The translations under genes were made by a program, and so were the position numbers. The notes under the pieces are model-generated. The model ran no database searches. It had not been told where the DNA came from and saw nothing but the letters and a program-made list of their open reading frames with translations. A stretch of DNA of 64,000 bases from Pseudomonas phage PhiPA3. The stretch's first letter is position 1, and every line of letters starts with the position of its first letter. The DNA lies in sequence record HQ630627.1. One strand, 5' to 3'. Below are positions 1-64,000 of the stretch, piece by piece.

Positions 1-49
1 CTGTTCTGCTCAAGCGCCTGAAGTAATCCGCAATATTGCATCTGGTATT

Positions 50-78
50 GCCCCACCTTCGGGTGGGGCTTCTTTTCG
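50..78 (+). terminator. GC hairpin (gccccacc-ttcg-ggtggggc) followed by TTCTTTTCG; intrinsic-terminator-like
   Basis: perfect 8-bp GC stem with cUUCGg tetraloop followed by T-rich tract, seen directly. Confidence 0.6.
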
Positions 79-90
79 TCTGGGGGTTAA

Positions 91-600
91 ATGAAACTGA
101 TCAAACAGGAAGACGGTACGTTTAAGGCGATCGTCGAATGGGAAGTATTGAGACAACACATGGTGGAATCCCTGCGGTCCGATCCGTTCATTCCAGATGA
201 ACTGAAAGACGCCATCGTGGAAAGGAATCGTCAGAAGAACTTGCTGACGATCTTCGAGAATTCCAGTTTGCGTAAACGAATTGATCTACAGTACATGCTC
301 GCGGAGTTCAATACACCTGATCTCCAGCACTATTACAAAGCATACGAGCGAGCAGCTCGTCTGATGTACACGGATATCAATCGTGGCTGTGCCGCGGTGA
401 CTGGTTATGAAATCATTAATAACAGTGCCCTGATGCTAGGTCCGCGTTTAGAGTTCAACCTGTCTGGGGCAGGCTTCATGGCTCGTGACATGTATCGTGT
501 TTACGACCTGGGTGTTGAACTTAACCTTGATTTCCGCTTCATCCTCAACCAAGACTTCGATCTCTTCGACATCTATGGCGTTGACATACGCTTGGGCTAA
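91..600 (+). CDS. hypothetical protein (169 aa)
   Basis: ORF with GGGGG RBS 8 nt upstream of the ATG; no recognisable motifs. Confidence 0.5.
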   Translation: MKLIKQEDGTFKAIVEWEVLRQHMVESLRSDPFIPDELKDAIVERNRQKNLLTIFENSSLRKRIDLQYMLAEFNTPDLQHYYKAYERAARLMYTDINRGCAAVTGYEIINNSALMLGPRLEFNLSGAGFMARDMYRVYDLGVELNLDFRFILNQDFDLFDIYGVDIRLG

Positions 601-614
601 CTAGGGTAATAACA

Positions 615-1025
615 ATGCTACAAACCGATTATGGAGTAAAAACGGAGTTTGTTACACTCGGTCGTTTACCCAAATGGATGCTTGATGCCGAGGGGATGGG
701 TAAGGTAACTGATCAAATTCAAGCGGGTAAACTGCTATGTGAATTCGGCCATCCTGATATCGCAGGTTTGGATGACCATTCGATTGTTAAACGTTGCCGT
801 GATATCAATTACAATCGCGTGTGTGCTCAGACCATCGGTATCACGCCGGTGTATGTGAATGCAACCTTGCAGGGATATAACGTCTCCGTACAGCCATGTG
901 GTCCCATGCACTCTCTTTTGGAGACGGGGAATTATCGTCTGGGTGTTCGTGGGTTAAAACGAGAAGACGGAGAACTCGTGGAATTGATTACGTTCGACGT
1001 TTTACCGGTAAAGAATCGTAATTAA
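615..1025 (+). CDS. hypothetical protein (136 aa)
   Basis: ORF 14 nt after the upstream stop; no motifs recognised. Confidence 0.5.
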   Translation: MLQTDYGVKTEFVTLGRLPKWMLDAEGMGKVTDQIQAGKLLCEFGHPDIAGLDDHSIVKRCRDINYNRVCAQTIGITPVYVNATLQGYNVSVQPCGPMHSLLETGNYRLGVRGLKREDGELVELITFDVLPVKNRN

Positions 1026-1032
1026 ACCGGTT

Positions 1033-1058
1033 TAAAGCCTACATTACAAATGAGATGT
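1033..1058 (+). promoter_or_regulatory. inverted repeat AGCCTACAT-N8-ATGTAGGCT overlapping a TACATTAC (TATATTAC-like) motif
   Basis: 9-bp perfect inverted repeat seen in sequence; a different type from the GC/UUCG hairpin family. Confidence 0.3.
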
Positions 1059-1094
1059 AGGCTAACCCAATCTAATGATCAAAAGGATATTCTA

Positions 1095-1766
1095 ATGCAA
1101 GCCATGATCAACGCTGTTCGTCGTATTCCGTTCTTCCGTTCGGTTGATAGCAATGCGATGGAACGTGAATTCTTTTCCACTATCCTCGATGACGATTATA
1201 GCGTCACTGTCATGGATAAGAAGGAGCCCATCATGAAAGAAGTATTCGCGATGGAAGATCTGCCTAGTGTAGGTGATCCCAGCCTCGTGTACAAGGTTAC
1301 CTCCACCTCGGACATGTTCCGTTGGGTTAACGGTCAATACGTCACCTACAACCCCTATCTGGATCCGAAGGAAATACATGATGAACGGGTCATGTTGATT
1401 GATCCATATGCTAACATGCCCTCGATCTCGGAAGACAAGCTCAAGGCCGGCGGCGACATGCGTTTGTCGATGATCTACAACGTGCAAGCTCTGCGTGAAG
1501 ATCTTCGCCGACTCAACGAACTGGGTGTAAACCTGGAAGTCTTGATTGATCGCAACCTGCGTCAATCTGGTTATGACACCCCGTCCACTTGGCTGATCCA
1601 GAACCATACCCTGCTCGTGCGCCAACTACGTTCCATCATGAAAGGCAAGAACAACTACGATAAGCATGTCGTAGAGGGACTGGCTTTGCAAGGCGTAGAT
1701 GTGTGGTATGACATCAAAACTCAACGTGTTGGTTTCCGTGATGGATTGTTTGTGGTAGCGGTATAA
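1095..1766 (+). CDS. hypothetical protein (ORF 1050..1766; ATG at 1095 preceded by an AAGGA RBS)
   Basis: ORF track plus RBS inspection. Confidence 0.5.
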   Translation: MQAMINAVRRIPFFRSVDSNAMEREFFSTILDDDYSVTVMDKKEPIMKEVFAMEDLPSVGDPSLVYKVTSTSDMFRWVNGQYVTYNPYLDPKEIHDERVMLIDPYANMPSISEDKLKAGGDMRLSMIYNVQALREDLRRLNELGVNLEVLIDRNLRQSGYDTPSTWLIQNHTLLVRQLRSIMKGKNNYDKHVVEGLALQGVDVWYDIKTQRVGFRDGLFVVAV

Positions 1767-1780
1767 GCCTAGTGATAATG

Positions 1781-1822
1781 ACGACATAGAGCCCCTCCGT
1801 AATGGAGGGGCCTTATGCCGTT
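1781..1822. terminator. bidirectional extended palindromic element (ACGACATAGA-gcccctcc-gtaat-ggaggggc-CTTATGCCGTT)
   Basis: GC stem-loop between convergent genes, flanked by CATA and TATGCCGT arms. Confidence 0.6.
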
Positions 1823-1830
1823 ATTTTTTT

Positions 1831-2262
1831 TTATGTTTCCGCAAACGTTAATGTAGCTGACGTTGTCGGTAGATATGCCATGGAGCGAGCTGATGGCTGT
1901 AGTGTTACAGTGTTCCCAGTGATCGGTACTTCAATATACTCATCAGGTTCCATTGGTATCCCAATGGTGTCACGCAATACACGAACAACGTCACGGTTCG
2001 TTGCGTATTGTCCACGCTTTCCCGGAATCTTAACCCCACGAAGGTCTTGCTCAATCGGACGACGATTAAAGTTGATAACTTGCGAACCAGTAAAATTCAA
2101 ACTGGTTGAAGTAGCTCGAATCGTTACCCGTGAATTACACTGCCCCTGTAACCAGATTTCAATATTATCCCACGTCACATCACTTAACGTGATGGGCGGG
2201 TTGATCCTGTTAGCTGCATTGAATTCATTGAGCAAAGCTTGACGAACATTCTTAACATGCAT
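1831..2262 (-). CDS. hypothetical protein (ATG at 2262 with GAGGTGG RBS; ORF track starts at 2313)
   Basis: ORF plus RBS; begins 8 nt after the upstream stop. Confidence 0.45.
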   Translation of the reverse strand: MHVKNVRQALLNEFNAANRINPPITLSDVTWDNIEIWLQGQCNSRVTIRATSTSLNFTGSQVINFNRRPIEQDLRGVKIPGKRGQYATNRDVVRVLRDTIGIPMEPDEYIEVPITGNTVTLQPSARSMAYLPTTSATLTFAET

Positions 2263-2270
2263 AGCCCACC

Positions 2271-3146
2271 TCAGTCGTAATGTATCAACAATTGCCCCAC
2301 CACATCCAAACACTTGGTAGAACTAAGCTCTATAACGAGCACCATGCGTTTATCTTTGCGTGGGGTATACCGAGGTAGGGGGATGCCATGATAAACCACC
2401 TTGAAGCGTTGCTGGCCGTTTAAAACGTCATAGCACACATTGTGCGATACGGCTGATTCAGAAGTGGTCCATGGTTGTCCTGTGACTTTCTTCAAGATCG
2501 CTGCAAAGCGTTTGGTATCAGGGAAGAAATCCCCAACCTTAATGTTCTTCAAGTATTCACGATGAGGCGTGAAGTCATACCCGGTTACATAGTACGTACC
2601 AGAGATCTTAGTGCCATCGTTCCCTACTGGGAAACGGTTGGCGGTAGGAAACTCTAGTTGAGTAGAAAATGTACCTAGGTCTTTCTTCAGCGTATTCGAC
2701 AAACGAATTTTGAGAGAACCCACCCAACGTAGTGATTTAGGGTTTGCTTGAATAATGTATTCCTGCCCATATCGGTCCATCTCGAAATGCACAAGGTCAC
2801 TCACGTCGAAGACGATATCGTTCAGTTTTGCAATATCTGCCGCAAACTCTACAGTGGTGTAAGGTAGACGCTTTCCAGCGATGGTTTGTGTCCCAGACTG
2901 CCTAAAGAACGTAGCCAGATCTAAACGATCGTAGGTGTATTCAGTCAGTTCAACTTCCGGTAACATATTACCAGGACTGGTGCTACGATGGACACCAATC
3001 TTGATACGAGTCTTGGTACCGCCTAACGATTCGAACTCTTCCAACGTCGTGCTACCCGGAAACAACTGGGTTAAGCACGCCTCGTTGATCATGTCGATAA
3101 TGGCCGTCCAAGGAGAAGATTTAAGATAGTCCCTGGTGATGTACAT
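2271..3146 (-). CDS. hypothetical protein (291 aa), possibly virion-associated
   Basis: long ORF; start overlaps the upstream stop (TAACACATG), suggesting translational coupling. Confidence 0.5.
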   Translation of the reverse strand: MYITRDYLKSSPWTAIIDMINEACLTQLFPGSTTLEEFESLGGTKTRIKIGVHRSTSPGNMLPEVELTEYTYDRLDLATFFRQSGTQTIAGKRLPYTTVEFAADIAKLNDIVFDVSDLVHFEMDRYGQEYIIQANPKSLRWVGSLKIRLSNTLKKDLGTFSTQLEFPTANRFPVGNDGTKISGTYYVTGYDFTPHREYLKNIKVGDFFPDTKRFAAILKKVTGQPWTTSESAVSHNVCYDVLNGQQRFKVVYHGIPLPRYTPRKDKRMVLVIELSSTKCLDVVGQLLIHYD

Positions 3147-3149
3147 GTG

Positions 3150-5321
3150 TTACCCCGGTAATTTCGGCCAATTAGCATCGGTTGAGTTCTTATAATCGGG
3201 TAAATCACCCGTCTCGTTGGGATTATTCACCGGCTCAATCACTACGCTCCGTACTCCGATATCGCAACCACGGATATAATAGAGTGTGTCCTTAAAGCTG
3301 GTTTCTCGTACCTCAACGAATGGGTTAATTCGCCAACGATCTTCTTGGTCGTAACGATATCGAATATTAGGCGACAAAGCATCGTCGTAGATCCTCCACC
3401 GTTTACTCGATTCCGTGCGATAGGACCTCACATTGATGTTAGCTACAGGCGTAATCAGGTTACCATCCATTAGTGAGGTGATATCCCCTACTCGCGGCAC
3501 CACCATACCCAATACATGGAAATCGGTGAATGCTACGTTTCGCAGATACTGCAACGGGTAACTTGTCAATCTCCCCATCAATGCCAGCAACTCACGTTGA
3601 ATCTGACCTAGAGTAATCACTTCATGTAGGTTAGAACCCGTAGCAATATTGATCGTATCCTGACACAGTTGTTCCAGTTCCGATGTATCTAGATCCAGAA
3701 TGTCAAAAGCCGCTGCTCTGAAATAGGCTTCAAAAGTCATACCTATTTCGGGTACCAGGTCACACTTACGATTCATGTAGTGGTACTTAGTGAGTTGTTC
3801 ACAGTAAGCTCGACTACGTTGATGCTCTTGGAACGAATACATTTCCCATTGGCGCAGGTACTCTTGATGCAGTTTAGCGCAATCTAGATAGAACTGCTCG
3901 GTGGAGATATATTGCTTGAGTGGTGTATGCATGTCCTGAATCGCTTGAATCAGCTTGTCTGAGATCAGGCGTTTAGGTACTGCATTTCTCAACTCAGTAA
4001 AGGTTGGGAAACGATCACGTAGAACATCATAGGCGATCAAACGCGGAATGGTGGGCATGGGGATATCCCGTGCCTTGCAATACGTATAGACCGTTACAAT
4101 CAACGCTGCTCGAACAGACACTGTCATGTACTCACCCGTACGCGGGTTAGGTACCTGAATATAAGCCCGATAACGATCGCTAGTGGCTAGGTGTAACCAT
4201 TCGTTAAGTAATACGGACATTAAAGTCCTTACGTTGGAATTCGAACGGTCAATAACCTCAGAGTCAAAGACTTTGGTTTCCAGAATTGAATACTGGTCGC
4301 TACCCATCTGTTCGACAATTTCTTGCTCGGCATCAAATCGTACAATCGGGTTATCGCGTGCAAGATCATCTTCACGTTCCAGTAGATCAGCAACGGTGAC
4401 TTTCTCTTGACCAGGTTGGACAATCGGGAAGTTCACATCATGCTTCACCATATCTACAGCTGGACGAAGATCTTCTAACATGTCTTCGTTGTTCTGTTCG
4501 ATAGTGTACGAGATTAACGGAATACCCCGTGGCGTGAGAATATTGTCAACCAGACGTTGCCATGTATCTTGTTTGCCGGCGTTACGTTGTATGTAAGCAA
4601 TGTTCCGATATAACCACAATTTCTGACGAATATCCAAATAAGGCATGAACTCGTCAAGTCTACCATGGGAAGCCAGGTACTCGGTGATATGGTAGCTATG
4701 GGCTTTATTAGTCTTTGCGTTACGCAGTCGGATATTCATAATTGCCAGTGGTAATTGGCAATACATATTACCCAAAAACGTAGCCAGGTAAAGATCATCA
4801 GTTAAATTAAACTGACTATTGTACCAACGGTTGATGAAGGTAGTAACCCACTCCTGTAAAAGGAAAGCAAAATTGTCTTCTTGGTCTTCAACATAATCAG
4901 GATCATAGTACAAAATAGTACCATTATTTGAATTGATCGCCGTATTAATGTCGATGGGATAGAGGATTCCGTTGATCAATGGCGTCTGGTCAGGGTACTG
5001 AAGAGCCAGTGCGTTGTAAAGCTGTGAACCAGGATAATATTCCCGTGCAGTAGCACGGTGGAGCGCTAGATTTTCTTTTGTAAAATCTATCAACTCCAGG
5101 GTGTCAGCTGAACGTACTGTCATCATGACATCAGTGGAATGGTATTCCCCCGACATGTTCAGATAGTACTTCCAGGTTTCCGGATGCTCAGGATCGGATT
5201 CAACACCGATCTCTAAGAGTCGATCATTGATCTGCGTGGCGACATCGTCAAACTTAATGACGATAGATCTCGCCAATCTCATGACATCATCACGGTAAAC
5301 ACCAAAATACATGCTACTCAT
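3150..5321 (-). CDS. hypothetical large protein (723 aa)
   Basis: long ORF with no Walker or other catalytic motif recognised; in an operon with 2271..3146. Confidence 0.55.
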   Translation of the reverse strand: MSSMYFGVYRDDVMRLARSIVIKFDDVATQINDRLLEIGVESDPEHPETWKYYLNMSGEYHSTDVMMTVRSADTLELIDFTKENLALHRATAREYYPGSQLYNALALQYPDQTPLINGILYPIDINTAINSNNGTILYYDPDYVEDQEDNFAFLLQEWVTTFINRWYNSQFNLTDDLYLATFLGNMYCQLPLAIMNIRLRNAKTNKAHSYHITEYLASHGRLDEFMPYLDIRQKLWLYRNIAYIQRNAGKQDTWQRLVDNILTPRGIPLISYTIEQNNEDMLEDLRPAVDMVKHDVNFPIVQPGQEKVTVADLLEREDDLARDNPIVRFDAEQEIVEQMGSDQYSILETKVFDSEVIDRSNSNVRTLMSVLLNEWLHLATSDRYRAYIQVPNPRTGEYMTVSVRAALIVTVYTYCKARDIPMPTIPRLIAYDVLRDRFPTFTELRNAVPKRLISDKLIQAIQDMHTPLKQYISTEQFYLDCAKLHQEYLRQWEMYSFQEHQRSRAYCEQLTKYHYMNRKCDLVPEIGMTFEAYFRAAAFDILDLDTSELEQLCQDTINIATGSNLHEVITLGQIQRELLALMGRLTSYPLQYLRNVAFTDFHVLGMVVPRVGDITSLMDGNLITPVANINVRSYRTESSKRWRIYDDALSPNIRYRYDQEDRWRINPFVEVRETSFKDTLYYIRGCDIGVRSVVIEPVNNPNETGDLPDYKNSTDANWPKLPG

Positions 5322-5356
5322 GGTAATTTACTCACTTGTTAAATTAGGGGCTTCAA

Positions 5357-8059
5357 ATGGCTCAACGTCAAGTTAATGAGGTGGCGTATCCGAAGCTACA
5401 GGCGATCCGCTTGGGATCAACTGCAACGCCGACGAACGCACTCCTCAACCTTCTGCGTAAGGATCCAAACGCATTGGGTACGGAAGCCGCGAAACCTCGG
5501 GTTAACGTAAATCGTTTCACCCTGGACAAGGTTTCGCGCGACACCTCACAAGAGATCATCGATAGCGACTCTATTATGCAGTTGCTCCCTGACCTTGAGT
5601 TGGTGGAGACTGTATATGTAGGTTCGATTATCGACCCGAAGGCATTGTCAGATACTGATTTGACCTTCTCTGTCGATCAGGCTATTTTCGACAGTGAACT
5701 CTCCAAACACCTGCTTGAGCCTGTTGAGAAGTATTTTAAACGAGACTATAAGATTGACGAGCGCTTGGACCTGATCCTACGCGATTGTTTGTTCCGTAAA
5801 GGCGCTTCGATCCTAGCCGTTCTTCCCGAGAACGTACTAGATAATCTTATTAATGGTCGTCGTCAGGTTTCTATGGAGACCTTCGAACAGATCCGTAATC
5901 GCGTAGAGAATACTACTACTGATAACCTCGGGTTTTTGGGGCATCCCACTGATCAAACTATCTCGTTGGAGGGTTACGCTAATAACGCTACCACCAACCG
6001 GATACGCGGTGACAAACATCTTACCGTCACCGATAACTTCAACGTTTTGAAAGTCCCTGGGATGTCCCGCCGTGTACGCGAGATGTCAATCGCGAAGAAA
6101 CTTCGCGGTAACCAGGTTTCTTTGGAAGCTGAGGTACATAACTTCGGCAACGATGAAATCGAGAAGCTGTATCAGAGTCGCTTAGGGGGTACGGAACATA
6201 CACAAGTTGTAACGTCTCCTCGTTACATGGACCGTCCTTCGGTTGGCCATCCGCTGATCCTACCGTTACCAATGGAATCGGTCGTACCGGTGTTTGTTCA
6301 AGGTCGTCCTCATGAACATATTGGTTATTTCCTGTTGGTGGACCAACATGGTTATCCTATTTCGAAAGATTCGACCCGCGACTTCTATGGTGAACTGCAA
6401 GCTGGTTGGAAAGGTGGTAAGAACTCAGATAACAACTCCGAAGTTCTGCGACTGACCCGCGAAGCATTGGGTAACAATACTAAGCGACAAGATTTTGAAA
6501 TTGATGAGATCCAACAAACGTACAACGCTATTATCGTGAACGATCTGAACAACCGTCTGCGTAATGGCATGTACGACCAAGAACTGGAAATTGGGATCAC
6601 TGAAGAAATTCAGCGGATCATGCTCTATCGTTCTTGGAAAGCTAAGAATACTCAACTGGTATTCATTCCAGCAGAACTACTCACCTACATTGCTTTTGAC
6701 TATAATGTCAATGGTATCGGTGAGACGTTGCTGTCTCGGTCAAAAATGATCGCCACTATGCGTTCGACTCTGCTCATGGCCGAGACCATCGGCGGGATGC
6801 GTAACGCGGTAGGTCGTAAACGAGTGAATATCACACTCGATCCAGATGACGTTGATCCGGAACAAACGATCTCAAATATTCAATCCAACATCATGGAATC
6901 TGCACATCGTAGTTTCCCGTTGGCCGCTCCAGACCCTACTCAGGCAATGGACCACCTAATCCGTTCTGGCTTTGATTTTGCCATCAATACCAATGGTGCT
7001 GATTATGCAGAGACCAAAGTTGAATACGATGATTACAACACATCGGTAAACGCAGGTAATCCAGACCTGCAAGACCGTCTGCGTCGTATGCATATTTCGG
7101 GTATGGGTGTACCACCTGAGAAAGTGGATCCGATGTCTTCACCGGACTTCGCAACATCGGTGGTACAAAACGACCTCGTAATGTCCCGTCGTGTACGCGA
7201 TAAACAGAAGACATTCTGTCAACATCTGTCTAAGTTCATCCGTTCGTTCGTTACTCACAGTTCCATCATCCGTGAAGAATTGAACAAGATTGTAACAGAC
7301 AATGCTAAGATGTTGATTTCCCCAGAATTCAAACACATGACCGTACAGGAAGTGGTGGATGAATTCATCCTGTCGATCGAAGTTTCCCTACCGACTCCTG
7401 ACAACACGCAACATGAGCGTCAGTCTGAAGCATTGGAGAACTATGATCGCCTGCTGACTACTGCATTGGAATCGTATATCACTCCGGAACTATTCCCGGA
7501 TGAACTGACTCAGATTCCTGGATTGACAGACCAAGTCATGAATCATGTGAAAGCAATGTTCAAACGCCAGTTCATGGCACAGAACAATATTCTGCCGGAA
7601 CTGAATATCTTGACTGAGATGGACGGTGATAAACCGGCATTTAGTCTGTTGGACTTCGCAGCACTGCAACAAGGTACAATGGCGAAAGCCTTCTTGGCCT
7701 TTGCCAAGCATACACAGGAATCCAAACTCCATCTGGAGAAACTCTATAAGAACGTTATCGAAGGTAACGACGAGAACGGAATTACTCCTGGTGGCGGTGG
7801 TGATTTTGGGGGTGGCAATGACTTCGGTGGTGGAGACGAGTTCTCTAACATCGATGAAGGTGGTGGTGATATGGACCTGGGTGTCGATGGTGGCACTGGG
7901 GACGGCAGCGAGCAATCCGATGATTTCGGTGCTCCTGAATCGGATGTACTTGATGAGGGTACAGAAACCGATGAAGACAAACCACAAACCGATGGACTCG
8001 AAGACCCAATGGCTGAGGCGGAAGCTGAAGAAAACGGGAAAGACGAGGACAAGTTGTAA
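5357..8059 (+). CDS. hypothetical large virion-type protein (900 aa) with Gly-rich acidic C-terminal tail (GGGGDFGGGNDFGGGDEF...)
   Basis: long ORF with a low-complexity acidic tail; a portal or inner-body-like role is speculative. Confidence 0.55.
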   Translation: MAQRQVNEVAYPKLQAIRLGSTATPTNALLNLLRKDPNALGTEAAKPRVNVNRFTLDKVSRDTSQEIIDSDSIMQLLPDLELVETVYVGSIIDPKALSDTDLTFSVDQAIFDSELSKHLLEPVEKYFKRDYKIDERLDLILRDCLFRKGASILAVLPENVLDNLINGRRQVSMETFEQIRNRVENTTTDNLGFLGHPTDQTISLEGYANNATTNRIRGDKHLTVTDNFNVLKVPGMSRRVREMSIAKKLRGNQVSLEAEVHNFGNDEIEKLYQSRLGGTEHTQVVTSPRYMDRPSVGHPLILPLPMESVVPVFVQGRPHEHIGYFLLVDQHGYPISKDSTRDFYGELQAGWKGGKNSDNNSEVLRLTREALGNNTKRQDFEIDEIQQTYNAIIVNDLNNRLRNGMYDQELEIGITEEIQRIMLYRSWKAKNTQLVFIPAELLTYIAFDYNVNGIGETLLSRSKMIATMRSTLLMAETIGGMRNAVGRKRVNITLDPDDVDPEQTISNIQSNIMESAHRSFPLAAPDPTQAMDHLIRSGFDFAINTNGADYAETKVEYDDYNTSVNAGNPDLQDRLRRMHISGMGVPPEKVDPMSSPDFATSVVQNDLVMSRRVRDKQKTFCQHLSKFIRSFVTHSSIIREELNKIVTDNAKMLISPEFKHMTVQEVVDEFILSIEVSLPTPDNTQHERQSEALENYDRLLTTALESYITPELFPDELTQIPGLTDQVMNHVKAMFKRQFMAQNNILPELNILTEMDGDKPAFSLLDFAALQQGTMAKAFLAFAKHTQESKLHLEKLYKNVIEGNDENGITPGGGGDFGGGNDFGGGDEFSNIDEGGGDMDLGVDGGTGDGSEQSDDFGAPESDVLDEGTETDEDKPQTDGLEDPMAEAEAEENGKDEDKL

Positions 8060-8098
8060 CGACATAAAAGCCCCACCTTCGGGTGGGGCTTTATGCTC
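8059..8098. terminator. bidirectional extended palindromic element (AACGACATAAAA-gccccacc-ttcg-ggtggggc-TTTATGCTC)
   Basis: convergent gene ends, GC stem, UUCG loop. Confidence 0.65.
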
Positions 8099-8100
8099 TC

Positions 8101-9405
8101 TTAACCTTCTACACCCATCACACGGAAAAATGCAGTCTCATCTCTAAAGGGATGAGCCGGATAACGACCACCATTAATGATTCCTTGCTGTGTCCAGTTC
8201 ATGTGTTCGGCATCGTAATCGTGACGAACATTACGGGTGGCACAGTACACGTACATGGGTTCTTTATCAGGTACCAAATACGTTTCATGGGGTTCATGAA
8301 TTGTGTGATAATCAAGCATCCGACCGTACGCGCCAACCATCGGTAGACGGTTGTATGTCTCGTCGATAAACCGACCCGGTAGATTCAGATATTCGACAGG
8401 CTCATATCCATGGAAGAAAGTCGGGCTATCCACAATAACAAAGAACGTCTGCGATAAAGTAAGGTATGCTCGAATAACGGCATCATTTTTGAGTTCGTTA
8501 ACTACAAACTCCGTAGGATCATTAGCATTGATGGTTAACCCTAAACTAGATAGATCCATACAGCGAGCCGATTCAATATAACGGTCTAGGAACATCATTT
8601 TACCGAAGCTGATTCGCCATGTCCGTTCTGCTACACGGGTATACACGTTAGACAAAACGTTTAAATAACCGCCTGTTACCAACAATACTGTTTTATTAGT
8701 CAGATCGACACCAGCTGGCATTGTCAGATATGCACCATCCCACAGTGGAGCAGTTTCACCTTGTGAGGTGATCATTTCATCAGTCACGGGGATGTATGTC
8801 AGCTTACCAATGGTCTCAAACGAATAGATTCCAATTTGGTTATCGTTCGAACGGCGCAGTGTAGTATTACCGTCAATGACTCGAACTCCAGCATCAGTCC
8901 AATCTGTCAGATGGAACATGCCGTTAACCGTCACCATGCTGTAATCACGTATCTTTTGTGGAGCATGCTTGGGATGGGTCAGCAGTAGATCTTGCTTCTC
9001 GAATTTAGAAATCTGTTGATCAACATGCCCATTGGTGGCGACCGGTTGAACATTATAGCCGCAGTGCCATGCTTGAGCATATTTCACTAATCGAACATCC
9101 TCGTTCGGTAGAGTAGCATCAAATGGCAGAGTTCGATTACCAAGGCTGGTCAACCATTGCTGAACAGTGACTGTCGTATCAACCTCGTTTAACCAGTTGA
9201 TGACATTATCCCAATGCAGTGCCTTTTGTACCGCACCACCAGTACCAGGATACTCGATATAAAGGTAGACATCACCGTATTTAGCGGAGAGAGTAGTCAC
9301 TAGCTCGTTGGCAAGATTCGCCTCAATCCAGCGTCCGGCGCGGCGATCAAGCCGATACCTTGCACGTACTAAAGTGTACATTTTGCCTCCGGATGAAAAG
9401 ATCAA
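8101..9405 (-). CDS. hypothetical protein (434 aa), lone reverse-strand gene between plus-strand modules
   Basis: long ORF with no motif recognised. Confidence 0.55.
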   Translation of the reverse strand: MIFSSGGKMYTLVRARYRLDRRAGRWIEANLANELVTTLSAKYGDVYLYIEYPGTGGAVQKALHWDNVINWLNEVDTTVTVQQWLTSLGNRTLPFDATLPNEDVRLVKYAQAWHCGYNVQPVATNGHVDQQISKFEKQDLLLTHPKHAPQKIRDYSMVTVNGMFHLTDWTDAGVRVIDGNTTLRRSNDNQIGIYSFETIGKLTYIPVTDEMITSQGETAPLWDGAYLTMPAGVDLTNKTVLLVTGGYLNVLSNVYTRVAERTWRISFGKMMFLDRYIESARCMDLSSLGLTINANDPTEFVVNELKNDAVIRAYLTLSQTFFVIVDSPTFFHGYEPVEYLNLPGRFIDETYNRLPMVGAYGRMLDYHTIHEPHETYLVPDKEPMYVYCATRNVRHDYDAEHMNWTQQGIINGGRYPAHPFRDETAFFRVMGVEG

Positions 9406-9472
9406 ACAATCTTATGTGAATTTCACATCATTACGCTAACAACCGCGCACTAGCGCTTCAAAGGAGGGCGCG

Positions 9473-11689
9473 ATGTCCACCGTTAGTACAACAGGCCTTT
9501 ATGATGAGGATCTGCACGGGACTAACCCCGCTAACCTCATTACTAATGAACTGCAAACTTTGCAGATTCCAGGCCCGAACGACTTCTACTTCATCATTCC
9601 GAAGGCCGCGCCGTTCTTTGTAGACTCTCTCGAAGTTTATAACGCTCAGACGGGCGTTAAATACGTAGAAGGCTCTGATTACATTGTCGGCCACCGTTTC
9701 GTAGAAGCGATGGAATCGATCGGTCGTCCGATCGCTGGTAGTATCCGTTTCATGAAACGGACTATTACTGGACAGGTAAGACTTAAATATCGGACGATTG
9801 GTGGTCAATGGGGCTTTAGTGACGCCGCTATTTTGGCCGAGCTGTCCCGTAAGCAATACAACCCACTCATTCGTAGTTGGGGTGATATTGACGTATTGCC
9901 GGCTTCATTCCCGGCATTGCAGCATGACCAATCTGTTGACAGTTTGGTGGGTTCGGAAGAAATTAATGCTTCCCTTAATCGGATTGCTGACATTCTGGAA
10001 GCAACTGCCTCTGGTACAACTGAAAGTCACTTGAAGGATTTTAATAACCCGCACCAAGTGACTAAGCAACAGGTACAGTTGGGTAACGTCCCGAACTACC
10101 TGATGGCTTCAGATCAACAACACATTGATGCTGCTCGTAACGATCTGTTTACCAACCCGCGTGGCGTGAAGCTGTCGATCCAAGAGTTTGCACTCAAACC
10201 TTTGAATGCTCACATTGCAGCAACTGGCAACGTGCATGGACTGACTACCAAGGATATTGGTCTGGAGAAGGTCCCGAACTATCCGGCTGCTACTGCACAA
10301 CAGGCTACGGATCCGACTAATAATGCAACGTTGATGACTCCGTACACAACGTCGCTATTAATCCAAGCACAACAGGCCGACCCGCGTTTAGATCAACTTA
10401 TTGCCGATTTCAACGCGCACTTGGCAGCAACCAACCCGCACAACATCGATCCACACATGATCGGTACTCTGTCAGAGGCTGAGATTCGTGCGCTGGTCCA
10501 ACAGGGTGGAGCTGGTGGTGATGCTACCACGTTCGGTGGAGAAACCCCTACTGACTGGGAAGCCAAATTCCCGGCAGTTGCCGACATTAATATAATTCTG
10601 GATGAACTGGCCACTACAGTTCAAGCAGGCGTTACGGCATTAACAGTCGTTGACGTAACCGATCCAGTTACCCCTGGTGATGAGACAGAGCACAAGATGC
10701 AACTGGCGACATGGGGCGAAGCTGGATATGGAGCGTATGCGATTTATAACGCCTTGGGTAACGTTCAGTATGTTGCATCCACTGACGCTGCTGGTTATCC
10801 AACAACGGTTCAATCACTGGGTCCGCTACAATGGGGTAGCACGCTCGATGCTAACTACATGTTGGACGCTCAAGGCGCATTGCGTTCTTGGGGTACTGCA
10901 AAAGTTGCTATTCCGACTGCGTATGCTTCGGGTAGTGGTTTCGTAGCGGCTAACAAAATGAATCAGATCTGGGTCACCAAAGGTGCAGTCTATGCTGTAT
11001 TGGCGAGTGCGGCCTCTGGTGCGATTGTCTTCCAAGGTGGTAACCCGTCTCCGGTTCTAGCGGGTCTGGTTATCACGGATATGTGGTTAGGACAGAGTAT
11101 CGTTGATACCCGTCGCATTGGTATTGCTGAGTCTGATGATGGCACCGATACACCGGTTTACACAGCTTTCGGTGATTCTTCTTTCGTCACAGCGATGACA
11201 GCACAACTCAATACCTTTAAATCACTCGGTAAGATCGAAGATATCCGTATCCTGGATAATTACATTGTGATTATAGGCACGAAGACTGGTTCGGCAGTGG
11301 GTAAGACGATGGTTGTTCTTCAAATCAACTACGGCGCCAACATTACACTGACCGATGTTACTACGACGTTTGATGTCTATAACCACCAGACCGGATTGAG
11401 CGTGAAGGCTAATACACTGAACCAGCTCGACGCCATCTCTGGTAATTATGGTCACGCTGTTATCACTCGCCAAATTGTTGGCACTGAGATCATGGAACTG
11501 TACAGCTTCGGTTCTAGTTCCAATGGTCAACGCTATATTCCGGGAACAGCTGGTCCGTTCTTGGCGGCTATGGCAGGCTTTGATTACACGGTGACTGTGG
11601 ATGCTACGAACTATGTGCAGTTCTGGGGTGACTCTCCTGATAACTCACTGCTCTGGCCTAACGGTCGTTACATTATTCCGGGAGGCTAA
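9473..11689 (+). CDS. tail fibre protein with repeated xNPHxxTKxQ(V/L)xLGxVPNY...AT.QQATD motif
   Basis: AGGAGG RBS; three copies of the ~40-aa NPH/NAH repeat shared with downstream fibre genes. Confidence 0.65.
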   Translation: MSTVSTTGLYDEDLHGTNPANLITNELQTLQIPGPNDFYFIIPKAAPFFVDSLEVYNAQTGVKYVEGSDYIVGHRFVEAMESIGRPIAGSIRFMKRTITGQVRLKYRTIGGQWGFSDAAILAELSRKQYNPLIRSWGDIDVLPASFPALQHDQSVDSLVGSEEINASLNRIADILEATASGTTESHLKDFNNPHQVTKQQVQLGNVPNYLMASDQQHIDAARNDLFTNPRGVKLSIQEFALKPLNAHIAATGNVHGLTTKDIGLEKVPNYPAATAQQATDPTNNATLMTPYTTSLLIQAQQADPRLDQLIADFNAHLAATNPHNIDPHMIGTLSEAEIRALVQQGGAGGDATTFGGETPTDWEAKFPAVADINIILDELATTVQAGVTALTVVDVTDPVTPGDETEHKMQLATWGEAGYGAYAIYNALGNVQYVASTDAAGYPTTVQSLGPLQWGSTLDANYMLDAQGALRSWGTAKVAIPTAYASGSGFVAANKMNQIWVTKGAVYAVLASAASGAIVFQGGNPSPVLAGLVITDMWLGQSIVDTRRIGIAESDDGTDTPVYTAFGDSSFVTAMTAQLNTFKSLGKIEDIRILDNYIVIIGTKTGSAVGKTMVVLQINYGANITLTDVTTTFDVYNHQTGLSVKANTLNQLDAISGNYGHAVITRQIVGTEIMELYSFGSSSNGQRYIPGTAGPFLAAMAGFDYTVTVDATNYVQFWGDSPDNSLLWPNGRYIIPGG

Positions 11690-11693
11690 ATAA

Positions 11694-12017
11694 ATGGCTA
11701 TTGCTGATTTTCGGGTCAAGCTGGAGTTCTTGAAAGGTGTTCTTTCTAACTACCAGAACTTGATCACTAATAAATTCGCAACGGTTCGTGATCGCCTTAA
11801 TGCACATACCAGTGCTACAGGTAATGTGCACGATATGGAAGCAGAAGACATTGGTTTGGGACAGGTACCCAACTATCCTCCTGCTACCACGCAGCAAGCC
11901 ACTGATGGAATCAGCAACAACTCGTTGATGACTCCTAAAAGGGTAGATGACTATGTTGCCACGAATATCTTCCAAGTGATCGAAACTGCGTTCAACGACG
12001 CTGCTGATCGATTGTAA
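11694..12017 (+). CDS. mini fibre-repeat protein (107 aa) carrying one copy of the NAH...GNVH...VPNYPPATTQQATD motif
   Basis: GGAGG RBS; the motif matches the internal repeats of the neighbouring fibre genes. Confidence 0.4.
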   Translation: MAIADFRVKLEFLKGVLSNYQNLITNKFATVRDRLNAHTSATGNVHDMEAEDIGLGQVPNYPPATTQQATDGISNNSLMTPKRVDDYVATNIFQVIETAFNDAADRL

Positions 12018-12091
12018 CTACCCTGGCAGCAGAAGGAGTCACTGTGGCTAACACGGTGATTCCTTCTGTTGTTATTTGTTCGGAGTCAATC

Positions 12092-13462
12092 ATGACCGAT
12101 ACGTATGTTTCACTACCTCTAGACAAAACGGGTCGTGACCCGAATAACCTGATGGGTAGTGAAGAACACACCCTTGTAGCTACACCCAATTTTCCGTACA
12201 AAATTATCACCCTTTACCATGGCGGCTTTTACCTGAGAGATCTTCGTGTATACGACGCTCAGTACAAGCGCCTGGTTAAAGATGTCGACTACATTGTGAC
12301 CTACTACCATAAGGACGCAAGCGAATACATTGGTCTGGACATTTGTTCAGCGATTGTATTCTTGGACAAAACCCGCACGGGTAAAGTCTATACGTCTGCT
12401 CAAATGGTCGGTGGTGATCTGGCCTTTAGCTTTACAGTGGTTAACGATTACGTTCAGTTCTATCGTAGTAAACCAGCTAACTATATTCCGGTCAGTAAAG
12501 ACTACAACGGTAACGAACCGATCTGGAAACCCGGTGAACTGGAAGCTGAACGATGGCATTTGGATACCTATCAACCATTTAACAATGAGTTAGATCGGAT
12601 TGCAAGGGCTATTACTGGTTCTATCGGTGACTATGAGACCGATTACCATAACAACGTCGTATCAGCTTATAACCAGTTCATGGCACGGTTTGATAATCGT
12701 TTAGATAATCACATCAACGATAAAAACAACCCGCACCAAGATAATAAATCTCAGACTGAGATTGGATTACCGCGTCTTCAGAACTTCAAGGTCGCAACTC
12801 AAGCTGAAGCGAATGCCGCTGCATCAAATACACTGTACTTGACCCCAAAACTCTCTGCCGGTATCGTCACCACATTAGCCTTGACGCCTCTGAACAACCA
12901 CATCAATTCGACTGGGAACGTTCACCGAGTAACCCTGGCTCAGCTAAACACCCCTAGCAAAGATACTGTAGATGCTACAGTGAACACGAAGTACCTGCGT
13001 AACGAGACAGTGGAGGGGGCTAACTTAGGACTCTTCAATGGCGGTTATCGTGATTGGAACTACATGTCCACTGAGTTTCGTCGTAACATTCCAGCACAGA
13101 ACTTTGTAGCAGGTGGTGCGAATGGTTACATGCCTCCTAGACGTATCGGTAGGGGTAATCCTGATGGGAACTCAGCCATGCACTCGGATGGTAGTTGGTG
13201 GTCATGGCCAGCCATTTTCGCAAGGTATGGTACTACTACCCGATCAGCAGTGTACATTATGACCATGGGGAACGTTACACCAGCCCAAGCGCATGCTATC
13301 GCCACCAGTCAATCTTTTGCATATACCGCCCCTATCGGCTCTATCATCTTCTACAACCTCAACGAAACTCTAACATGGGGTCGTGGTAACGGTACATTCA
13401 CCGAGACTCACGTTCAGACGTTCGGTTCGATGAAAACTGCCAGTGGGTGGGTACAACTTTAA
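12092..13462 (+). CDS. tail fibre paralog A1 (shared N-terminal anchor domain plus NPH repeats)
   Basis: the N-terminal ~115 aa aligns with the 13473 and 14900 proteins (LPLD.TG...PYK.I...GGFY...DY...MVGG); ATG at 12092 with GGAG RBS. Confidence 0.6.
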   Translation: MTDTYVSLPLDKTGRDPNNLMGSEEHTLVATPNFPYKIITLYHGGFYLRDLRVYDAQYKRLVKDVDYIVTYYHKDASEYIGLDICSAIVFLDKTRTGKVYTSAQMVGGDLAFSFTVVNDYVQFYRSKPANYIPVSKDYNGNEPIWKPGELEAERWHLDTYQPFNNELDRIARAITGSIGDYETDYHNNVVSAYNQFMARFDNRLDNHINDKNNPHQDNKSQTEIGLPRLQNFKVATQAEANAAASNTLYLTPKLSAGIVTTLALTPLNNHINSTGNVHRVTLAQLNTPSKDTVDATVNTKYLRNETVEGANLGLFNGGYRDWNYMSTEFRRNIPAQNFVAGGANGYMPPRRIGRGNPDGNSAMHSDGSWWSWPAIFARYGTTTRSAVYIMTMGNVTPAQAHAIATSQSFAYTAPIGSIIFYNLNETLTWGRGNGTFTETHVQTFGSMKTASGWVQL

Positions 13463-13472
13463 GGACTTCGTA

Positions 13473-14906
13473 ATGAACCCATTTCTTCACGCCCTACCTT
13501 ACGATCCAACGGGAACAGCCATCAATAACAGAACCCGTGGTGAGGTGCATGACCTGTCCGCTCAGCACGAATACCCGTACAAGGTAATCGTGATGGAGAA
13601 AGGGTACTTCTATACCAAGGACTTAGTCATTATCGACAAAACAGGTTACCGTCTTGTAGAGAACCAAGACTATCAATGCACCATGATGAATGCCGAGATT
13701 GCCAAGAAGACTGGTAAGACGGCATGTGCTGTAATTGTGGTATCCAGTAAGAAGATCAATCCGGTCGTACGAATTGATGCTCAAATGGTCGGCGGGGTGT
13801 ATTGTCAGCTTGCTCCAGCGATCGCTCAGCAAGCACGCGGCTTACTCAACAACACTCGTTCTGTTCATTGGAACAACATTATTGATAAGCCCAATACATT
13901 TAAACCCAATGGCCATTTCCATGCGTTGTGGGAGTTGTTCCGCTTCACTCCCCAGGTTCTGATTCTTAAACGAATTGAATCTATTCTGGAGCGACAAATC
14001 GAGCGCGATATGGATGACGTGTTGGCTGAGTTCCAACGCAAACTCGATCAGATTGGTGATAACCTTGGCGATATCGATGCCCGGCTAACTACGCACATTC
14101 AAGATACCCGTAACCCGCACAACACGACTAAAGCCAAACTCCAATTGGATAAAGTCCAAGACGGTGCGGTAGCAACCCTGGATCAGGCACGTACTACGTC
14201 AGGGACCATTCTTGATGCCTACGCCACACCACTGCGTGCGGCAGATTCCATCGCTGTAAATTTTACCCCGATGTTGCAAGCGCACATCACTGACTACAAC
14301 AACCCGCATAAAGAAACAGCCGCTAAACTGGGTACACTGACTGTTCAAGAACATTTGAATCTTGCAGCCCAGTATTACGACCGTGGATCAGTTGTAGCAA
14401 TGACCGATCGCTTAGAAGGAGAACTCTTCAGTTCCATCTACGATCGTGCACGTAAGAACGTTCCGATTAACCAACTCACATCTGGTATTTTCCCGTCAGA
14501 GCGATACTCAACTCACCAGACGGGTACACCCATGGTTGATTCTTTGTTGGTGCCAACCGGCGATCCAAATTGGGTTGCCAATGACGGATACTTCATGGGA
14601 TGGCTAGGTATTGATAAAATCTTCGAGACGTACGAGAAGAAAGGTAATCAAATTTTGTATATGAGTGGTACAGTGGGTTCAATGTCTAAAGGCAATAACG
14701 CCGCTGACACTATCACCACGCTACGCAATACCTTTGGTTACAACGTACCATCAGGGACAATGGCCGTTTGGAGATATCTCACTGATTGGATTATCAGTAC
14801 AGGTAACGGTGCGTACACTACTCATCTCAGTGCTATTGGCATGGCAGTATTCCTAAACGGAGACTGGCGCATTCCAGGTATGGCTAATGGTAACAGTCCA
14901 TGGTAA
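13473..14906 (+). CDS. tail fibre paralog A2
   Basis: shared N-terminal domain, NPH repeats, AAGGA RBS before the ATG at 13473. Confidence 0.6.
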   Translation: MNPFLHALPYDPTGTAINNRTRGEVHDLSAQHEYPYKVIVMEKGYFYTKDLVIIDKTGYRLVENQDYQCTMMNAEIAKKTGKTACAVIVVSSKKINPVVRIDAQMVGGVYCQLAPAIAQQARGLLNNTRSVHWNNIIDKPNTFKPNGHFHALWELFRFTPQVLILKRIESILERQIERDMDDVLAEFQRKLDQIGDNLGDIDARLTTHIQDTRNPHNTTKAKLQLDKVQDGAVATLDQARTTSGTILDAYATPLRAADSIAVNFTPMLQAHITDYNNPHKETAAKLGTLTVQEHLNLAAQYYDRGSVVAMTDRLEGELFSSIYDRARKNVPINQLTSGIFPSERYSTHQTGTPMVDSLLVPTGDPNWVANDGYFMGWLGIDKIFETYEKKGNQILYMSGTVGSMSKGNNAADTITTLRNTFGYNVPSGTMAVWRYLTDWIISTGNGAYTTHLSAIGMAVFLNGDWRIPGMANGNSPW

Positions 14907-16312
14907 CTACAACTATTGAAAGTGGAATCACGTTCCTACCGCTGGATCTAACTGGAACAGCGGTTACAAACCGTATCGTGAATGAATCCCACACCCTGAC
15001 TAAAGTTCCAGGTAAAAATAATCGCGTTTTCGTTTGTACCCATGGGGGATACTACACCAATGGGTTTGAACTGCGAGATAACACTGGTCGTGCACTGATT
15101 AGAGGTCGTGATTATGTCATGACCTACCATTATCAACAGCTCACTGAAATGACGGGTAAGGGAGTGTACGGCCTGGTAGTTATTACAGATACCACCGCTG
15201 TATCTCCTGTAAGGGTGAGCTACCAAGCAGTGGGTGGTTTCTTTAGTGTTTCAGCTGATGAGCTTAAGGCACTGCTGGAAAAGCTGACTAACAGCGATGC
15301 CTTGAAGATCACGTGGGAACAGATCGTGGGTAAGCCAGATGCTTATGCACCGGCAGACCACCGACACGAACTTTGGCAGCTGTATGGCATGGAATCCATG
15401 GTCACCAACCTTGATCGGATTGGTGATGCTTGGGCACTTGGGCGTACAGCACTACTTAGTGAAGCCCGTTCGTACTACACCGGTTATCTTCAGCTTGCTC
15501 AACAAGCACTGGATAACTATATTGCACGAGTAAATGCTCACATCACAGACCAGAATAATCCACACCAGACGGATAAGGTTAAGATTGGGCTGAGCTTTAT
15601 CAATAACTGGCCAATGGCAACAGCTGCGCAAACCACGAACGTGAACCTGGATAACGTGTACATGCCCATTGGTGGTATTTACAACATGATCCAGTCTATG
15701 GTTATTCCAGCGTTGATAAACCACATCAGACGCCAGGACAACCCACACCAACTTAAACTCACGGATCTTAACCTATATAGCACCGCACAGATTAACGCCC
15801 TGTACGCAGCTAGATTGGCCAAAACCCAAGCGGCTTATAACTCGAAGTTGTTCGCGGGTAATAACAACTACACGTTGTACATGCAGCCTCGACTTTGGTT
15901 GGACATGGTAAACGTTGACCCAGGATCAATTTTCTCTCGGGATCGCTTTGCTCCGGATATCCCTGGTTGGGGCCCACGTGGATTACCGACCGACTTTGTT
16001 TGGAGTGGGGATAACGTATTCCGGTATTTTCCGACTGTGTTTGAACAATGGAACAACCAATCCAGTAATGTGTACTTCGTTGGTTCAAATAGCGCTACAT
16101 CAGGTCCATCGAACATTTACACCCGCCAAGGTGCTGAGTGGGCTATCCTTAATTCGAACCGCATCTATATCCAAGATATTCCCGTTGGCTCGCATTTTGT
16201 GGGTACCTACTTGCGTAACATGAACGGTGGGCGATATGTGCCACAGTTTGTTATCTGGCGTTATAATGGTGGTGACCGTACATCTTCCAACAGTTACACG
16301 GCCGTTCTATAG
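14900..16312 (+). CDS. tail fibre paralog A3
   Basis: shared N-terminal domain, two NPH repeats, ATGGTAA start/stop overlap with the upstream gene. Confidence 0.6.
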   Translation: MVTTTIESGITFLPLDLTGTAVTNRIVNESHTLTKVPGKNNRVFVCTHGGYYTNGFELRDNTGRALIRGRDYVMTYHYQQLTEMTGKGVYGLVVITDTTAVSPVRVSYQAVGGFFSVSADELKALLEKLTNSDALKITWEQIVGKPDAYAPADHRHELWQLYGMESMVTNLDRIGDAWALGRTALLSEARSYYTGYLQLAQQALDNYIARVNAHITDQNNPHQTDKVKIGLSFINNWPMATAAQTTNVNLDNVYMPIGGIYNMIQSMVIPALINHIRRQDNPHQLKLTDLNLYSTAQINALYAARLAKTQAAYNSKLFAGNNNYTLYMQPRLWLDMVNVDPGSIFSRDRFAPDIPGWGPRGLPTDFVWSGDNVFRYFPTVFEQWNNQSSNVYFVGSNSATSGPSNIYTRQGAEWAILNSNRIYIQDIPVGSHFVGTYLRNMNGGRYVPQFVIWRYNGGDRTSSNSYTAVL

Positions 16313-16320
16313 AGGTTAAC

Positions 16321-16917
16321 ATGCATTACATTGCTGCTCACGTATCCGCTGAGTCCGAACGCGTTCCTTCAACCTTGTTGTTTAACAAGATCACAGGGAT
16401 GTTCATTGTTGCAGTCAGTATTCCTTTCGAAGAGTACGAAAATCAAGCGGATTTCTACATCGCCATTGGCGCTGACTTTAATCACGTTAACGACACCGTT
16501 GTCGGTGGTCTCATCATTAAAGAAGATGGGACCTATGTTGAAGACTTTAAAGTCATGTCACGGGATGAAGCCCCGCGGATGGTTTACGAATCTCAGCTGA
16601 ACGCTCAAGCTGAGTACAAAATCACAAAGAAATACTCCATCGTAGATCAGATCAACGTGTTGTCGCGTGCAATCCAAGCCATTGCAAAGAAAGCTGGAGT
16701 TGACGTCTCTGAACTGACAGAGATGCAAGACTACATTGATCTTTGCTTGCAGACTAACGCAACGCAGAAGGCATTCTATCGTGACAACCCCGACATCGTT
16801 TACGTCAGCGACGAACAAAAAGAAGCTGATGACGCCGCCCGATTGGAAGGCGGTCTCCATGAAGCACTTGGCCCAAGAACTGTTGGCGGTATCCGTATTT
16901 CCGGAACAACAGGCTAA
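16321..16917 (+). CDS. hypothetical protein (198 aa), possibly a fibre assembly factor
   Basis: ORF immediately after the fibre cluster; the function is a guess from position only. Confidence 0.4.
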   Translation: MHYIAAHVSAESERVPSTLLFNKITGMFIVAVSIPFEEYENQADFYIAIGADFNHVNDTVVGGLIIKEDGTYVEDFKVMSRDEAPRMVYESQLNAQAEYKITKKYSIVDQINVLSRAIQAIAKKAGVDVSELTEMQDYIDLCLQTNATQKAFYRDNPDIVYVSDEQKEADDAARLEGGLHEALGPRTVGGIRISGTTG

Positions 16918-17341
16918 GGACATCGTCGAGTATTTAGACGGGATTAACCCAAGTTACTGGTTCCATCGATCTAAAATCAACAGTATCCCCACCAAAGGGG
17001 ACCCTACTGCGGATTACTATTTCATGGGTGACCGGCAACAACCTACTGAACTACGTAAGTTCCTGTATGACCTAGCCCCTATTATCGACGGGTGGAAACC
17101 TACTGAAATGTGCTTGAACAAGTACGAAGTAGGAAATGGCATGCCTGAACATATTGACCTTGCAATGTATCGCCACAACATGGTTATCGCCTTGTGTGAC
17201 CATGGTGATGGATTGCTAATCAATGGTGAGTTCTACGTGGATACTCCAGGGCAAGGTGTTATCTTACCCTTTAAGTCTCCACCACATGAGGTTCCTCCCG
17301 TCAAGACTAGGCGTTATGTGTTGATCTATCTTTACGAATAG
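16859..17341 (+). CDS. putative 2OG-Fe(II) oxygenase-like protein (HxD ... H ... R spacing)
   Basis: EHID, then a His ~45 aa later (PPHEV), then Arg ~10 aa later (TRRYVL); GGAAGG RBS; weak motif-level call. Confidence 0.35.
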   Translation: MKHLAQELLAVSVFPEQQAKDIVEYLDGINPSYWFHRSKINSIPTKGDPTADYYFMGDRQQPTELRKFLYDLAPIIDGWKPTEMCLNKYEVGNGMPEHIDLAMYRHNMVIALCDHGDGLLINGEFYVDTPGQGVILPFKSPPHEVPPVKTRRYVLIYLYE

Positions 17342-17349
17342 GTACTGAT

Positions 17350-17835
17350 ATGTACAAGCATTACGACCCCTTGACCGAAGCTGAGCTGGAAACATTGTTA
17401 ACGTTGAAAGATCAAGTTCCGTTTAAGATTGCCACCAGTTATAAGCGTCGAATGGGCGAGAATGGAAATAAAGCACTGAGTATTTACAATTACTCGAAAT
17501 GGTTCGAGTGGACCAAACCACAGCGTGAGTTGTTCAAAGAAGGCTTCAGTAACGATGCCCTCGATAAAGCTGTTCAGGGTTGGTTCTTGGAACTGCCTGC
17601 TGGTAAAGGTTTTCTTGACCGTATGACCACCTGGGTTGACAAACCTGGTTCAGGTACGATCATTGCAACCGCTCTGAAAGATCAGGACATTCTTCTGGAT
17701 GATAAGTCTGTACACCTAAAGAAAGGCGAACAGATTGGATTCCATCTGAGTACGATCCACCAGATAGCCCCCAGTAAAGAGGGCCAGCTCTGGGCTTGCA
17801 TCATGGTTCGTGGCGACCACGAAAAGCTCACCTGA
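17350..17835 (+). CDS. hypothetical protein (161 aa)
   Basis: ORF only. Confidence 0.45.
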   Translation: MYKHYDPLTEAELETLLTLKDQVPFKIATSYKRRMGENGNKALSIYNYSKWFEWTKPQRELFKEGFSNDALDKAVQGWFLELPAGKGFLDRMTTWVDKPGSGTIIATALKDQDILLDDKSVHLKKGEQIGFHLSTIHQIAPSKEGQLWACIMVRGDHEKLT

Positions 17836-17880
17836 AATTCCTGCACAATCTTACAGGTTTCGTATTCTTAAGGATTCATC

Positions 17881-18783
17881 ATGGCTGATTCGTCTAATCC
17901 CATCGATCAGCAGATTATCAACGTCGTACGCACATGCTACGCGTCTTATCTGCAAACGACCAAGTACCTGGGTCTTTCTCCGTTCCGCATGATTGCCAAC
18001 ACTACTCTTAATGAGAAGTTTGGTATTCAGCAGGGCGTTGCCCCTGCTGCCAGTGAAATGCCCAATGTCCGGTACATGGTTATCGGTAACATGGGTCACT
18101 ACACCGTTAAAGCAGCTGATGGTGCTGACGAGGTTGAACCGCGTATCCACCGGTCTAACCACGCAGCACTGTATAACCACATTCCATTCGTACTGCGTGA
18201 GATCACCAATGATCTTCCAGCCGGTGCTACCCGCGACAAATACTGTCTGCGTCGCCTGGAAACCTGGAACGGTAAACAGTACGTGGCTTACTACGGTCGC
18301 CGGATATCGGTAACTGGTGTACAACCCCAGCTGCTGCAAATCGAAATCATCAATGGTGTTGAGACTACCACACCGTACGTCCCAACAGTTGATGACCTGA
18401 ACCCTGTTCCGCCGGATATCTCCAACAATGGTACTGTAATTGGTTCTAACAAGACCATCTCGGCCTCAGCAATCGTCAAGGTTAGCCTTACTGCTGAAGA
18501 GATTCTGGAAATCACCAATGCTCATCGCATCCGTACTGGCTCTGCTCGTTCTCCGATCATTTCGGAAATTGGCCTGTGTTCGGGTGTAGATCGTCTGGTA
18601 GCTGGTCAAGGTTCTGCCGGTAGCTTCCAATACCAGGAAGTGCTGGCCTGCCAGGTCAACGTTCATATCGCAACCAACCATCCGATCGGCTACAGCTCTA
18701 ACGGGTTGAACCTGACCTTCGATATCGGCGGCGTAGAACCGACTCTGGGTGATAAAGCCGTCAACCAAGCAACCTTCGTGTAA
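17881..18783 (+). CDS. hypothetical protein (300 aa)
   Basis: ORF with AAGGA RBS. Confidence 0.5.
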
Positions 18784-18792
18784 GGATTTGCT

Positions 18793-19356
18793 ATGTTGTG
18801 GCTTCCAGATAGCATTGAACCCTTCCGACTGGCGTCATTCGACCCCGGTTCGAGTAATGTGGGATTGGCTCTCCTGGAAAATAGTTTAGATGGAAATGAC
18901 CCTGTGGTGCGCCAAGCTTTTACGGCGCACCTCAAGGACACCCATCCGGCATATTCTGAGATAACTGATTTGCACGGTTCCCGTACCGTTCGGTTGATGA
19001 TCTTAGCGGACATCGTAACAGATTTCTTGAGAACACATAGACCACATGCGGTCATTGTTGAATCGAACTATTTAGGTAAGTTTGCTAACAGCTTTGCAGC
19101 ACTTGTGGAATGCGTTATCGTCATTCGAAACGCCCTCTATAAGTACGATCCTTTTATTCCGCTTTACACCGTAGATCCTAGTACCGCGAAAATCAATGCG
19201 GGTATGGTTAAGGTGAAAGGCACGGATAAAGAGGACGTCCGCAAAGCACTTCGTAGCCGTACTGACCTTAAATGGGACATTGACATTGATAGTCTTGATG
19301 AACACGCAGTTGATGCGTGTGCCATTGGGTACTACTACATGTGTAAAGTTCTCTGA
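18793..19356 (+). CDS. RuvC-like Holliday junction resolvase
   Basis: N-terminal SFDPGSSNVGLAL (RuvC-type DPG), IVESNY acidic residue, C-terminal DEHAVDACAIG motif. Confidence 0.7.
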   Translation: MLWLPDSIEPFRLASFDPGSSNVGLALLENSLDGNDPVVRQAFTAHLKDTHPAYSEITDLHGSRTVRLMILADIVTDFLRTHRPHAVIVESNYLGKFANSFAALVECVIVIRNALYKYDPFIPLYTVDPSTAKINAGMVKVKGTDKEDVRKALRSRTDLKWDIDIDSLDEHAVDACAIGYYYMCKVL

Positions 19357-19366
19357 TGAGGTTTTT

Positions 19367-19870
19367 ATGTTCCAACTGTTAAAGAGTTCTCCACTACGGT
19401 GGGTACTCGTCGGCTTGGTAATAGCCGTCGTTGGTGGTCTTGTCTTTTTCTACAATGAGTATACTGACGCCGTTAGGACAAATGGAGAACTTGTCCAACA
19501 AAACGATAAGCTTGAAAGGATTATCGAGCGTAACAATCAATCAGCGGCCATCACTGATCAGATTGTGTCAGACACTCTAAAACAAACCGTCGATGCGCAG
19601 AAACAGCAGGAACAATCACGAATAGAGGTGATTGATGAGTACATTAACTTGTCCCATCAAACCGCAATTAAATGGCCGACTGCTCCAAAGGGTCCGCCAG
19701 TGGTTGAAATTGGGAATGAGTCGGTTTCGGGTCACGCCACCAAACCGTCCAGTAATGATGTTAGTGGTGATAGTAGGGCTCTCTACGTTCTTGTTACACG
19801 GATGCGCGAACAATACTGCAAAGCCGGAGGAGAGGCCACCTACTGCAATACCCAGTCCACTACTCATTAG
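19367..19870 (+). CDS. i-spanin (Rz-like): N-terminal TM helix plus periplasmic coiled coil
   Basis: MFQLLKSSPLRWVLVGLVIAVVGGLVFF TM segment, then a charged coiled-coil region; GAGG RBS. Confidence 0.55.
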   Translation: MFQLLKSSPLRWVLVGLVIAVVGGLVFFYNEYTDAVRTNGELVQQNDKLERIIERNNQSAAITDQIVSDTLKQTVDAQKQQEQSRIEVIDEYINLSHQTAIKWPTAPKGPPVVEIGNESVSGHATKPSSNDVSGDSRALYVLVTRMREQYCKAGGEATYCNTQSTTH

Positions 19871-20078
19871 GTGCGAACCAGATGAACCGCCTGATCCGTT
19901 GGTGCTCATCAATGCCCTGGATCGATATAAAGGGCAAGGCATAACCGATGTTTGGGAAGCACGCTTTCTGATCATGTCGGAAGCGTGGATGAAACAAACT
20001 GGTAATATTGGGTTATGCAATATCCGAATCGACAAGCTGCGTGATTGGAACACAAAGCAATTTGGTTTGGAGAAGTAA
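19716..20078 (+). CDS. o-spanin (Rz1-like) lipoprotein in the +1 frame, overlapping and extending past the Rz-like gene
   Basis: signal-like MSRFRVTPPNRPVMMLVVIVGLSTFLLHGC (the lipobox is imperfect: His at -2), followed by a Pro-rich segment with Cys. Confidence 0.45.
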   Translation: MSRFRVTPPNRPVMMLVVIVGLSTFLLHGCANNTAKPEERPPTAIPSPLLIRCEPDEPPDPLVLINALDRYKGQGITDVWEARFLIMSEAWMKQTGNIGLCNIRIDKLRDWNTKQFGLEK

Positions 20079-20081
20079 GTC

Positions 20082-20489
20082 ATGACGTTAGAAGATACAC
20101 TGTCGAACATGGGTGCTGAACCCATTTCCGCCGCCGAGAACTTCAGGCAGATGATGGCTTTCCTGAACGGAAGTCTTATTCGTGCTGGTCAAGAGAAAGT
20201 TACAGAAGCAACACCTAGTGATCAGGTGTTGCAGGCAATTTACTCTATCCCAGATCAGGCACAGCGTGAAGCTATCCTGTTCCGGGAGTACAAAGAGATG
20301 CCAAAAAAAGATTCGTACAAATCGGTAGTGATTGGCGCAACCACCATTATCGCTGCGATTGTTATCGCTGCATTGGTTGGAATTGTAAAAGCGGAAGGAC
20401 CGATGGATGCTAATACAGCAGATTTGTTTAAATTGATTAGCCAAGGCTTGATCGAGTTACTCAAAGCCATCATTGGTTCCGGACAGTAG
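20082..20489 (+). CDS. membrane protein (single TM at residues ~83-105); holin candidate
   Basis: hydrophobic SVVIGATTIIAAIVIAALVGIV segment; sits between the spanins and the endolysin. Confidence 0.35.
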   Translation: MTLEDTLSNMGAEPISAAENFRQMMAFLNGSLIRAGQEKVTEATPSDQVLQAIYSIPDQAQREAILFREYKEMPKKDSYKSVVIGATTIIAAIVIAALVGIVKAEGPMDANTADLFKLISQGLIELLKAIIGSGQ

Positions 20490-20496
20490 AAAATAT

Positions 20497-20527
20497 AAAA
20501 CCTCCCTCGGTTCTCGGGGGAGGTTTT
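20497..20527 (+). terminator. hairpin AAAACCTCCC-loop-GGGAGGTTTT followed by TTTTATAATG
   Basis: palindrome followed by a T-tract, seen directly. Confidence 0.5.
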
Positions 20528-20582
20528 ATAATGCTATGTAGGCTGAGTAACTTTTTTCTTAAGCCCCATTAGAGGTTTTAGC

Positions 20583-21110
20583 ATGAGTGATCGTTTCCCA
20601 TACAACCTTCCTTCTAGGGAAGCGCTTGTACGCTTGATCCGAGAAACGTCCAAACATACTGGCATTCAATCGGACTACGTAAGTTTTGAGGACCTGTTCT
20701 ATTCTCCGACAGCGCAAGTTCCTGGTCGTACCTACATCGAAATGGAAGATCATATCGGTGCAGTGAAGGACTGGTTCGTTTTCCGCCGTTTGGATATGGC
20801 CACTGTTCTTGGTAACAACACAATTCTGCAACTGACTGAAGCACCGACTCCAGCGGCAGTTGCTACCGAGATTAACCGTTCCCGTAACATGCAGTTCGGG
20901 CCGGATGACCTGTCGTTCTCTACTGACGTAATCCCACATTCAGAGAACGAATTTATTTATACTGTCCGGGCAATGACTGGTTCGTACGCTTACTACGGTA
21001 GCGTTGACGTAACCATCCGTCTGGTTGGTGGTAGCCCCTATGCTCGGGTATTGGAAGACGGTACTTTCCGTTATACCGAAGATGGCAATCTCCGCGAGCT
21101 TGAACACTAA
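20583..21110 (+). CDS. hypothetical protein (175 aa)
   Basis: ORF with AGAGG RBS. Confidence 0.5.
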   Translation: MSDRFPYNLPSREALVRLIRETSKHTGIQSDYVSFEDLFYSPTAQVPGRTYIEMEDHIGAVKDWFVFRRLDMATVLGNNTILQLTEAPTPAAVATEINRSRNMQFGPDDLSFSTDVIPHSENEFIYTVRAMTGSYAYYGSVDVTIRLVGGSPYARVLEDGTFRYTEDGNLRELEH

Positions 21111-21112
21111 AG

Positions 21113-21922
21113 GTGAGTAACATGACATTACTGAAGAAAGGCGACAAGGGTGACGCCGTAAAACAACTACAGCAGAAACTCAAAGACCTTGGGTATACCC
21201 TGGGTGTCGATGGCAACTTCGGTAATGGCACCGATACTGTCGTTCGTTCTTTCCAAACCAAAATGAAGCTTAGTGTTGATGGTGTGGTTGGTAATGGTAC
21301 TATGAGTACTATTGACTCTACTCTAGCAGGCATTAAAGCGTGGAAGACTAGTGTACCTTTCCCTGCGACGAACAAATCCCGAGCAATGGCAATGCCAACG
21401 TTGACTGAAATAGGTCGACTGACAAACGTTGATCCTAAATTGCTAGCGACATTCTGTTCTATCGAAAGCGCGTTTGATTACACAGCTAAACCCTACAAGC
21501 CCGATGGCACAGTGTACAGCTCCGCCGAAGGTTGGTTCCAGTTCCTGGATGCAACATGGGATGACGAAGTGCGTAAACACGGTAAGCAATATAGCTTCCC
21601 TGTTGATCCTGGTCGTTCTTTGCGTAAAGATCCACGGGCTAATGGCTTGATGGGCGCTGAGTTCCTCAAAGGGAATGCTGCTATTCTGCGGCCAGTACTG
21701 GGTCATGAACCGAGCGACACAGATCTTTATCTAGCCCATTTCATGGGAGCAGGTGGCGCAAAACAGTTCCTTATGGCCGATCAAAATAAATTGGCTGCCG
21801 AATTGTTCCCTGGTCCAGCTAAGGCTAATCCTAACATCTTCTATAAATCCGGAAATATTGCCCGCACTTTAGCAGAGGTCTATGCAGTCCTCGATGCTAA
21901 GGTAGCCAAGCATAGAGCTTAA
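21113..21922 (+). CDS. endolysin: N-terminal peptidoglycan-binding domain plus C-terminal lytic transglycosylase-like domain (phiKZ gp144-like architecture)
   Basis: DAVKQLQQKLKDLGY...VDGNFGNGT...VRSFQ PG_binding_1-like repeat; catalytic-like ESAFDY...EGWFQF segment. Confidence 0.75.
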   Translation: MSNMTLLKKGDKGDAVKQLQQKLKDLGYTLGVDGNFGNGTDTVVRSFQTKMKLSVDGVVGNGTMSTIDSTLAGIKAWKTSVPFPATNKSRAMAMPTLTEIGRLTNVDPKLLATFCSIESAFDYTAKPYKPDGTVYSSAEGWFQFLDATWDDEVRKHGKQYSFPVDPGRSLRKDPRANGLMGAEFLKGNAAILRPVLGHEPSDTDLYLAHFMGAGGAKQFLMADQNKLAAELFPGPAKANPNIFYKSGNIARTLAEVYAVLDAKVAKHRA

Positions 21923-21931
21923 GGAATAAAC

Positions 21932-22630
21932 ATGGCTAAGGCTACAAAAATCTCCGAATACGAAATTCTAACCGAGCTTACCGGTGACGAATACGTTGAG
22001 GTAATTGCACCCACCCCTGAAGGGGAACAACCTTTTAAAAACTACCGTGTATCGACGGCTAAGTTTGGTATGGGTAAATCCGCCTATGAACTGGCGGTTG
22101 AAGGTGGTTACACCGGCACTCAGGAAGAATGGCTGGCATCACTGCAAGGTGAATCAGCTTATCAAATCGCGGTTAAGTATGGCTATACCGGTTCCGAAGC
22201 CGAATGGAATGCCGTGTTTGATACCATCTACATTCGCGATGCATCTTCGGCCGGTAAGATCCTCGTAGTTGGTACGGCCGGTACACCGGAGTGGCAAGCT
22301 TTGACTAAGACCCGCGTTGGTCTGGATCAAGTGGATAATACTGCTGACGCCGATAAACCGATTTCCAACGCCGTAGCGGTAGCCCTGGCCAGTAAAGCGG
22401 ATCTGGGCGAAGACGGTAAGATTAATCCAGAACAACTCCCAGCTTCGACTGCCCCGGTTGCAGCCACTGTGGAAGAGGTTCTGGAAGGAGTAGATAATAC
22501 CAAGTTTATTACAGCTGAAACAGTATTTGCTCTGCTGGCTGAAATTGGTATTACAAAAGACGGCAGCGGTAATTGGACCATTGATAGTTCCAAGCTGAAC
22601 CCGCAACCTGAATTCCCAGTCGTGCCGTAA
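21932..22630 (+). CDS. fibre-associated protein with two SAYE(L/I)AVxxGYTGTexEW repeats; N-terminus paralogous to the 22758 protein
   Basis: repeat motif and N-terminal similarity (TGDEYVEVI...NYRVS vs TGEEFLEVI...NYRLM). Confidence 0.55.
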   Translation: MAKATKISEYEILTELTGDEYVEVIAPTPEGEQPFKNYRVSTAKFGMGKSAYELAVEGGYTGTQEEWLASLQGESAYQIAVKYGYTGSEAEWNAVFDTIYIRDASSAGKILVVGTAGTPEWQALTKTRVGLDQVDNTADADKPISNAVAVALASKADLGEDGKINPEQLPASTAPVAATVEEVLEGVDNTKFITAETVFALLAEIGITKDGSGNWTIDSSKLNPQPEFPVVP

Positions 22631-22633
22631 AAA

Positions 22634-22670
22634 TATACTGGAGTCCCTTAGGGGACTCCTTTATGTCGAC
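22634..22670 (+). terminator. hairpin ggagtccc-ttag-gggactcc followed by TTTATGTCGAC
   Basis: seen directly. Confidence 0.55.
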
Positions 22671-22757
22671 TTTAAAATGCCTTACTGTATGAGTCTTATT
22701 TCTCTTAAGACGTGTAAGAAGTAGTTGAAAGACTCTCTTCACCCAAAGGAAGACACA

Positions 22758-25493
22758 ATGGCTGCTAATCCCAATCCGGGAATGATTTCCCAAATGCCCT
22801 CCCTCAACATCGTAACTGGTGAAGAGTTCCTGGAGGTCATCAAGCGTGAGACGGATGGTTCGTACAAGAACTATCGTCTCATGGTATCTAAGATCCGCAC
22901 AAATGAAGGCCTTTCCGCCTATGAAGTTGCCGTTAAGAACGGCTTCGTTGGTACAGAACAGGAATGGCTGGATTCCCTTCAGGGTAAGTCGATCTATCAA
23001 CTGGCTCTGGAACACGGCTTTGTCGGTTCTGAACAAGAGTACCTGGATTCGCTTAAAGGCGAAGCTGGTAAATCTGCTTATCAGACCGCAGTGGACGAAG
23101 GTTACACTGGTACGGAAGCTCAATGGCTCCAAACCCTCGTAGGTCAATCGGCTTACGACATTGCCGTCGAACAAGGGTTCGTTGGTGATAAAGACGCATG
23201 GCTGGCAAGCCTGAAAGGCGAGAAAGGTGACAAGGGCGATGATGCAGATCTCACTGCTGAGAAGCTGCAAGAACTCCTGAACCTGCATGGTTACACCATC
23301 GAACAATCTCTGCGTGTACTGGGTGATAACTCTGGTGTTATTGCTAACGCAGGCTTCTTCAACTTCCTGTTCCTGTTTGACAAGCGTTTGAATAACCGGG
23401 CTAACGACGATGTCGATAAAGTACCGCAGCGCATGGTCGAAATGGGTCGCATGGAAGCAGAAGGTTATTCCTATTGGAAAAACGAACCTGCTAGTACAGA
23501 TGACCCGTCAGGTCCTCTGCCGGCTGTACCAGATTCTGAACTGCGTCTGTTTGATGACGGTAAGTTCCAAATCGGTAGCCTTAACGATTACATTGAATTC
23601 GGCGATGGCTCTAAGGTAAGTATCGTTGTTGGCGGTTCTGCTGTTACTTACGATCTGGCTGAGGCAACTCAAGGTAAAGACGGTAAGTCTGCTTATGAAA
23701 TTGCAGTAGAACACGGCTATACGGGTACCGAGCAAGAATGGCTTACGTCTCTGCGTGGTCCGGCTGGCGCGTCCGCTTATGACGTTGCGGTAGAGCAGGG
23801 GTACACCGGTACCGAAACTGAGTGGGTAGCTAGCCTGCAAGGCACCGATGGTAAATCGGCATATGAGTCAGCAGTTGATGGCGGCTTCACGGGTACTGAA
23901 GAAGAATTCAATACTTCTCTTGCCCAACCAAAAGGAAAGAGTGGCGGTGTATTCATTACCGACATCACTCCCCAATCGGTAAGTGAAAACGTTGGTAACA
24001 AAGTCATGTCGGCCGATGGCTTCTCATTGGTCAGTGCGTCGTCGACTACTAAAGCCGTTACTGTGGCTGTGACTGCAATCACCGGACATACTAACTATCG
24101 TCCAGTGGTTAAGGTAAACGGCGTGACGGTTACCCTGACTGCTAAAGCAGATGCACCTCTGTGGACTGGTACAGCTAATATCACTTTGGCTGATCCTGCT
24201 GAAGGTGAAACCAATGTGGTTATCACCGCAGAACACGAAGATGGCGCTTCGGCTACCAGTACTGTAGCAATGGATACCCCGGCTGTAGTTCTGACTGGCG
24301 TATTCACCGGTAACTATCCGGGTACTCAGACTGAGCTTAAAGCTGGCGATACCATGTCGATTGCTATCACTACCGATCAACCGGTGGTGGCTTATGAGAT
24401 CGAGAACTCGGGTGCATTTGCTGCCAAGAGCGGCACTCTGACATCCGGTACTACGCACACCATCACGGGTGTAGCTATCGCTGATCGCGGTAATACCGCC
24501 GCTATGCATGGTTTCCGTGTACGTGTACGTAAGGCCTCTGGTTCTTGGTCGAACTGGTTCGATAGCTCTACCGTAGGTTCCACTGAGAAGACCCATGTCG
24601 TTAAGTTGAACAACCTGAAGCCAACCGTTACTATTGGTGCAGTAACGTATCCGGCTGGTCAAGGCGCGATTAAGGGTGGTGAATCGGCCCAAGTAGCTAA
24701 CACCCTGGCCAACTTCGACACAGTGTCTTATACCTCAGGTAATGGACAACTGACGGTAGCTAACCCGACTCAATCCGAAGCCAATAAGGTAGTTACTTAT
24801 CTGGCTGGCACATATAACGATTCCACTAACAACTTCACCATCACTGCCAATCGTGCAGCCAACGGTTCTAGCACTACAGCTAGTACTGTGGTGAAGATTG
24901 CTAACGTGGATGTTGCTGCTACTATTACTTACGCAGCACCGCGTCTGCGTTCTGGTGGTAATAATGGTACAGTTGCCCAGCAGCACACTATCACACTCAC
25001 CGCTACTCAAGCACTGACCGATCCGCCGAGCATGAACGTGCCGTCGGGTACCTGGGAAACAGCTGCGTGGCAACCGGACGCCGCTCGTAAAGTCTGGACC
25101 CGTAAACTCATTGTCCATGACAATGATTCCAAAGGTCAGTTTGATTACAACAACGTCGTCCTGAAAGGCCTGAGTGGTCGTGTAGTCTCTACTCTGGCAG
25201 GTGGCGGCACCTATGTAATCGGTGGCTTCGTATTCCGTACTCTGACTGTACCGGCCTATCCGAACCGTTCCACTGAAATTGGTACCGTCGTTGCCGACAC
25301 CAGCAAACTGCGTTGCTCTAACCTCTCGAAGGGAGCTAGTGGTAGTCTGAACTTTACTTATCAGGCAGCTACTACTGACGCGGTTGATCGTTACTCGATC
25401 ACTGGTGGTGACACTTGGTATAACTGCGACGCTGCTAACGCCGTATCTAACACATCCGGTCTGATGCAGATTGAACTTGAGGAAGTCGTATAA
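22758..25493 (+). CDS. large tail fibre protein (about 911 aa) with seven SAYE/GxTGTEEEWL repeats and a Ser/Thr-rich beta-rich C-terminal region
   Basis: ATG at 22758 with AAGGAAG RBS; repeats seen in the translation. Confidence 0.65.
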   Translation: MAANPNPGMISQMPSLNIVTGEEFLEVIKRETDGSYKNYRLMVSKIRTNEGLSAYEVAVKNGFVGTEQEWLDSLQGKSIYQLALEHGFVGSEQEYLDSLKGEAGKSAYQTAVDEGYTGTEAQWLQTLVGQSAYDIAVEQGFVGDKDAWLASLKGEKGDKGDDADLTAEKLQELLNLHGYTIEQSLRVLGDNSGVIANAGFFNFLFLFDKRLNNRANDDVDKVPQRMVEMGRMEAEGYSYWKNEPASTDDPSGPLPAVPDSELRLFDDGKFQIGSLNDYIEFGDGSKVSIVVGGSAVTYDLAEATQGKDGKSAYEIAVEHGYTGTEQEWLTSLRGPAGASAYDVAVEQGYTGTETEWVASLQGTDGKSAYESAVDGGFTGTEEEFNTSLAQPKGKSGGVFITDITPQSVSENVGNKVMSADGFSLVSASSTTKAVTVAVTAITGHTNYRPVVKVNGVTVTLTAKADAPLWTGTANITLADPAEGETNVVITAEHEDGASATSTVAMDTPAVVLTGVFTGNYPGTQTELKAGDTMSIAITTDQPVVAYEIENSGAFAAKSGTLTSGTTHTITGVAIADRGNTAAMHGFRVRVRKASGSWSNWFDSSTVGSTEKTHVVKLNNLKPTVTIGAVTYPAGQGAIKGGESAQVANTLANFDTVSYTSGNGQLTVANPTQSEANKVVTYLAGTYNDSTNNFTITANRAANGSSTTASTVVKIANVDVAATITYAAPRLRSGGNNGTVAQQHTITLTATQALTDPPSMNVPSGTWETAAWQPDAARKVWTRKLIVHDNDSKGQFDYNNVVLKGLSGRVVSTLAGGGTYVIGGFVFRTLTVPAYPNRSTEIGTVVADTSKLRCSNLSKGASGSLNFTYQAATTDAVDRYSITGGDTWYNCDAANAVSNTSGLMQIELEEVV

Positions 25494-28400
25494 TGGCATC
25501 TCCATTTGAGAACTTCGTTAACGGCGAATTGCCGAAGCGTATCGGTACCGAAGACGATCCTCTCAGTGTGCAACAAGGTCATGTCCCGGTAGCTACCGGG
25601 ACTGGCCTTAGCATTGAGTTTAAGGACCCCCAGGAGATTCCTGGTCTGAAAGGTGACGATGGTGCACCGGGTAAATCCGCTTATGAAATCGCCGTTGAAA
25701 GTGGTTTCCAGGGTACTGAACCCGAGTGGGTTGAATCCCTTAAAGGCGATAAAGGGGAAGACGGCACCCAGGGTCAACCTGGTCCGCCTCTGAAGATTAT
25801 CGCAGCTGTAACGCAAGATGACTTTGAAGCGAACATCGAACCGGAAGACACCTGGGATATTGGTGATTCGTGGTGGGTAATGTCGCAAACTGCAACGGTT
25901 CTGAAGATTTGGGGTTACCCGGATCCAGAAGTTCCTGGTCAGAAAGGCCAATGGATTACCACTGACGACATGCGTGGTCCAGCGGGTACTGGCCTGGTTA
26001 TTCGTGGTGAATGGCCTGACAACACCGAATTACCGACCCCTGCTCTGAAAGGTGATACCTACGGTTGGAAACACGCTCTGTGGACTTACATGCTCCGTGC
26101 GGGTATGGAAGATCTCCCAGAGAACTATGCCTATATCCAAGTCGTTCCTGAAGGCCCGGTAGGTCCCAAAGGTGATCAGGGTATTCAAGGCCTGAAAGGT
26201 GATAAGGGCGATAAAGGGGATACGGGTGCAGCAGCACGTCCGTTCTCAGTGGTTGATCAGCTCGCCGACCCATCAGAACTCCCCGATGTTGGTGTATCTA
26301 AACCTGAAGAAGCTTACTCTGTAACCGTAGATGGCGTTGCCCACCTGTACATCTTCTCCGTTACCAATAACCAGTGGATGGACTTGGGTGTTTGGCAGGG
26401 TCCACGCGGTGAAGCCGGCCTGAAAGGCGATAAGGGTGACAAAGGCGATAAAGGTGATTCCGGTGTAGCCGGTACCGATGGTCGTAACGTTACTATCGTT
26501 CAGGTCTTTGCAACCTATGATCTTCTGATTAGTAACCTGATTGGATTGGAACAGGACAAAGCGTACGCTGTTCAAGAAACCAACACAGTTTACTACGCTC
26601 CGGTTACCAGCCCGACAGAAGAACAACTCCTGAACCTGGGTTCCTTCCGTGGACCTCAAGGGGTGAAGGGCGATAAGGGTGACAAAGGCGATAAGGGAGA
26701 CAAAGGTGAGAAAGGTGATACCGGCGACGGTGGTAAGAACCTGACTATCCTGGGTACTCAAGCTGACCTCACCGCGATCGAAGCTCTGCCGACTCCAGTA
26801 GAACAAGATGCGTGGGTTGCTCTTGACAATCTTCATCTTTACATGTACATTGATGGTGCATGGGTTGACCTTGGTACGCACCAAGGGGCTAAAGGTGATA
26901 AGGGCGACAAGGGGGATAAGGGTGATCAAGGTATTCAGGGCCTGAAAGGCGATAAGGGTGACAAAGGTGACACCGGCGAACAAGGTAGATCCTTGGACAT
27001 TATCGCCATCGTTGATGCTGTAGATCAACTTCCTGCGCCAGCTCCTTCTAACCAATACAAAACCGCCATCGTTCGTGGCGGCAACATGTACTACAACCAA
27101 GACGGTTCCGCTTGGGTAGACATGGGTCCTGCTGGTGTTAAAGGTGACAAAGGCGATAACGGTGTTGGCGTTCGTATTCAGGGTGAAGTGGATACAGCTG
27201 CCGATCTGCCGGTACTGACTGATCCTGCTAACGATGAACTGGTGGATGGTGACGCTTTCATCGCTACCTACCAGAAAGATGGCGCTGACGCCAAAGGCCT
27301 CTACATCGTCAACCGCTCCACCAATACCTACGATGGTCCGTTCGACATCCAAGGTCCCGAAGGTCAACAAGGTCCTAAGGGTGACACCGGTCCTCGTGGT
27401 GACGTAGGTCAAGGGATCAAGATTGTTGGTGATTACCCTGACTACGCTGCACTGACCGCCGCACACCCGACGTCAAATATTGGCGACGCCTACTCAGTGG
27501 GTGCCGTTGGTTCCAAATCGCTGTACGTGTGGGCAGTTGATGGCGCTGACGCTACTGAAAAATACCTGAACCTGGGTTCTTTCACCGTAGGTGTGAAGGG
27601 TGACAAAGGCGATAAGGGTGACACCGGCGATACGGGTCCTCGTGGTCCAACCGGTCAGAAAGGCCCTGCTGGTTCCCGGTGGGTTATTCTTCCGGCTAAC
27701 ATGACTACTCCTAACAACACAGTCGGTGTTGAGAACGACTGGTGTCTGGATAAGTCAGGTCAGGTATGGTACCGCGATAGTTCTGGCTGGAAAGAGTTCA
27801 TCCAACTTATGGATGTACCGGTTCCGGAAGTAGATACTGCTGGTCAGAATACCCACATGGTCCGTTACCAAATGGGCTGGGTACCTCTGCCGGGTGGTGT
27901 TGTAGCTAACCCTGTGGATGGCGTACAGTATGTTCAAGAAGGCCAACCTGACGGCTCTACTCAATGGGTAGAACTGCAACTGCCGGGTGAACCGATCAAC
28001 GACATTCCAGGTGATGATCCTGATGCTGCCAAAGCCCATATCCGTGTACGCGGTGAATGGAAACTGGGTGCACCGACTGTCGTAGGTCTGGATTCGACCA
28101 AAACCTACCTGATGAAAACTACAGGTTGGGTACTGGCGGATGTCTACACCGAAGCGCCTAAAGCAGCTGGTGTGTACTATGGCCGTGTGAACGGTGCTTG
28201 GGGTGAGGTTCCTGGTGAGGCACCTACTGACTCTAAGCTGTATGGTCGTCAAGGCAAAGCTTGGGTAGAAGTACCTGCTGCCATCATCTCTTCCGATGCC
28301 CCCGATGCTAAGACCTATGCCCGTAAACAAGGCTCTTGGGTTGAGATCAAAGTCATCGCAGAACCGACCAACGATGGTAAGACCTATGGTCGTACTACGA

Positions 28401-28774
28401 CCGCAGGTAACGTATCGAGCTGGGTGGAAATCACCAAGACCTTTGATACTTACAACCTGAAGTCTTCCACCGTGACAGCTAACGTTACGGTTGACTACGC
28501 TACGCAGCAATGCTACGTGGTTGACGCAAGCGCATCGCGTCAGGTAACACTGAACGCAGGTCCGACTGGCAGGATGGTTACTTCGGTAATCGTTCTCAAA
28601 GGTAACGCTGCGACCAACAAACCGACATTCGTCGCTGGTACTGGTGCACCCACCATTGCCTTCAACGACGGCGTGACTGCTGCTGACATCAAATACGGTG
28701 CCAATAAGACAGTCATGGCGGCTCTGTGGGATGGTGAAACTACGTGGATCATCGCACGCGGTGCTGCGTATTAA
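25493..28774 (+). CDS. collagen-like tail fibre (1093 aa): alternating GDKGDKGD triple-helix blocks and ~60-aa globular modules; C-terminal tip domain
   Basis: at least five G-X-Y blocks (KGDKGDKGDKGD); TAATG overlap with the upstream gene; tandem (K)TYGRxxGxWVE(V/I) repeats near the C-terminus. Confidence 0.7.
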   Translation: MASPFENFVNGELPKRIGTEDDPLSVQQGHVPVATGTGLSIEFKDPQEIPGLKGDDGAPGKSAYEIAVESGFQGTEPEWVESLKGDKGEDGTQGQPGPPLKIIAAVTQDDFEANIEPEDTWDIGDSWWVMSQTATVLKIWGYPDPEVPGQKGQWITTDDMRGPAGTGLVIRGEWPDNTELPTPALKGDTYGWKHALWTYMLRAGMEDLPENYAYIQVVPEGPVGPKGDQGIQGLKGDKGDKGDTGAAARPFSVVDQLADPSELPDVGVSKPEEAYSVTVDGVAHLYIFSVTNNQWMDLGVWQGPRGEAGLKGDKGDKGDKGDSGVAGTDGRNVTIVQVFATYDLLISNLIGLEQDKAYAVQETNTVYYAPVTSPTEEQLLNLGSFRGPQGVKGDKGDKGDKGDKGEKGDTGDGGKNLTILGTQADLTAIEALPTPVEQDAWVALDNLHLYMYIDGAWVDLGTHQGAKGDKGDKGDKGDQGIQGLKGDKGDKGDTGEQGRSLDIIAIVDAVDQLPAPAPSNQYKTAIVRGGNMYYNQDGSAWVDMGPAGVKGDKGDNGVGVRIQGEVDTAADLPVLTDPANDELVDGDAFIATYQKDGADAKGLYIVNRSTNTYDGPFDIQGPEGQQGPKGDTGPRGDVGQGIKIVGDYPDYAALTAAHPTSNIGDAYSVGAVGSKSLYVWAVDGADATEKYLNLGSFTVGVKGDKGDKGDTGDTGPRGPTGQKGPAGSRWVILPANMTTPNNTVGVENDWCLDKSGQVWYRDSSGWKEFIQLMDVPVPEVDTAGQNTHMVRYQMGWVPLPGGVVANPVDGVQYVQEGQPDGSTQWVELQLPGEPINDIPGDDPDAAKAHIRVRGEWKLGAPTVVGLDSTKTYLMKTTGWVLADVYTEAPKAAGVYYGRVNGAWGEVPGEAPTDSKLYGRQGKAWVEVPAAIISSDAPDAKTYARKQGSWVEIKVIAEPTNDGKTYGRTTTAGNVSSWVEITKTFDTYNLKSSTVTANVTVDYATQQCYVVDASASRQVTLNAGPTGRMVTSVIVLKGNAATNKPTFVAGTGAPTIAFNDGVTAADIKYGANKTVMAALWDGETTWIIARGAAY

Positions 28775-28779
28775 CCCTT

Positions 28780-28812
28780 AAAAATGGCCTCCGTTTGGAG
28801 GCCATTTTATTT
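28780..28812 (+). terminator. hairpin AAAATGGCCTCC-gttt-GGAGGCCATTTT plus T-tract
   Basis: 12-bp perfect palindrome. Confidence 0.6.
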
Positions 28813-28869
28813 CGTCTTATTTATCAGAGAAATAATATATTGGGGCCCAGTTAAAATTCAGGAAGCGAT

Positions 28870-29274
28870 ATGGACGGCATCGATAGCTTCACTAGCTTCG
28901 TCAATTCGGAATTACCTAAACGTATTGGTACTGAAGTTGATCCCTTAAAAGTCGGGCAGGATAAAATCGCTGTAAGCACCGGCGTAGGTCTTAGCGTTAA
29001 ATTCGTAGATCCGTTGGAAATCCTACCTAATCAGGGTCTGATAACTGCGGAAAAACTCCCATTACAAGAAGACGGTACGGCGATACTCCCGCAACCGCCT
29101 AAAGGCGGTATTCTTTTGAATCTCGCTATTATTCACTTGAACGATGGTTCAGTGATTGAAGTGACTGGTGTGCACGTCAGGGATGATGTAATTCTGGTTA
29201 TCCCCACGGAAGATTTTGCAACGCTCCAGGATACTGCCGTTTCAGTGACAGTATCCTTCATTGGGGACCTGTGA
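28870..29274 (+). CDS. fibre N-terminal anchor paralog (134 aa), homologous to residues 1-50 of the 25493 protein
   Basis: MDGIDSFTSFVNSELPKRIGTEVDPLKVGQ vs MASPFENFVNGELPKRIGTEDDPLSVQQ; atypical codon usage (CTA/ATA/AGG). Confidence 0.45.
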   Translation: MDGIDSFTSFVNSELPKRIGTEVDPLKVGQDKIAVSTGVGLSVKFVDPLEILPNQGLITAEKLPLQEDGTAILPQPPKGGILLNLAIIHLNDGSVIEVTGVHVRDDVILVIPTEDFATLQDTAVSVTVSFIGDL

Positions 29275-29335
29275 TAGGTCTGGATTTGATGTACTTTAAA
29301 ACGATCGTTGTAAACCCTTGAATAGGTGTTAGAAC

Positions 29336-30373
29336 ATGGCTATTCTTAAACGCGCACAATCTTCCATCCAAGGCCTACCGGCCGCACTGACTAGTCTGCA
29401 AGACAATATCGACGCTGAAGCTCAGGCTCGTGCAGACGCTGATGGTATACTGTCCACTCTGGTTACCACCAACAAACAAAACTTGGTATTAGCCATTAAC
29501 GAAGTTTTCTCGACTGCTGCTGAAGGTCGTGACAACGCTACTATCGCCAGACAGGAAGTTTCTGATCTGGACGCAGTTACTCTGAAGGCAGCTAGTAATT
29601 TGTCCGATCTGGCTGACATTGCAGTAGCTCGTGGCAACCTCCAGACCCTGTCTGAAACTGAAATCGAAGCCCTGATCGATGCTGCTAAACTGGCAGGTGG
29701 TGTTAGCTACGATGTAGCCACTATTGCTGCACGTGATGCACTCACTGGACTCACCACTGCTGATCGCGTGTGGGTAGCTGACGACGGCGATACCAAGTGG
29801 GCTATCTATAAACCCACTGCGGTTGATGGGACGGGTAAAGGTACAGCTTGGCTGAAGCTGTACGACGAAGACGCCCTGACCAATTCGCTGACCGCCGCTG
29901 GTATCAAAGCTGCTTACGAGAGCAATGATGATACCAATGCCTTCACCGATGCTGAGAAAGCCAAACTGGCCTACATCACTGTCGCCGCTGCGGTTGATCT
30001 GGCTGCGCTGGCTAAATCCAGCGATGTGGTCGCTAAAGCCAGTCTGGTACAAGACCTTGAAGGTGGTACTGCTACTGATGCCGCTCCGTCTGTTAAAGCG
30101 GTGGTTGATTATGTAGCTGCTCATGCAGGCTCTGGTGGTGTACAAGCTGCATTGGAAAACGTTGTAGTCACCGATGGTCAGATCACTCTGGCAAATGCTC
30201 CGGCAGGTGGCCTGGCTGGCGTACTTAACTTCGCTACCGTTCGGTATATCACTGGTGGTGTTGCTTATGATGCTCCGGTTGTTGCTACTGCCGACCCGAA
30301 AGTGTTCGATGTATCCACTGATACTGCCAACCAGTGGGATGGTAACACTGTACAAGTTCAGTATGTGTACTAA
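29336..30373 (+). CDS. fibre-associated protein (345 aa; Ala/Thr-rich with coiled-coil-like N-terminus)
   Basis: ORF between the anchor paralog and the tip paralog; followed by a terminator. Confidence 0.4.
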   Translation: MAILKRAQSSIQGLPAALTSLQDNIDAEAQARADADGILSTLVTTNKQNLVLAINEVFSTAAEGRDNATIARQEVSDLDAVTLKAASNLSDLADIAVARGNLQTLSETEIEALIDAAKLAGGVSYDVATIAARDALTGLTTADRVWVADDGDTKWAIYKPTAVDGTGKGTAWLKLYDEDALTNSLTAAGIKAAYESNDDTNAFTDAEKAKLAYITVAAAVDLAALAKSSDVVAKASLVQDLEGGTATDAAPSVKAVVDYVAAHAGSGGVQAALENVVVTDGQITLANAPAGGLAGVLNFATVRYITGGVAYDAPVVATADPKVFDVSTDTANQWDGNTVQVQYVY

Positions 30374-30384
30374 TCTGTAACAGG

Positions 30385-30417
30385 ATAGAGCGTGGGCCTA
30401 GTGCCCACGCTCTATTT
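30385..30417 (+). terminator. hairpin agagcgtgggc-ctagt-gcccacgctct plus ATTT
   Basis: 11-bp palindrome. Confidence 0.55.
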
Positions 30418-30431
30418 AAGTGGTGAAAATT

Positions 30432-31619
30432 ATGGGTATTCTTGTTGCTAATGACGGTGATGTGGTAGTAGCCTCTATTGCGGCTCGTGATGAGATCGCG
30501 ATTAAGCGCCCACAAATGCTCGTCCTGGTAGAAGATGCAACTGCTGACCCTGTCTTCGGTGGTGGGTCCGTCCAGTATATTTGGGATCATGTTGCGTTGG
30601 GCTGGTCTCCAATCTGGTCTTCTCGTAAACCTAACCTTACGTTTGTAACCGAAGAGAAAGTTATTACGGGTGGTCAAGTTACTGCTGACCATGTCGTTAA
30701 AGATAATGTCGTGTTGTCGGCTATCATTCTGGATACCGACAATACAATCCTAAGTGATGCTGTTCCAACTGTAAGTGGTACTGCGATCAATTTAGGGACT
30801 AACACGTACGACGGTAAGAGACTACATTACACGTATGCGTATGGTAGCCTCACTCAACTCATCGAAAATATTTGGGAAACCAAAGCTGACCTGACTTACG
30901 TCAATACGAACTTTGCTAGTCAGCAATATGTTCAGGATGCAATAGGTGCAGGGAATTTCCTAACCGCAGCCGACTTGGATGGTTATGCCACTGAAACCTG
31001 GGTAACCAATCAGGAATATCAGACCAGTACTGACGTTGATAGTAAAATCACCGCTGCGCTCTCTGGGTATGCGACAGTAGCGTTTGTTAATGGTAAAGGT
31101 TATCAAACGGCTTCTGATGTTACAACATACGTAACGAGTCTTGGTTATCAAACGAGTAATCAAGTTGATTCTAAGATCTCCGCAGCCCTTAACGGTTATG
31201 CAACACAGAGCTATGTAACTTCACGTGGTTACATTACCGATGCCGCTAATGACGGTAAGAAATACATCCGCACTAACCAAGGTTGGGCGGAATTGACGGT
31301 TAGTTTCGATACATATTCTCTGTTGTCGAGTACTTCTGCTTCTGGGGATTATGTAGTTAACGCTACCAACCAACAGTCGGTTGCTTTAACAGCGACGGTT
31401 ACACGTAATGTAAGCTTTACCAATGGACCGGCTAACCGTACGATCACAACAGCATTAATCATGGTGGGTGCTAAGGCACCCAATGTCACCGGTTCCAATG
31501 TTAAATGGCAGGCCAATACTGCACTGACCGATGCAGATATGGGCGCAACCAAAACAGTTATCGTGGCGTTCTGGGATGGCATCGACACTTGGATCCTGAC
31601 CAAAGGTCCTTATTACTAA
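30432..31619 (+). CDS. fibre protein with tandem GYATxxYV ~30-aa repeats and a C-terminal tip domain paralogous to the C-terminus of the 25493 protein
   Basis: C-terminal ~110 aa alignable (SFDTYSLLSS...TKTVIVAFWDGIDTWILTKGPYY vs TFDTYNLKSS...NKTVMAALWDGETTWIIARGAAY). Confidence 0.55.
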   Translation: MGILVANDGDVVVASIAARDEIAIKRPQMLVLVEDATADPVFGGGSVQYIWDHVALGWSPIWSSRKPNLTFVTEEKVITGGQVTADHVVKDNVVLSAIILDTDNTILSDAVPTVSGTAINLGTNTYDGKRLHYTYAYGSLTQLIENIWETKADLTYVNTNFASQQYVQDAIGAGNFLTAADLDGYATETWVTNQEYQTSTDVDSKITAALSGYATVAFVNGKGYQTASDVTTYVTSLGYQTSNQVDSKISAALNGYATQSYVTSRGYITDAANDGKKYIRTNQGWAELTVSFDTYSLLSSTSASGDYVVNATNQQSVALTATVTRNVSFTNGPANRTITTALIMVGAKAPNVTGSNVKWQANTALTDADMGATKTVIVAFWDGIDTWILTKGPYY

Positions 31620-31621
31620 AA

Positions 31622-31666
31622 GACGGCATATCGCCCCACCCGAAAAGGTGGGGCTTTATGTTGTTA
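31622..31666. terminator. bidirectional extended palindromic element (GACGGCATAT-cgccccacc-cgaaaa-ggtggggc-TTTATGTTGTT)
   Basis: sits at the strand switch between the fibre module (+) and the DNA-metabolism module (-). Confidence 0.65.
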
Positions 31667-32377
31667 TGCACGGAACATACTGAAGTACATAGCGTCGATA
31701 AATTCGAAGTCCATGTGAATCAGCTTCTCCATGCGAAATCGCCAGAGCGTATACTTCTTAGCTTCGACATTAATGTTTGATACGTCGTGCTCAAAGATCT
31801 TAGGTCCAATGAAATTGAAACAGTTCATTTTGACCTTACCCAGCTCTTCTGCATGATACTTTACCCACGGAATAAAATCGTAAGTAATGTACATAGCAAA
31901 TAAGGCGTCCATAAAGAACGGGGACAGTTCTTCCATGGAGTGTTTAACGATCTCGACGGTGGTAGATTGCCCATAGAGCTCTTTGATGATCTCTACGAGT
32001 TGTTCTTTATATTCACCATCTAAGTCATAGGGATGGATATTCACACATACACACACTTCATCCAACGGATTCCCCATGTTGTCCATGCGGTTAACGTTGT
32101 CTTCAGCTAGTACGCGCATGAGGAAAGGCATGATACCCGTCATTACTGAAGCATTAAGGGTATCTGCTGTATTTTGTCCGCCCCGCTCGGCATAGGCTTC
32201 TGCAAACTGTTCGTTAGTAATACGCCCTTTGGTTAACACATCCCAGAAATCATTCTCTCGTGTCCAGTAGTCTCTGGTCTTAACCAAATCCACAGCGGCC
32301 TCTGGACAGATGCGTTGAATGGTTCCTAGACGTGTATCCAAAAGCGCATCCAAATCAATCAAGATACGCTTAAGCAT
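31664..32377 (-). CDS. hypothetical protein (237 aa)
   Basis: ORF. Confidence 0.5.
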   Translation of the reverse strand: MLKRILIDLDALLDTRLGTIQRICPEAAVDLVKTRDYWTRENDFWDVLTKGRITNEQFAEAYAERGGQNTADTLNASVMTGIMPFLMRVLAEDNVNRMDNMGNPLDEVCVCVNIHPYDLDGEYKEQLVEIIKELYGQSTTVEIVKHSMEELSPFFMDALFAMYITYDFIPWVKYHAEELGKVKMNCFNFIGPKIFEHDVSNINVEAKKYTLWRFRMEKLIHMDFEFIDAMYFSMFRA

Positions 32378-32379
32378 AA

Positions 32380-32862
32380 TTATTCCTTACCTTTGAGCTT
32401 CGCCGCCGCTAGTACACTGTTCACCAGACGCATTTGGGTGGAAGCAAATACTAAGAAGAATAACCATTCGTTAGTGCTAAAGGTTTGTTGTAACGTTGGA
32501 TAGTTAGCCGCCTTACCCAATATCTCACGATCAACAATGGAACTTTCCACACTAAATGGTACCAGAGATCGAGCCAGGAGATTAATAGCTTCCCCAGGAG
32601 ACGACAATTCCATAATGAACGTGGTGGTTGTATTCATCAACGATGACAATAGAGCCTGATTCTCACGGATATCAGACCACAGATGCCTAACTACCAATGC
32701 GTCATTCAGCATAAACGTCATGTGGCGTAGGCGTAGTTCAGTAATCAGCGTGATTAGCTTCCCTACGATAATTTCATCTTCTGCCTGCATGAGTTCTGTC
32801 AAAGCGACAATCAAAGCTTCCTGCATGTCGATAACGCGAACACTGTTGTCGTTAATAGCCAT
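32380..32862 (-). CDS. hypothetical protein (160 aa)
   Basis: ORF. Confidence 0.5.
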   Translation of the reverse strand: MAINDNSVRVIDMQEALIVALTELMQAEDEIIVGKLITLITELRLRHMTFMLNDALVVRHLWSDIRENQALLSSLMNTTTTFIMELSSPGEAINLLARSLVPFSVESSIVDREILGKAANYPTLQQTFSTNEWLFFLVFASTQMRLVNSVLAAAKLKGKE

Positions 32863-32865
32863 TTA

Positions 32866-33540
32866 TTAACCCGCAAGATTGTTGTTCAAGTGCATCCCTT
32901 TCAGGTACACCGACAACGTCAAGTTAGATTTAGTTTGGCTAGGCGTCTCGGCCATGATCGAATCCAAAGAAGCTTCACCTGTTTCAATGATCGACTTATT
33001 CATGGCATTATAAGCCTTCTCGTCACCCCCTCGGAACTTAATGAGTTCGAGTACCATGTTGTTAAGGCCTTTAGAGGCGTTAACCTGGATCTCTGGGGCC
33101 GATAGACGAGCACCCTTACTATCACCAGCGGCTTGACCAGATCGTTCGTCTACGATGTGATTAGAGCCCGGAATAGAGGACTTCTTCACCAGCATCTGAA
33201 CTTGTCGACGGAACGGAACCAAACCCACCAAATGTTTGTTCTGAGTCTTGTACGTCTGACCCGTTTGAGGGTCAGTCAGAATCAGATGTTGGAAGAGTTC
33301 GTGACCCAGGGCATCAGCAACTTTGTAGTTCTGATTAATACTGAGTTGAGGCTCTTCCAGGTTGGGAGCATAGAGCGCTAGAACTTCACCTGCCTCCAGC
33401 CGCTCCATCCATTCTTCGAACTCTTTGTCATTCATTCGAGCAAAGAGTTCTTCGTAGATCTTTTTGTTGTTCGAGCCAGGTCGGAACATGTCGATGAAGT
33501 AGAGGATTTCACGCTCTACAACTTTGCGATCGCCTTTCAT
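32866..33540 (-). CDS. hypothetical protein (224 aa)
   Basis: ORF. Confidence 0.5.
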   Translation of the reverse strand: MKGDRKVVEREILYFIDMFRPGSNNKKIYEELFARMNDKEFEEWMERLEAGEVLALYAPNLEEPQLSINQNYKVADALGHELFQHLILTDPQTGQTYKTQNKHLVGLVPFRRQVQMLVKKSSIPGSNHIVDERSGQAAGDSKGARLSAPEIQVNASKGLNNMVLELIKFRGGDEKAYNAMNKSIIETGEASLDSIMAETPSQTKSNLTLSVYLKGMHLNNNLAG

Positions 33541-33577
33541 TTAAGACTCCGTATGAATCGTTGGACATACGATTAGC

Positions 33578-33898
33578 TTAGATGGGTTTAGACTCACATT
33601 GGTACATGGCCGTAGCACGGGAGTCAGTACAGGGCGGCAATCGATGTTTAGACAGGAACGGTAAAACCTTCTTCTGGAAATTTGCACACCAAACTTCCAA
33701 TGGATCATTCGCATTAAGCAATGTCCGCAGTTCTAGAGTGGATTGTGCATAACTGGCCAGCAGTAATTGGAAATACTGATTCAGTTGTTCCAGTGTACCA
33801 ATTGCAGGCATGCGGCGATAAAGATCCTCTGACAGTTCCACATCAAAGGCACGGATACGCTGGATAACCATCATTTTTAAATCTACTACGGCGTTCAT
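33578..33898 (-). CDS. hypothetical protein (106 aa)
   Basis: ORF. Confidence 0.45.
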   Translation of the reverse strand: MNAVVDLKMMVIQRIRAFDVELSEDLYRRMPAIGTLEQLNQYFQLLLASYAQSTLELRTLLNANDPLEVWCANFQKKVLPFLSKHRLPPCTDSRATAMYQCESKPI

Positions 33899-33918
33899 TG
33901 TTATTTACCTTAGCGGAA

Positions 33919-34374
33919 TCACTGTATTTCACCACAGTCCTCCACCTCATCTGAAATCTGCTTTAAGAATTTGACTATAAGCAAGCGGTGACAAAAGTTT
34001 CCCGCCTTGCAGTAACAACCGAGTGCTAGGCGATCGTGCGCCAATAGCCACTCGAAGTATTCTGGATACGCATGATAGCGATCACCGAGGAGTTGGAAAT
34101 AGAGTTCCTCGTACTCTTGATCGGAAACGGTCCCGGCCTTGTGACCCATGACCATATTCCAAGTCGGGGCGAGCATGCCTTCCCCGCTTTTGACAGTAGT
34201 GTCCAGCATGGGAATGCGCTTAGCGCGTACAGCACGCCACTTAGCGATTTGGTACGTGTATACCTGCATGGAGTCTGTCCTGAATAAAAGGAGTGCCCGA
34301 AGGCACTCATCTTTCTTTAGGTGGAACGGCATGCGGATCATTGGAACCGATGGGTTGGTAACCTTGACCTGCAT
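33919..34374 (-). CDS. DUF488-like protein (LAPT ... GCYCKAGNFCHRLL motif)
   Basis: C-terminal C-x-C...CHR signature and LAP(S/T) motif recalled from the DUF488 family; weak call. Confidence 0.4.
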   Translation of the reverse strand: MQVKVTNPSVPMIRMPFHLKKDECLRALLLFRTDSMQVYTYQIAKWRAVRAKRIPMLDTTVKSGEGMLAPTWNMVMGHKAGTVSDQEYEELYFQLLGDRYHAYPEYFEWLLAHDRLALGCYCKAGNFCHRLLIVKFLKQISDEVEDCGEIQ

Positions 34375-34546
34375 TGGGTGCTGATATTGCTTTTATGCGT
34401 GCTTCTAGCTCAGCAATCCGAGCATGTAACGCTTGGTTCTCATCCACCAACTCTTCCCAGCTACGACGCTGTGTGATATTTCTGATACCTTCCATGGCGA
34501 ATCGTGGAGCTGCGCTAACTAACTTTTCGTTCACAATAGTCCTCAC
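34307..34546 (-). CDS. small coiled-coil protein (79 aa)
   Basis: short ORF overlapping the 3' end of the UvsX-like gene and the start of the DUF488-like gene; heptad-like EELVDENQALHARIAELEARIKAI segment. Confidence 0.3.
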   Translation of the reverse strand: MRTIVNEKLVSAAPRFAMEGIRNITQRRSWEELVDENQALHARIAELEARIKAISAPNAGQGYQPIGSNDPHAVPPKER

Positions 34547-34631
34547 TGGTGGGCGTGGTGGGGGAGTAGGAGCTTTCTTCGGTAAGGGATTACAATCAAG
34601 CAGAGCATTGACGTTCTCCCTATGCTCCGTA

Positions 34632-36089
34632 TCAGGCTGCGGCTTTCGCTAGATCAAGAGGAATGATTTTAGCTTTGTCAGCATCAGACATCCAGTAGGG
34701 CTTATACTCAGAACGCAGCATGCGAATGAGATCGAAGGTCGAAAGGAACTTCTTCTCCACCAGGTGTTCATCTTCTTCACAGACCCAGTAACCGCGAGTT
34801 TGATTCAGGATAACATCCCAATCGTAACCCATAGCCTTCAGGCCTTCGTAGAGTTCTTTCGGGTCCGGTACATCGGTCCAGCGTTGGAACTGGATCAGTT
34901 GCAGCATTTCCGATTGAATTTCAACAGCCCGTTGCAGAGCTGGGTTATCGTTCAGCTTCTTACGTACAGTAGTACGAGATAGCTTCACATCCGGCATAAG
35001 TTCCAGGTAATAGTTCTGAAGGTTGCCACCGATCCCATAACCCGCTTCTTTGCAGTAGTGGAACTCGGACAGCGAAGGCATGATACCTTCAGTCTGCGAC
35101 ACAATCAACGTGAACGGCAGACCAGTGATACCACCTTTACCACGCAGGTTCTTCACTTCCAGAATCCGCAGGTCAGAGTCACCTTCAATGGCGGTGGAAT
35201 TATCCAGCGGATAGACAGGCATCTTATCTTTGTTGAGTAGAGGCTTGTTGGACATTACGTCCCAGACGTTGTTCGGTAGGGAGTAGAAGCCAGAGCTTAC
35301 ACCCTTCAGTACGGTATCCTTCTTCATCTCCGACAGATTACGTTTGTCGGTCGGATACATTTCCATCTGGATGATGTCGCCAACGTGTGCGGTCAGGATC
35401 ATGTAGGTACCAGTCTTGGCACACACCTGAGGCAGCTGGTTGAACAACTGATTCTTCGCTTTACCGTTGGTCATTGCATCGGTGTTGTTACCAGAAGCAC
35501 CGATTGCGTTCTTCTCGTACATATCCGAAACGGCAGTTACGATGAACTTCGAGAAGCTATCGATAAAGCCAGTGGTCGGATACAGGCACTTCTTGTTATT
35601 ACCGTTCACATCAAGGAACGGAGTAGTACGCAAATGGTCTTTCTCTGCCTTCTCTTTCTCGGCTAGAGCTGTGCGGAACAGCTTGAAGAACTCATCACCG
35701 GTGTAACGAGAGAGGTCAGTGAACACGAACTGTTCGTCATCCGCCCAGTTGATACCCTGAAGTTCTTTGATCGAGGCAGCCAGCGCAGTAAAACGAGCAT
35801 CGGGGTTAAGAGTACCCTCGGTGTCGTAAACCATTGAATACGAACCGGGGAAAGCACGGCGAACCATCGCCAGCATGTACACCCCAAGAGCAGTCTTGAA
35901 GTTGTTCGGACGAGAAGCGATACCAGTCAGCGAACCCAGTCCGCCGTTCATGATCATCTCGCCGTGTTTGCCTTGTTCATATTTACCAGTGGATACGTCC
36001 ATCAGACAGCCGATGTTAAGGGCTGGCCGGAAGGCTGGACGTTCGAAATGTTTAGCGAACATCAATGTTACCTTTTTGTGATTAGCCAA
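34632..36089 (-). CDS. UvsX/RecA-like recombinase
   Basis: alignable by eye to T4 UvsX: GGLGSLTGIASRPNNFKTALGV (UvsX GGMQSGLLILAGPSKSFKSNFGL), SMVYDTEG (UvsX LFYDSEFG), FIDSFS, ILTAHVGD. Confidence 0.65.
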   Translation of the reverse strand: MANHKKVTLMFAKHFERPAFRPALNIGCLMDVSTGKYEQGKHGEMIMNGGLGSLTGIASRPNNFKTALGVYMLAMVRRAFPGSYSMVYDTEGTLNPDARFTALAASIKELQGINWADDEQFVFTDLSRYTGDEFFKLFRTALAEKEKAEKDHLRTTPFLDVNGNNKKCLYPTTGFIDSFSKFIVTAVSDMYEKNAIGASGNNTDAMTNGKAKNQLFNQLPQVCAKTGTYMILTAHVGDIIQMEMYPTDKRNLSEMKKDTVLKGVSSGFYSLPNNVWDVMSNKPLLNKDKMPVYPLDNSTAIEGDSDLRILEVKNLRGKGGITGLPFTLIVSQTEGIMPSLSEFHYCKEAGYGIGGNLQNYYLELMPDVKLSRTTVRKKLNDNPALQRAVEIQSEMLQLIQFQRWTDVPDPKELYEGLKAMGYDWDVILNQTRGYWVCEEDEHLVEKKFLSTFDLIRMLRSEYKPYWMSDADKAKIIPLDLAKAAA

Positions 36090-36160
36090 TCACTTTATTG
36101 ATATTGAGAGTAATTTTATGTTAACAGTGTCGCGACTGTGATTAACTCTAGGATCCTAAC

Positions 36161-37123
36161 ATGAAACTCAATGTACTGACCAAGTATTCTCCAGGTATCG
36201 AAAACCACACCATCGAAGATGCGGTGTTTGATCCTTCACTCAACAAGTTCTTCACTGAAGGTGATCCGAACTCTGCTGAACAGACTGCTGAAACAGAAGC
36301 ACTGCCGATTGACCAGACTCCTACGGACAAGCTTTTTGATGCATTGCAAACCGTGTCAACTGAAGCTGGATTTATCGGTAATGTCTCTAACTGGTTTGCT
36401 CGTAAAGCAGGTAACCTGAACATGAACGTTCGGGAAGGTTTCCGTTATCTGACCAGTTGGAACTACGATCCCATGCAGAAACTTAATGTTCTGCAAATGC
36501 GTAACTTTGTTGAAACTTTGGACTACATGACCATTGAAACGCTGCGTGTATCTCAACCCGCTGGTTTTCGTGGTGAACTCCTACCGTATACAACTGGGCT
36601 GCAAAAGCGTGCTCAGATCATGGCTGAGGTAGTAGATAAGGTTATTAAACCTGCCACCGCTCGTTTTGGTCATTATCTGTCCACTCCGGAAGAACGTGCA
36701 GAACGTCGTCATTTCCAATATGGTGCTGAACTGGGCCATGACCTGGATGCACTTATCAAAGCTGACGCTGCTCATTTCTCCAGCAATCGTGTAGCCACTG
36801 CCAAGTTTGGTGAACTATTTAGTTCAATGAATGATTTCATTGAATGTGAACGCAACATGGTAGATGTCAATACCATCCTCAATGGCGGTACTACTTCCAC
36901 CGTGAAGAATGCCGTAGAAGCCCTGAGCCAAACTGCAACTGCTCTGGTGGATCGCATTGCCAAGGATAAAGACATCAAGACTTCCAGCGAATTGGCTAAG
37001 ATGATTGCTGAAGAGATCGCTGAAGTAGCCCGTTGGGTTGAATGGTACTCGGTACAGATGACACGCATCATCGAAACCAACAACGTACTGTATTCGATCG
37101 AACAAGAGCTGCGCGCTATGTAA
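36161..37123 (+). CDS. hypothetical protein (320 aa)
   Basis: ORF with AGGA RBS; divergent from the UvsX-like gene. Confidence 0.5.
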   Translation: MKLNVLTKYSPGIENHTIEDAVFDPSLNKFFTEGDPNSAEQTAETEALPIDQTPTDKLFDALQTVSTEAGFIGNVSNWFARKAGNLNMNVREGFRYLTSWNYDPMQKLNVLQMRNFVETLDYMTIETLRVSQPAGFRGELLPYTTGLQKRAQIMAEVVDKVIKPATARFGHYLSTPEERAERRHFQYGAELGHDLDALIKADAAHFSSNRVATAKFGELFSSMNDFIECERNMVDVNTILNGGTTSTVKNAVEALSQTATALVDRIAKDKDIKTSSELAKMIAEEIAEVARWVEWYSVQMTRIIETNNVLYSIEQELRAM

Positions 37124-37167
37124 GACAACATATTGCCCTCTCCCGAAGGAGAGGGCTTATGCCGTCA
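37124..37167. terminator. bidirectional extended palindromic element (GACAACATATT-gccctctcc-cgaa-ggagagggc-TTATGCCGTC)
   Basis: between convergent genes; overlaps both stop codons. Confidence 0.65.
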
Positions 37168-37575
37168 CACCTGTTCCCGACGTTCTCTCATGCAGAACTG
37201 CATCAGCTGTTTGAGGTCTTCTATAAACACACATTCGTCCGTGTACAGAAGCCAGCACGGGGTCTTCCGCGCAATGCGTTTATAGAACTTCTCGGAGGTG
37301 AGATCGTTTTTGTCGATCGGAAGAATGCCCTTCCACAGATAAGGCCCAAACAGGGTCGGAAGTCGAAGCGCACTCTCGTCACGAACCAAGCGCATCGTCG
37401 AATTAAGTCTTGCAATCCGAGAACACTCATGGTCACGACATTGCACTAAAGCAGCATGCAATGACGCCATCACACACAGCCGCTTGAGATCATCATCCAC
37501 ACGATTCCAAAAGAATAGCCATAATCCTTCGGCAACTTTGCGGACGGGTCTCATGATTCTGTTTGTAATGCTCAT
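37165..37575 (-). CDS. hypothetical protein (136 aa)
   Basis: ORF. Confidence 0.45.
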   Translation of the reverse strand: MSITNRIMRPVRKVAEGLWLFFWNRVDDDLKRLCVMASLHAALVQCRDHECSRIARLNSTMRLVRDESALRLPTLFGPYLWKGILPIDKNDLTSEKFYKRIARKTPCWLLYTDECVFIEDLKQLMQFCMRERREQV

Positions 37576-37586
37576 GGGTTACCCTA

Positions 37587-39059
37587 CTATTTCGGTAAAA
37601 TGAACTGCGTATAGGGAGAGCAGTAGATCGCAGCTCCACCCTCTGCTACAAACACAGTTGAGTATGAATAGGCTAACGGTCCATTCGCAACGATCAGAAG
37701 TTCAACCTTAACCCCGTCACACGATACCCGATTGAGTTGATTCCGTGAAGGAATGTCTTGCGCTAAGACCAACTTGATCTTAACCTTACGTCCTTTGTAA
37801 TCAATCGGAATATCGAGATGCGAGGTGTTCTGGGTAATAGTCTTCTTCAGTTGAGTGACCGTCTTCTTACCGGCCTGTACAGTCTCGTAGAAACTGTCGG
37901 TAATGTCGATTTTGCCAACCGACTCTCCAAGGGTACCAGCCAAGTAATCCGTCAAACGGCGTTCAAGAATATTGAATTCTCCAACTGCCTCGTTAGACAT
38001 CCTGGGTGGATTGAGAGTCCGACTAATCAACGCCATTTCTGGTGTTGACAGCACGCGGATATCATCGTGACGCATGAGTCCAGACAAACCCATAGATTCA
38101 ATCCGTTGACGCTGTTTGGCACTAAAGCAGTTGGCCAGGTTTAGAATACCCAGCTCGGGCATATCACTCCCGTAGGCTTCAGTGTGGATTTTAATCAACT
38201 CTTCAATGTACTCTTCAGCTTCATTGGCTTTGTAGACACCGAAGGTTGCCTCAGAAATCCTTCGTCCAAGTAAAAGATCTGATTTAGCAAGTTTATCTTT
38301 GGCCGTGTCCTTTGGCCGCAGGCCAGCATTATGCATTCGTCCAAGATTATACATGTAGTAGAACCCATCATGGGGCTTACCACTGTTAATCATGAACAGC
38401 AACCGAGACTCCATGATCAACGGACTCACCGGCTTCTTTTTCAATTTGTTGATGGCGTCGCCTTCAACTACTACCTGCACAGGCTCTGCCGTTTTAGACC
38501 CACCCCCCCTCAAGGCGTTTATATCTGCCTTGTCATTGCCCATGTCGCCGGAGTGACCCTCTACCCAAGTCATCTCCAATTTACGACCACCATTAATCCA
38601 CGCATCGCGTTGACTGATGAGATCCAACCAGAGTTCTTTGTTGGGCACTGGAGTACCATCTGGTTTAATCCAGTTGTTTTTAATCCATTTGGGTGACCAT
38701 TGCGTCAGTCCTTTGCGCACGTACTCACTGTCGAGCAACATGGTCAACTGTTTAGCTGGGGTACCAAGGGCGATTTTAAAGCCATTGATGGCAGCGCTAA
38801 GTTCTGCCGTGTTATTGGTCGGGCGATCAACGACCTTACCAAATGCATCGATATAGTCGATCACTGTACAAGTGTCTTCGACGCCAACATCCTTATAGCC
38901 TTTCGCCGTAGGTTGTTGTTTGGTTGCAGCCTTTGACTTCATCGGTGTGTCGGTGTAGGTATACCCGTGCACGCCCCAACCTGCTACGTTCTGACGAAAC
39001 GACCCGTCAGTATATAGCACAATACCATCACACATTGAATGTTCCTCTGTCGTTTCCAT
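37587..39059 (-). CDS. RNase HI-like domain (N-terminal ~190 aa) fused to a ~300-aa C-terminal domain of unknown function
   Basis: IVLYTDGS, TNNTAELSAAINGF, DSEYV, WxxxxW, VEGHSGDMGNDKAD match E. coli RNase HI catalytic motifs (TDGS, NNRMEL, DSQYV, VKGHAGHPENERCD). Confidence 0.75.
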   Translation of the reverse strand: METTEEHSMCDGIVLYTDGSFRQNVAGWGVHGYTYTDTPMKSKAATKQQPTAKGYKDVGVEDTCTVIDYIDAFGKVVDRPTNNTAELSAAINGFKIALGTPAKQLTMLLDSEYVRKGLTQWSPKWIKNNWIKPDGTPVPNKELWLDLISQRDAWINGGRKLEMTWVEGHSGDMGNDKADINALRGGGSKTAEPVQVVVEGDAINKLKKKPVSPLIMESRLLFMINSGKPHDGFYYMYNLGRMHNAGLRPKDTAKDKLAKSDLLLGRRISEATFGVYKANEAEEYIEELIKIHTEAYGSDMPELGILNLANCFSAKQRQRIESMGLSGLMRHDDIRVLSTPEMALISRTLNPPRMSNEAVGEFNILERRLTDYLAGTLGESVGKIDITDSFYETVQAGKKTVTQLKKTITQNTSHLDIPIDYKGRKVKIKLVLAQDIPSRNQLNRVSCDGVKVELLIVANGPLAYSYSTVFVAEGGAAIYCSPYTQFILPK

Positions 39060-39086
39060 ACCACACTAGATAATTATCCTACCGGG

Positions 39087-39506
39087 TTATTTCTGTCGAC
39101 AGCTGTCCAACCACGACCTGTGGGCTTGCTCAATTTTGGACCGTTCGGAAGCAATGTATGTTCGCAGAGAATTCGCATAGGCAGATATCATTTTGTCAAC
39201 CTCAGCATCATTAATGGCTAATTCGAGGTCTTCTTCAGATGGCTGCTTAGGTACTTTCCCCGCTGGGGGAAGGTCAAACGGGCCACAATCAGCTAACAGA
39301 CGCTGAGCACTTGAATGTGGTTTGTTTGTTTGTCCCCGCTGTGTTACCGCATTCGTCGTTGTGGTCACGGTCGAATGGTTATCGACCGCCGAAGCGGCAT
39401 AGTGAATCACTGTCTCCTGACTGTTGTAGGTTGGTGCATACAGTACACAACCTGAGAGAGTGATACAAAGTGCTAACAGTAGGTTTTTGGACATGTGATC
39501 CACCAA
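39087..39506 (-). CDS. lipoprotein (signal peptide LLLALCITLSGC); o-spanin-like or exclusion-type lipoprotein
   Basis: canonical lipobox L-S-G-C, Pro-containing periplasmic region, C-terminal Cys. Confidence 0.5.
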   Translation of the reverse strand: MVDHMSKNLLLALCITLSGCVLYAPTYNSQETVIHYAASAVDNHSTVTTTTNAVTQRGQTNKPHSSAQRLLADCGPFDLPPAGKVPKQPSEEDLELAINDAEVDKMISAYANSLRTYIASERSKIEQAHRSWLDSCRQK

Positions 39507-39517
39507 TCCTTACGGTA

Positions 39518-39808
39518 TTATTTCAGAAGTTCGCCAAGGGCTTTACGACGAGCTTTAAGGGCAGCGTCTTTGTCTAGTGTCGGACAGACTTGGGCGAGTT
39601 GCTTTTTAAGGGCAACATTCTCTGATCTGACTTCGTCCAACTCGCTAACAGTCATGATGAAGCTGAGTAGCAGGATCACCACTACCGCAAACATGAAGGT
39701 AACGTGTTTGTTTTCCAGCATCACTTCTTTTATCGTACGGTCTCCAAATACCGCACGCTTCAGGAAGGGCCAAATGAGGAGCAAGGCTTTAATAGTTACA
39801 CCGACCAT
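39518..39808 (-). CDS. small membrane protein (96 aa): one or two TM segments, a short coiled coil and a charged C-terminus; i-spanin or holin-like
   Basis: FMFAVVVILLLSFIMTV TM segment, ELDEVRSENVALKKQLAQ, KARRKALGELLK tail; GAGGTAA RBS. Confidence 0.45.
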   Translation of the reverse strand: MVGVTIKALLLIWPFLKRAVFGDRTIKEVMLENKHVTFMFAVVVILLLSFIMTVSELDEVRSENVALKKQLAQVCPTLDKDAALKARRKALGELLK

Positions 39809-40006
39809 GATTACCTCTGTCGTTGATTAACTACGCCTACCCATACAAGCCTAAAGGCTAGAACAATAGACATACTGACAGCATATCTCTGCGGGTTATG
39901 TGTAGCATTTCCGCAGTAGTATACCCGACGTTTTTCAAGTTCACAAGCGTAAGTGACAAATTTTATAGATGGTAACCCATCCAAGCTCCGCTCATGAGGA
40001 AAGCAC

Positions 40007-41320
40007 ATGTACATTCTGAAAGGCTTTTACAGCTATCCAGCGTTAATCTCTAACGTTCCGGATGTTGTTGCTAAGTTTGGAGAACTCTCCAGCAATAGCT
40101 CAACCTATGCAAAAGACAAGACCATCCACACCGGTACGTCCACACCCAACACTTGTTTTATTTCTTTTCATAGCGTAAAGGATGAAACCACTGTTGTAGA
40201 TTTGACAGGTAATATGAAAGACCAAGTCTTGAAGATTGGTGAGTTCATTTATCAGCAATCTATTCAAGGTACAATTCGCGATAACCCTGACGTTCTGCGT
40301 CAGTTGGTTATGGCTGAGTTCGGTACTAAGATCAGTACGTTCACGTCTGGTCGTATGCTGACCAACAACACCATTTGGATGCCGGAATACGTTAAGTTTA
40401 CCGTCATCGAAGCTAATAACCCGAACGAAGTCACTATTTGGCTGTGCGATGAGTCCTTCGCTGCTCAGTACGATGAGTACGAGATCGAGATCGTTCACCC
40501 GCTGGTTCCGTATGACCAATTCTTCCAAGACCCGCTGATTGTTAAGCAATTGCTGGAAGCTTATGATCTCCCAGCTAAGCTGGAAGAAGTTCAGGCAGCG
40601 CGAGGGGATTACCCGTACACATTCCTGAAGGCGTTCATGTTTGCTTATCACAATCCCCGTGATACCACGATGCAGTTCCCTGCACACTGGATTGCGATCG
40701 TTTATGGTCAAGCGGGTAACAACCCCGATTTGATCAAAGACAAGATTGTGAAGGAAATCCTGGAGGGTTCTACCCATCCAAGAGAAGAATGGGAAGTAAT
40801 TCTTCCTGATCTGTTTCTGACCACCGAGTATATTTTCACTCCGTTCTGGAACCAATACTCCGTTCCAAACAGTGATTTCCGAGCAGGGATTTATAGCCCA
40901 ACGGTAGATCCGCGTAAACGGGTTGCTCTGCTGCGTCGTACCGCTCGTGGTTCGGGTTACACGGATGTGTGGGTAAACAACAACTATGAATTGTCTGCCA
41001 ACATCTACAAGTCGATTGCCTTTGGTGCAATTGGTAACCCGAAGAATCGCGGAGGTATCACAAAGTTCAGTCAGAAATGGCCGGACTACATGATCGTATC
41101 GAACGATTCGCCAGATATCGATCGGATGTCTCCAGATACTGTCGCTTGGACCATGTTGTTTAGTAAGTTGCTGAAGGCTGCTGAGGCCATGACTTTGTAC
41201 ACTTCTGTACCGGCTGGTGTTTCTCGAATGGTACGCGATGGCGTCATCTACGCCAGCGCCTACTATAAGAACGTGAACTACATGGTCGTGTCTAAGGCTT
41301 CGGTTGAGCAATTTGGTTGA
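40007..41320 (+). CDS. hypothetical protein (437 aa), likely structural
   Basis: GAGGAAAG RBS; the minus-strand shadow ORF 40100..41323 is rejected. Confidence 0.55.
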   Translation: MYILKGFYSYPALISNVPDVVAKFGELSSNSSTYAKDKTIHTGTSTPNTCFISFHSVKDETTVVDLTGNMKDQVLKIGEFIYQQSIQGTIRDNPDVLRQLVMAEFGTKISTFTSGRMLTNNTIWMPEYVKFTVIEANNPNEVTIWLCDESFAAQYDEYEIEIVHPLVPYDQFFQDPLIVKQLLEAYDLPAKLEEVQAARGDYPYTFLKAFMFAYHNPRDTTMQFPAHWIAIVYGQAGNNPDLIKDKIVKEILEGSTHPREEWEVILPDLFLTTEYIFTPFWNQYSVPNSDFRAGIYSPTVDPRKRVALLRRTARGSGYTDVWVNNNYELSANIYKSIAFGAIGNPKNRGGITKFSQKWPDYMIVSNDSPDIDRMSPDTVAWTMLFSKLLKAAEAMTLYTSVPAGVSRMVRDGVIYASAYYKNVNYMVVSKASVEQFG

Positions 41321-41360
41321 CATTATAAAGGAGAGGGTTTCGACCCTCTCCTTTTATTAG
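41321..41360 (+). terminator. hairpin AAAGGAGAGGGT-ttcg-ACCCTCTCCTTT (purine-first orientation) plus TTATTAG
   Basis: 12-bp palindrome with UUCG loop. Confidence 0.55.
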
Positions 41361-41375
41361 CTTAAGGTATTGACA

Positions 41376-42335
41376 ATGCGTCGCATCACTTTGAAGCTAG
41401 CAGACAATCCCATCGGCGCTAACCCCCTTGTGGGGCTATACAAGGCCATTACTGCCACGTACGCTAATCTGGGCTTGACTCAAGCAAACTCCGCTGTAAT
41501 CAAAATACAGCCAGCCGCAACACTGGAAGAACCCAATTTAACGATTGTCGTTGTTCGTAAGGATAATGATCCTAACAAAGACTACGAATTCTTTTACAAT
41601 CGTTTCAACATTAATACCTACATCAACAACCCTTACTGGACTGAAGCCGAGGTTCCAGTTGTCCAAGCTATCAACAACTCGAAAGAACTGTTGGCTAAGA
41701 TTGCTACTAAGTCAACCCTTAATCTAACTGAGAAAGATGTTTGGGTAAATATAGCCTCGATCGACTATGCAGGGGGTACGATTACACCCAACTGGTTAAT
41801 GACATGCATCTCTAACTCAGTGTACTTCACAGGTAAATTGATCCTGTGGTTGCATGGTGGCGGTGGTCCAGGTCCTGACCCGGAACCAGGTGATGGTGAT
41901 TATTCTCAGATGTTCCCGGCTTTGTTCTTAAAGCCAGTTCAAACGGGTGTAATTGAAACGTTCATAACCTACACCTATCCTGTTCCGACGTATGCTGAAG
42001 CTATTGGTCGTACTCTGGTATATCTACCGCCTCCGGCAAACAACTGGACGCTAGACGATGACACTGATGAAAACGGAGTCATACTGCCAAATACGTCTAA
42101 TGGTAATGCTGCTACTGTAAAGGCAGGTATGGAATATCGTATTGCCAACCGGAACACGGCTACTTTACGTCTGAGAGTTGACTACAATAACGACTTCCTG
42201 AAGGAAGGCCCGTCAATGATCAGATTTGTTCAACTTGGTCCATGGCAGCGTACTCGTGCTGTGTGTTATGAAAATACCGGCATTGCACCTAAGTGGACAC
42301 TGATAGGCGGTCACCGCACCGTGCCGTGGACGTAA
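41376..42335 (+). CDS. hypothetical protein (ORF from 41370; ATG at 41376 with AAGG RBS)
   Basis: ORF. Confidence 0.5.
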   Translation: MRRITLKLADNPIGANPLVGLYKAITATYANLGLTQANSAVIKIQPAATLEEPNLTIVVVRKDNDPNKDYEFFYNRFNINTYINNPYWTEAEVPVVQAINNSKELLAKIATKSTLNLTEKDVWVNIASIDYAGGTITPNWLMTCISNSVYFTGKLILWLHGGGGPGPDPEPGDGDYSQMFPALFLKPVQTGVIETFITYTYPVPTYAEAIGRTLVYLPPPANNWTLDDDTDENGVILPNTSNGNAATVKAGMEYRIANRNTATLRLRVDYNNDFLKEGPSMIRFVQLGPWQRTRAVCYENTGIAPKWTLIGGHRTVPWT

Positions 42336-42736
42336 TGGAATTCTGTCAGTTCTACCCAGCCGTTAAGAAAATAACCATTAATGAAACCACCATGAAATAT
42401 ACGGCGGTTTCTGGGGATTGTGTAAGCCATCTGTTCTTTACACATGCATCGTTTGATCCAGACAACGTAAGTGGCGAACGGTTTGATGTGGATATCCCTG
42501 CGAGTATTTTAGATCTGTCTCAGGGCGATTACAATTTCACGGTAATAAACAAAACAAATTATCGTTTGTGGGTGAAGTTGTACCAACCACAATGGACACT
42601 TGATTACTACCCCACGACGTTGGTGAGCATTAGGCCAGCCACCTCAGTAGAATTCAAGATGGTTCGTAATCCCCACAATGAAAAATCGTACTGGCTAGTT
42701 TTGGGCGAAGCTAGCAGGGAGTATGACGATGAGTAA
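42335..42736 (+). CDS. hypothetical protein (ATG overlapping the upstream stop as TAATG; ORF track starts at 42293)
   Basis: ORF; start choice uncertain. Confidence 0.4.
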   Translation: MEFCQFYPAVKKITINETTMKYTAVSGDCVSHLFFTHASFDPDNVSGERFDVDIPASILDLSQGDYNFTVINKTNYRLWVKLYQPQWTLDYYPTTLVSIRPATSVEFKMVRNPHNEKSYWLVLGEASREYDDE

Positions 42737-43202
42737 CGATTATTCACAGTGCACGAACTGGATACAATCTGTTCCAAATGTCTTAATCAATGCATACCCT
42801 GAACGAGGGCGCCATCCGAATCATGCGCCTGAAATTATGGCCTATGCAATGGTCAATCCGAAAGAACTCAAACTGCATGACGCTTTTTTAGTTTTTAGGT
42901 TGCCAGCCAATATTGATTGGGACGGATATAATTGGTTTGGTGCCGTATTGGCGTATGACCCCTCTTTACCCAATGGGTTCCATATGCGAATTGTTTTCGA
43001 TGCTCCCGAAGAAGAGAACCCCGAAGCGGGTGAGATTAACATCTACTACGAGAACGCAACGGAAGACTTCGCAACTCCATTGGGTCTTGACGGTACACGG
43101 ATTGTGAATCGTGACGTATGGGACTTGTACGTGGAACGGGAAGATGGCTCTACGTCGGGTGATTATCGATTAGTTGCTTATGATCCGGGTTATTCGTGGT
43201 AA
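42729..43202 (+). CDS. hypothetical protein (157 aa)
   Basis: ORF with GGGAG RBS. Confidence 0.45.
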   Translation: MSNDYSQCTNWIQSVPNVLINAYPERGRHPNHAPEIMAYAMVNPKELKLHDAFLVFRLPANIDWDGYNWFGAVLAYDPSLPNGFHMRIVFDAPEEENPEAGEINIYYENATEDFATPLGLDGTRIVNRDVWDLYVEREDGSTSGDYRLVAYDPGYSW

Positions 43203-43203
43203 C

Positions 43204-43240
43204 CATAATGGCGGGGAATCAATAAGATTCCCCGCCATTA
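43204..43240 (+). terminator. hairpin ATGGCGGGGAATC-aataa-GATTCCCCGCCAT
   Basis: 13-bp palindrome. Confidence 0.5.
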
Positions 43241-43288
43241 AAGGAACTATTGAACCCAATCAGATGACAACCAATTCGAGAACCCGCC

Positions 43289-43921
43289 ATGGCTGATAAC
43301 ACAACCATTCTTGTCCCGCCGCCTAATACAAAAGGCCTATACACGCTGTACGCTCCGTTTGATCAGCAGATGGTACCAAATGAACTGTACACTTGTGCAG
43401 CCATCCGGCGTTTCGAGGACATTGAAAATAATGGTCGTAATGTCTTCTCTGTTTATTACGAACCGTTTGGTCTGACCGAACAACAGTGTCAGTCAGACCG
43501 TGCAGCAGGGCACTTTATCGTTACTCTGCTCTCCACCAAATATCCACCCCTGTACGTACCGACGAGCTTTATCAAGTCGTATCCTAACTTGAACTCGAAG
43601 CAGTACAATCAGGTTATTCTTACTCTGTCGCTAGGTCCTCTTCCGGATGATGTCATTTTAGACTCCGCTATGGATGCGGCAGCCAATGCCGTTAGTGACT
43701 TCCTCGGTGTTACTCCGGAAGTACACATCGGTATCATGCCGCTATCGGATGCAGTTACTCCTGAGCAGCATGAAACCCGTGAGGCGAATCGTTTGGCAGC
43801 TATTGCCAACAGAACCACAGATTACGCCCGTCTCGCTGAAGAACAAGCCAAGAACGCACAACTCTCTCAACGCCTAGCGATTGCCGAGAAAATGCTGAAG
43901 GATAACGGCTTACTCCCTTGA
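43289..43921 (+). CDS. hypothetical protein (210 aa)
   Basis: ORF. Confidence 0.5.
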   Translation: MADNTTILVPPPNTKGLYTLYAPFDQQMVPNELYTCAAIRRFEDIENNGRNVFSVYYEPFGLTEQQCQSDRAAGHFIVTLLSTKYPPLYVPTSFIKSYPNLNSKQYNQVILTLSLGPLPDDVILDSAMDAAANAVSDFLGVTPEVHIGIMPLSDAVTPEQHETREANRLAAIANRTTDYARLAEEQAKNAQLSQRLAIAEKMLKDNGLLP

Positions 43922-43969
43922 CAACCTTATGTAGTTTCAAACCTCGATATCCCCTTAGTGGAGCTCAAA

Positions 43970-45712
43970 ATGGCCCGTGTTAAACTGTTTCAAATGATCA
44001 ATGCGATCTCAATGGAAGACGTCGAGAAAGCTAACGACGCAAACGTAGAAGTTGAAGGTAAGAAAGACCTCGAACCGCAACTCAAAGGCGATGAAGGTGA
44101 GAAGCCTAACGCAGATGACGTTGATGCCGCTGTTACCAATACCCAAACTACCGAACCGGGTCCGTCCGAAGGCGGTGGCGACGGTACCGCTCAGACTGTT
44201 GACGTGAATCACGTTGAGTCCAGCGATAAAGTAGAAAACCATGTTAAGCCCGTTGACCAAGCCAACAATGGCGAAGGTGACGACGCTCCGGAAAAAGTCA
44301 ATGCTGACGACGATAATGTCGCCACCACTACTTCCGTAGAAGAACATGATAACGACGGTCTGCAAACCATCGAGTCTGGTGAAACCGAATGTGTCGGTGA
44401 AGCGGATGACCTGGTTATGGACATCGAAGAAGTCACCAATGACGTAGATGCTTCCGGTATTACTGAAGCCATCGATTCCAAGTCGGATGCCGTTCAGGGT
44501 ATCGTTGAAGAAATCCGCGAAATGGAAAACGTTGAAGCGGCCGTAGAATCTTACCTGGGCGTTCTGCGTGGCATGCGTAACCGTGGCACCGAGATTTCCC
44601 CGGAACTGCAAGAGACCATGCGCATCGGTCTGGAAGCCATGGATTCGACCTTCTTCAAAGGCTCTGTGGTTTCTGTTGAAGACATCGATGATGGTGAAGG
44701 TCACAAGACTGCTCGTGACGCTACTGAAAGCAAACTGTCGGCTAAAGCTAAGCAGATCTGGGAAGCTCTGAAGCGTGCCTTTATGCGTGCTCTGGCTGCT
44801 CTGCAAGACGTATTCGTTTCCGTCATGAATAACGCCGGCAAACTGAAAGAACGTCTGGGTAAGCTGCGCTCGGAAGTTAACGTTCTTGAAGGTGGTAAAG
44901 AAGTCAAAGTTGCCAACGCCATGGGTCTGTCCATGAATGGCGAGTGGGTAGGTGACTCAGATCAAGGTCTGAAGAACATTCGTCGTACCGCTGACGAAGC
45001 CCTGCTGAACTTCCCCAGCAAACTGGCTGATGGTCTAGTTGCACTGAATCGTCGTTATCGCGACAAAACTCAGGAAGGCATCGAAGCCTACGAAGAAGCC
45101 ATCAACTCGGTTATCAAGATCTACAACCAGTCCTTCACCAGCTTCAAGTCCAGCAATGCTCGTGGTGAAATCACCGATATTGACACCAGTCGCTACAACC
45201 GTATCCTGCTTGGTCCAGTAATGCCGGGTAACCGTGTTCTGGCAGTAGCTTTCAGTTCCACGAAGACTGAAAGCGGCGGTTCTGCTGTCGGTGACACTGA
45301 AGCCAAGAACCTCACCAGCGTGATCAAAGAGAAGCTCGCTACCCTGAACAGTGAAGCCTACTCCGGTACTGTGAAAACCCCGAGTGCTTCTGAAGCACGC
45401 GCTGTTGTTGCTGCTCTGGAAGGTATCGTGGATAGCGTACTGGCTCGTAACGAAGGTCGTACTTCACTCAAGAAGCTGGCTAACATGGTTCAGGGCATCG
45501 CTCAAAACCGTAATGAGAATCCGAGTGCTATGGCCAAAACTCAAGGTGGTCATTGGGTTGACCAGATTGCTATCTCGGTAGCTCGTCGCGCCCTGGAAAC
45601 CAACCACGAGTTGATCGCATACATCATGCGCACCATCAAGACCTACATTGGCTTCCTGGAAGCCAGTATCAAGGCCGAAGCTGGTGGTGAAACCATCAAC
45701 CAAACTGCTTAA
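43970..45712 (+). CDS. hypothetical protein with strongly acidic N-terminal ~180 aa; paralog of the 45722 gene
   Basis: RIGLEAMDSTF / LGKLRSEV / LSMNGEWVGD...LNFPSKLADGLVAL align with SIGLESIDPNF / LGKLGSKT / LSIDGNFVGT...LNQYPKSVVKIARD in the next gene. Confidence 0.5.
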   Translation: MARVKLFQMINAISMEDVEKANDANVEVEGKKDLEPQLKGDEGEKPNADDVDAAVTNTQTTEPGPSEGGGDGTAQTVDVNHVESSDKVENHVKPVDQANNGEGDDAPEKVNADDDNVATTTSVEEHDNDGLQTIESGETECVGEADDLVMDIEEVTNDVDASGITEAIDSKSDAVQGIVEEIREMENVEAAVESYLGVLRGMRNRGTEISPELQETMRIGLEAMDSTFFKGSVVSVEDIDDGEGHKTARDATESKLSAKAKQIWEALKRAFMRALAALQDVFVSVMNNAGKLKERLGKLRSEVNVLEGGKEVKVANAMGLSMNGEWVGDSDQGLKNIRRTADEALLNFPSKLADGLVALNRRYRDKTQEGIEAYEEAINSVIKIYNQSFTSFKSSNARGEITDIDTSRYNRILLGPVMPGNRVLAVAFSSTKTESGGSAVGDTEAKNLTSVIKEKLATLNSEAYSGTVKTPSASEARAVVAALEGIVDSVLARNEGRTSLKKLANMVQGIAQNRNENPSAMAKTQGGHWVDQIAISVARRALETNHELIAYIMRTIKTYIGFLEASIKAEAGGETINQTA

Positions 45713-45721
45713 GGAACTACC

Positions 45722-46900
45722 ATGACCACCATAGCCGCATGGGACGAAGTTTGCAGTGACTGGGATAAGATCACCAAGATCCAATCCTCGCTCGAACGCT
45801 TTGCGGATGTGCTGGCTGGACGTGACGAAGCTACTGAGGAGATGGCGCAAGTCATCTCCATTGGTCTGGAGTCGATCGACCCTAACTTCGATATCAAAGA
45901 AGGTAGTAAGATCACCCTCCGAGCTATTAAAGAAGGGATCGTGATGGCAGCTAAGGCTGCCCGCGATCTTATTCGTTATCTCTGGGAACTCCTGAACTCA
46001 TTCTACGTCAAATTCACTGGTAGTATCCGTCGAGTTCGTCGTACACAAGAAGGCATTAGTCGTCGACTGGGTAAGCTCGGTTCTAAGACCACTTACCAGA
46101 AGATGTCTGTGTCGGGTATCCAGCGTTTGTCCATTGACGGTAACTTTGTTGGTACCGAACTGAGCAACCTGCAAGATATCCACCAACTAACCAACTACAT
46201 TCTTAATCAGTATCCCAAGAGCGTCGTTAAGATTGCTCGTGACGCTAGTCGCCAGTTCCTGAACATTCTGGATCAAGGTGGTGAGCGTCAGGTCGTGATG
46301 GAAAATGCAGTTGATGCATTTGCTGATATTCTCCAGCGGGACTTCATACCCCCGCAAGGTTTCCGTCCTGTGCAACCACGGGAACTGGGTAGCCTTGAGA
46401 AAGGTGTTAATCGCAGTGAGATCCTGCCAGGTAACGTAGCCTTCCTCTATACTCCGCCAGATGTAATTCGCCAACAGCTGAAGTCTGGTAAGGGTAACCT
46501 GGAGAATATCATCAAGAGTTCGTTCACTATGCAATTCTCTGAATTGCAGCTCAATGTGGCTGACCGTTCTGAACGTGAGATCGAGGTGCCCTCAGTCCGT
46601 ACTTTGAGTGAAATCACCGAAAAGATTTCCAGCATCCTGTCTCTGGCCGAGCGGGCTGAAGCGGGTCGAAAGGACTTCGCCACGGTCAAGGTTGTAGTGG
46701 ACGACGCTATTCGCCAAATTGCTGAGCGTAGTAGTGAAGAGAACAATTCCGGTAATGTGCTATTACATATCACGGGTGAGATCTCTAAGAAACTAGCTGA
46801 GCCCATGGGTTTCTATACCCACTGGTTGGCAGTAACGCTGAACGTGTGGCTGAACTTTGTAAGTCAGTGCATTAAGCATTACGAAGACGAAGGCGTATAA
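45722..46900 (+). CDS. hypothetical protein, tandem paralog of the 43970 gene
   Basis: AAGGA RBS; the paralogy is seen in the translations. Confidence 0.5.
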   Translation: MTTIAAWDEVCSDWDKITKIQSSLERFADVLAGRDEATEEMAQVISIGLESIDPNFDIKEGSKITLRAIKEGIVMAAKAARDLIRYLWELLNSFYVKFTGSIRRVRRTQEGISRRLGKLGSKTTYQKMSVSGIQRLSIDGNFVGTELSNLQDIHQLTNYILNQYPKSVVKIARDASRQFLNILDQGGERQVVMENAVDAFADILQRDFIPPQGFRPVQPRELGSLEKGVNRSEILPGNVAFLYTPPDVIRQQLKSGKGNLENIIKSSFTMQFSELQLNVADRSEREIEVPSVRTLSEITEKISSILSLAERAEAGRKDFATVKVVVDDAIRQIAERSSEENNSGNVLLHITGEISKKLAEPMGFYTHWLAVTLNVWLNFVSQCIKHYEDEGV

Positions 46901-46942
46901 CGGCATAATAGCCCCTCCTTCGGGAGGGGCGTTATGTTATCA
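46899..46942. terminator. bidirectional extended palindromic element (AACGGCATAATA-gcccctcc-ttcg-ggaggggc-GTTATGTTATC)
   Basis: convergent gene ends; overlaps both stop codons. Confidence 0.65.
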
Positions 46943-47206
46943 TTGACTTACTGTCATCTTCGAGTTATCAGTGAGTGTATGGCCACAACTTGCGGCATCT
47001 CCGACTTTACAGATGGGGATTCCTTGTACGCGCAGTTTAGTAGAACCCTGTACCATACGTGCATTGTTGTGTGACCCGTTACCATGTCCTCGAATCTGAT
47101 CACCAAGCTGGGTTGCTACAATACCGCCAATGCGTAATTTAAGTGCACCTGGTCCCAACACCGTACCACCTGCTACAGCGATACCGATTCTTCCGACAGC
47201 TGGCAT
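46940..47206 (-). CDS. PAAR-repeat spike-tip protein (88 aa, gp5.4-like)
   Basis: LGDQIRGHG and KVGDAASCGH PAAR-type motifs; AGGGGA RBS; start placed at the internal ATG of ORF 46940..47335. Confidence 0.65.
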   Translation of the reverse strand: MPAVGRIGIAVAGGTVLGPGALKLRIGGIVATQLGDQIRGHGNGSHNNARMVQGSTKLRVQGIPICKVGDAASCGHTLTDNSKMTVSQ

Positions 47207-47216
47207 ATAAATCCCC

Positions 47217-48002
47217 TTAGATGATGTCGAATCCACCAGTAGTGTATTTGGTCGCCCCGGCAGTGACGTCCCAGTTACCAGTGGTGGAAGTAATGGCACT
47301 GGGAGTCCATTCCGTAGTCGAACCGCCACAGACAATCTTCACTGATTGATCTGCTTTGATTTCGATAGACTGCTTCTCTACTTTCACGTACGACTGATCA
47401 GCGTTGATCATCTGCAAACGACGTTCTTTTGCATCCAGTTCGAACATGTCCCCTACATCATCCATGCAATACCAAGAACCGTACTTGGTGTTAAACTGCA
47501 TGGTAAAGGCAAAGGGTTCACCATTTGCCTTAGAGGTACCCATAGTGACGTGACCGTCCATGGGGGACCACTGCATGAAGTAACAAGTTGTGAAGTCAAT
47601 ACCAGCACCACCTGCTTTAGGAGCAGCGTTATACACATAGACAACCGATTCCAGTTGTCTAAGGTTATTACGTAAGCCTAAACACCGCCAGAAGTACTGA
47701 GTGGTGTTAGCCATCCGCCAAATCTCAACCAGTTCACCCCGAACAACATCTGGTGGTGTGGCACGGTTATCTTCACTGGGGAGCCATTCACAGTTAAATG
47801 TTCGGTTGTTGGTAATCTTTACTTCGAAGGTATTGCCTGAGGAATCTAAAGCTTGAATGGTTTTCTGTTGGGGATTGTTGGTTACTTCCCCGTCTGTGGC
47901 GGTGGCGAGTTCTACGGCTACACAGGCGACGTGTCGAGAAGCTCTTGCTTTATTCTCAGCTACACGTCCCAGGCTAACCAGTTTAAACGAGGACGCTTCC
48001 AT
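47217..48002 (-). CDS. putative baseplate central spike/hub protein (261 aa) immediately upstream of the PAAR gene
   Basis: position upstream of the PAAR gene; C-terminal beta-rich Ser/Thr/Gly segment; weak. Confidence 0.45.
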   Translation of the reverse strand: MEASSFKLVSLGRVAENKARASRHVACVAVELATATDGEVTNNPQQKTIQALDSSGNTFEVKITNNRTFNCEWLPSEDNRATPPDVVRGELVEIWRMANTTQYFWRCLGLRNNLRQLESVVYVYNAAPKAGGAGIDFTTCYFMQWSPMDGHVTMGTSKANGEPFAFTMQFNTKYGSWYCMDDVGDMFELDAKERRLQMINADQSYVKVEKQSIEIKADQSVKIVCGGSTTEWTPSAITSTTGNWDVTAGATKYTTGGFDII

Positions 48003-48068
48003 GGAAACTCCGATAAAATACTGATGTGCTTTTCTCTATAGGGTAACGATCGTTTTTAAGGACTTACG

Positions 48069-50561
48069 ATGCGCATTGTTTATTTTCGGTTGAGCAAATA
48101 TACTCGACTGATGGCGACTAACATTCAATCTTTTGAGTGGACGCCAACCAAGAATCTGATGATCATGATTGGATCTAATGGATCAGGTAAGTCCTCGATT
48201 ATGGATGAACTGTCCCCGTTACCCGCAAAAAAGGATGAATTCGAAAAAGGCGGTGAGAAAGAGGTCCATTGCTATCATCGCGATCACTTTTATGTGGTTC
48301 ACTCAGTTTATGGACATGGTACTGGACGACATTCATTTAAGCGTGATTCAGTTGAATTGAACCCTGGGGGTACATTCAAAGTTCAAGAAGAACTCTGTAT
48401 GCAGGAATTTGGTCTGAACGTCGAACGGCATCGTATCATGACTGGTCGTATTAAGTTCACCAACCTGCCAGTGTCTAAGCGTCGTGAATACCTAACCGAG
48501 ATGTCGGTAGTTAACCTCGACTTCGCCTTTGATACATTTAAGATGGTGTCTACTGAACAGCGTAACCAGAAAGGGGTTATTGACACTATCACCAGGCGCT
48601 TGGTGGCTGAGAACCACGACATTCCATCTGATACGGAAATGTCGCTGATGCGTGATAATGTTGCCGCCATGACTAAACGATTGAATCGATTGTTCCAAGA
48701 GAAGCAATCGAATGCACCGAAGGCGCAGTTCTTCTCCACGGATGCTATCGAACAGGAACGTGAGGCTATTATTACTAAGGCCAAGCAACTGCTTAGGTCA
48801 TACATGTACATTCCATCTAGCGTCAAGTGTCATGGTAGAGATGGTGCGATTGCTCAGCTCAATAGTGTCAAACAGGAACATTCAGCCATCACCGCTGTGA
48901 TCAATCGATTGGCAGAAGAACTTGAGAAGCTTCGTACATCTACTCCACAGTCGATGGAAGTCTCGCCTGATGAGATCAGATCTTTGCGGGAACAATACGA
49001 CACCTTGTTGGACATTTATGTCCGTAAGTCTAATCAAGTCGGTCAATACAATGCCTCGTTCCCGTTGGTGCAATTTGATCTAGCTGGAGATCCTCATCAA
49101 AAACTAGATACTCTGTTTGAACGGTGGTTTGCATCGATCAATGCCTTTCCTGACAATGCTGACGCACGGATGTCACGTGAAGAAGCGGTTACTCGTCAGG
49201 CGCGTCTGAAAGAACTCAAAGGCGTTCGTCGTCAAATCGATGACAAACACCAATCGGTTTGCCAGCGCATTGCACGGATGAAAGGTTGTGAGCATGTTAA
49301 GTGCCCGAACTGTAATCATGACTTCCAACCAGGGGTTGCTGAAACCGAAGCAGTTGAGCTAGAGGCTTCTAAACTTAAATTAGAAGAAGCCATGGATCGT
49401 CTGGATATCGAAGTAAAAGAACATGAAGAGTATTTGGAACAGTTCCAAGATTACTCCGGTCATGTTTACAACTTCGTGCAGATTAACAAAGACTATCCCG
49501 AATTCCATGAACTGTGGAGTTATTGTGCTAGTAAGTTGATCATGTTCCGTACCCCAGCTCAACATAAGACTGACGCCATCATGTGGCATACAACGATGCG
49601 GACTTGGGTGGATGCTCAGCAAGCACTAGCTCGTGCTCAGGTTATCGAACAACGTCTGAAAATCATCGATGAGATCGATCAAGATGCGATCGGTTTCATG
49701 AAGCGCCGGACAGCTGATCTAGAAACCGAGATCAACGAGATGTATACGCGCGCTGATGTCTTTCGTCATGGTGTTCTGGAAATCGAAGAAGCGATTGATG
49801 AAGTTGATAACTACGTTGCTGCTGCTCAAGCAGTCTTTGATGAATATGAGATTTGGCAAACCAAAGTTCGTAATCATTGTGAGCATCTTCTGGACCGGGC
49901 ATATACCGAAGAAATCAGCGCTATTCAACTGGAACTGGCTGAACATAATCGACAATTGAATATCCTGCAACAAAGGGAAACTACAATCCGCACATTGGAG
50001 AACGAAGTAGCCTTATCCACGGAAGCTTATGACGAACTCTCATTGATCATCAAAGCGTTGTCTCCGAAAGGAGGGTTGATTGGTAGATATCTACTAGGGT
50101 TCCTACAGGGGGTGGTGTCTGTAGTGAACGCACACATCGACGAAGTCTGGTCATATCCGATGGAAGTTCTGCCATCACGGGTAGATCGCGATGAACTCGA
50201 TTACCGTTTCCCGCTTAAGGTGGGTGGTGGTAAAGTGATCACTTCAGATATCGAAGATGGTTCGAGCTCTCAGCTAGAAATGGTGAACTACGGTTTCCGT
50301 ATGGCTCAACTGAAGTTCTTAGGTCTGGAAGACTATCCGTTGTTCCTGGATGAATTCGGTCGTACCTTTGATGAACAACATCGGGCTAACCTGATTCCAT
50401 ATCTCAGTCGTTTGGTTGAGAACGGTCTAGTGGAACAGATATTCTATATCAGCCATTTCCAATCAACTCATGGCGCTTTCAATCAGGCCGAGTTCATGGT
50501 CTTGGATCCAACCAACGTGACCGTTCCAGAAGTTTACAACAAGAACGTTGTAATCAAATAG
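48069..50561 (+). CDS. Rad50/SbcC (T4 gp46)-like ATPase with coiled coil and CxxC hook
   Basis: Walker A GSNGSGKSS; central CPNC within a predicted coiled coil; C-terminal signature-like GSSSQ, Walker B LFLDEF, H-loop ISHF. Confidence 0.65.
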   Translation: MRIVYFRLSKYTRLMATNIQSFEWTPTKNLMIMIGSNGSGKSSIMDELSPLPAKKDEFEKGGEKEVHCYHRDHFYVVHSVYGHGTGRHSFKRDSVELNPGGTFKVQEELCMQEFGLNVERHRIMTGRIKFTNLPVSKRREYLTEMSVVNLDFAFDTFKMVSTEQRNQKGVIDTITRRLVAENHDIPSDTEMSLMRDNVAAMTKRLNRLFQEKQSNAPKAQFFSTDAIEQEREAIITKAKQLLRSYMYIPSSVKCHGRDGAIAQLNSVKQEHSAITAVINRLAEELEKLRTSTPQSMEVSPDEIRSLREQYDTLLDIYVRKSNQVGQYNASFPLVQFDLAGDPHQKLDTLFERWFASINAFPDNADARMSREEAVTRQARLKELKGVRRQIDDKHQSVCQRIARMKGCEHVKCPNCNHDFQPGVAETEAVELEASKLKLEEAMDRLDIEVKEHEEYLEQFQDYSGHVYNFVQINKDYPEFHELWSYCASKLIMFRTPAQHKTDAIMWHTTMRTWVDAQQALARAQVIEQRLKIIDEIDQDAIGFMKRRTADLETEINEMYTRADVFRHGVLEIEEAIDEVDNYVAAAQAVFDEYEIWQTKVRNHCEHLLDRAYTEEISAIQLELAEHNRQLNILQQRETTIRTLENEVALSTEAYDELSLIIKALSPKGGLIGRYLLGFLQGVVSVVNAHIDEVWSYPMEVLPSRVDRDELDYRFPLKVGGGKVITSDIEDGSSSQLEMVNYGFRMAQLKFLGLEDYPLFLDEFGRTFDEQHRANLIPYLSRLVENGLVEQIFYISHFQSTHGAFNQAEFMVLDPTNVTVPEVYNKNVVIK

Positions 50562-50581
50562 ATTTAAACCCGTTACACGCC

Positions 50582-50589
50582 TATATTAC
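50582..50589 (+). promoter_or_regulatory. TATATTAC motif (phiKZ-type early promoter consensus as I recall it) 24 nt upstream of the 50614 start
   Basis: exact 8-mer; recurs at 52305. Confidence 0.3.
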
Positions 50590-50613
50590 AAACGTGATTA
50601 ACAAGGAGCTACT

Positions 50614-50826
50614 ATGGACGCTTCACTGATGAAATTAGTGTTGTTTATGGTTTTGTTGATTACGTTTGTATTGGCTGTAGTATTCTGGGTCTACTGGAAG
50701 ATGGTAGCTTTCGAGAAACTCGAAGAACAGAAGAAAATCATTGCGTGTAAACGCTGGAGAGCTGTATCAAGTTCTGGTGTAACCACCGCAGGTATCTTTT
50801 GTTATTGTGGGCATTGCGATGGATAA
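50614..50826 (+). CDS. small membrane protein (70 aa, N-terminal TM)
   Basis: AAGGAG RBS; hydrophobic LVLFMVLLITFVLAVVFWVY. Confidence 0.45.
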   Translation: MDASLMKLVLFMVLLITFVLAVVFWVYWKMVAFEKLEEQKKIIACKRWRAVSSSGVTTAGIFCYCGHCDG

Positions 50827-51112
50827 ATTCGATAGTCTCGCAGGTTTGGTATGTTTCCTCGTATTGCTTTTCTTCGTAGGGAAGATTATCTTGTCGGATA
50901 TTTTCTCAACTCTAGAGAAGCAACAACATGATGAACTGCATAAACAACATGCGGAGCAGTTACGTCTTGATGCCGAACGCTATCAAGAACGATTAAACGA
51001 AATTGGTCGGGGTCGAATAGACATTGGGTATGTTTTCGATTACGAAGATTGGTTACTAGATAAACAAGACCATCAGCGTAATGGAACCCATTATGAAGTC
51101 ATCAACATTTAG
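50819..51112 (+). CDS. small membrane protein (about 97 aa, N-terminal TM; start 50807 or 50819)
   Basis: hydrophobic LAGLVCFLVLLFFVGKIIL; overlaps the upstream gene end. Confidence 0.4.
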   Translation: MDKFDSLAGLVCFLVLLFFVGKIILSDIFSTLEKQQHDELHKQHAEQLRLDAERYQERLNEIGRGRIDIGYVFDYEDWLLDKQDHQRNGTHYEVINI

Positions 51113-51140
51113 CCTCCTTCGGGAGGCTCTATGTCGTAAA
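51104..51140 (+). terminator. hairpin agcctcc-ttcg-ggaggct plus CTATGTCGT
   Basis: UUCG stem-loop plus TATG. Confidence 0.5.
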
Positions 51141-51157
51141 ACCTAAAAGGTGTTATC

Positions 51158-51532
51158 ATGAGCATCGCCGCGATGATGAATCGTATCGCGAAACGTATCC
51201 GTTTGATCCAGGTATGTCCAATGAGGGTCTACGTGACCCTTAGAGCGGCCACAGGCGCGTATTTCGACGTAGACATAGACAACGGTAGCTTTTGCTTTAC
51301 TGTGCGTTCTAGCGCGTCTGAAGGGCGCCGCGTGATGGGTACATTTCAGATCGATTCAGAAACCGGTTGGGTGATGCTGACTAGTTTCTATAACGAGATG
51401 TATAGTACCGAGTTCGGTGACCTATTACATTCAATTGACAGGACTCTGGAACTGCACAAAGATTGCTATGGGTTAGTCATCAACAATCTCCAGTTAATGG
51501 AGGAAGACGCTCGCGTCCGTTGGTTTCACTAA
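51158..51532 (+). CDS. hypothetical protein (124 aa)
   Basis: AAAAGGTG RBS. Confidence 0.5.
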   Translation: MSIAAMMNRIAKRIRLIQVCPMRVYVTLRAATGAYFDVDIDNGSFCFTVRSSASEGRRVMGTFQIDSETGWVMLTSFYNEMYSTEFGDLLHSIDRTLELHKDCYGLVINNLQLMEEDARVRWFH

Positions 51533-51546
51533 AAGGAAGAAAGAAT

Positions 51547-51801
51547 ATGCATGGCAAAAGTAATGATCTGTTCAGTGGTATCTTCGCTAACTTCTTCAAT
51601 ATCGATAAACCCAAGGTAGATACCTGGGTGATTGAGGTTGCTGGGCAACGCTCCACCATTCTCCCAGGTGAGTATCACTCTGAACGAAATGCACGTTTGG
51701 CGTGTGAAATCATCAACATGACCCCAACAACCGAACTGGTGGAAATCTTTGGTCATGGTTCGTGCCGACTGAACCCAGTCAAAACCCAAACCAAAGCTTA
51801 A
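51547..51801 (+). CDS. hypothetical protein (84 aa; ATG at 51547 with AAGGAAG RBS inside ORF 51463..51801)
   Basis: RBS-supported internal start. Confidence 0.45.
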   Translation: MHGKSNDLFSGIFANFFNIDKPKVDTWVIEVAGQRSTILPGEYHSERNARLACEIINMTPTTELVEIFGHGSCRLNPVKTQTKA

Positions 51802-51838
51802 TCACCAAACTAATTCAATTTAGAAAAAGGAAATTATC

Positions 51839-52234
51839 ATGTCTCAAGTAGCTCGTATGGCCACCGCTCTGCATCAACTCAACATCGCCATGTCTCAGGT
51901 TCAGGAGGCTGCCAAGCAACTGATGAAGGAAGGTGATCCGCGCACCGTGGAAAAGTTCGCGGATGAATACAGCGGCCTGACCTTCCGTGAAGCCCACATC
52001 TACCTCTTGGACTCCGGCACCAAAGTGGCCTACACCATCGAACAACTGAAAGAAGTGCTGTACCTGCAAGACCTGGAATCCATCCACCCGGATCGTAAGG
52101 GGTGGCGGGAAGCCGCCAAGGCTGCATCGCACACCATCCTCGCCATCAAGGAGCTGCGCACTCAGTTCCCTGAGCTAGATGTCCGTTCGGCGAAGCTGAT
52201 CGTCGAAGCCTATCGTGAGGGTCTGTTTGAATAA
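51839..52234 (+). CDS. hypothetical protein (131 aa)
   Basis: AAAAGGAAA RBS. Confidence 0.5.
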   Translation: MSQVARMATALHQLNIAMSQVQEAAKQLMKEGDPRTVEKFADEYSGLTFREAHIYLLDSGTKVAYTIEQLKEVLYLQDLESIHPDRKGWREAAKAASHTILAIKELRTQFPELDVRSAKLIVEAYREGLFE

Positions 52235-52244
52235 CAGCACCAAC

Positions 52245-52287
52245 TGACGGCATAACGCCCCTCCTTCGGGAGGGGCTTATGTCTACT
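52245..52287. terminator. extended palindromic element (GACGGCATAAC-gcccctcc-ttcg-ggaggggc-TTATGTCTAC) plus T8
   Basis: the left arm is the exact reverse complement of the TTATGCCGTC consensus. Confidence 0.65.
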
Positions 52288-52304
52288 AAATTTTTTTTCA
52301 CATC

Positions 52305-52312
52305 TATATTAC
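52305..52312 (+). promoter_or_regulatory. TATATTAC motif 45 nt upstream of a small unannotated ORF
   Basis: exact 8-mer in an AT-rich intergenic region. Confidence 0.3.
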
Positions 52313-52357
52313 CTATCTGAGCAATATCCCGCTGGCTCAAGCATGAGGTAAATAAAA

Positions 52358-52499
52358 ATGGGTTGGAAAAGTTATGTTGCCCTGTCATTGGGCGTGGTAC
52401 TGGGCGCCGTGATCTTCGTTGCAATCAGTGAAGATGGTTTACCCGAGCGAATCGAAAACATCGAAGAGGCTGATGCCAGTCCGATCAATATTGAGTGAT
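52358..52499 (+). CDS. small TM protein (46 aa; MGWKSYVALSLGVVLGAVIFVAIS...) not in the supplied ORF track
   Basis: ATG with GAGGTAAATAAAA upstream; single hydrophobic helix; below the 60-aa cut-off. Confidence 0.35.
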
Positions 52500-52504
52500 C
52501 GGTT

Positions 52505-52933
52505 ATGTACAAGAAACTCACCGCACTTAAACGACACTACAGACGAGAGCGTATTCTCGACCTGTTCCTAGATCCGGAAATTAAGGAGAAGCTCGCACAC
52601 ACTCCAATGTTCTGGAGAGGCGAAGAGATCACGTTCTATTGGAACGGATCTGAGCTGCGGTATTATCATCTCGATCGAAATGGGGATTGGCGAGTCCTCA
52701 TTGCAGATGAAGGCTTTCTACACAGCATCAAGATACTTCAGTATGATTTTTGTAAGATCACAGGAATCCCCTATAAGGGACCTGAGATCGATAAGAGCGT
52801 ATCAGTTGATGTAATGCCAGTAAGGACAAGGAATCAATGTAAGGAGGAAGCTGAAGCTCTATTTGGAATGTTTGGTGTTGGTTCACTGTTAGCTCTAACG
52901 AGTTTATATATCTACAAAGCTTGGAAGAGATAA
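52505..52933 (+). CDS. hypothetical protein with C-terminal TM anchor; atypical codon usage (AGA/AGG/ATA/CTA)
   Basis: the codon bias differs from the rest of the window; C-terminal FGVGSLLALTSLYIYKAW segment. Confidence 0.45.
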   Translation: MYKKLTALKRHYRRERILDLFLDPEIKEKLAHTPMFWRGEEITFYWNGSELRYYHLDRNGDWRVLIADEGFLHSIKILQYDFCKITGIPYKGPEIDKSVSVDVMPVRTRNQCKEEAEALFGMFGVGSLLALTSLYIYKAWKR

Positions 52934-53039
52934 TGTACTCGGGTGTTTATGATTTGTAGCTAGGACTAAAGAATTCGGAGGGAGGCTTTTTATATTCTTT
53001 TATCCTACAGTTCTTTTCTATAAACACCAAGGTATAAAC

Positions 53040-53498
53040 ATGAGCAGCATCATTCGATACAACATCAAGACTGCGAATAAACCGATTCTTGATGTTCTAC
53101 ATCTGTATCTGGGTATTCGTGAAAGAGTCGATGAAGTCAACAAGACTGTAATCGACGGAACTACTGTAGAACTGAACCTAGTCCTGGTAGTAAACCATCG
53201 CTATATCCGAGACTATGATGAGATTGCCGATACATTGGCAAATCTATCAAAAGGAACTCCGTATGAACTCTACATACTGAGTAATCGATTCCTGTTCAGT
53301 TGGATGACTGATAACTTCAATGACCTGGGTGGTTTACAAGAACGTTATCAGACTGTTTTGGAAAGTGATGTCTATGGTACCGTATACGACACCACCAGAG
53401 CACGATACACGAAAACACCGGAATGGCGATCCCCACATTTAGGATGGGCTGAGACCTTTAATCGGGGTTTCAATAGTTTGGTGAGTGTATTTGGATAA
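53040..53498 (+). CDS. hypothetical protein (152 aa) in an AT-rich, atypical-codon segment
   Basis: ORF with AAGG RBS. Confidence 0.45.
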   Translation: MSSIIRYNIKTANKPILDVLHLYLGIRERVDEVNKTVIDGTTVELNLVLVVNHRYIRDYDEIADTLANLSKGTPYELYILSNRFLFSWMTDNFNDLGGLQERYQTVLESDVYGTVYDTTRARYTKTPEWRSPHLGWAETFNRGFNSLVSVFG

Positions 53499-53542
53499 GT
53501 CGGCATAAGCCCCACCCGAAAAGGTGGGGCAATATGTCGTTA
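53499..53542. terminator. bidirectional extended palindromic element (GTCGGCATAA-gccccacc-cgaaaa-ggtggggc-AATATGTCGTT)
   Basis: convergent gene ends. Confidence 0.65.
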
Positions 53543-54058
53543 GAAACCAAGAAGTGCTTCTTCTTCTTTGCGTGCCTTTTCACGAATAGCTTCCATGCGT
53601 TCAGTGAATTCTTCCGAAGTCTCAGCGATCACACCGATTTCGTCTTCACCTTCAGCATGGGTAAATTCGCCCAGATCTTCTTGATCGATTTGTGGTTCCA
53701 TACCACGACCATCACCTTCAGTGGCGACGAATGGGTTCTTGTTCTTTGCATTTTGAATAAATGCAGCCATACCAGCCAATAGGTCTGCCGAAGTACGGTT
53801 GGCTTCCTGATCGACACTGATACGCTTGTTAGCGATCGCTGTACGATCCATGGAGTCCATGACCTTAAGCATGGTATCAACAGATTCTTTATCTGTAGGG
53901 ATGGTTCCTACTGGATTGGAGAACGCCAGCTGATGCAGAATGCGTTGTTTGGTATTCTGAGTATACTGGATCTGTTCTTCATAGGTCATGTCCGAGTATT
54001 GCCGTTCAGGCTCTACTGGTACAAATACGTGGGGCTTCTCAGCGGGATACTGTTCCAT
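53540..54058 (-). CDS. hypothetical acidic protein (ATG at 54058 with GAGGTG RBS; ORF track starts at 54133)
   Basis: RBS-supported start. Confidence 0.45.
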   Translation of the reverse strand: MEQYPAEKPHVFVPVEPERQYSDMTYEEQIQYTQNTKQRILHQLAFSNPVGTIPTDKESVDTMLKVMDSMDRTAIANKRISVDQEANRTSADLLAGMAAFIQNAKNKNPFVATEGDGRGMEPQIDQEDLGEFTHAEGEDEIGVIAETSEEFTERMEAIREKARKEEEALLGF

Positions 54059-54132
54059 GGGACACCTCTCGTTGGTAAAAATACCCAACGGAATAACTAT
54101 ATGCCATAAAATGCGGATTGGAGTTCTATACA

Positions 54133-54675
54133 ATGATTACAAGGCTACGCCAATGGTGGCGCGGACTATCGGCAACACCCAAACAAAAGTATACCCGCTG
54201 GCTGGAAGAGATCAATGAAATCCCTACGTTATCAGAGGAACTCCCCGACGCATTAGTTGAGCTCTGGCGGCGAATCGACGTTGATGCAATCAGTCGTCAA
54301 AACCCCCGAGTGATGATGTCAGCCTTCTTCGAGCTGCGTCATGCCAATATCCAGGAATTGATCCAAACCCTACATCAGGTCAATGACCACGTTGCATCGG
54401 GATCAGCTTCTAAGATTGAATACCTATCGAAGAACGATTTCATTAAGCATCGCGAAATGTCCTTGGATAATTATTTCGTGGATGCTGAAAATTACGCTGT
54501 CGATATTAAAGAACATCTATCCCAACTTAAAGACTTGCTGATTACCCATGGTCAGATTCTGGAAATTAAGGAGGAGAGTTTTTATCGTCGCATGTTAGGT
54601 CGCTTATACTTCGATGTACTAGCACTGACAGAAACACTCGTTAAACATATGCAAGAGGGCACCGATATGAAGTAA
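54133..54675 (+). CDS. hypothetical protein (180 aa; ATG at 54133 with GGAG RBS)
   Basis: ORF. Confidence 0.45.
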   Translation: MITRLRQWWRGLSATPKQKYTRWLEEINEIPTLSEELPDALVELWRRIDVDAISRQNPRVMMSAFFELRHANIQELIQTLHQVNDHVASGSASKIEYLSKNDFIKHREMSLDNYFVDAENYAVDIKEHLSQLKDLLITHGQILEIKEESFYRRMLGRLYFDVLALTETLVKHMQEGTDMK

Positions 54676-54727
54676 CTGGGAATACGATCACGAAACCTTT
54701 AGTTCAATTCACCGTAGGTGTAAAGCA

Positions 54728-55483
54728 ATGGATTCTATCAAGGACCTTTTGGCTGATCCTCTTAAGGGTACCAAACAGGCTCAGGGCGTTCTGTGTTATT
54801 TGTTTCGTGAAGTGTTGTTATGGCGTAAGATTAATTGGTTTACCTGGAATCGTCGTCAGAAAGCATACTTCGAGAAACCTCACAACGCAGTCAATCCCGA
54901 TAAAGGGAATCTGAATAAAGCGTTGAAGGCTGATGACATGAACTGGCCAGGCTTCAAGAAAGGGATCGACTTCCTTAACCCGGAATCCGCTACCCTGGAA
55001 GTGAAGCTGAACTGGACCCATAAGGAAAGTACGAGCTATGTGATTGTCATCGACCCCACGGAAGATGAGAAAAATCCCACAGTCAATAATTTCCCATGGC
55101 AGGACTGCCCGATCTTCAAAAGTGCTAAACCCGCTGAAACATTGATGTCTCATCTTTTTCGTCACATTGTGGCGGAGGAAGGGAAAGGTGAACCCGACAT
55201 CATGGTCTGGTGGGAGAAGAAGTTCGATGACTACATTAAGAACCCAGTTAATGTAGTTGGCCTGAACCAAAAGGAAATCAACCAAAACATCGCAGCATTG
55301 CGACGTTCGTTGATGGAAGCTCGCATGTCATGGAACGTGTTCCGCCGTGGATTGCATTTGTTGCGGCCTCGCTCGGAGGAATACATTCTGACGCTCCACT
55401 GGACGACAGACCCGGAAATGAAGAAAACATTACCGGACTCGATTCACCCAATCAAGATCGCCGACCCGTACTTTGTGGAATAA
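54728..55483 (+). CDS. hypothetical protein (251 aa)
   Basis: ORF. Confidence 0.5.
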   Translation: MDSIKDLLADPLKGTKQAQGVLCYLFREVLLWRKINWFTWNRRQKAYFEKPHNAVNPDKGNLNKALKADDMNWPGFKKGIDFLNPESATLEVKLNWTHKESTSYVIVIDPTEDEKNPTVNNFPWQDCPIFKSAKPAETLMSHLFRHIVAEEGKGEPDIMVWWEKKFDDYIKNPVNVVGLNQKEINQNIAALRRSLMEARMSWNVFRRGLHLLRPRSEEYILTLHWTTDPEMKKTLPDSIHPIKIADPYFVE

Positions 55484-55486
55484 CTC

Positions 55487-55865
55487 GATGGATAACACAA
55501 TCGACCTCAGCTCCCCTCAATGCCCAGAAGTATTGCAGTTTCATGGAAGCCACCTGAAATGGACTGCGACAGGTAAGGCATTTTACAGCTGGAATGGATT
55601 GCGACTTTACCTGATCACCGGTAAACAACATCCTAAATACCTCGATGGTATCGGACTGGAAGAAGCTGGTGTTGAGAATAAATACGAGTTTGTCGAATCG
55701 CTGTACCAACAGCTGGAAGATGCACTACGTATTAACATCGCGAAGTTTCCTCTGCTGCGCTTGAAGTTGAACAAGCGTACGCGAATCATCTGGACGGCTT
55801 ACGGTATTACTCCGGCTGAAGAGGAATGGGTGAAAATTGTTCAACGCGTAGTGGCGAGCATGTAG
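55487..55865 (+). CDS. hypothetical protein (125 aa; start uncertain between 55473 and 55487)
   Basis: ORF. Confidence 0.4.
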
Positions 55866-55871
55866 TTGAAG

Positions 55872-55910
55872 GACATGGGGCGTCTCCGAAAGGGGACGCC
55901 TTATGCCTCC
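55872..55910 (+). terminator. hairpin ggcgtctcc-gaaa-ggggacgcc (GNRA loop) plus TTATGCCTCC
   Basis: seen directly. Confidence 0.55.
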
Positions 55911-55952
55911 AATTGTATGACCTATTATTTTTTTGTCTGAACAGGTGTAACC

Positions 55953-57125
55953 ATGCCTACTCTCGCATCAGCTTCCTTTACAGGTATACCAACAGATCCC
56001 GTCAAAACGGTGGATGCCTATAAAGACGTAGTGGACACAACCCTACAGAACACGCTTCAACCTAAAATCTCTGCCTTTGAAATTGGCATGGATGACCTGC
56101 TCGCCAAAACTACCAAAGTTGTAAAAGGTATTGGTAGTAGTTTGTTGGGTAGTGGAGGTATTGACCTCAACCAAGCTAAAGATCGAATCGTTGATGCCTT
56201 AAAAGGCTCCCGTTCGAGCATTGTGTATTTGGGAGAAGCCCTAGAACGTTCGATTAACGAAGAACTCACTGGAACCGATACAGGTACAGGTTACGTCCGC
56301 AAGGCTACGGATATGCTCGATGGCGTAAAAGCCATCATGCAGAACAAAGAGTACTACTTCGAAAATGGAAACTTCCAAGGTGTCAACGGCATCATGGGAT
56401 TCTTGGGAGATCTGACCAATAACTCCATTCTTCGTGCAGTTGACTTGGGTGCCAATGCTGCCATTCTGAAAGGAGTGTTATCCCAGGTATCAGCCTGGGG
56501 GATTCCTGATCTGGTTGATACCACATTCGGGGCATCGTGGAATGACCAGTACAAGCGCTATGATTACCAGTATGACGATAATTTCCGATTCACTGTAGCC
56601 AAGCGTACATCTAAAGATCTCTCGCCGGGCACTGATCTGCTCACCATTGATCGCATCATGGTACATGGTGGAGATATGGCCCTGGTTGCTGAGAACCCAG
56701 ACTTCCCTATCCAACTGCTGAGTTCATACGTGTTCCCAGCTGGTACTGTACCCGGTGGTCCATTCCCAGTAATGATCCCAGATCCAGCTAATCCAAGCGG
56801 CCCTATGATCCCTGACCCGGAAGGTACACAGACCGTACCCAATTACGCGAATGAACTCGCATTGTTGTTGGAGATCATGGATCGCTTGAAACCAGACTGG
56901 TTCTATTACTTGCGTCGAGTATTTATTGATCGGAATGGCGATGGCGATTATTACCGTGATGATAAGGTTTGGAATCTTCGGGTTATTGCTCAAGCTTCTC
57001 AAGATGCAACAACATTACTGTTAACCAGTGATGAGCACCGTGATGCTGTTCTGACTGCTCCGTTTTATAAGGTGGAGAGTGCCACAGCTGAACTCAAAGC
57101 GATGTATCCCTACTTTGCTGAATGA
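55953..57125 (+). CDS. hypothetical protein (390 aa)
   Basis: ORF. Confidence 0.5.
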   Translation: MPTLASASFTGIPTDPVKTVDAYKDVVDTTLQNTLQPKISAFEIGMDDLLAKTTKVVKGIGSSLLGSGGIDLNQAKDRIVDALKGSRSSIVYLGEALERSINEELTGTDTGTGYVRKATDMLDGVKAIMQNKEYYFENGNFQGVNGIMGFLGDLTNNSILRAVDLGANAAILKGVLSQVSAWGIPDLVDTTFGASWNDQYKRYDYQYDDNFRFTVAKRTSKDLSPGTDLLTIDRIMVHGGDMALVAENPDFPIQLLSSYVFPAGTVPGGPFPVMIPDPANPSGPMIPDPEGTQTVPNYANELALLLEIMDRLKPDWFYYLRRVFIDRNGDGDYYRDDKVWNLRVIAQASQDATTLLLTSDEHRDAVLTAPFYKVESATAELKAMYPYFAE

Positions 57126-57162
57126 CAACATAAACGCCTCCCTTCGGGGAGGCTTTATATTT
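57123..57162 (+). terminator. hairpin (GACAACATAAA-cgcctccc-ttcg-ggggaggc-TTTATATTT)
   Basis: seen directly. Confidence 0.55.
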
Positions 57163-57219
57163 GAATGCATCTAAACCCTATATCACTAACATGAATCCAA
57201 TAACCAAGAGGAAAATACA

Positions 57220-57480
57220 ATGACTGAACGTTTGAAATCGGTATGGGTTGCTTGCTCCCTGTTGCGGACACGGTGGCCCACTATCCAAGATCTTCCGGTC
57301 GGTGAAGACTATCATGTCATCGTTAAAAATGACTCACTGATGGTCTTCAAAGGTCAGACTCCTGTCGGTTCTATGCATAGAACTGATAGCGAGCCACGTA
57401 TCTTCGAGGGGCATACTCTTGAAGAATTTACCAAGGTCGTTCTGGACTTGGAATACGATACCCATGAGGGTCATCGTTAA
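57220..57480 (+). CDS. hypothetical protein (86 aa)
   Basis: AGAGGAAAA RBS. Confidence 0.45.
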   Translation: MTERLKSVWVACSLLRTRWPTIQDLPVGEDYHVIVKNDSLMVFKGQTPVGSMHRTDSEPRIFEGHTLEEFTKVVLDLEYDTHEGHR

Positions 57481-57483
57481 TGC

Positions 57484-57526
57484 GATATAAAACCCTCCCC
57501 GCCAAGGGAGGGTTTTATGCCGTTCA
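57484..57526 (+). terminator. hairpin AAAACCCTCCC-cgccaa-GGGAGGGTTTT plus ATGCCGTTC
   Basis: seen directly. Confidence 0.55.
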
Positions 57527-57609
57527 GAGTGTTAACGCAAACTGAATGGAGTGGTAACCGCGGTCCCGCTCTCGCAAAAGTACCGTAGACAAAACTAAAA
57601 GGGCCACCC

Positions 57610-57921
57610 ATGAAATGGTCTTTTATCAACGAGCCATTCCGGCGCCTTTTACGGGTGCGGGACGTGGTTTGTAACCGAGATTATTATCTTACTACTGAAG
57701 GTTGGACGCCGGATGAAGTGGATAATACTCTCGCATATAATACGGTAGCAGAGTATAATAAAGCTCTGGCCCGTGCTAAAATGGATGTATTAAACGGTTT
57801 GTTCAGCAACAACGTGTTGTTGGACGGTCTTGATGTAACCCAGGAAGTCATCGACGGTAACGTTAAGCTTGTCAGGTGGCCTCCAAGTTGTGAACTACAT
57901 CACGTGCAGCTAGCTGCCTAA
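57610..57921 (+). CDS. hypothetical protein (103 aa)
   Basis: AAAAGGG RBS. Confidence 0.45.
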   Translation: MKWSFINEPFRRLLRVRDVVCNRDYYLTTEGWTPDEVDNTLAYNTVAEYNKALARAKMDVLNGLFSNNVLLDGLDVTQEVIDGNVKLVRWPPSCELHHVQLAA

Positions 57922-57966
57922 GAACATAAAGCCCTCTCCTTCGGGAGAGGGCGATTATGCTTTCTT
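57921..57966. terminator. bidirectional extended palindromic element (AGAACATAAA-gccctctcc-ttcg-ggagagggc-GATTATGCTTTC) plus T10
   Basis: convergent gene ends. Confidence 0.65.
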
Positions 57967-57972
57967 TTTTTT

Positions 57973-58806
57973 TTATCGTTTCCGCATGTAGTGCGGAATA
58001 CGAGCTGGCTGTTTGCGCGTCCAACCGAGTTGTTCGATCAGTTCGCTTACATCCATATTCGCATCAGACTCCAGACCCAGTGATTTCTGTTTCATTGCCT
58101 GATCCTGCATACCCCAGAGAGTAGCAGGTGTAATGACAACTTCAGTTTCAGCAAAGCTTTCTAGTGCTGGTGACTTATACTTGTTAGCGATGTAAATACC
58201 GCCTTCACCCACAAAGTCCCATGTAGAAATCTCACGGGTGTATTTGATGCCACGCATCATGTCATCTTGAGTAATCGAACGTACCGAACAATAGGTGTTG
58301 ATACTCGGATTATCGAGCGACTCTTTGAAGATATGGCCGAATGGACCGTAAGGCTTGACTTCACCTACGACCATTTTGACCCGACGACCTTCCTCATTGA
58401 TGGTATCAACAATGGACAGTGCACGGATGTGCGCACAGACGCGATCGTCATCGATTTTGCGGATACGTTGCAGATATTCCCGATCAGACAGTTGTCGTTT
58501 AACAACACGACCTTCAACCAGGATTTCTTCCCAGGGTTCAGGATGCTTGAACTCCATGAACAGTACGCCCTTTTTCAGACGACGCATCAGCGGGCTGTCA
58601 GGGTTGAACATGGAGACACCACTGGCTTCGTCATAAAACATACCAGCAGAGTTATGGGTACCATAGGCACCGAGAACGACTGTGTAATAACCGTCCGCAC
58701 TTGGGGCAAGAATGCCCTTCTTGTCAGTACCGGCGAGCATCGTACAACCAATGCGGACTTGGTTGGCTACGTTGTTAGCGCGCTGCGGTTGCGTTCCGAA
58801 TTGCAT
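57973..58806 (-). CDS. hypothetical protein (about 277 aa; ATG at 58806, TTG at 58812)
   Basis: ORF; ACGGGG RBS. Confidence 0.5.
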   Translation of the reverse strand: MQFGTQPQRANNVANQVRIGCTMLAGTDKKGILAPSADGYYTVVLGAYGTHNSAGMFYDEASGVSMFNPDSPLMRRLKKGVLFMEFKHPEPWEEILVEGRVVKRQLSDREYLQRIRKIDDDRVCAHIRALSIVDTINEEGRRVKMVVGEVKPYGPFGHIFKESLDNPSINTYCSVRSITQDDMMRGIKYTREISTWDFVGEGGIYIANKYKSPALESFAETEVVITPATLWGMQDQAMKQKSLGLESDANMDVSELIEQLGWTRKQPARIPHYMRKR

Positions 58807-58817
58807 TTGCAACCCCG

Positions 58818-59540
58818 TTAAGTTCTCAAGAGTTCTTCGATTACTTCGACAGACTCACTCGGATTCACCAGAGCAGAGTTGATACTGTCGCTAAAGTAAG
58901 CACCATTAAGTTTCGAGGTTGTATCCGAGGTGTTCCAAATTACCGAGCGGAAAGGCACAGTCACCGGAGGGACCTTACGTACGTCATCGTGGCTGGAAAG
59001 CCTGTGACGATACAACCTAGTCATATCATCCGGATCACGAGCGATAGTGGAGATAATCAGCTCTACGATCGAACGACCACCTAGGTTAACCCCAGCATGT
59101 AGATCAGCTGTCTCAAACATCTTAGCCATGTCGTAATAGTCCATATACCAAGGGATGTTTCCCTTAGAAATGAACTCATCGTACATGTAGTACGCCAAGG
59201 TATCGTTCACAACCAAAGCCGTGGAAAAGAACACCTTATCACCCGCCTCAAACGAGAACTCGTAATAGGGTTCACTCTCGATCACTACCCGTTCTGTAGA
59301 ACTGGGGAGGATCCGCATCATGGCAATGGTGTTCGATACTCCGTAGTATTCTTCATTGAAGATGATCGGGAAGAAACCTAAGATGAAGACCTCCGAACCT
59401 AACACGGCCAGATTCTTCGCTGTGAATCGCTCAGGGATCTGAATTTTACAGGCAGCATTGGTAACTACGCTACCATTCTCTAGTTCAGTGAGGTGCGTGA
59501 GAGCACGAGCAGCATCACGCTTAAGAGATCTTACGTTCAT
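58818..59540 (-). CDS. hypothetical protein (240 aa)
   Basis: ORF; AAAGG RBS. Confidence 0.5.
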   Translation of the reverse strand: MNVRSLKRDAARALTHLTELENGSVVTNAACKIQIPERFTAKNLAVLGSEVFILGFFPIIFNEEYYGVSNTIAMMRILPSSTERVVIESEPYYEFSFEAGDKVFFSTALVVNDTLAYYMYDEFISKGNIPWYMDYYDMAKMFETADLHAGVNLGGRSIVELIISTIARDPDDMTRLYRHRLSSHDDVRKVPPVTVPFRSVIWNTSDTTSKLNGAYFSDSINSALVNPSESVEVIEELLRT

Positions 59541-59549
59541 AGGAAACCT

Positions 59550-60236
59550 TTAAATAGACGAACTCATCAACTTGCTCAAGTCTCTTAGCAAGTTCTTCTT
59601 AATGGTGTCGAAGCCTTCGTTACTCTGCATATCCAGCTCAGTGTCACTATCGATAGCGCCTTTGATCACAGCTATTACTGCACGACAAATCAAGTCAGCA
59701 TCAGTGTCATGCTCGACACTGTGACGCAATTTATGCCAGGTCTGTTGTAACTCTTCTACATATTTGTTAGTACTGAGCAGATTAGTGCGGTCATTCAAAA
59801 CGTCCACATAAACCCTAGCCGCAGATTTAAGACCATCTCGACTGAGAGTAGACAATTCCTGTGTTGGCCGAGCAGGTAGACCATGGAGTTTAAGCTCCAA
59901 GCCTTCGGCCTCTTCAACAGCGTTGGGATTATCTTGCTTGGCCTGTACAATTTTCTTCAGAGGTGCAGTACTAGCATCGAACTTTTTCAGGGTAGCAATG
60001 TTACCCTGGATCGACTTATTGAAACCCGCTATCAGGTTTTGGAGAGTGGACCCGATGTTGTCGGTTATGTAAGTTCCATACTTAAAACTTACCTTGCCTT
60101 TCTTTGGTTGGCGCTTCTTCAACCACTCGTCGTTGAGATAAGTATCTTTGAGGATTTTTATATCCTCTTTGGTACCTGTTAGTTTAGGTGCAGCACTGAA
60201 CAGTCCAAAGAGTTCGTTACTGAATGTGACTGTCAT
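59550..60236 (-). CDS. hypothetical protein (228 aa)
   Basis: ORF; GGGG RBS. Confidence 0.5.
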   Translation of the reverse strand: MTVTFSNELFGLFSAAPKLTGTKEDIKILKDTYLNDEWLKKRQPKKGKVSFKYGTYITDNIGSTLQNLIAGFNKSIQGNIATLKKFDASTAPLKKIVQAKQDNPNAVEEAEGLELKLHGLPARPTQELSTLSRDGLKSAARVYVDVLNDRTNLLSTNKYVEELQQTWHKLRHSVEHDTDADLICRAVIAVIKGAIDSDTELDMQSNEGFDTIKKNLLRDLSKLMSSSI

Positions 60237-60502
60237 AACTGCCCCAATTGGAATTTTAAAATAGAATGGAAAACATCGCTATCGCGACCATTGTGGTATG
60301 CTAAGCTACGGGTACGTTCTTCAGGGGTAAGGGTTCCATGAGGACCAGCACCCTGTTTGATTTCTGCGCAACGTACGAGCTTGGCAGAATAAGACAAAGT
60401 TGGATCTAAACCGAGGGCATCAAACACGGGATTGTGTTGAGTGTTCTCTTCCCCAGCCTTCTGCATCCATACATCAGAAGACTCACCCCGACGCTCTTCC
60501 AA
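60233..60502 (-). CDS. small hypothetical protein (up to 89 aa; start unclear)
   Basis: ATGA stop/start overlap with the downstream gene suggests coupling; no clear RBS. Confidence 0.3.
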   Translation of the reverse strand: MEERRGESSDVWMQKAGEENTQHNPVFDALGLDPTLSYSAKLVRCAEIKQGAGPHGTLTPEERTRSLAYHNGRDSDVFHSILKFQLGQL

Positions 60503-60549
60503 GCGCCGGAGTTTGTCTTCGATGTCGAATGTTTCAGTAGAAGACTGGC

Positions 60550-62337
60550 TTAGGCCAAAGGGGCCTCTTCCTCTTCTTGCTCTTCTTCAGCCTGCTCTTC
60601 TGCTTCTACCTCAGCTTCATCCACAACGGATTCTTCTTCAGTTTCAGCAGCTTCTTCCTCGGTCAGTGCACCGGCCTCGGCAACGCTGTCGTACGGATCG
60701 GCTTCAGTCTCTTCAACTTCATCGAACTCGTCTTCACCTTCCGCCATCGGTGGCAGACCATCGTCAGATTCCGGAACGGATTCAACGACGTCTTCATCTA
60801 CTTCAGCTTTCCCTTCTGCTTCTTCTTGGAAGAGAGGTTCAGCACCCGTTTCACTTTCGGCTTCAGCTTCCGGCAGTTTAGCATTCGGATCGACATCTGC
60901 TTCGAAGTCTTCTACCTTGATCTGTGCAGCTAGGAACAGAGCTACCAGCGAGATCAGACCTTGGGTATTCAGTTCACGAACAGAAGCATCCGGGAAGTGT
61001 TGACCGTATTCGTCGATCGCTTGCAGGTAATCCAGATACGTGGACTGCGGGAAGTACACTTTGCAGATCAGAGTAGCGAACACCGTGTAGGGGTTCTTGG
61101 TGTCTTCAATGCGAATGTAGCGCATGGCATCGGCCAGTACACCACGTAGGTTCGGGATAGCACGATCTTTCAGTGCAGTCTCGTTAACCTGCGACATGAA
61201 GGCAGCAACGATATCTTGACGGCGACTACGTTCGGCTGCATCGATAGCAGCTTGCTTGATCAGCGGGTAAGTGGCAACCCAACGATTGACCAGGTAATCG
61301 GATTTGGCTTCGATGGAAGCCACGGTGTCCAGACCAGTACCTTCGATAGCTGCACCCAGAATGGCTTGGATGTTGCCACCTTTAGCCAACCACTGAGGAG
61401 CTACGTCACCATTGATGATTACAACCACCTTACGGTTTTCGATGTACTTATCAGCGTCGTAACGCAGAACCAGCTGCTCACGCTCACGGGCTTCAATACG
61501 ACGAGCATAAGCACGCAATACATACGAACCCAGCATTTCGTGAAGCAGGCGAACAACGTTGTTCCATTCGTCCAGTGTTACCGATTCACCCGGAACAGTT
61601 TGCGGGTTTTCGATGTAGTGACCGCAGATGAAATACGCCATCAGCAGTTCATCAATATTGAACGGAGCATTGGCCAGACGCAGGAAGTCCAAGCTGGCTG
61701 GATTAACTACATGACCAGTACCGAACAGAGCCGTCCATACAGCTTCAATACGTTCAACCGGAATCTTCAGTGCCCATTCAGTAACCTGCTCTTGATCCAG
61801 GTGTGGGTTATTGACAGCCACCATCTCAATGATGGTTTCCGCCGACAGAGGCTTGAGCATGAAGGTACGGTATTCAGCCAGCGGGCGAACACGAGCGTAA
61901 CGATCATTGATGTGGTTAACCAGACGCGGATCGTTGTGGATAGGGTCGTAGTTGAAAGACTCTACACGGCAATCAGCTTGAGAGCTAGCACCCTGACGAC
62001 TGGCGTAATCATTGTGCATTGCGGTGATAGCCGGGATGATCACGTTTTGGGTATTGAACTGCACACGTGCAATTGCGGTGTGCAGGTTGGCGATCATGGC
62101 CTCACGTTCATCGTCAACCGATGCTGGAGTTTCCTGGTTGATTTCTTCGAAGTGGTCTTCTACCGATGCAGCCAGTTCATCAGACATTTCAACCTTGTTG
62201 GGTTGTTCGTCTACGTTCAGGCCATCAGCAAAGACACCCACCGGGGTATCCATGTTAGGGACAGTAAGAACTCGCCCATCGCGAGTGAAGGATTGGGCCG
62301 CATCACGTACCGCATCCATAGAGGTAATCTCGGACAT
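60550..62337 (-). CDS. hypothetical protein (595 aa) with a ~90-aa poly-acidic C-terminal tail
   Basis: long ORF adjacent to the RNAP beta fragment; no beta-prime (NADFDGD) or beta N-terminal motifs found; the plus-strand shadow ORF 61216..62535 is rejected. Confidence 0.55.
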   Translation of the reverse strand: MSEITSMDAVRDAAQSFTRDGRVLTVPNMDTPVGVFADGLNVDEQPNKVEMSDELAASVEDHFEEINQETPASVDDEREAMIANLHTAIARVQFNTQNVIIPAITAMHNDYASRQGASSQADCRVESFNYDPIHNDPRLVNHINDRYARVRPLAEYRTFMLKPLSAETIIEMVAVNNPHLDQEQVTEWALKIPVERIEAVWTALFGTGHVVNPASLDFLRLANAPFNIDELLMAYFICGHYIENPQTVPGESVTLDEWNNVVRLLHEMLGSYVLRAYARRIEAREREQLVLRYDADKYIENRKVVVIINGDVAPQWLAKGGNIQAILGAAIEGTGLDTVASIEAKSDYLVNRWVATYPLIKQAAIDAAERSRRQDIVAAFMSQVNETALKDRAIPNLRGVLADAMRYIRIEDTKNPYTVFATLICKVYFPQSTYLDYLQAIDEYGQHFPDASVRELNTQGLISLVALFLAAQIKVEDFEADVDPNAKLPEAEAESETGAEPLFQEEAEGKAEVDEDVVESVPESDDGLPPMAEGEDEFDEVEETEADPYDSVAEAGALTEEEAAETEEESVVDEAEVEAEEQAEEEQEEEEAPLA

Positions 62338-62346
62338 GATGTCTCC

Positions 62347-62544
62347 TTAAATACCCAGCAGTTTAGACACACGAGCTACCAGGGCAGCTTGGATATCCGG
62401 TTTAGTCAGAAACTCGCCTTCCAGTGTGGCGGCGTGAGAGTCAGAGCCCAGGGACCGAACGATAGCTTCGGCCCCCAGTTCAGCAACAGCGGTCAAAACT
62501 GCTACGTTCTGACCGTGTGCAACGTTACTACTTAGCTTTTGCAT
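62347..62544 (-). CDS. RNAP beta subunit extreme C-terminal segment (65 aa from an internal ATG; +1 frame relative to the upstream beta fragment)
   Basis: LTAVAELGAEAIVRSLG matches beta [20 protein letters not shown]; C-terminal ALVARVSKLLGI matches beta FNVLLKEIRSLGI; GAGGAA RBS 6 nt before the ATG. Confidence 0.5.
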   Translation of the reverse strand: MQKLSSNVAHGQNVAVLTAVAELGAEAIVRSLGSDSHAATLEGEFLTKPDIQAALVARVSKLLGI

Positions 62545-63784
62545 TTGTGGTTCCTCGATATACGCCTGCAATATGCTTGGACAATGCACGGAGCAAAATG
62601 CTCGTGGTTGAAATGAGTTTAGGAGACATTACCATCCGTTCCTCTACAGAAGTATTGCCGAAGATCAGATCAATCGGAGTACCGTCTTCCGTTTCGTTAC
62701 GACCTTCCATTACCCGAGAGATAACAGTTTTCATCTGGTTACCGAGTACACCTTTATCACCGACACCACAAGAGATGTCATGGTCGATATAGATGCGGAT
62801 AACCATGTGGTCTGGTTCAAGGATTTGACCTTTCACACGGAACGACGAATCCACTTCACCGGTAAACACCGGTTGATTCAGAGACTTCGCAATATCTGCA
62901 CGTTGTTTGTCAGAGGCGCGAGCGATCGCTTGCAGGTTCTCGGACATGTCTTCGATGTCACCATGATAGTAACATTCGATCTTCGACACAGTACCGACAA
63001 CTTTAGCACGCGGGGTGTGCGCAGCCAGTCGACGCAGCGTTTCAATAGCCGCATCGCCAAACAGCGTGTTCTCTGCGGTTTCGGGGTCTTCGATTATACA
63101 TAGAATTGAATTCAGGTCGACATGGTCTCCCCGCTTCACCAATTCTGAAACATGTTGATCAAAGCGAACAGTGATGTTCTTAATGTCGGTGGTCTGTGTT
63201 TGTAGGCGCACAGCCAGTTCTTTCGAAATGGTTGAGCCGTCCTCCAATGTATCGAGGTTATCACAGAAAGCCACCGTTGCCATACATCCAGCTTTCCACA
63301 ACACTTGGCCCGGAGCATAACGGTCCGCAGTGAAGTACTTACGGTTGTACGCGATCGTATCACCATGTTTGAACTTGTCACCTTTCTTCAGATCAGTTAC
63401 CAAGTCATGTGGATAGTTCACACCAGCAGCGGTGCCATGAACGATCCCCAGAGGCGAACTCACGATTTCTCCATCAGCGTATTTAACGGTAATGCCATGC
63501 TCGTCAACCGAGATAACTTCACCGTCTTGTTCAGCAGCAGTAGCGAAGATGGAACTGGTACGCTGTGCTACAATTTGCTCGTAGCCGGTACGCACTGGAG
63601 TTACTTCGTAACCATCAGCATAGATACCTTGCTGTTGCTGAATACTGATAAATCCGACGCGTTTCATCGAGATCTTCAGATAGTTCGTTAGACTATCCCG
63701 TGCGTTTAAGCACTGCTCTAGGCTTTCCCTAGATGTCGAGACTATATCTTCCCCTACGTGAGAGGCTTCCCATTTCGAGCCCAC
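62528..63784 (-). CDS. multisubunit RNA polymerase beta subunit, C-terminal half (split-gene fragment as in phiKZ-like phages)
   Basis: [14 protein letters not shown] matches [47 protein letters not shown] matches [56 protein letters not shown] matches [47 protein letters not shown] matches GTPVDIVLNPLGVPSRMN (E. coli RpoB numbering ~650-1120); GTG start. Confidence 0.75.
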   Translation of the reverse strand: [418 protein letters not shown]

Positions 63785-64000
63785 TTGAGCCCTACACCGT
63801 GATAAGCGGTTAGTCGTTGAACCTTACCCATATCTTTCGACTTAGGGTCTTGGCTGCTGATTGTCCAATCTATCTCGTTTTCAAACCGTCAATACCTGCT
63901 TTCGCGGTACTTGTGGTGAGACAGCTCTAAGGACGTTCCAGCAATTAGAGAAGATACCATCTAGATATCGCTATCTAGTGGGACTGTATCTATTAAATCT

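Follow-up and report, generated by a model that had tools for sequence, protein, structure and literature searches.

Hairpin elements with a UAUGYYGU tail as probable family-specific transcription terminators of the phiKZ-like phage PhiPA3

Why should a phage genome carry, at the ends of many of its genes, GC-rich hairpins whose flanking sequences are conserved as well? The question is raised by a 64,000-nt stretch of Pseudomonas phage PhiPA3 (HQ630627.1; hereafter the window), for which a preliminary description announced 18 such hairpins, listed 19 core positions and held that at least 13 share their flanks. A hairpin is present at all 19 positions, and about 12 to 14 of the 19 form a family, 12 copies being detected by covariance model R1. 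The family plan consists of a left arm ACRRCATAA, a GC-rich hairpin GCCCCNCC-loop-GGNGGGGC and a right arm TTATGYYGT; stems read GCCCCNCC or GCCCTCTCC, rich in C on the 5' side and in G on the 3' side. All copies are intergenic with stop codons 0-15 nt away, and flanking genes often have their stop codon in or beside the outermost TAA/TTA of the element. Stop-codon content was considered as the cause of the arms and rejected: the outer TAA/TTA is often a stop codon, yet this leaves CATAA/TTATG unexplained. Seven copies fall at 51.1-57.97 kb, in agreement with the seven first placed in this small-gene region. The elements are given below, with E values from R1 or from R2, a covariance model built from phiKZ copies only.

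1776..1826, both strands: two-armed, TGACGACATAGA-GCCCCTCC-GTAAT-GGAGGGGC-CTTATGCCGTTA (R2 E=4e-6); convergent, 1050..1766 (+) against the gp126 homolog 1831..~2256 (-), with a T9 run at 1824-1832; orthologous copies in PS119XW and phiKZ.
8055..8104, both strands: two-armed, TAACGACATAAAA-GCCCCACC-TTCG-GGTGGGGC-TTTATGCTCT; convergent, 5357..8059 (+) against 8101..9405 (-), the left-arm TAA being the stop codon of the + gene.
20487..20541, + strand: degenerate member, TATAAAA-CCTCCCTCG-GTTCT-CGGGGGAGG-TTTTATAA, with a U.G wobble on the + strand (R2 E=0.22); co-directional (+,+), orthologs at L002:21759 and L003:21607.
22626..22673, + strand: one-armed with a + tail only, GGAGTCCC-TTAG-GGGACTCC-TTTATGTCGA (tail 7/8, left flank 6/8); between co-directional + genes, with a separate conserved block TTACTGTATGAGTCTTATTT at 22682-22701.
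28781..28820, + strand: hairpin with a variant + tail, TTTTATTTCGTC (TATTTCGT, 7/8), after the gp146 homolog; the variant tail also occurs at the orthologous site in phiKZ (L003:28925).
31619..31669, both strands: two-armed, GACGGCATATC-GCCCCACC-CGAAAA-GGTGGGGC-TTTATGTTGTTA; convergent, 30420..31619 (+) against 31664..32377 (-).
37121..37170, both strands: two-armed, TAAGACAACATATT-GCCCTCTCC-CGAA-GGAGAGGGC-TTATGCCGTCA (R2 E=9e-8); convergent, gp153 homolog (+) against gp154 homolog (-); a Phabio megablast match falls on this element.
46896..46945, both strands: two-armed, TAACGGCATAATA-GCCCCTCC-TTCG-GGAGGGGC-GTTATGTTATCA; convergent, 45722..46900 (+) against the gp163.1 homolog 46940.. (-).
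51096..51141, + strand: one-armed, full + tail CTATGTCGT, degenerate left arm, TTCG loop (R2 E=0.06); co-directional (+,+).
52242..52290: full - strand arm TATGCCGT, + tail TATGTCTA (6/8), TTCG on the + strand; co-directional (+,+), followed by a T8 run at 52291-52298 and TATATTAC at 52305.
53495..53544, both strands: two-armed, TCGGCATAA-GCCCCACC-CGAAAA-GGTGGGGC-AATATGTCGTTA; convergent, 53040..53498 (+) against 53540..54133 (-), a PS119XW gp202 homolog.
55866..55914, + strand: weak member, GGACATGG-GGCGTCTCC-GAAA-GGGGACGCC-TTATGCCTCC (R1 E=0.41; 6/8 on both sides), with a U.G wobble on the + strand; co-directional (+,+).
57121..57168: full - strand arm TATGTTGT, U-rich + tail TTTATATTTG, TTCG on the + strand; co-directional (+,+).
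57478..57527, + strand: one-armed, full + tail TTTTATGCCGTT, degenerate left arm GCGATATAAAA; co-directional (+,+).
57917..57967, both strands: two-armed, AAGAACATAAA-GCCCTCTCC-TTCG-GGAGAGGGC-GATTATGCTTTC (R2 E=3e-8); convergent, 57610..57921 (+) against the head-protease homolog 57973..58812 (-), with a T10 run at 57965-57974.
50..69, + strand: armless hairpin, GCCCCACC-TTCG-GGTGGGGC with tail TTCTTTTCGTC; by its sequence an ordinary terminator-like site, outside the family or at its edge.
30385, 41327 and 43206: armless hairpins with no conserved arms.

Flank conservation exceeds both chance and the needs of a stem followed by a U-tract, as had been argued. TATGYYGT is matched at at least seven of eight positions in 21 of the 38 hairpin flanks (14 nt each), compared with 0.9% of the random 14-nt windows that served as null (binomial P=1.7e-33). 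Seventeen further hairpins, most of them within genes, came out of the same scan; not one of their 34 flanks reaches this level. Within the window, 13/17 TATGYYGT sites adjoin a hairpin. The exact octamer TATGCCGT or its complement, claimed for at least eight elements, has six occurrences where 1.9 are expected, all of them hairpin-adjoining. A logo of 60 half-sites reads T T/A TATG Y Y G T, TATG being invariant in 58/60 tails and preceded by UU, AA, GA or CU, often AA or GA. A U-tract directly after the stem, the mark of a canonical bacterial intrinsic terminator, is not found in these UAUGYYGU tails, and a simple terminator scan of 1-20 kb returned the copy at 50 as its sole match.

The window aligns collinearly with both PS119XW and phiKZ gp124-gp178, and encodes a homolog of an RNA polymerase (RNAP) beta-like subunit at 62528-63715. 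Together with the specificity of the blastn matches described below, this marks its phage, by sequence, as a jumbo phage of the phiKZ type that carries multisubunit RNAPs of its own; its DNA identity to Pawinskivirus is ~70%. A three-gene insert specific to the window (28870-31619) is closed by the element at 31633, and a Pfam search gave no match for the three inserted genes or for the right-end ORFs. Orthologous junctions of the window, PS119XW and phiKZ carry copies in which the stems change in compensatory fashion and CATAA/TTATG stays constant; at 8055..8104, for instance, the stem reads GCCCCACC, GCCCGGCC or GCCCTCCC across orthologs. MAFFT alignments of the elements left the stems out of register with a poor RNAalifold consensus, and five copies sharing one geometry were used to seed a covariance model instead; for PS119XW and part of phiKZ the analysis relied on covariance-model alignments only. 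The scan of relatives that the preliminary description had called for was carried out: R2 matches ten window copies at E<=0.01, and elsewhere four sites in Goslar and one in an IMG/VR jumbo contig. The AR9 out-group has no R2 match and no such tails, a weak test given its GC content of 27%. A blastn search with the consensus matched 66 records, from phiKZ-like jumbo phages only. In Goslar, whose host is E. coli, the tail recurs on the sense strand, and a jumbo contig with no more than 28% identity in its gp153 homolog has it too. From the restriction of blastn matches to phiKZ-like phages, and from the recurrence in Goslar and the distant contig, it appears that the host is not the reader of the tail. 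Rfam holds no family for the element, and a repeat search of phiKZ yielded AT-rich palindromes only.

In phiKZ, 61 terminators mapped by ONT-cappable-seq define the motif 5'-BCCYCCCCHWWDGGGRRGGBYTTATKYYGT-3' (Putzeys 2024, PMC10914365). Four window sites match it with at most three mismatches (0 expected), and the right half of the window element is this published motif; stem polarity, the YTTATKYYGT tail and placement at gene ends, with bidirectional copies between convergent genes, are all shared. Sequenced 3' ends map at the motif in phiKZ (PMC10914365) and 201phi2-1 (PMC11512511). In the latter, a motif A resembles the phiKZ motif, a motif B elongates the hairpin, and sites with both have the elongated form and terminate more strongly; fifteen terminators act in both directions, and eight, when cloned, function in uninfected P. 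chlororaphis (PMC11512511). Motif B would presumably correspond to our left arm. Among the roles first suggested, a termination signal for phage RNAP is thus the one indicated for the same motif in both phages (PMC10914365, PMC11512511). For the window phage we infer termination by homology of the motif, and we consider it likely that the elements are transcription terminators that depend on their hairpin and are particular to the phiKZ-like (nucleus-forming, Chimalliviridae-type) jumbo phages. As a kind, the motif is one already described for phiKZ-like giant phages, the window representing a further relative that carries it.

The elements had also been described as imperfect palindromes of ~45 nt whose outer arms pair and which are recognised as one unit. 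Predicted RNA folds bear out the pairing of the outer arms (-17 to -30 kcal/mol, z -5 to -7.7). The left and right spacers of 1-3 nt that separate stem from arm, however, are unequal and often non-complementary, and a single recognised unit finds no support in the distribution of the arms, these spacers and position +4 (see below). Among 48 elements of the three phages, which include orthologs of related genomes and are not fully independent, both arms match at seven or more of eight positions in 19/25 convergent but 1/23 co-directional cases (Fisher P=2.6e-7). All seven convergent junctions of the window (7/7) have a two-armed copy, and one-armed copies are common. Because two arms track convergent junctions, each arm looks like the 3' tail of one strand's terminator, the hairpin being shared. 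The ~45-nt palindrome is then, as far as sequence can tell, a bidirectional terminator between convergent genes rather than an obligatory unit. At the 23 co-directional sites a full arm is antisense in seven and sense in nine, so that a pure sense-tail model needs antisense transcripts; the phiKZ study puts antisense-oriented terminators at 9% (PMC10914365). One antisense-armed copy at a co-directional junction lies at 142,909 in phiKZ, between gp138 and gp139.

Several features point to a signal that acts at the RNA level. TTCG stands on the sense strand in 9/9 co-directional cases with a TTCG/CGAA loop, and three of three stem wobbles are G.U on the sense strand; both argue for this. All nine stem pairs covary (9/9), with 99% of cells paired. 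The base after TATG (+4) behaves differently from a palindrome: it is complementary between arms in 2/26 two-armed copies where 12 are expected, and in IMG/VR sequences this non-complementarity was replicated (27:11). When complementarity between arms was tested per position, no position showed an excess, and no link was found between +4 polarity and loop orientation or sense strand. The terminator model does not predict this anti-correlation.

How could such an element work? Its unit would be strand-specific: an RNA hairpin, C-rich 5' and G-rich 3' and often with a UUCG loop, a spacer of 1-3 nt and a UAUG-YY-G-U tail. Between convergent genes one hairpin would serve both strands, each with its own tail, which yields ACRRCATAA-hairpin-TTATGYYGT when read on one strand. 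In place of a U-tract, the tail may act as a sequence-specific pause and release signal for the phage multisubunit RNAPs, supplying a weak UUAU hybrid segment and possible Y|G pause steps 5 and 8 nt past the stem. The TATG within the tail also forms the core of phiKZ late promoters, and there GP123, a beta-like subunit of the non-virion RNAP (nvRNAP; PMC4666361, PMC12809450), binds it on the non-template strand; a similar contact may take place in the tail. This overlap makes the tail a candidate signal at which one particular kind of polymerase would pause or release. Since the cloned 201phi2-1 terminators function with host RNAP, termination itself does not require the tail to be read specifically by a phage RNAP. 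We put forward only tentatively, and rather doubt, a joint reading in which the tail is a polymerase-specific termination code, promoter core and terminator tail are one module and +4 is a helix breaker. The elongating enzyme would re-bind the non-template TATG in the beta-lobe pocket used at late promoters and for that reason pause and release at UAUG-YY|G-U, and the +4 mismatch (24/26 copies differ) would be designed to break the helix, keeping tails readable or preventing a perfect DNA palindrome.

The same tetranucleotide could serve initiation, so that an element stops one transcript while its tail, a functional late promoter with its +1 at the G as in phiKZ, starts the next or, at convergent junctions, an antisense RNA. 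TATG is indeed the necessary, nvRNAP-bound core of phiKZ late promoters (PMC4666361, PMC12809450), it is kept in 58 of 60 tails, and directly after the 20497 hairpin element, 10 nt past the hairpin, stands TGCTATGTAG (20532-20541), whose core is that of phiKZ late promoter P119L. TATG is nevertheless not sufficient, activity being decided by the downstream sequence, and the promoter-like sites of the window read TATG-(T/A)AG whereas the tails read TATG-YYGT. Upstream of the gp145 homolog, all three phages have a separate conserved late-promoter-like block, TGTATGAGTCTT, 23 nt beyond the tail; P119L itself has no hairpin, and tail conservation is highest at convergent junctions, where a transcript would run into the end of the opposing gene. 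Restart from the tail is therefore improbable. Slightly lower still do we rate a mark on RNA 3' ends, with hairpin and flanks read by a phage RNA-binding protein or nuclease for processing, protection or export from the phage nucleus. Sequence conservation beyond the stem and across hosts and the sense-oriented UUCG loops would suit such a mark, and sequenced 3' ends alone cannot tell termination from processing; but in P. chlororaphis, even without infection, transcription stops at cloned 201phi2-1 copies, and the mature RNA would lack a tail positioned 3' of the likely release point.

Recognition at the DNA level, by a dimeric binding protein or as a cruciform in genome organisation, replication or packaging, would account for the two-fold symmetry of full copies and their dispersal. 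It is very improbable in view of the many one-armed copies, the association of the second arm with convergent transcription, unequal spacers, compensatory stem changes, loop orientation and G.U wobbles that track the sense strand, and arms that are anti-complementary at +4. The initiation and DNA-binding roles proposed at the outset are accordingly disfavoured, by the separate promoter-like TATG beyond the tail, the sense UUCG loops and stem covariation. The least probable explanation is a REP- or MITE-like mobile palindromic repeat spreading in the genome: copies are many and similar, and the window-specific insert ends with one, yet orthologous gene ends carry copies with diverged stems in phages ~70% identical in DNA, target duplications are absent, and placement is always exactly between stop codons.

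Read as terminators, the elements would mark transcription-unit ends in a phiKZ-like phage and help to fix gene orientation, as for the ORF at 1831-2256 on the minus strand. A simple model should suffice to scan nucleus-forming phages for them. A tail that is not a U-tract and is kept from Pseudomonas phages to the E. coli phage Goslar makes it testable how the non-canonical jumbo-phage RNAPs terminate, and the TATG common to late promoters and tails raises the question whether one pocket reads both. The two-arm rule, with both arms at convergent junctions only, and the anti-complementary +4 provide concrete predictions for mutagenesis.

The closest known systems are the phiKZ terminators, which likewise combine a CCYCCCC...GGGRRGG stem with a YTTATKYYGT tail, follow genes and are bidirectional at convergent genes (PMC10914365). 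Their published motif covers hairpin and 3' tail only; in the text accessible to us the mirror 5' arm, its convergent-only occurrence and the overlap of TATG with late promoters are not discussed (PMC10914365). The 201phi2-1 combinations of motifs A and B and its bidirectional terminators correspond to the two-armed window copies; its authors relate the elongation to antitermination resistance (PMC11512511), whereas in the window two arms track convergent transcription. In the phiKZ late promoters, which share TATG with the tails, no hairpin precedes the tetranucleotide (P119L), and purines (TAG/AG) follow it instead of YYGT. T7 RNA polymerase responds to a class II pause/termination signal, a short conserved sequence read during elongation rather than a generic U-tract; this enzyme is single-subunit and its signal hairpin-independent and of other sequence, which makes it an analogy only to the window tails. 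Bacterial bidirectional intrinsic terminators (A-tract, hairpin, U-tract) likewise use one hairpin for convergent transcripts, with a 5' arm that complements the 3' tail, but in the window elements the tail is no U-run and has instead the fixed sequence UAUGYYGU, in which A and G are invariant.

Judged by sequence similarity, the window is that of a phiKZ-like jumbo phage. Its closest DNA matches by megablast and blastn are the Pseudomonas phages PA1C, PS119XW and phiKZ (67-73% identity), and its genes are arranged collinearly with PS119XW gp146-gp212 and with phiKZ from gp124 onward. GC-rich hairpins had been placed at 19 positions by the preliminary description, and one is present at each of them, mostly with stem GCCCCNCC or GCCCTCTCC, a TTCG, CGAA or CGAAAA loop and a matching purine arm. 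Alignment yields the element consensus TGACGACATAA-n-[hairpin]-TTTATGTCGTCA, where the hairpin carries a left arm ACRRCATAA, a right arm (tail) TTATGYYGT, or both. The proposed conservation of the flanks is confirmed: TATGYYGT is matched at 7/8 positions or better in 21 of 38 14-nt hairpin flanks compared with 0.9% of random windows (binomial P=1.7e-33), whereas among 17 further hairpins returned by that mechanical scan, most of them intragenic, 0/34 flanks reach 7/8. The window has 17 TATGYYGT sites, and 13 of them adjoin a hairpin. The octamer TATGCCGT or its complement, initially thought to lie beside at least eight elements, occurs only six times, with 6/6 beside hairpins versus 1.9 expected.

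The window together with 74 kb of PS119XW and 100 kb of phiKZ gave 48 distinct elements. Each side of these was scored against TATGYYGT, with the junction type taken from annotation; three doubtful minus-strand genes at convergent junctions of the window were confirmed by homology.

Table. Elements with arms matching TATGYYGT at 7/8 positions or better, by junction type
Convergent junctions: 25 elements; left arm, 23; right arm, 21; both arms, 19
Co-directional junctions: 23 elements; left arm, 6; right arm, 10; both arms, 1

Two-armed copies, in which both flanks carry the tail motif, differ strongly in frequency between convergent and co-directional junctions (Fisher P=2.6e-7), and all 7/7 convergent junctions of the window are two-armed (1776, 8055, 31619, 37121, 46896, 53495 and 57917). 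The spacer from stem to TATG measures 1-3 nt and is often unequal on the left and right. The single 45-nt palindromic unit described at first is not supported; the palindrome is two half-sites. It therefore looks like a bidirectional terminator, each strand needing the same tail, and the two-arm rule for convergent junctions is new here. Co-directional sites are explained only in part by this model: 15 elements there have one full arm, and the full arm is antisense at 7/23 sites versus sense at 9/23. At the co-directional gp138/139 junction, phiKZ (L003:18909-18957) and PS119XW (L002:19068-19115) harbor one-armed copies with the full tail antisense, and no hairpin is found at the orthologous junction of the window (17835-17881). 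Since 9% of phiKZ terminators are antisense-oriented (Putzeys et al., PMC10914365), antisense termination is, by analogy, a possible answer for such antisense-armed copies. Element positions can also aid the correction of gene calls such as 1802-2242 (+), the longest ORF at that location, which starts inside a hairpin and overlaps the minus-strand ORF 1831-2313; the latter is the real gene (35% identity to phiKZ gp126, E=1e-29).

Several observations concern structure at the RNA level. Five orthologous junctions harbor a copy in each of the window, PS119XW and phiKZ, and here CATAA and TTATG stay unchanged in the flanks, with compensatory changes in the stems, as in GCCCCACC, GCCCGGCC and GCCCTCCC at gp129/130. 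In an 86-row alignment, which is fitted to the model and includes each copy on both strands, pairing holds for 99% of cells and double changes occur in 9/9 pairs, all shuffled and slid controls being far lower. TTCG/CGAA loops at co-directional junctions are UUCG in the sense orientation in 9/9 cases, the stem wobbles observed are G.U on the sense strand in 3/3, and predicted RNA folds range from -17 to -30 kcal/mol (z-scores -5 to -7.7).

Pairing between the arms was evaluated in two-armed copies at the following sites.

Window 1776, 8055, 31619, 37121, 46896, 52242, 53495, 57917: two-armed copies in the window
Loci L002-L005 (L002, PS119XW; L003, phiKZ): further two-armed copies

Arm complementarity exceeds chance at no position in these copies, which argues that arm-arm pairing is probably not what is selected. 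At position +4, the base directly after TATG, the arms differ in 24/26 copies (identical in 2 versus 12 expected; permutation P<0.0002), so that a single strand reads GCATA...TATGT or ACATA...TATGC and never GCATA...TATGC. The polarity flips between orthologs at gp125/126, gp153/154 and gp207/208 with the arm difference kept. An independent IMG/VR set displays the same trend, although weaker (27 different versus 11 same, Fisher P=0.006), and the effect is also seen, less strongly, at positions +9 and -2. This anti-complementary position, new here, may reflect a deliberate helix breaker or avoidance of a perfect DNA palindrome. An SbcC-like protein is encoded by the phage at 48069-50561.

Alignment of 60 half-sites on TATG yields the tail consensus [G-rich stem]-C-N-(T/A)-TATG-Y-Y-G-T-(T/C)-(A/T). 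The two bases preceding TATG are often AA, GA or CT; the tail is therefore not a U-tract. The outer TTA/TAA of the element is frequently the stop codon of a flanking gene. E. coli phage Goslar has the tail as well, on the sense strand, and so does an IMG/VR jumbo contig with a gp153 homolog of only 28% identity, a breadth of conservation that is new here. Conservation across hosts suggests that the tail is read by phage-encoded machinery, most simply phage RNAPs. That the sequence is recognised, as the preliminary description held, is a reasonable view, and termination stands among the roles it offered; its promoter and DNA-binding readings are not supported.

The TATG of the tail is also the core that phiKZ late promoters require, G being +1 (PMC4666361), and the beta-like subunit GP123 binds it on the non-template strand (PMC12809450). 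The phiKZ and 201phi2-1 terminator papers were not found to mention the overlap, which is put forward here as a testable mechanism. Promoter activity is unlikely to be the main function of the tail: the phiKZ late promoter P119L lacks a hairpin, promoter-like sites in the window continue TATG-(T/A)AG whereas tails continue TATG-YYGT, a separate TTACTGTATGAGTCTT block 23 nt beyond the tail that precedes the gp145 homolog is conserved in the window as in PS119XW and phiKZ, and tail conservation is highest where the tail is directed into the end of an opposing gene. A role in pausing or release is the better fit. UUAU would form a weak upstream hybrid, and the U|G and Y|G steps at 5 and 8 nt past the stem are candidate pause points; multisubunit RNAPs follow a general Y(-1)G(+1) pause rule, which these steps resemble.

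Late-promoter-like sites lie directly after two terminators.

20532-20541 (+): TGCTATGTAG, identical to the P119L core
22682-22701 (+): TTACTGTATGAGTCTTATTT, conserved across the window, PS119XW and phiKZ ahead of the gp145 homolog

The window has five homopolymer runs of at least 7 nt, and four of them are T7-T10 runs located 10-30 nt downstream of elements.

1824-1832 (+): T run downstream of an element
52291-52298 (+): T run downstream of an element
55928-55934 (+): T run downstream of an element
57965-57974 (+): T run downstream of an element

The T runs after gp125/126 and gp207/208 are conserved in PS119XW and phiKZ, and both continue in the window with ...TTTCCGCA. TATATTAC, which is similar to the AT-rich core of the early (virion RNAP) promoters of phiKZ, occurs twice (50582-50589 and 52305-52312, +), a count not above chance; both copies are intergenic and upstream of plus-strand small genes, that at 52305 lying 6 nt past the T8 run. 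Three extra genes (134, 345 and 399 aa; 28870-31619, +) without Pfam match separate the gp146 and gp147 homologs, which are adjacent in PS119XW and phiKZ where these genes are absent, and the insert has its own hairpins at 28781, 30385 and 31633. The homolog of PS119XW gp212, an RNAP beta-like protein of 1453 aa, contains a group I intron at 63716-63997 (-) (Rfam RF00028, 59.9 bits, E=1e-12), whereas the PS119XW gene has no interruption there; residues 1076-1453 of gp212 are matched by 62528-63715 (-) with 81% identity.

In phiKZ, 3' ends have been mapped by ONT-cappable-seq, and the motif 5'-BCCYCCCCHWWDGGGRRGGBYTTATKYYGT-3', in which a TTAT region comes after a stem-loop, is common to 61 predicted intrinsic terminators; six regions between convergent genes were reported as bidirectional terminators (Putzeys et al. 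2024, PMC10914365). For 201phi2-1, 15 bidirectional terminators were reported, motif A "strongly resembles" the phiKZ motif, motif B elongates the hairpin, and eight cloned terminators were functional in uninfected P. chlororaphis (PMC11512511). The phiKZ consensus matches four window sites at up to 3 mismatches versus 0 expected; a fixed-length pattern of this kind cannot follow variable loops. R2, a covariance model built from 25 phiKZ hits only, recovers ten copies in the window at E<=0.01 plus two weaker ones, and it detects four in Goslar as well as a single one in a distant IMG/VR jumbo contig. Bacillus phage AR9 yields no R2 copy, and its tails over the sampled 50 kb are plain T-rich, not TATGYYGT; blastn matches to the element consensus are confined to phiKZ-like jumbo phages. 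In its right half, the window element carries this same published phiKZ motif, and by sequence the window elements are further instances of this known terminator type.

Follow-up and report, generated by a model that had tools for sequence, protein, structure and literature searches.

A conserved membrane-protein and lipoprotein gene pair beside the RNase H-like gene of phage PhiPA3: a possible second spanin

The stretch of DNA that we analysed, 64,000 nucleotides of Pseudomonas phage PhiPA3 (record HQ630627.1; hereafter the window), carries two adjacent small genes on its minus strand at 39087-39808. Both open reading frames, and their position beside the RNase H gene, had been noticed in a sequence-only reading of the window and were confirmed here. 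The upstream gene (39518..39808, ATG start with GAGG 7 nt upstream) encodes a 96-aa protein, predicted to reside in the inner membrane and homologous to phiKZ gp156.1. The downstream one (39087..39494, ATG start) encodes a 135-aa lipoprotein precursor, which is homologous to phiKZ gp156 and 100% identical to PhiPA3 gp177. The next gene downstream of the lipoprotein gene, on the same strand, is an RNase H-like gene (37587..39059; PF00075, E 1.1e-21), the homologue of phiKZ gp155, also called Nlp2 (65% identity), and of PhiPA3 gp176. It is followed by a gene for a 136-aa homologue of gp154 (37165..37575, minus strand; phrog_9853, 47% identity to phiKZ gp154). In phiKZ, genes 154, 155, 156 and 156.1 are co-transcribed, and gene 155 is essential, acts in replication and nucleus maturation and is highly expressed at 20 min (PMC12571901). 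Because the phiKZ homologues are co-transcribed, we infer that the PhiPA3 pair and the RNase H-like gene belong to one operon, with the gp154 homologue as its last gene.

The 96-aa protein had been described as having several transmembrane segments, which our models do not support: they point to a single real one. Residues 36-54 are the sole strong hydrophobic segment (Kyte-Doolittle maximum 2.9), in agreement with the AF2 model, while the N-terminal helix is weakly hydrophobic and has K7, K17 and R18 within it. AF2 helices cover residues 2-21, 26-32, 34-74 and 80-95, with a break at C75-P76, and the secondary structure of the tail (residues 55-96, ending in ARRKALGELLK) is thus helix-hinge-helix. 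The highly charged C-terminus reported before is there, as 9 of the last 18 residues are charged. The most plausible topology would place residues 1-35 in the cytoplasm, 36-54 in the membrane and 55-96 in the periplasm; the charge flanking the transmembrane segment (about +2 vs -1) favours this N-in/C-out orientation only mildly. The predicted periplasmic tail is 42 residues long in PhiPA3 and phiKZ and 88-115 in FLC9, RSL2, DT01 and SPLA3. The protein matches phrog_14813 over its full length (E 2.9e-43) and shares 53% identity with gp156.1 of phiKZ and KTN4. The best-conserved part of its family is the predicted 35-residue cytoplasmic N-terminus, which holds 18 of the 24 invariant positions and has a mean column conservation of 0.85, as against 0.50 for the transmembrane segment. 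Its motif WPFLK...T.KE..L.N recurs in FLC9, RSL2 and DT01. We know of no i-spanin with a comparable domain.

The lipoprotein had been read as a 139-aa product beginning 12 nt after the membrane-protein gene. A TTG at 39506, 11 nt after the stop codon, does exist as an upstream start, and so does a GTG at 39503, but all homologue alignments begin at the ATG at 39494 (MSKNLLLALCITLSGC...), which supports a product of 135 aa and a gap of 23 nt. The lipobox and the Pro-containing periplasmic region attributed to this protein are both present: a signal peptide ends in the lipobox LSGC, with Cys16 as the predicted lipidation site and Val at +2, then comes a disordered, Ser/Thr-rich tether of about 45 aa, and the product has a Pro-rich stretch, CGPFDLPPAGKVPKQP. 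The cysteine that had been called C-terminal is also present, although it is only near-terminal (C132 of 135); together with C70 it brackets a C-terminal domain (residues 62-135). The AF2 pLDDT is about 90 at residues 70-130 and below 50 at residues 1-60. Fold searches with this model found nothing below E 7 in the PDB, where the top matches (coronavirus spike helices) are noise, and in BFVD only family members named "lipoprotein" or uncharacterised.

The lipoprotein matches phrog_15897 over its full length (E 1e-61), and its family comprises 39 clusters among 1.84 billion proteins. The lipobox is kept in 37 of 40 family representatives; of the three that lack it, P0023 is a truncated gene call, while P0044, which has no initial Met, looks truncated. 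C70 is invariant in the family alignment and C132 nearly so, and judging from this alignment the lipobox and cysteine features are not due to chance. Asp at +2 occurs in none of the 40 representatives, and this, along with the lipobox, suggests that the lipoprotein would be sorted to the outer membrane. An Lpp-like covalent attachment through a C-terminal Lys was considered and ruled out, as the C-termini are unconserved. In one part of the supplement to a soluble co-fractionation proteomics study (PMC10449902) gp177 has no match, which is uninformative for membrane proteins.

The pair occupies one locus in Phikzvirus, Pawinskivirus, Serwervirus, Phabiovirus, Tepukevirus, Noxifervirus and two metagenomic contigs, and likewise in Burkholderia phage FLC9, Ralstonia phage RSL2, Pseudomonas phage DT01 and the SPN3US-like phages. 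The shared gene order is head gene, transmembrane-protein gene, lipoprotein gene, RNase H gene and gp154, and the transmembrane-protein gene precedes the lipoprotein gene in all relatives examined. In the SPN3US-like phages an exonuclease gene sits between the pair and the RNase H gene. The syntenic homologues in phiKZ, gp156.1 and gp156 (53% and 32% identity to the PhiPA3 membrane protein and lipoprotein, respectively), lie in the same way between a gp157-type head gene and the RNase H-like gene 155, and differ from the PhiPA3 pair in nothing of substance. A literature search for phiKZ gp156 (PHIKZ156) and PhiPA3 gp177 and gp178 yielded no functional statement.

The existence of a separate lysis cluster, also claimed earlier, proved to be correct. 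A canonical lysis cassette spans 19367-21922 on the plus strand and consists of homologues of the phiKZ i-spanin gp141 (19367..19870), o-spanin gp141.1 (19716..20078, lipobox LLHGC), holin gp142 (20082..20489), lysis regulator gp143 (20583..21110) and endolysin gp144 (21113..21922). Its two spanin proteins match "Rz-like spanin" PHROGs (phrog_7584, 3.1e-64, and phrog_456, 1.8e-5), and the gp141/gp141.1 pair of phiKZ complements lambda RzamRz1am (PMC12894885). Like the gp156.1/gp156-type pair, the cassette spanin has two components, one of which is a lipoprotein with two conserved periplasmic cysteines. Unlike the pair at 39087-39808, it lies within the lysis cassette, its genes are overlapped rather than separated, and its function has been shown experimentally in phiKZ. 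No sequence relation between the two pairs could be detected. The idea that the gp177-type lipoprotein is a paralogue of the phage's own o-spanin was set aside as not established, as hhalign aligned 23 helical columns (77% probability) that were not anchored on the cysteines. A protein homologue search with the cassette o-spanin of the window had no matches, probably because gene callers rarely report o-spanin genes of the overlapped kind. Spanins diverge fast, and the cassette o-spanin of RSL2 was missed by a gp141.1 profile.

A link to spanins came from another group of phages. In the Young-lab census, Kongari et al. (2018) list CR5_183 and the next gene (169340-169786) as the "separated" i-spanin and o-spanin of Cronobacter phage CR5. 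A profile built from the 40 lipoprotein representatives and run against 1,041 ORFs found the proteins of FLC9 (E 1.1e-9), SPLA3 (SPLA3_204, E 2.5e-8) and DT01 (E 1e-4), all of them syntenic lipoproteins, and SPLA3_204 in turn matches CR5 169538-169780 (tblastn, E 6e-6), inside the listed o-spanin gene. By sequence, the gp156-type lipoprotein is therefore homologous to a census-listed o-spanin, the CR5 listing being itself bioinformatic only. In this respect the earlier suggestion of a second pair with spanin architecture, distant from the lysis cassette, was well founded. The membrane subunit is harder to connect: in hmmsearch its profile matches the intermediate DT01_75 (E 5.8e-6), reaches E 0.31 with SPLA3_203 and does not match CR5_183, and hhalign with CR5_183/SPLA3_203 gives 64 collinear columns at 40% probability. 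The CR5/SPN3US-like pair (SPLA3 203/204; PHROGs 8719 and 8165) shares with that of PhiPA3 the locus upstream of an RNase H-like gene, the gene order, the lipoprotein domain (C..F.LP...P...long helix...C) and a similar KLLPFL-type motif at the N-terminus of the membrane protein. It differs in that its membrane subunit, at 169-171 aa, includes both a coiled coil and a Pro-rich spacer, while that of PhiPA3 has 96 aa. Another difference is that PhiPA3 carries two pairs, whereas in SPLA3 the site downstream of RuvC, which is the phiKZ cassette position and the only one that we inspected, holds no spanin pair. In Erwinia phage RAY a spanin pair lies close to RuvC and the RNase H locus lacks the lipoprotein, and the phiKZ-like phages and RSL2 have both spanin-type loci. 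Such a pattern of lineage losses fits an overlapping function of the two loci.

Our tentative reading, to which we give a probability of roughly 0.4, is that the pair at 39087-39808 may form a spanin-type bridge across the cell envelope that helps to disrupt the outer membrane. Many spanins have conserved periplasmic cysteines and a helix-hinge-helix tail, and the pair shows both, in the conserved cysteines of the lipoprotein and in the tail of the membrane protein. The product of the downstream gene is a lipobox lipoprotein with predicted outer-membrane sorting, as expected of an o-spanin, and its gene follows the stop codon of the membrane-protein gene by 23 nt, in the order and "separated" arrangement of a two-component spanin. 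The combined predicted periplasmic length of the two proteins (42 + 119, or about 161 residues) would suffice for spanning and falls within the range of 62-300 residues for two-component spanins (PMC6139136). Neither protein matches an annotated spanin family; the matches are to PHROGs of unknown function, with nothing in Pfam or NCBIfam.

In the mechanism that we propose, the 96-aa protein would span the inner membrane, keeping its N-terminus on the cytoplasmic side and extending its 42-residue helix-hinge-helix tail into the periplasm. The lipoprotein, lipidated at Cys16 and bearing no inner-membrane retention signal, would be delivered to the inner leaflet of the outer membrane, from where its flexible tether of about 45 residues would lower the 70-residue helical domain, which a C70-C132 disulfide probably staples, toward the inner membrane. 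There the membrane protein could bind this domain with its conserved C-terminal helix, so that the two membranes would be connected across the peptidoglycan mesh. After removal of the wall by the endolysin, the pair would aid outer-membrane disruption as Rz/Rz1-type spanins do, acting beside the cassette spanin at 19367-20078. The likeness to lambda Rz/Rz1 lies in this proposed mechanism, in which an inner-membrane subunit and an outer-membrane lipoprotein are joined via their C-terminal parts. The proportions are reversed, however: in lambda it is the inner-membrane subunit that carries the long helical part, and the mature lipoprotein has 40 residues. Moreover, lambda Rz has almost no cytoplasmic N-terminus, as opposed to 35 residues in the PhiPA3 protein, the lambda genes are embedded, and there is no sequence similarity between the two pairs.

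That the pair is simply a redundant spanin is made less likely by three points: the 42-residue tail, the conserved cytoplasmic N-terminus and the phiKZ Tn-seq results. The phiKZ cassette pair tolerates almost no transposon insertions and alone complements lambda Rz/Rz1, so that gp156.1/gp156 does not back it up. A further point against the spanin reading is that the phiKZ pair is transcribed with gene 155 and not with the lysis cassette. As gene 155 is highly expressed at 20 min, late co-expression of the pair with the endolysin is unlikely. An alternative is a pair that is spanin-derived but has become an essential, non-lytic module of nucleus-forming phages, with the lipoprotein fixing the complex in the envelope, a reading that we consider improbable. 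Its more specific part, equally improbable, is that the conserved cytoplasmic N-terminus recruits or senses a cytoplasmic partner and thereby ties an event inside the cell, such as capsid assembly at the membrane or Nlp2-linked nucleus maturation, to a fixed envelope site. That this N-terminus is the most conserved part and its motif recurs in distant relatives speaks for such a module, as do the fixed linkage to the essential gene 155 and to head genes and the conservation of a locus-specific upstream element. The phiKZ genes also lack insertions in their central 80%, where some 5-10 sites would be expected by a rough estimate from the density in neighbouring dispensable genes. However, a gap of this kind can be polar, the authors of the Tn-seq data document such artefacts, including one in the neighbouring orf157, and the raw data include 4,631 reads that map to the terminal 10% of orf156.1, which implies that at least some insertions there are viable. 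Sites with low counts are present in orf156 as well. The exonuclease gene that intervenes in SPN3US-like phages weakens a strict functional link with the RNase H gene, and the module as a whole is speculative.

The same expression already at 20 min, together with the location of the genes outside the lysis cassette, might instead indicate superinfection exclusion, an injection block or receptor masking from mid-infection on. Here the pair would resemble T4 Imm/Sp, T5 Llp and Cor in action but not in ancestry. These, too, are small envelope proteins that phages produce ahead of lysis. Among them, Llp and Cor belong to the lipoproteins of the outer membrane, and a disulfide-stapled lipoprotein in that membrane is their general format; both PhiPA3 products are predicted to be envelope proteins. 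A resemblance to T4 Imm/Sp or Cor had been proposed earlier, but no match to them appeared in Pfam, NCBIfam, PHROGs, the PDB or BFVD, and there is no sequence or fold similarity to the Llp family either. Exclusion genes are normally dispensable in single-phage growth, which sits poorly with the insertion-free central parts of phiKZ orf156 and orf156.1, though polarity on orf155 may explain these. Such modules are also accessory, usually patchy and fast-changing, whereas this pair keeps its position across several genera that differ in hosts and receptors. We regard an exclusion function as unlikely. It is still less likely that the two proteins form no complex and are simply neighbours with independent, possibly minor, envelope functions, since gene order and adjacency are strict across distant genera although the sequences have diverged almost beyond recognition, and the C-terminal helix of the membrane protein is conserved, as is the helical domain of the lipoprotein opposite it. 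Least credible to us is the view that the 96-aa protein is a holin, an antiholin or a lysis-timing regulator, with the lipoprotein as a periplasmic sensor. The protein is small, membrane-bound and charged at its C-terminus, and Manohar et al. suggest a phiKZ lysis inhibition whose components are not known. The "holin-like" label given to it before is not supported, nevertheless: there is one true transmembrane segment, no match to a holin family, and the holin of this phage is the gp142 homologue. The class I and II topologies, with three and two segments, do not apply, and only a class III-like one is compatible. In the phiKZ-type holin the cytoplasmic domain is large but the periplasmic end very short, leaving little for a periplasmic regulator to bind, and gp143, the regulator identified so far, is cytoplasmic.

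PhiKZ and PhiPA3 serve as the models for phages that form a nucleus. Their lysis pathway was not defined until 2026, in work that makes no mention of gp156.1/gp156. Should the pair function as a spanin, phiKZ-like phages would have two spanin loci of differing architecture and be a living example of the two-locus intermediate in the spanin-evolution proposal of Kongari et al., and relatives of the SPN3US-type spanin could for the first time be tested in a tractable system. Otherwise, the essential nlp2 gene has as its neighbour an envelope-spanning pair that is conserved and may itself be essential. Either outcome is testable, as lambda complementation, Cas13a editing and antisense knock-down are already in use for phiKZ and PhiPA3.

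A short element, the 11-mer TATGGGTAGGC (39835..39845, minus strand), lies just upstream of the pair, and GGGTAGG is invariant there in nine phiKZ-like phages. RNAalifold found invariant pairing only (-2.4 kcal/mol), and we claim no structure for it. We also considered the element as a general promoter consensus of the window; this was ruled out, because the exact 11-mer occurs only once in the 64 kb, and matches with two mismatches are at chance level. The element probably belongs to the operon's own promoter or 5' UTR.

In PhiPA3, a minus-strand membrane-protein gene (39518-39808) and the lipoprotein gene beside it (39087-39494) form a genuine and conserved second pair of spanin architecture, with profile comparisons placing the lipoprotein in the CR5/SPN3US 'separated spanin' family. 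A tblastn comparison with phiKZ and KTN4 proteins found the window collinear with these phages from gp136 to gp161 and the pair to be the counterpart of phiKZ gp156.1 (53% identity) and gp156 (32% identity); the nearest relatives in the phage collection searched have about 73% nucleotide identity to the window. The same comparison located the lysis cassette, all on the plus strand: i-spanin (19367-19870), o-spanin (19716-20078, overlapped with the i-spanin gene, lipobox LLHGC), holin (20082-20489), lysis regulator (20583-21110) and endolysin (21113-21922). The sequence-only reading was thus right that the pair (39087-39808) lies apart from the lysis cluster (19367-21922). Manohar et al. (PMC12894885) established genes 141-144 as the phiKZ lysis cassette and found complementation of a lambda RzamRz1am prophage by gp141/141.1; gp156 and gp156.1 are absent from that lysis paper. 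Likewise, Kongari et al. list for phiKZ only the gp141/141.1 pair, and for 201phi2-1 only the corresponding one (PMC6139136).

On one side the pair adjoins head gene gp157 (40007-41320, plus strand); on the other come the RNase H-like gene gp155/Nlp2 (37587-39059, minus strand) and then gp154 (37165-37575, minus strand). This order (divergent head gene, membrane protein, lipoprotein, RNase H-like gene, gp154) is kept in PS119XW, 201phi2-1, Phabio, Viktualia, Psa21, Noxifer and two metagenomic contigs, in Pseudomonas phage DT01, in Burkholderia phage FLC9 and Ralstonia phage RSL2, where the starts of both genes are mis-annotated, and in the SPN3US-like Salmonella phage SPLA3, where an exonuclease gene is inserted ahead of the RNase H gene. 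In RSL2 (3474-3971 and 4031-4366 of locus L004) the membrane protein truly begins MSSAFYIFRLIWPFLKEL and the 'ORF055' product MKKFTTGVLFVFLAAC, with a lipobox.

The membrane-protein gene has 96 codons and an ATG start, with GAGG 7 nt upstream. Several TM segments had been proposed for its product, of which one stands: residues 36-54 are the only strongly hydrophobic segment, the N-terminal one being weakly hydrophobic and containing K7, K17 and R18, and AlphaFold2 (14 sequences, mean pLDDT 67) gives helices at 2-21, 26-32, 34-74 and 80-95, the last two separated by a break at C75-P76; the protein therefore has a single transmembrane domain. Its periplasmic tail is short and conservation is strongest on the predicted cytoplasmic side, the first 37 residues holding 18 of the 24 invariant positions; mean column conservation is 0.85 at the N-terminus, 0.50 in the transmembrane domain, 0.53 in the juxtamembrane helix and 0.67 in the C-terminal helix (ARRK.LGELLK). 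We know of nothing comparable among known i-spanins. Beyond the phiKZ-like clade the protein is longer (145-171 aa) and has a coiled coil, a spacer rich in Pro and a short helix at the C-terminus; by comparison, the phiKZ-like proteins appear shortened.

A lipoprotein gene does follow, as had been noticed, but not with a product of 139 aa from the TTG at 39506 (11 nt past the stop of the 96-aa gene): every homologue aligns from an ATG, which gives 135 codons, a product beginning MSKNLLLALCITLSGC and a spacer of 23 nt. The product does have the lipobox (canonical, then a Ser/Thr-rich stretch) and the Pro-containing region (CGPFDLPPAGKVPKQP, rich in Pro), and its C-terminal Cys is three residues short of the end. 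AlphaFold2 leaves residues 1-60 disordered (pLDDT <50) and models residues 62-135 at pLDDT ~90, where a Pro-rich loop separates a short helix from one of 39 residues. The protein is 100% identical to PhiPA3 gp177. When 1.84 billion cluster representatives were searched exhaustively with a lipoprotein profile in HMMER, no more than 39 clusters matched, with lengths of 93-152 aa. In the family alignment C70 and P82 are invariant, and the lipid Cys, F73, L75, P76, L110 and C132 nearly so; the spacing between the two domain cysteines is 56-69 residues, and the tether from the lipid Cys to the first of them measures 30-70. A lipobox is present in 37 of the 40 sequences (Asp at +2 in none), and at least one of the other three is a truncated gene call. 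The 94-aa call of one cluster representative, P0023 (L019 5293-5736, a JGI metagenome contig), is an N-terminal truncation whose full ORF has a signal peptide, MFKKLLTLAPVCLALSAC; such calls make lipidation appear less uniform across the family than it is.

A profile built from the 40 lipoprotein representatives, to which FLC9, SPLA3, DT01 and RSL2 contributed nothing, was compared with 1,041 ORFs from all fetched loci. The best out-of-family matches were the syntenic lipoproteins of FLC9 (E 1.1e-9), SPLA3 (E 2.5e-8), DT01 (E 1e-4) and RSL2 (E 0.022). A further match joins the SPLA3 lipoprotein to Cronobacter phage CR5 at 169538-169780 (E 6e-6), within gene 169340-169786, the 'separated' o-spanin of Kongari et al. 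(PMC6139136). By these two matches, the pair's lipoprotein belongs to a family that spanin specialists already call spanin, on bioinformatic grounds only. For the membrane subunit, the CR5 i-spanin of the same census, CR5_183 (171 aa, MVAGIIKLLPLLTFLLEVFK...; PMC6139136), clearly corresponds to SPLA3 gene 203 (36% identity) and DT01_75 is an intermediate (E 5.8e-6), but neither SPLA3_203 against the PhiPA3 family (hmmsearch E 0.31) nor the longer CR5/SPLA3-type proteins against it (hhalign, 64 collinear columns, 40% probability) gave significance. The cassette spanins match annotated spanin families, whereas neither protein of the pair does; their full-length matches are to the function-unknown families PHROG 14813 (membrane protein, 2.9e-43) and PHROG 15897 (lipoprotein, 1e-61), and no relation was detectable between the pair's lipoprotein and the phage's own o-spanin. 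The proposal of a second spanin-like pair is accordingly supported in part, by the architecture and the lipoprotein family.

In phiKZ-like phages and in RSL2 (ORF088/087, with holin-like ORF086) a pair is present both in the RuvC/lysis cassette and at the RNase H locus. SPLA3 has a pair at the RNase H locus and only a holin-like protein in the cassette, while RAY has an overlapped pair in the cassette and, at the RNase H locus, a TM/coiled-coil protein of undetectable relation without a lipoprotein. This complementary loss, seen in few lineages, fits overlapping function over evolutionary time. The N-terminus of the RAY i-spanin (identical in Ea35-70), MWILLKELFLKNFK... (L027 2969-3433, minus strand), resembles the FLC9/RSL2 motif WPFLKELFLG, and its score with the membrane-protein profile (E 0.0012) is borderline and a lead only; together they suggest that the Agricanvirus cassette-side spanin may be a gp156.1-type relative that has relocated. 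In SPN3US-like phages (SPLA3, L024 4133-4705) and in PCH45 (L026 13448-13951), the protein encoded 3' of RuvC combines a large soluble domain at its N-terminus with TMDs at its C-terminus; it resembles the phiKZ class IIIb holin, without an adjoining spanin pair.

We tentatively favor the pair being a spanin-type envelope bridge that would contribute to outer-membrane disruption (probability about 0.4). Several findings nevertheless speak against a simply redundant spanin: the lack of annotated-spanin matches and of a relation to the phage's own o-spanin, the short periplasmic tail with its strongest conservation on the cytoplasmic side, and the co-transcription with 155 in phiKZ described below. 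Two interchangeable pairs should also each tolerate insertions. In phiKZ Tn-seq (PMC12676376), the central 80% of orf156 and orf156.1 has 0 insertions (Table S2), likewise 152-155 and 157; orf141 and orf141.1 have one site with 3 reads each, and the neighbours orf158-160 have 9-19 sites each. In the raw counts (Table S3), orf156.1 has 4,631 reads spread over 6 sites, and orf156 has 23 over 5. The gap is suggestive and not decisive, because the authors document polar artefacts, orf157 included, and the essential gene 155 lies downstream of 156.1/156. In phiKZ, 155 forms a transcription unit with 154, 156 and 156.1, its expression is high at 20 min and ChmA-dependent, and RNA-seq read counts exist for both 156 and 156.1 (Gerovac et al., PMC12571901).

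A derived, possibly essential, non-lytic role is rather improbable in our estimate. Superinfection exclusion is about equally doubtful, fitting poorly with the Tn-seq gap and with the pair's fixed position across genera of different hosts; the suggested resemblance to T4 Imm/Sp or Cor found no support, no similarity of the pair to these, to Llp, to holins or to any solved structure having been found. The holin-like reading of the 96-aa protein is likewise unsupported, given its one TMD, the lack of holin similarity and the cassette holin at 20082-20489. A role in lysis timing is unlikely because the phiKZ-type holin is oriented to the cytoplasm. No characterisation of the pair turned up in the literature searched, and published assays would allow a direct test of its role.

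The region upstream of the membrane-protein gene contains an exact TATGGGTAGGC, 26 nt from the gene start (39835-39845, minus strand; flanks to ~39880). This 11-mer occurs once in the 64-kb window and is therefore locus-specific, which rules it out as a general promoter consensus. Nine phiKZ-like phages share an invariant GGGTAGG ahead of the gene, and a second box, GTCTA, ~35 nt further upstream, is also invariant; the small GC hairpins between them differ in sequence. Two minus-strand ORFs are probably not genes: one of 67 aa (39811-40014), filling the divergent intergenic region, and one of 407 aa (40100-41323), a shadow of the opposite-strand gp157-type head gene. The cassette o-spanin lipobox is unusual in its His at -2. 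The mechanical ORF list has no entry that starts at this gene (19716-20078, plus strand), and a protein database search with its product gave no match, which suggests that overlapped o-spanin genes are rarely called. At 21932-22630 and 22725-25493 (plus strand), phiKZ gp145 (labelled 'tail sheath' by RefSeq) has several matches that repeat internally, its residues ~7-130 matching at 21929, 22049, 23562, 23682 and 23757, which suggests repeated N-terminal modules.

Follow-up and report, generated by a model that had tools for sequence, protein, structure and literature searches.

Hairpins with an adjoining TATG in Pseudomonas phage PhiPA3 are probably phiKZ-type transcription terminators, bidirectional at convergent gene ends

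The GC-rich intergenic hairpins with an adjoining TATG in the window, i.e., the whole stretch of 64,000 nucleotides (64 kb) of Pseudomonas phage PhiPA3 analysed here (HQ630627.1), are very probably phiKZ-type transcription terminators, bidirectional where gene ends converge, and not late promoters starting at TATG. The phiKZ-type signal has been mapped before in phiKZ and 201phi2-1, and the PhiPA3 copies are further instances of it. The terminator reading is supported by the match to the mapped motif, the phiKZ RNA ends, gene orientation, promoter context, conservation and fold stability. Functional claims for PhiPA3 are transferred from phiKZ, the tested proteins being 35-53% identical, and by this analogy we infer that the PhiPA3 polymerases end RNAs at these sites as those of phiKZ do. 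Once transcribed, the GC-rich inverted repeat would fold into an RNA hairpin, and the polymerase would let the RNA go about 5-8 nt later, within the short U-rich tail UUAUGYY, probably with no need of an extra factor; TATG would be the distal portion of this tail and no start signal, and late promoters would be other TATGs, AT-rich upstream. At convergent genes one hairpin would serve both directions, and the tail motif is therefore found on each strand, reading CATA upstream of the hairpin and TATG downstream of it. The full consensus may be the mark of the strongest terminators.

The first-pass annotation had listed eight hairpins with TATG on both strands, at what it took for seven or eight convergent junctions. 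The two-sided form was recovered at all eight, at the coordinates given, while the convergent placement held for seven (gene ends 1766/1831, 8059/8101, 31619/31664, 37123/37165, 46900/46940, 53498/53540 and 57921/57973) and failed for 52245-52287, which lies between two + strand genes. The seven convergent sites are:

46900..46940, both strands, focal two-sided terminator (predicted), AACGGCATAata GCCCCTCC ttcg GGAGGGGC gtTATGTTAT; between 45722-46900 (+), which encodes an internal head protein and is orthologous to phiKZ gp163, and 46940-47206 (-), which is PAAR-like and orthologous to gp163.1
1781..1821, both strands, two-sided terminator (predicted); genes 1050-1766 (+) and 1831-2313 (-), orthologous to phiKZ gp125/gp126
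8059..8099, both strands, two-sided terminator (predicted); genes 5357-8059 (+) and 8101-9405 (-), orthologous to gp129/gp130
31623..31664, both strands, two-sided terminator (predicted); genes 30420-31619 (+) and 31664-32377 (-)
37125..37165, both strands, two-sided terminator (predicted); genes 36161-37123 (+) and 37165-37575 (-), orthologous to gp153/gp154
53500..53540, both strands, two-sided terminator (predicted); genes 53040-53498 (+) and 53540-54133 (-), orthologous to gp168/gp169
57921..57963, both strands, two-sided terminator (predicted); genes 57610-57921 (+) and 57973-58812 (-), orthologous to gp174/gp175

All eight hairpins carry RACRRCATA on the 5' side and TATGYYGT on the 3' side, i.e., one motif on both strands, around a perfect, GC-rich stem of 8-9 bp that reads GCCCCWCC or GCCCTCTCC (individually GCCCCTCC, GCCCCACC or GCCCTCTCC) and closes on a loop of 4-6 nt (TTCG, CGAA, GTAAT or CGAAAA). 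On the + strand TATG begins 1-3 nt past the G+C core, or 0 nt when the outer A-T pairs are counted as stem, and CATA, the TATG of the - strand, stands 5' of the stem at equal spacing. TATG is exact on 16/16 sides of the two-sided elements, and the 22 hairpin-adjacent copies in the window give the tail consensus TATG-Y-Y-G-T, with C or T at positions 5 and 6 (21/22 each), G at position 7 (15/22) and T at position 8 (17/22). Canonical bacterial intrinsic terminators have a U-tract of 7-9 nt behind the GC-rich hairpin; the tail here holds about 5 T per 8 nt, broken by the conserved A and G, and several copies pass a simple terminator scan. Stems recur within the window, GCCCCTCC-TTCG-GGAGGGGC twice and GCCCCACC three times, as GCCCTCCC does many times in phiKZ. 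Predicted fold energies range from -19 to -25 kcal/mol (z -4.8 to -6.4), with values of -25.1 (+ strand) and -22.3 kcal/mol (- strand) for the focal element (z ~ -4.9), and the predicted stems continue through CAUA/UAUG.

This arrangement is far beyond what chance would offer. The window has a GC content of 47.5% and holds 339 TATGs on both strands; the chance of a TATG within a span of 6 positions is 0.016, that of one on both sides 2.5e-4, and that of at least eight two-sided elements among the 22 intergenic hairpins P ~5e-24. The motif copies are intergenic and all lie about 5-40 nt from a stop codon, and the motif was absent from 16/16 strong intragenic hairpins of the 64-kb window. A megablast search of the window against a phage collection gave no hits, and exact protein identity assigned the window to PhiPA3. 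Rfam has no family for the hairpin element, a group I intron being the only Rfam match in the window, and sigma-70-like promoters are not enriched there (16 vs. 22.8 ± 4.3 expected).

In phiKZ, the 3' ends mapped by ONT-cappable-seq gave the terminator consensus 5'-BCCYCCCCHWWDGGGRRGGBYTTATKYYGT-3' (Putzeys 2024, Microlife, PMC10914365), and six bidirectional terminators were reported between convergent genes (PMC10914365). The window copies, of the type GCCCCTCC-TTCG-GGAGGGGC-NTTATGYYGT, share with it the GC-rich stem-loop, the loop size, the tail (BYTTATKYYGT), the place past stop codons and, as judged on sequence, the bidirectional form; the earlier suggestion that TATG belongs to a termination or RNA-end signal thus agrees with a motif already defined in phiKZ. 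The K of the tail is G or T in phiKZ and always G in the two-sided copies of the window. Both phages place two-sided copies between convergent genes, with the junctions gp129/130, gp153/154, gp163/163.1 and gp168/169 in common. In 201phi2-1, 15 termination sites were called bidirectional and a 'motif A' is said to resemble the phiKZ motif strongly (PMC11512511); 201phi2-1 was compared here at the focal junction, where it reads GACGACATATT-GCCCAGCC-TTAGT-GGCTGGGC-TTTATGCCGC. PA1C, Phabio, 201phi2-1, Viktualia and phiKZ share the focal gp163/gp163.1 junction with PhiPA3; across these six phages neither CATA nor TATG varies, while compensatory changes are seen at three pairs of the stem.

Two-sidedness follows gene orientation. 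Two-sided copies occupy 7/7 convergent and 1/10 tandem junctions in the window (P = 4e-4), and 11/16 convergent and 5/62 tandem junctions in phiKZ (P = 1.7e-6). Tandem junctions of phiKZ carry TATG on the antisense side only in 13 cases and on the sense side only in 11, and a rule of a pure transcribed-strand signal does not predict so frequent an antisense-only form. One-sided copies at tandem junctions of the window are sense at 22640, 51112 and 57493 and antisense-only at 43210 and 57136. The predicted elements at tandem junctions include:

52247..52285, two-sided copy between + strand genes; after gene 51839-52234 (+), before a 46-aa ORF, 52358-52498 (+)
22640..22670, + strand, one-sided sense terminator (predicted) upstream of the tail sheath gene, GGAGTCCC ttag GGGACTCC ttTATGTCGAC, TATG at 22662-22665
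51112..51138, + strand, one-sided sense terminator (predicted), GCCTCC ttcg GGAGGC tcTATGTCGTA
57493..57524, + strand, one-sided sense terminator (predicted), CCCTCCC cgccaa GGGAGGG ttttTATGCCGTT
28786..28817, + strand, terminator (predicted) after the tail fibre gene, GGCCTCC gttt GGAGGCC ATTTTATTTCGTC

The tail at 28786..28817 fits TTATKYYGT with K=T, like those of phiKZ T067 and T088. The two-sided copy at 52247..52285 is followed by TTTTTTTTCACATCTATATTAC (52291-52312), which resembles a phiKZ early promoter, and its phiKZ counterpart is the 3' end T078 at 172327 (+), followed by the early promoter P091 at 172385.

RNA ends were taken from Tables S3 and S4 of Putzeys et al. (bioRxiv 10.1101/2023.10.13.562163) and placed on bases 1-250,000 of the phiKZ genome, with starts P004-P007 (12-19 kb) and those beyond 248 kb left out. 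A same-strand 3' end was found at 30 of the 72 hairpin sides with TATG, 4-8 nt past the stem in 28/30 and at most 3 nt from the G in 29/30, clustering at -1 to +2 of that G at a resolution of about 2 nt and with termination and 3' processing or trimming indistinguishable by ONT-cappable-seq. The phiKZ orthologues of five window junctions are among the mapped ends: T076 at 167868 (+), 2 nt past G, for the focal junction at 46900; T059 at 133067 (-) and T060 at 133099 (+), i.e., both ways, for 8059; T070 at 158210 (-) and T071 at 158242 (+), again both ways, for 37125; T081 at 173797 (-), 1 nt off G, for 53500; and T065 at 147179 (+), 1 nt past G, for the one-sided copy at 22640. The phiKZ counterpart of the 1781..1821 element (126769-126801) is two-sided too. 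A further 42 phiKZ hairpin sides lack TATG and have 3' ends at a like distance of 3-8 nt, so TATG is a preferred part of the tail rather than an obligatory signal. Some unmapped TATG sides are masked by apparent 3' ends at upstream A-runs (T037, T058, T083) that resemble artefacts of oligo-dT priming.

The statement in the first-pass annotation that late transcription of phiKZ-like phages starts at TATG was correct: in phiKZ TATG is the necessary core of the late promoters used by the non-virion RNA polymerase (nvRNAP), with G as +1, and is not sufficient alone for initiation (Yakunina 2015, PMC4666361). Late RNAs begin at the G near which terminated RNAs end, and what separates the two kinds of TATG is context. 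Around the TATG of 40 phiKZ late starts, positions -6 to -3 are A/T-rich and YYG follows the G in 1/40; such promoters face a gene and need no hairpin (P119L has none), whereas in the terminator copies the GC stem occupies those upstream positions and YYG follows. The parts of the published phiKZ terminator texts that were available carry no comment on the overlap between the terminator tail and the late-promoter core. Late promoters near phiKZ terminators are separate TATGs 4-40 nt downstream, and at gp145, gp143, P016, P054 and P049 the start is at a second, downstream TATG. Five TATGs at which late promoters were mapped in phiKZ have conserved counterparts in the window (9413, 20535, 22688, 36117 and 43928), the one at 20535 within a compact unit:

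22688..22691, + strand, predicted late promoter core of the tail sheath gene, TTACTGTATGAGTCTT; 26 nt past the terminator TATG at 22662, with a 16-nt context identical to the phiKZ late start P078 at 147221
20497..20541, + strand, compact terminator-promoter unit (predicted) at a tandem junction, AAAACCTCCC..GGGAGGTTTT ATAATGC TATG T; the start would use the second TATG
9413..9416, + strand, predicted stand-alone late promoter TATG without hairpin, AATCTTATGTGAATTTCACATCATTACGC; context nearly identical to phiKZ P072 at 134420
36117..36120, + strand, predicted late promoter TATG standing alone ahead of the gp153 orthologue, GAGAGTAATTTTATGT; matches phiKZ P083 at 157249
43928..43931, + strand, predicted late promoter TATG standing alone ahead of gene 43958-45712, which encodes an internal head protein, CAACCTTATG; matches phiKZ P088 at 165041

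In the 20497..20541 unit the predicted late start is G 20538, which lies some 6 nt beyond the final paired T of the stem and some 10 nt beyond the G+C core; in the phiKZ orthologue the 3' end T064 (145649) and the late start P075 (145659) are 10 nt apart.

These data bear on the other proposal made for the PhiPA3 elements, that they combine terminator and late promoter, the hairpin-adjacent TATG serving the nvRNAP as a start and the convergent copies firing antisense RNAs. Besides the necessity of TATG in late promoters, it can draw on starts that do occur close to phiKZ hairpins (P049 at about 10 nt and P075 at about 14 nt from the stem) and on four phiKZ antisense RNAs with defined starts (PMC10914365). 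However, within bases 1-250,000 of phiKZ a start mapped to the G of a hairpin-adjacent TATG in 0/72 cases, the one nearby start, P049, using a second TATG 5 nt farther, and for the convergent junctions the tables list no start at the orthologous phiKZ positions, in a method that may miss short or unstable antisense RNAs. The hairpin TATGs moreover have neither a start at G (judged in phiKZ) nor a supporting context nor a late gene ahead, both TATGs at the seven convergent junctions facing the 3' end of the opposing gene. Real promoters thus differ in context and site, and the proposal of combined units driving antisense RNAs found no support; we consider it very improbable. A subtler role for TATG would be that of a promoter-like pause, in which the non-template-strand pocket of the nvRNAP beta-like subunit reads the TATG of the tail, the enzyme pauses near the G and the hairpin releases the RNA. 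Multisubunit polymerases obey an elemental pause rule, Y-1/G+1, and the YY|G after the G of TATG fits it. The clustering of 3' ends from -1 to +2 around the very G that serves late RNAs as start, the exact TATG on every side of the two-sided window elements and the conserved G, unusual in a U-tract, also speak for such a pause, and in phiKZ a pocket of GP123 is known to bind the non-template TATG (PMC12809450). Against it, the TATG-less sides have their 3' ends at a like distance, the distance itself is what ordinary intrinsic termination geometry predicts, and the position of the 3' end follows the stem no less closely than it follows the G (regression slope 0.07 ± 0.44; SD 1.9 vs. 2.1 nt), with a spacer that hardly varies. 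TATG-type tails in phiKZ showed no association with middle/late (nvRNAP) or early promoters, in a comparison holding only five early cases. A pause at TATG is therefore unlikely in our judgement, and the data argue that the overlap of starts and ends at the G is a matter of ordinary hairpin geometry. If the pause were real, one four-base signal would mark the starts of late RNAs and, behind a hairpin, the ends of RNAs.

The remaining readings detach the motif from RNA release. Longer transcripts could be trimmed or cut back to the hairpin, the motif being selected for RNA stability and not for release by the polymerase, and pairing of CAUAA with UUAUG, through which the predicted folds extend, would leave the RNA with a 3' end that is paired throughout and resists exonucleases. 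The upstream CATA at tandem junctions with no antisense transcript to stop, as in the 13 antisense-only cases, would suit this role, and ONT 3' ends are blind to the distinction between termination and processing. The 3' ends, nevertheless, are not flush with the stem but 5-8 nt past it, where genuine intrinsic termination also puts them; flank pairing is not maximised, since the bases that border CATA/TATG on the outside form a Watson-Crick pair in only 2/29 elements (a depletion) and spacers differ between the two sides in 22/29, and the YY positions of the two sides do not covary. A stabilising or processing site appears accordingly quite unlikely. As for a repeated palindromic DNA element (REP- or MITE-like, a protein-binding or cruciform site) that is intergenic by chance, nearly identical stems do recur and the flanks are palindromic; yet six phages have the elements at orthologous junctions, with stems that have changed in a compensatory way, the elements follow stop codons closely and are absent from the interior of genes, RNA 3' ends map there in phiKZ, and two-sidedness follows gene orientation, all of which makes this reading extremely improbable.

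The preferred reading, a phiKZ-type terminator, invites comparison with better known systems. Bacterial bidirectional intrinsic terminators consist of a hairpin between convergent genes with an A-tract on one flank and a U-tract on the other. The phage elements resemble them in the hairpin common to two convergent units, the tail on both strands and the pairable flanks, and differ from them in the tail, a specific UUAUGYYGU with conserved G residues instead of a U-run, and in the user, phage-encoded sigma-less multisubunit polymerases instead of the host enzyme. The class II termination or pause signals of T7 RNA polymerase are sequence-specific and hairpin-free and act on a single-subunit polymerase. 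They are touched on in bioRxiv 10.64898/2026.02.12.705533, and have in common with the phiKZ-type element a phage polymerase that responds to a short conserved sequence by the release site. Unlike them, the phiKZ-type element has the hairpin as its main determinant, because TATG-less phiKZ hairpins still give 3' ends.

For annotation, a hairpin followed by TTATGYYGT would reliably mark where transcription units end, in PhiPA3 as in its nucleus-forming relatives, and context would tell the two TATG types apart, a GC stem with YYGT indicating a terminator and an AT-rich upstream a late promoter. Insert design, polar effects and the choice of uni- or bidirectional insulators in phage engineering depend on known transcription-unit ends. 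That sigma-less phage polymerases would end RNAs a few nt from the G of TATG, where late RNAs start, is of modest mechanistic interest.

The classical U-tract model does not account for the strict G and the YYGT of the tail. Two-sidedness as a by-product of selection for an extended stem was considered and rejected on the unequal spacers, the YY positions and the Watson-Crick depletion described above. The bidirectional half-sites are also asymmetric: in nearly all elements one of them reads TATGC and its partner on the opposite strand TATGT, an oddity that would need explaining within a pause at TATG too; 27/29 pairs are not Watson-Crick compatible, and the TATGC/TATGT state is maintained through double changes between orthologous junctions.

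All eight sites named in the first-pass annotation are present in the sequence, each with a perfect, GC-rich stem of 8-9 bp and a loop of 4-6 nt; TATG on the plus strand starts 1-3 nt past the G+C core of the stem, and CATA (TATG on the minus strand) lies upstream of the stem at a similar spacing. Folding predictions give stable RNA hairpins for both strands. The conserved flanks, RACRRCATA to the left of the stem and TATGYYGT to its right, exceed the TATG first described, and among the 22 hairpin-adjacent copies of the window positions 5-8 after the T were Y (21/22), Y (21/22), G (15/22) and T (17/22). With a TATG background of 339 copies per 128 kb (both strands of the window), the chance probability of at least eight two-sided elements among 22 intergenic hairpins is near 5e-24, and the motif was absent from 16 of 16 comparable hairpins inside genes.

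1785, 8063, 31627, 37129, 46904, 52251, 53504 and 57925, both strands: two-sided elements, listed positions
45722-46897: internal head protein gene, product identical to PhiPA3 AEH03610.1
downstream of the focal element (46900-46940), minus strand: gene for a PAAR-like protein

The gene order of the window parallels phiKZ gp125 to about gp178. Convergent placement, initially proposed for seven or eight sites, holds for seven, which lie at real convergent gene ends; the element at 52245-52287 instead lies between two plus-strand genes, and downstream of it come TTTTTTTTCACATCTATATTAC, similar to a phiKZ early promoter, and a 46-aa ORF. Some elements carry a run of 8-10 T located 8-12 nt past the TATG (1822-1832, 52288-52298, 57962-57975), and phiKZ shows like runs after elements at 126.8, 34.9 and 70.3 kb; such a run may represent a back-up U-tract, or belong to an early promoter as its AT-rich upstream part.

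ONT-cappable-seq has defined 133 termination regions in the related phage phiKZ, where the motif 5'-BCCYCCCCHWWDGGGRRGGBYTTATKYYGT-3' is common to 61 predicted intrinsic terminators and six bidirectional terminators separate convergent genes (PMC10914365). The window elements fit this motif base for base. In 201phi2-1, the commonest terminator motif "strongly resembles" that of phiKZ, and 15 termination sites are called bidirectional (PMC11512511); the word TATG was not found in the available text of either terminator paper (PMC10914365, PMC11512511). TATG is the core of the late promoters of the non-virion polymerase, with G as +1, and is necessary but not sufficient (PMC4666361); in a 2026 structure it is bound on the non-template strand by the beta-like subunit (PMC12809450).

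TATG had been proposed to be either part of a termination or RNA-end signal or part of a combined terminator and late-promoter unit, the convergent copies of which would drive antisense RNAs. We re-analyzed the phiKZ RNA ends of Tables S3 and S4 of Putzeys et al. (bioRxiv 10.1101/2023.10.13.562163), placing 122 start sites and 118 termination sites on phiKZ bases 1-250,000. The table coordinates agree with the phiKZ genome, since for 28/37 "late" starts in the 100-250 kb region the G of a TATG coincides with the reported position or lies at -1 of it. TATG occurred within 9 nt on 72 sides of 102 strong hairpins (bases 1-250,000), and 30 of these sides had a same-strand 3' end, located 4-8 nt past the stem in 28/30 and within -3 to +3 of the G in 29/30, which supports TATG as part of a termination signal, ONT 3' ends being unable to distinguish termination from processing. 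Among the published starts of the same interval, none mapped to the hairpin-adjacent G (0/72 sides), and the reading as a late promoter or antisense source is therefore not supported; the sole start near such a TATG, P049, is at another TATG, 5 nt farther on. At phiKZ orthologues of window junctions, 3' ends were mapped in both directions at gp129/130 and gp153/154, termination site T076 lies 2 nt past the G at gp163/163.1 (the focal junction), and gp168/169 has the mapped 3' end T081. Four minus-strand sites of Table S4 (T005, T037, T058, T083; bioRxiv 10.1101/2023.10.13.562163) map to the borders of genomic A-runs, a short way upstream of a terminator hairpin; they look like artefacts of oligo-dT internal priming that mask the true 3' end at the hairpin.

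Late genes behind a terminator in phiKZ start at a separate TATG, and the strong promoter P119L occurs without any hairpin.

phiKZ P078: tail sheath start, about 40 nt downstream of the terminator
phiKZ P016 and P054: starts 20-25 nt downstream of the terminator
phiKZ P075: start 10 nt past termination site T064

In the 40 mapped phiKZ late promoters, positions -6 to -3, counted from the T of TATG, are A/T-rich, and YYG follows the G in only one of them, whereas hairpin copies have the GC stem at those upstream positions and YYG(T) downstream. Terminator and promoter TATG are thus separable by context. The window has the following features.

9413, 20535, 22688, 36117 and 43928: predicted late-promoter TATGs, mapped in phiKZ and conserved with their contexts
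20497-20541, plus strand: compact terminator-promoter unit, with hairpin, TTTTATAATGC tail and then promoter TATG

At the tail sheath gene, terminator TATG (22662) and predicted promoter TATG (22688) are 26 nt apart, and in the phiKZ orthologue of the compact unit the 3' end (145649) and the late 5' end (145659) are separated by 10 nt. TATATTAC had two matches only in the window, at 50567-50589 and 52291-52312 (plus strand), both intergenic, a count not above chance; they are probably PhiPA3 early promoters used by the virion polymerase, because these sites correspond to phiKZ P089 and P091. Sigma-70-like promoter matches between 44000 and 60000 showed no excess (16 vs. 22.8 +/- 4.3 in shuffled sequence), which agrees with transcription that does not depend on the host polymerase.

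A terminator needs the tail to be on the strand that is transcribed. In the window, 7/7 convergent vs. 1/10 tandem junctions had two-sided copies (Fisher P = 4e-4), and in phiKZ 11/16 vs. 5/62 (P = 1.7e-6). Window tandem terminators often have weaker tails, e.g., TTTTATTTCGTC, TTTTATTAGC or TTTATATTTG. At tandem junctions, TATG on the antisense side only was about as common as on the sense side only in phiKZ 1-250 kb (13 and 11, respectively), the window having two (43210-43236, 57136-57153) and three, a frequency of antisense-only copies that is not predicted by a simple one-direction terminator model.

At the gp163/gp163.1 junction CATA and TATG are invariant in PhiPA3, PA1C, Phabio, 201phi2-1, Viktualia and phiKZ, and three stem pairs have changed by compensatory substitution across the six phages; in Noxifer this junction lacks the element and the following gene has the same orientation. 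In a set of 29 two-sided elements, 8 of PhiPA3 and 21 of phiKZ, the nucleotide immediately 5' of CATA was Watson-Crick compatible with the one immediately 3' of TATG in 2/29, where 42% was expected (P = 4e-5, an approximate value given the non-independence of the elements). The flanks were G...T in 14 and A...C in 9, and therefore one half-site is TATGC and the other TATGT; among the six phages the junction changes between the G/T and A/C states by double change.

The PhiPA3 elements would accordingly be read as terminators of a kind already published for sister phages, an interpretation supported by this analysis. In the best-supported reading, the hairpin would drive termination and the RNA would be released inside UUAUGYY. 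The hairpin is the main determinant, since 3' ends also occur 3-8 nt past the stem on 42 phiKZ hairpin sides that lack TATG. The phiKZ 3' ends track the stem no less closely than they track the G (slope 0.07 +/- 0.44), and TATG-type tails were not enriched behind middle or late promoters in phiKZ, a comparison with five early cases only. A recognition step common to promoter and terminator stays a speculation, because neither test showed TATG itself setting the 3' end.

At the end of the window, a group I intron was detected at 63716-63997 on the minus strand (Rfam RF00028, 59.9 bits, spanning the full-length model), at the 5' end of the minus-strand ORF 62528-63784 or immediately upstream of that end; the ORF product matches the C-terminal portion of the beta subunit of a phage RNA polymerase (virion polymerase, phiKZ gp178-like).
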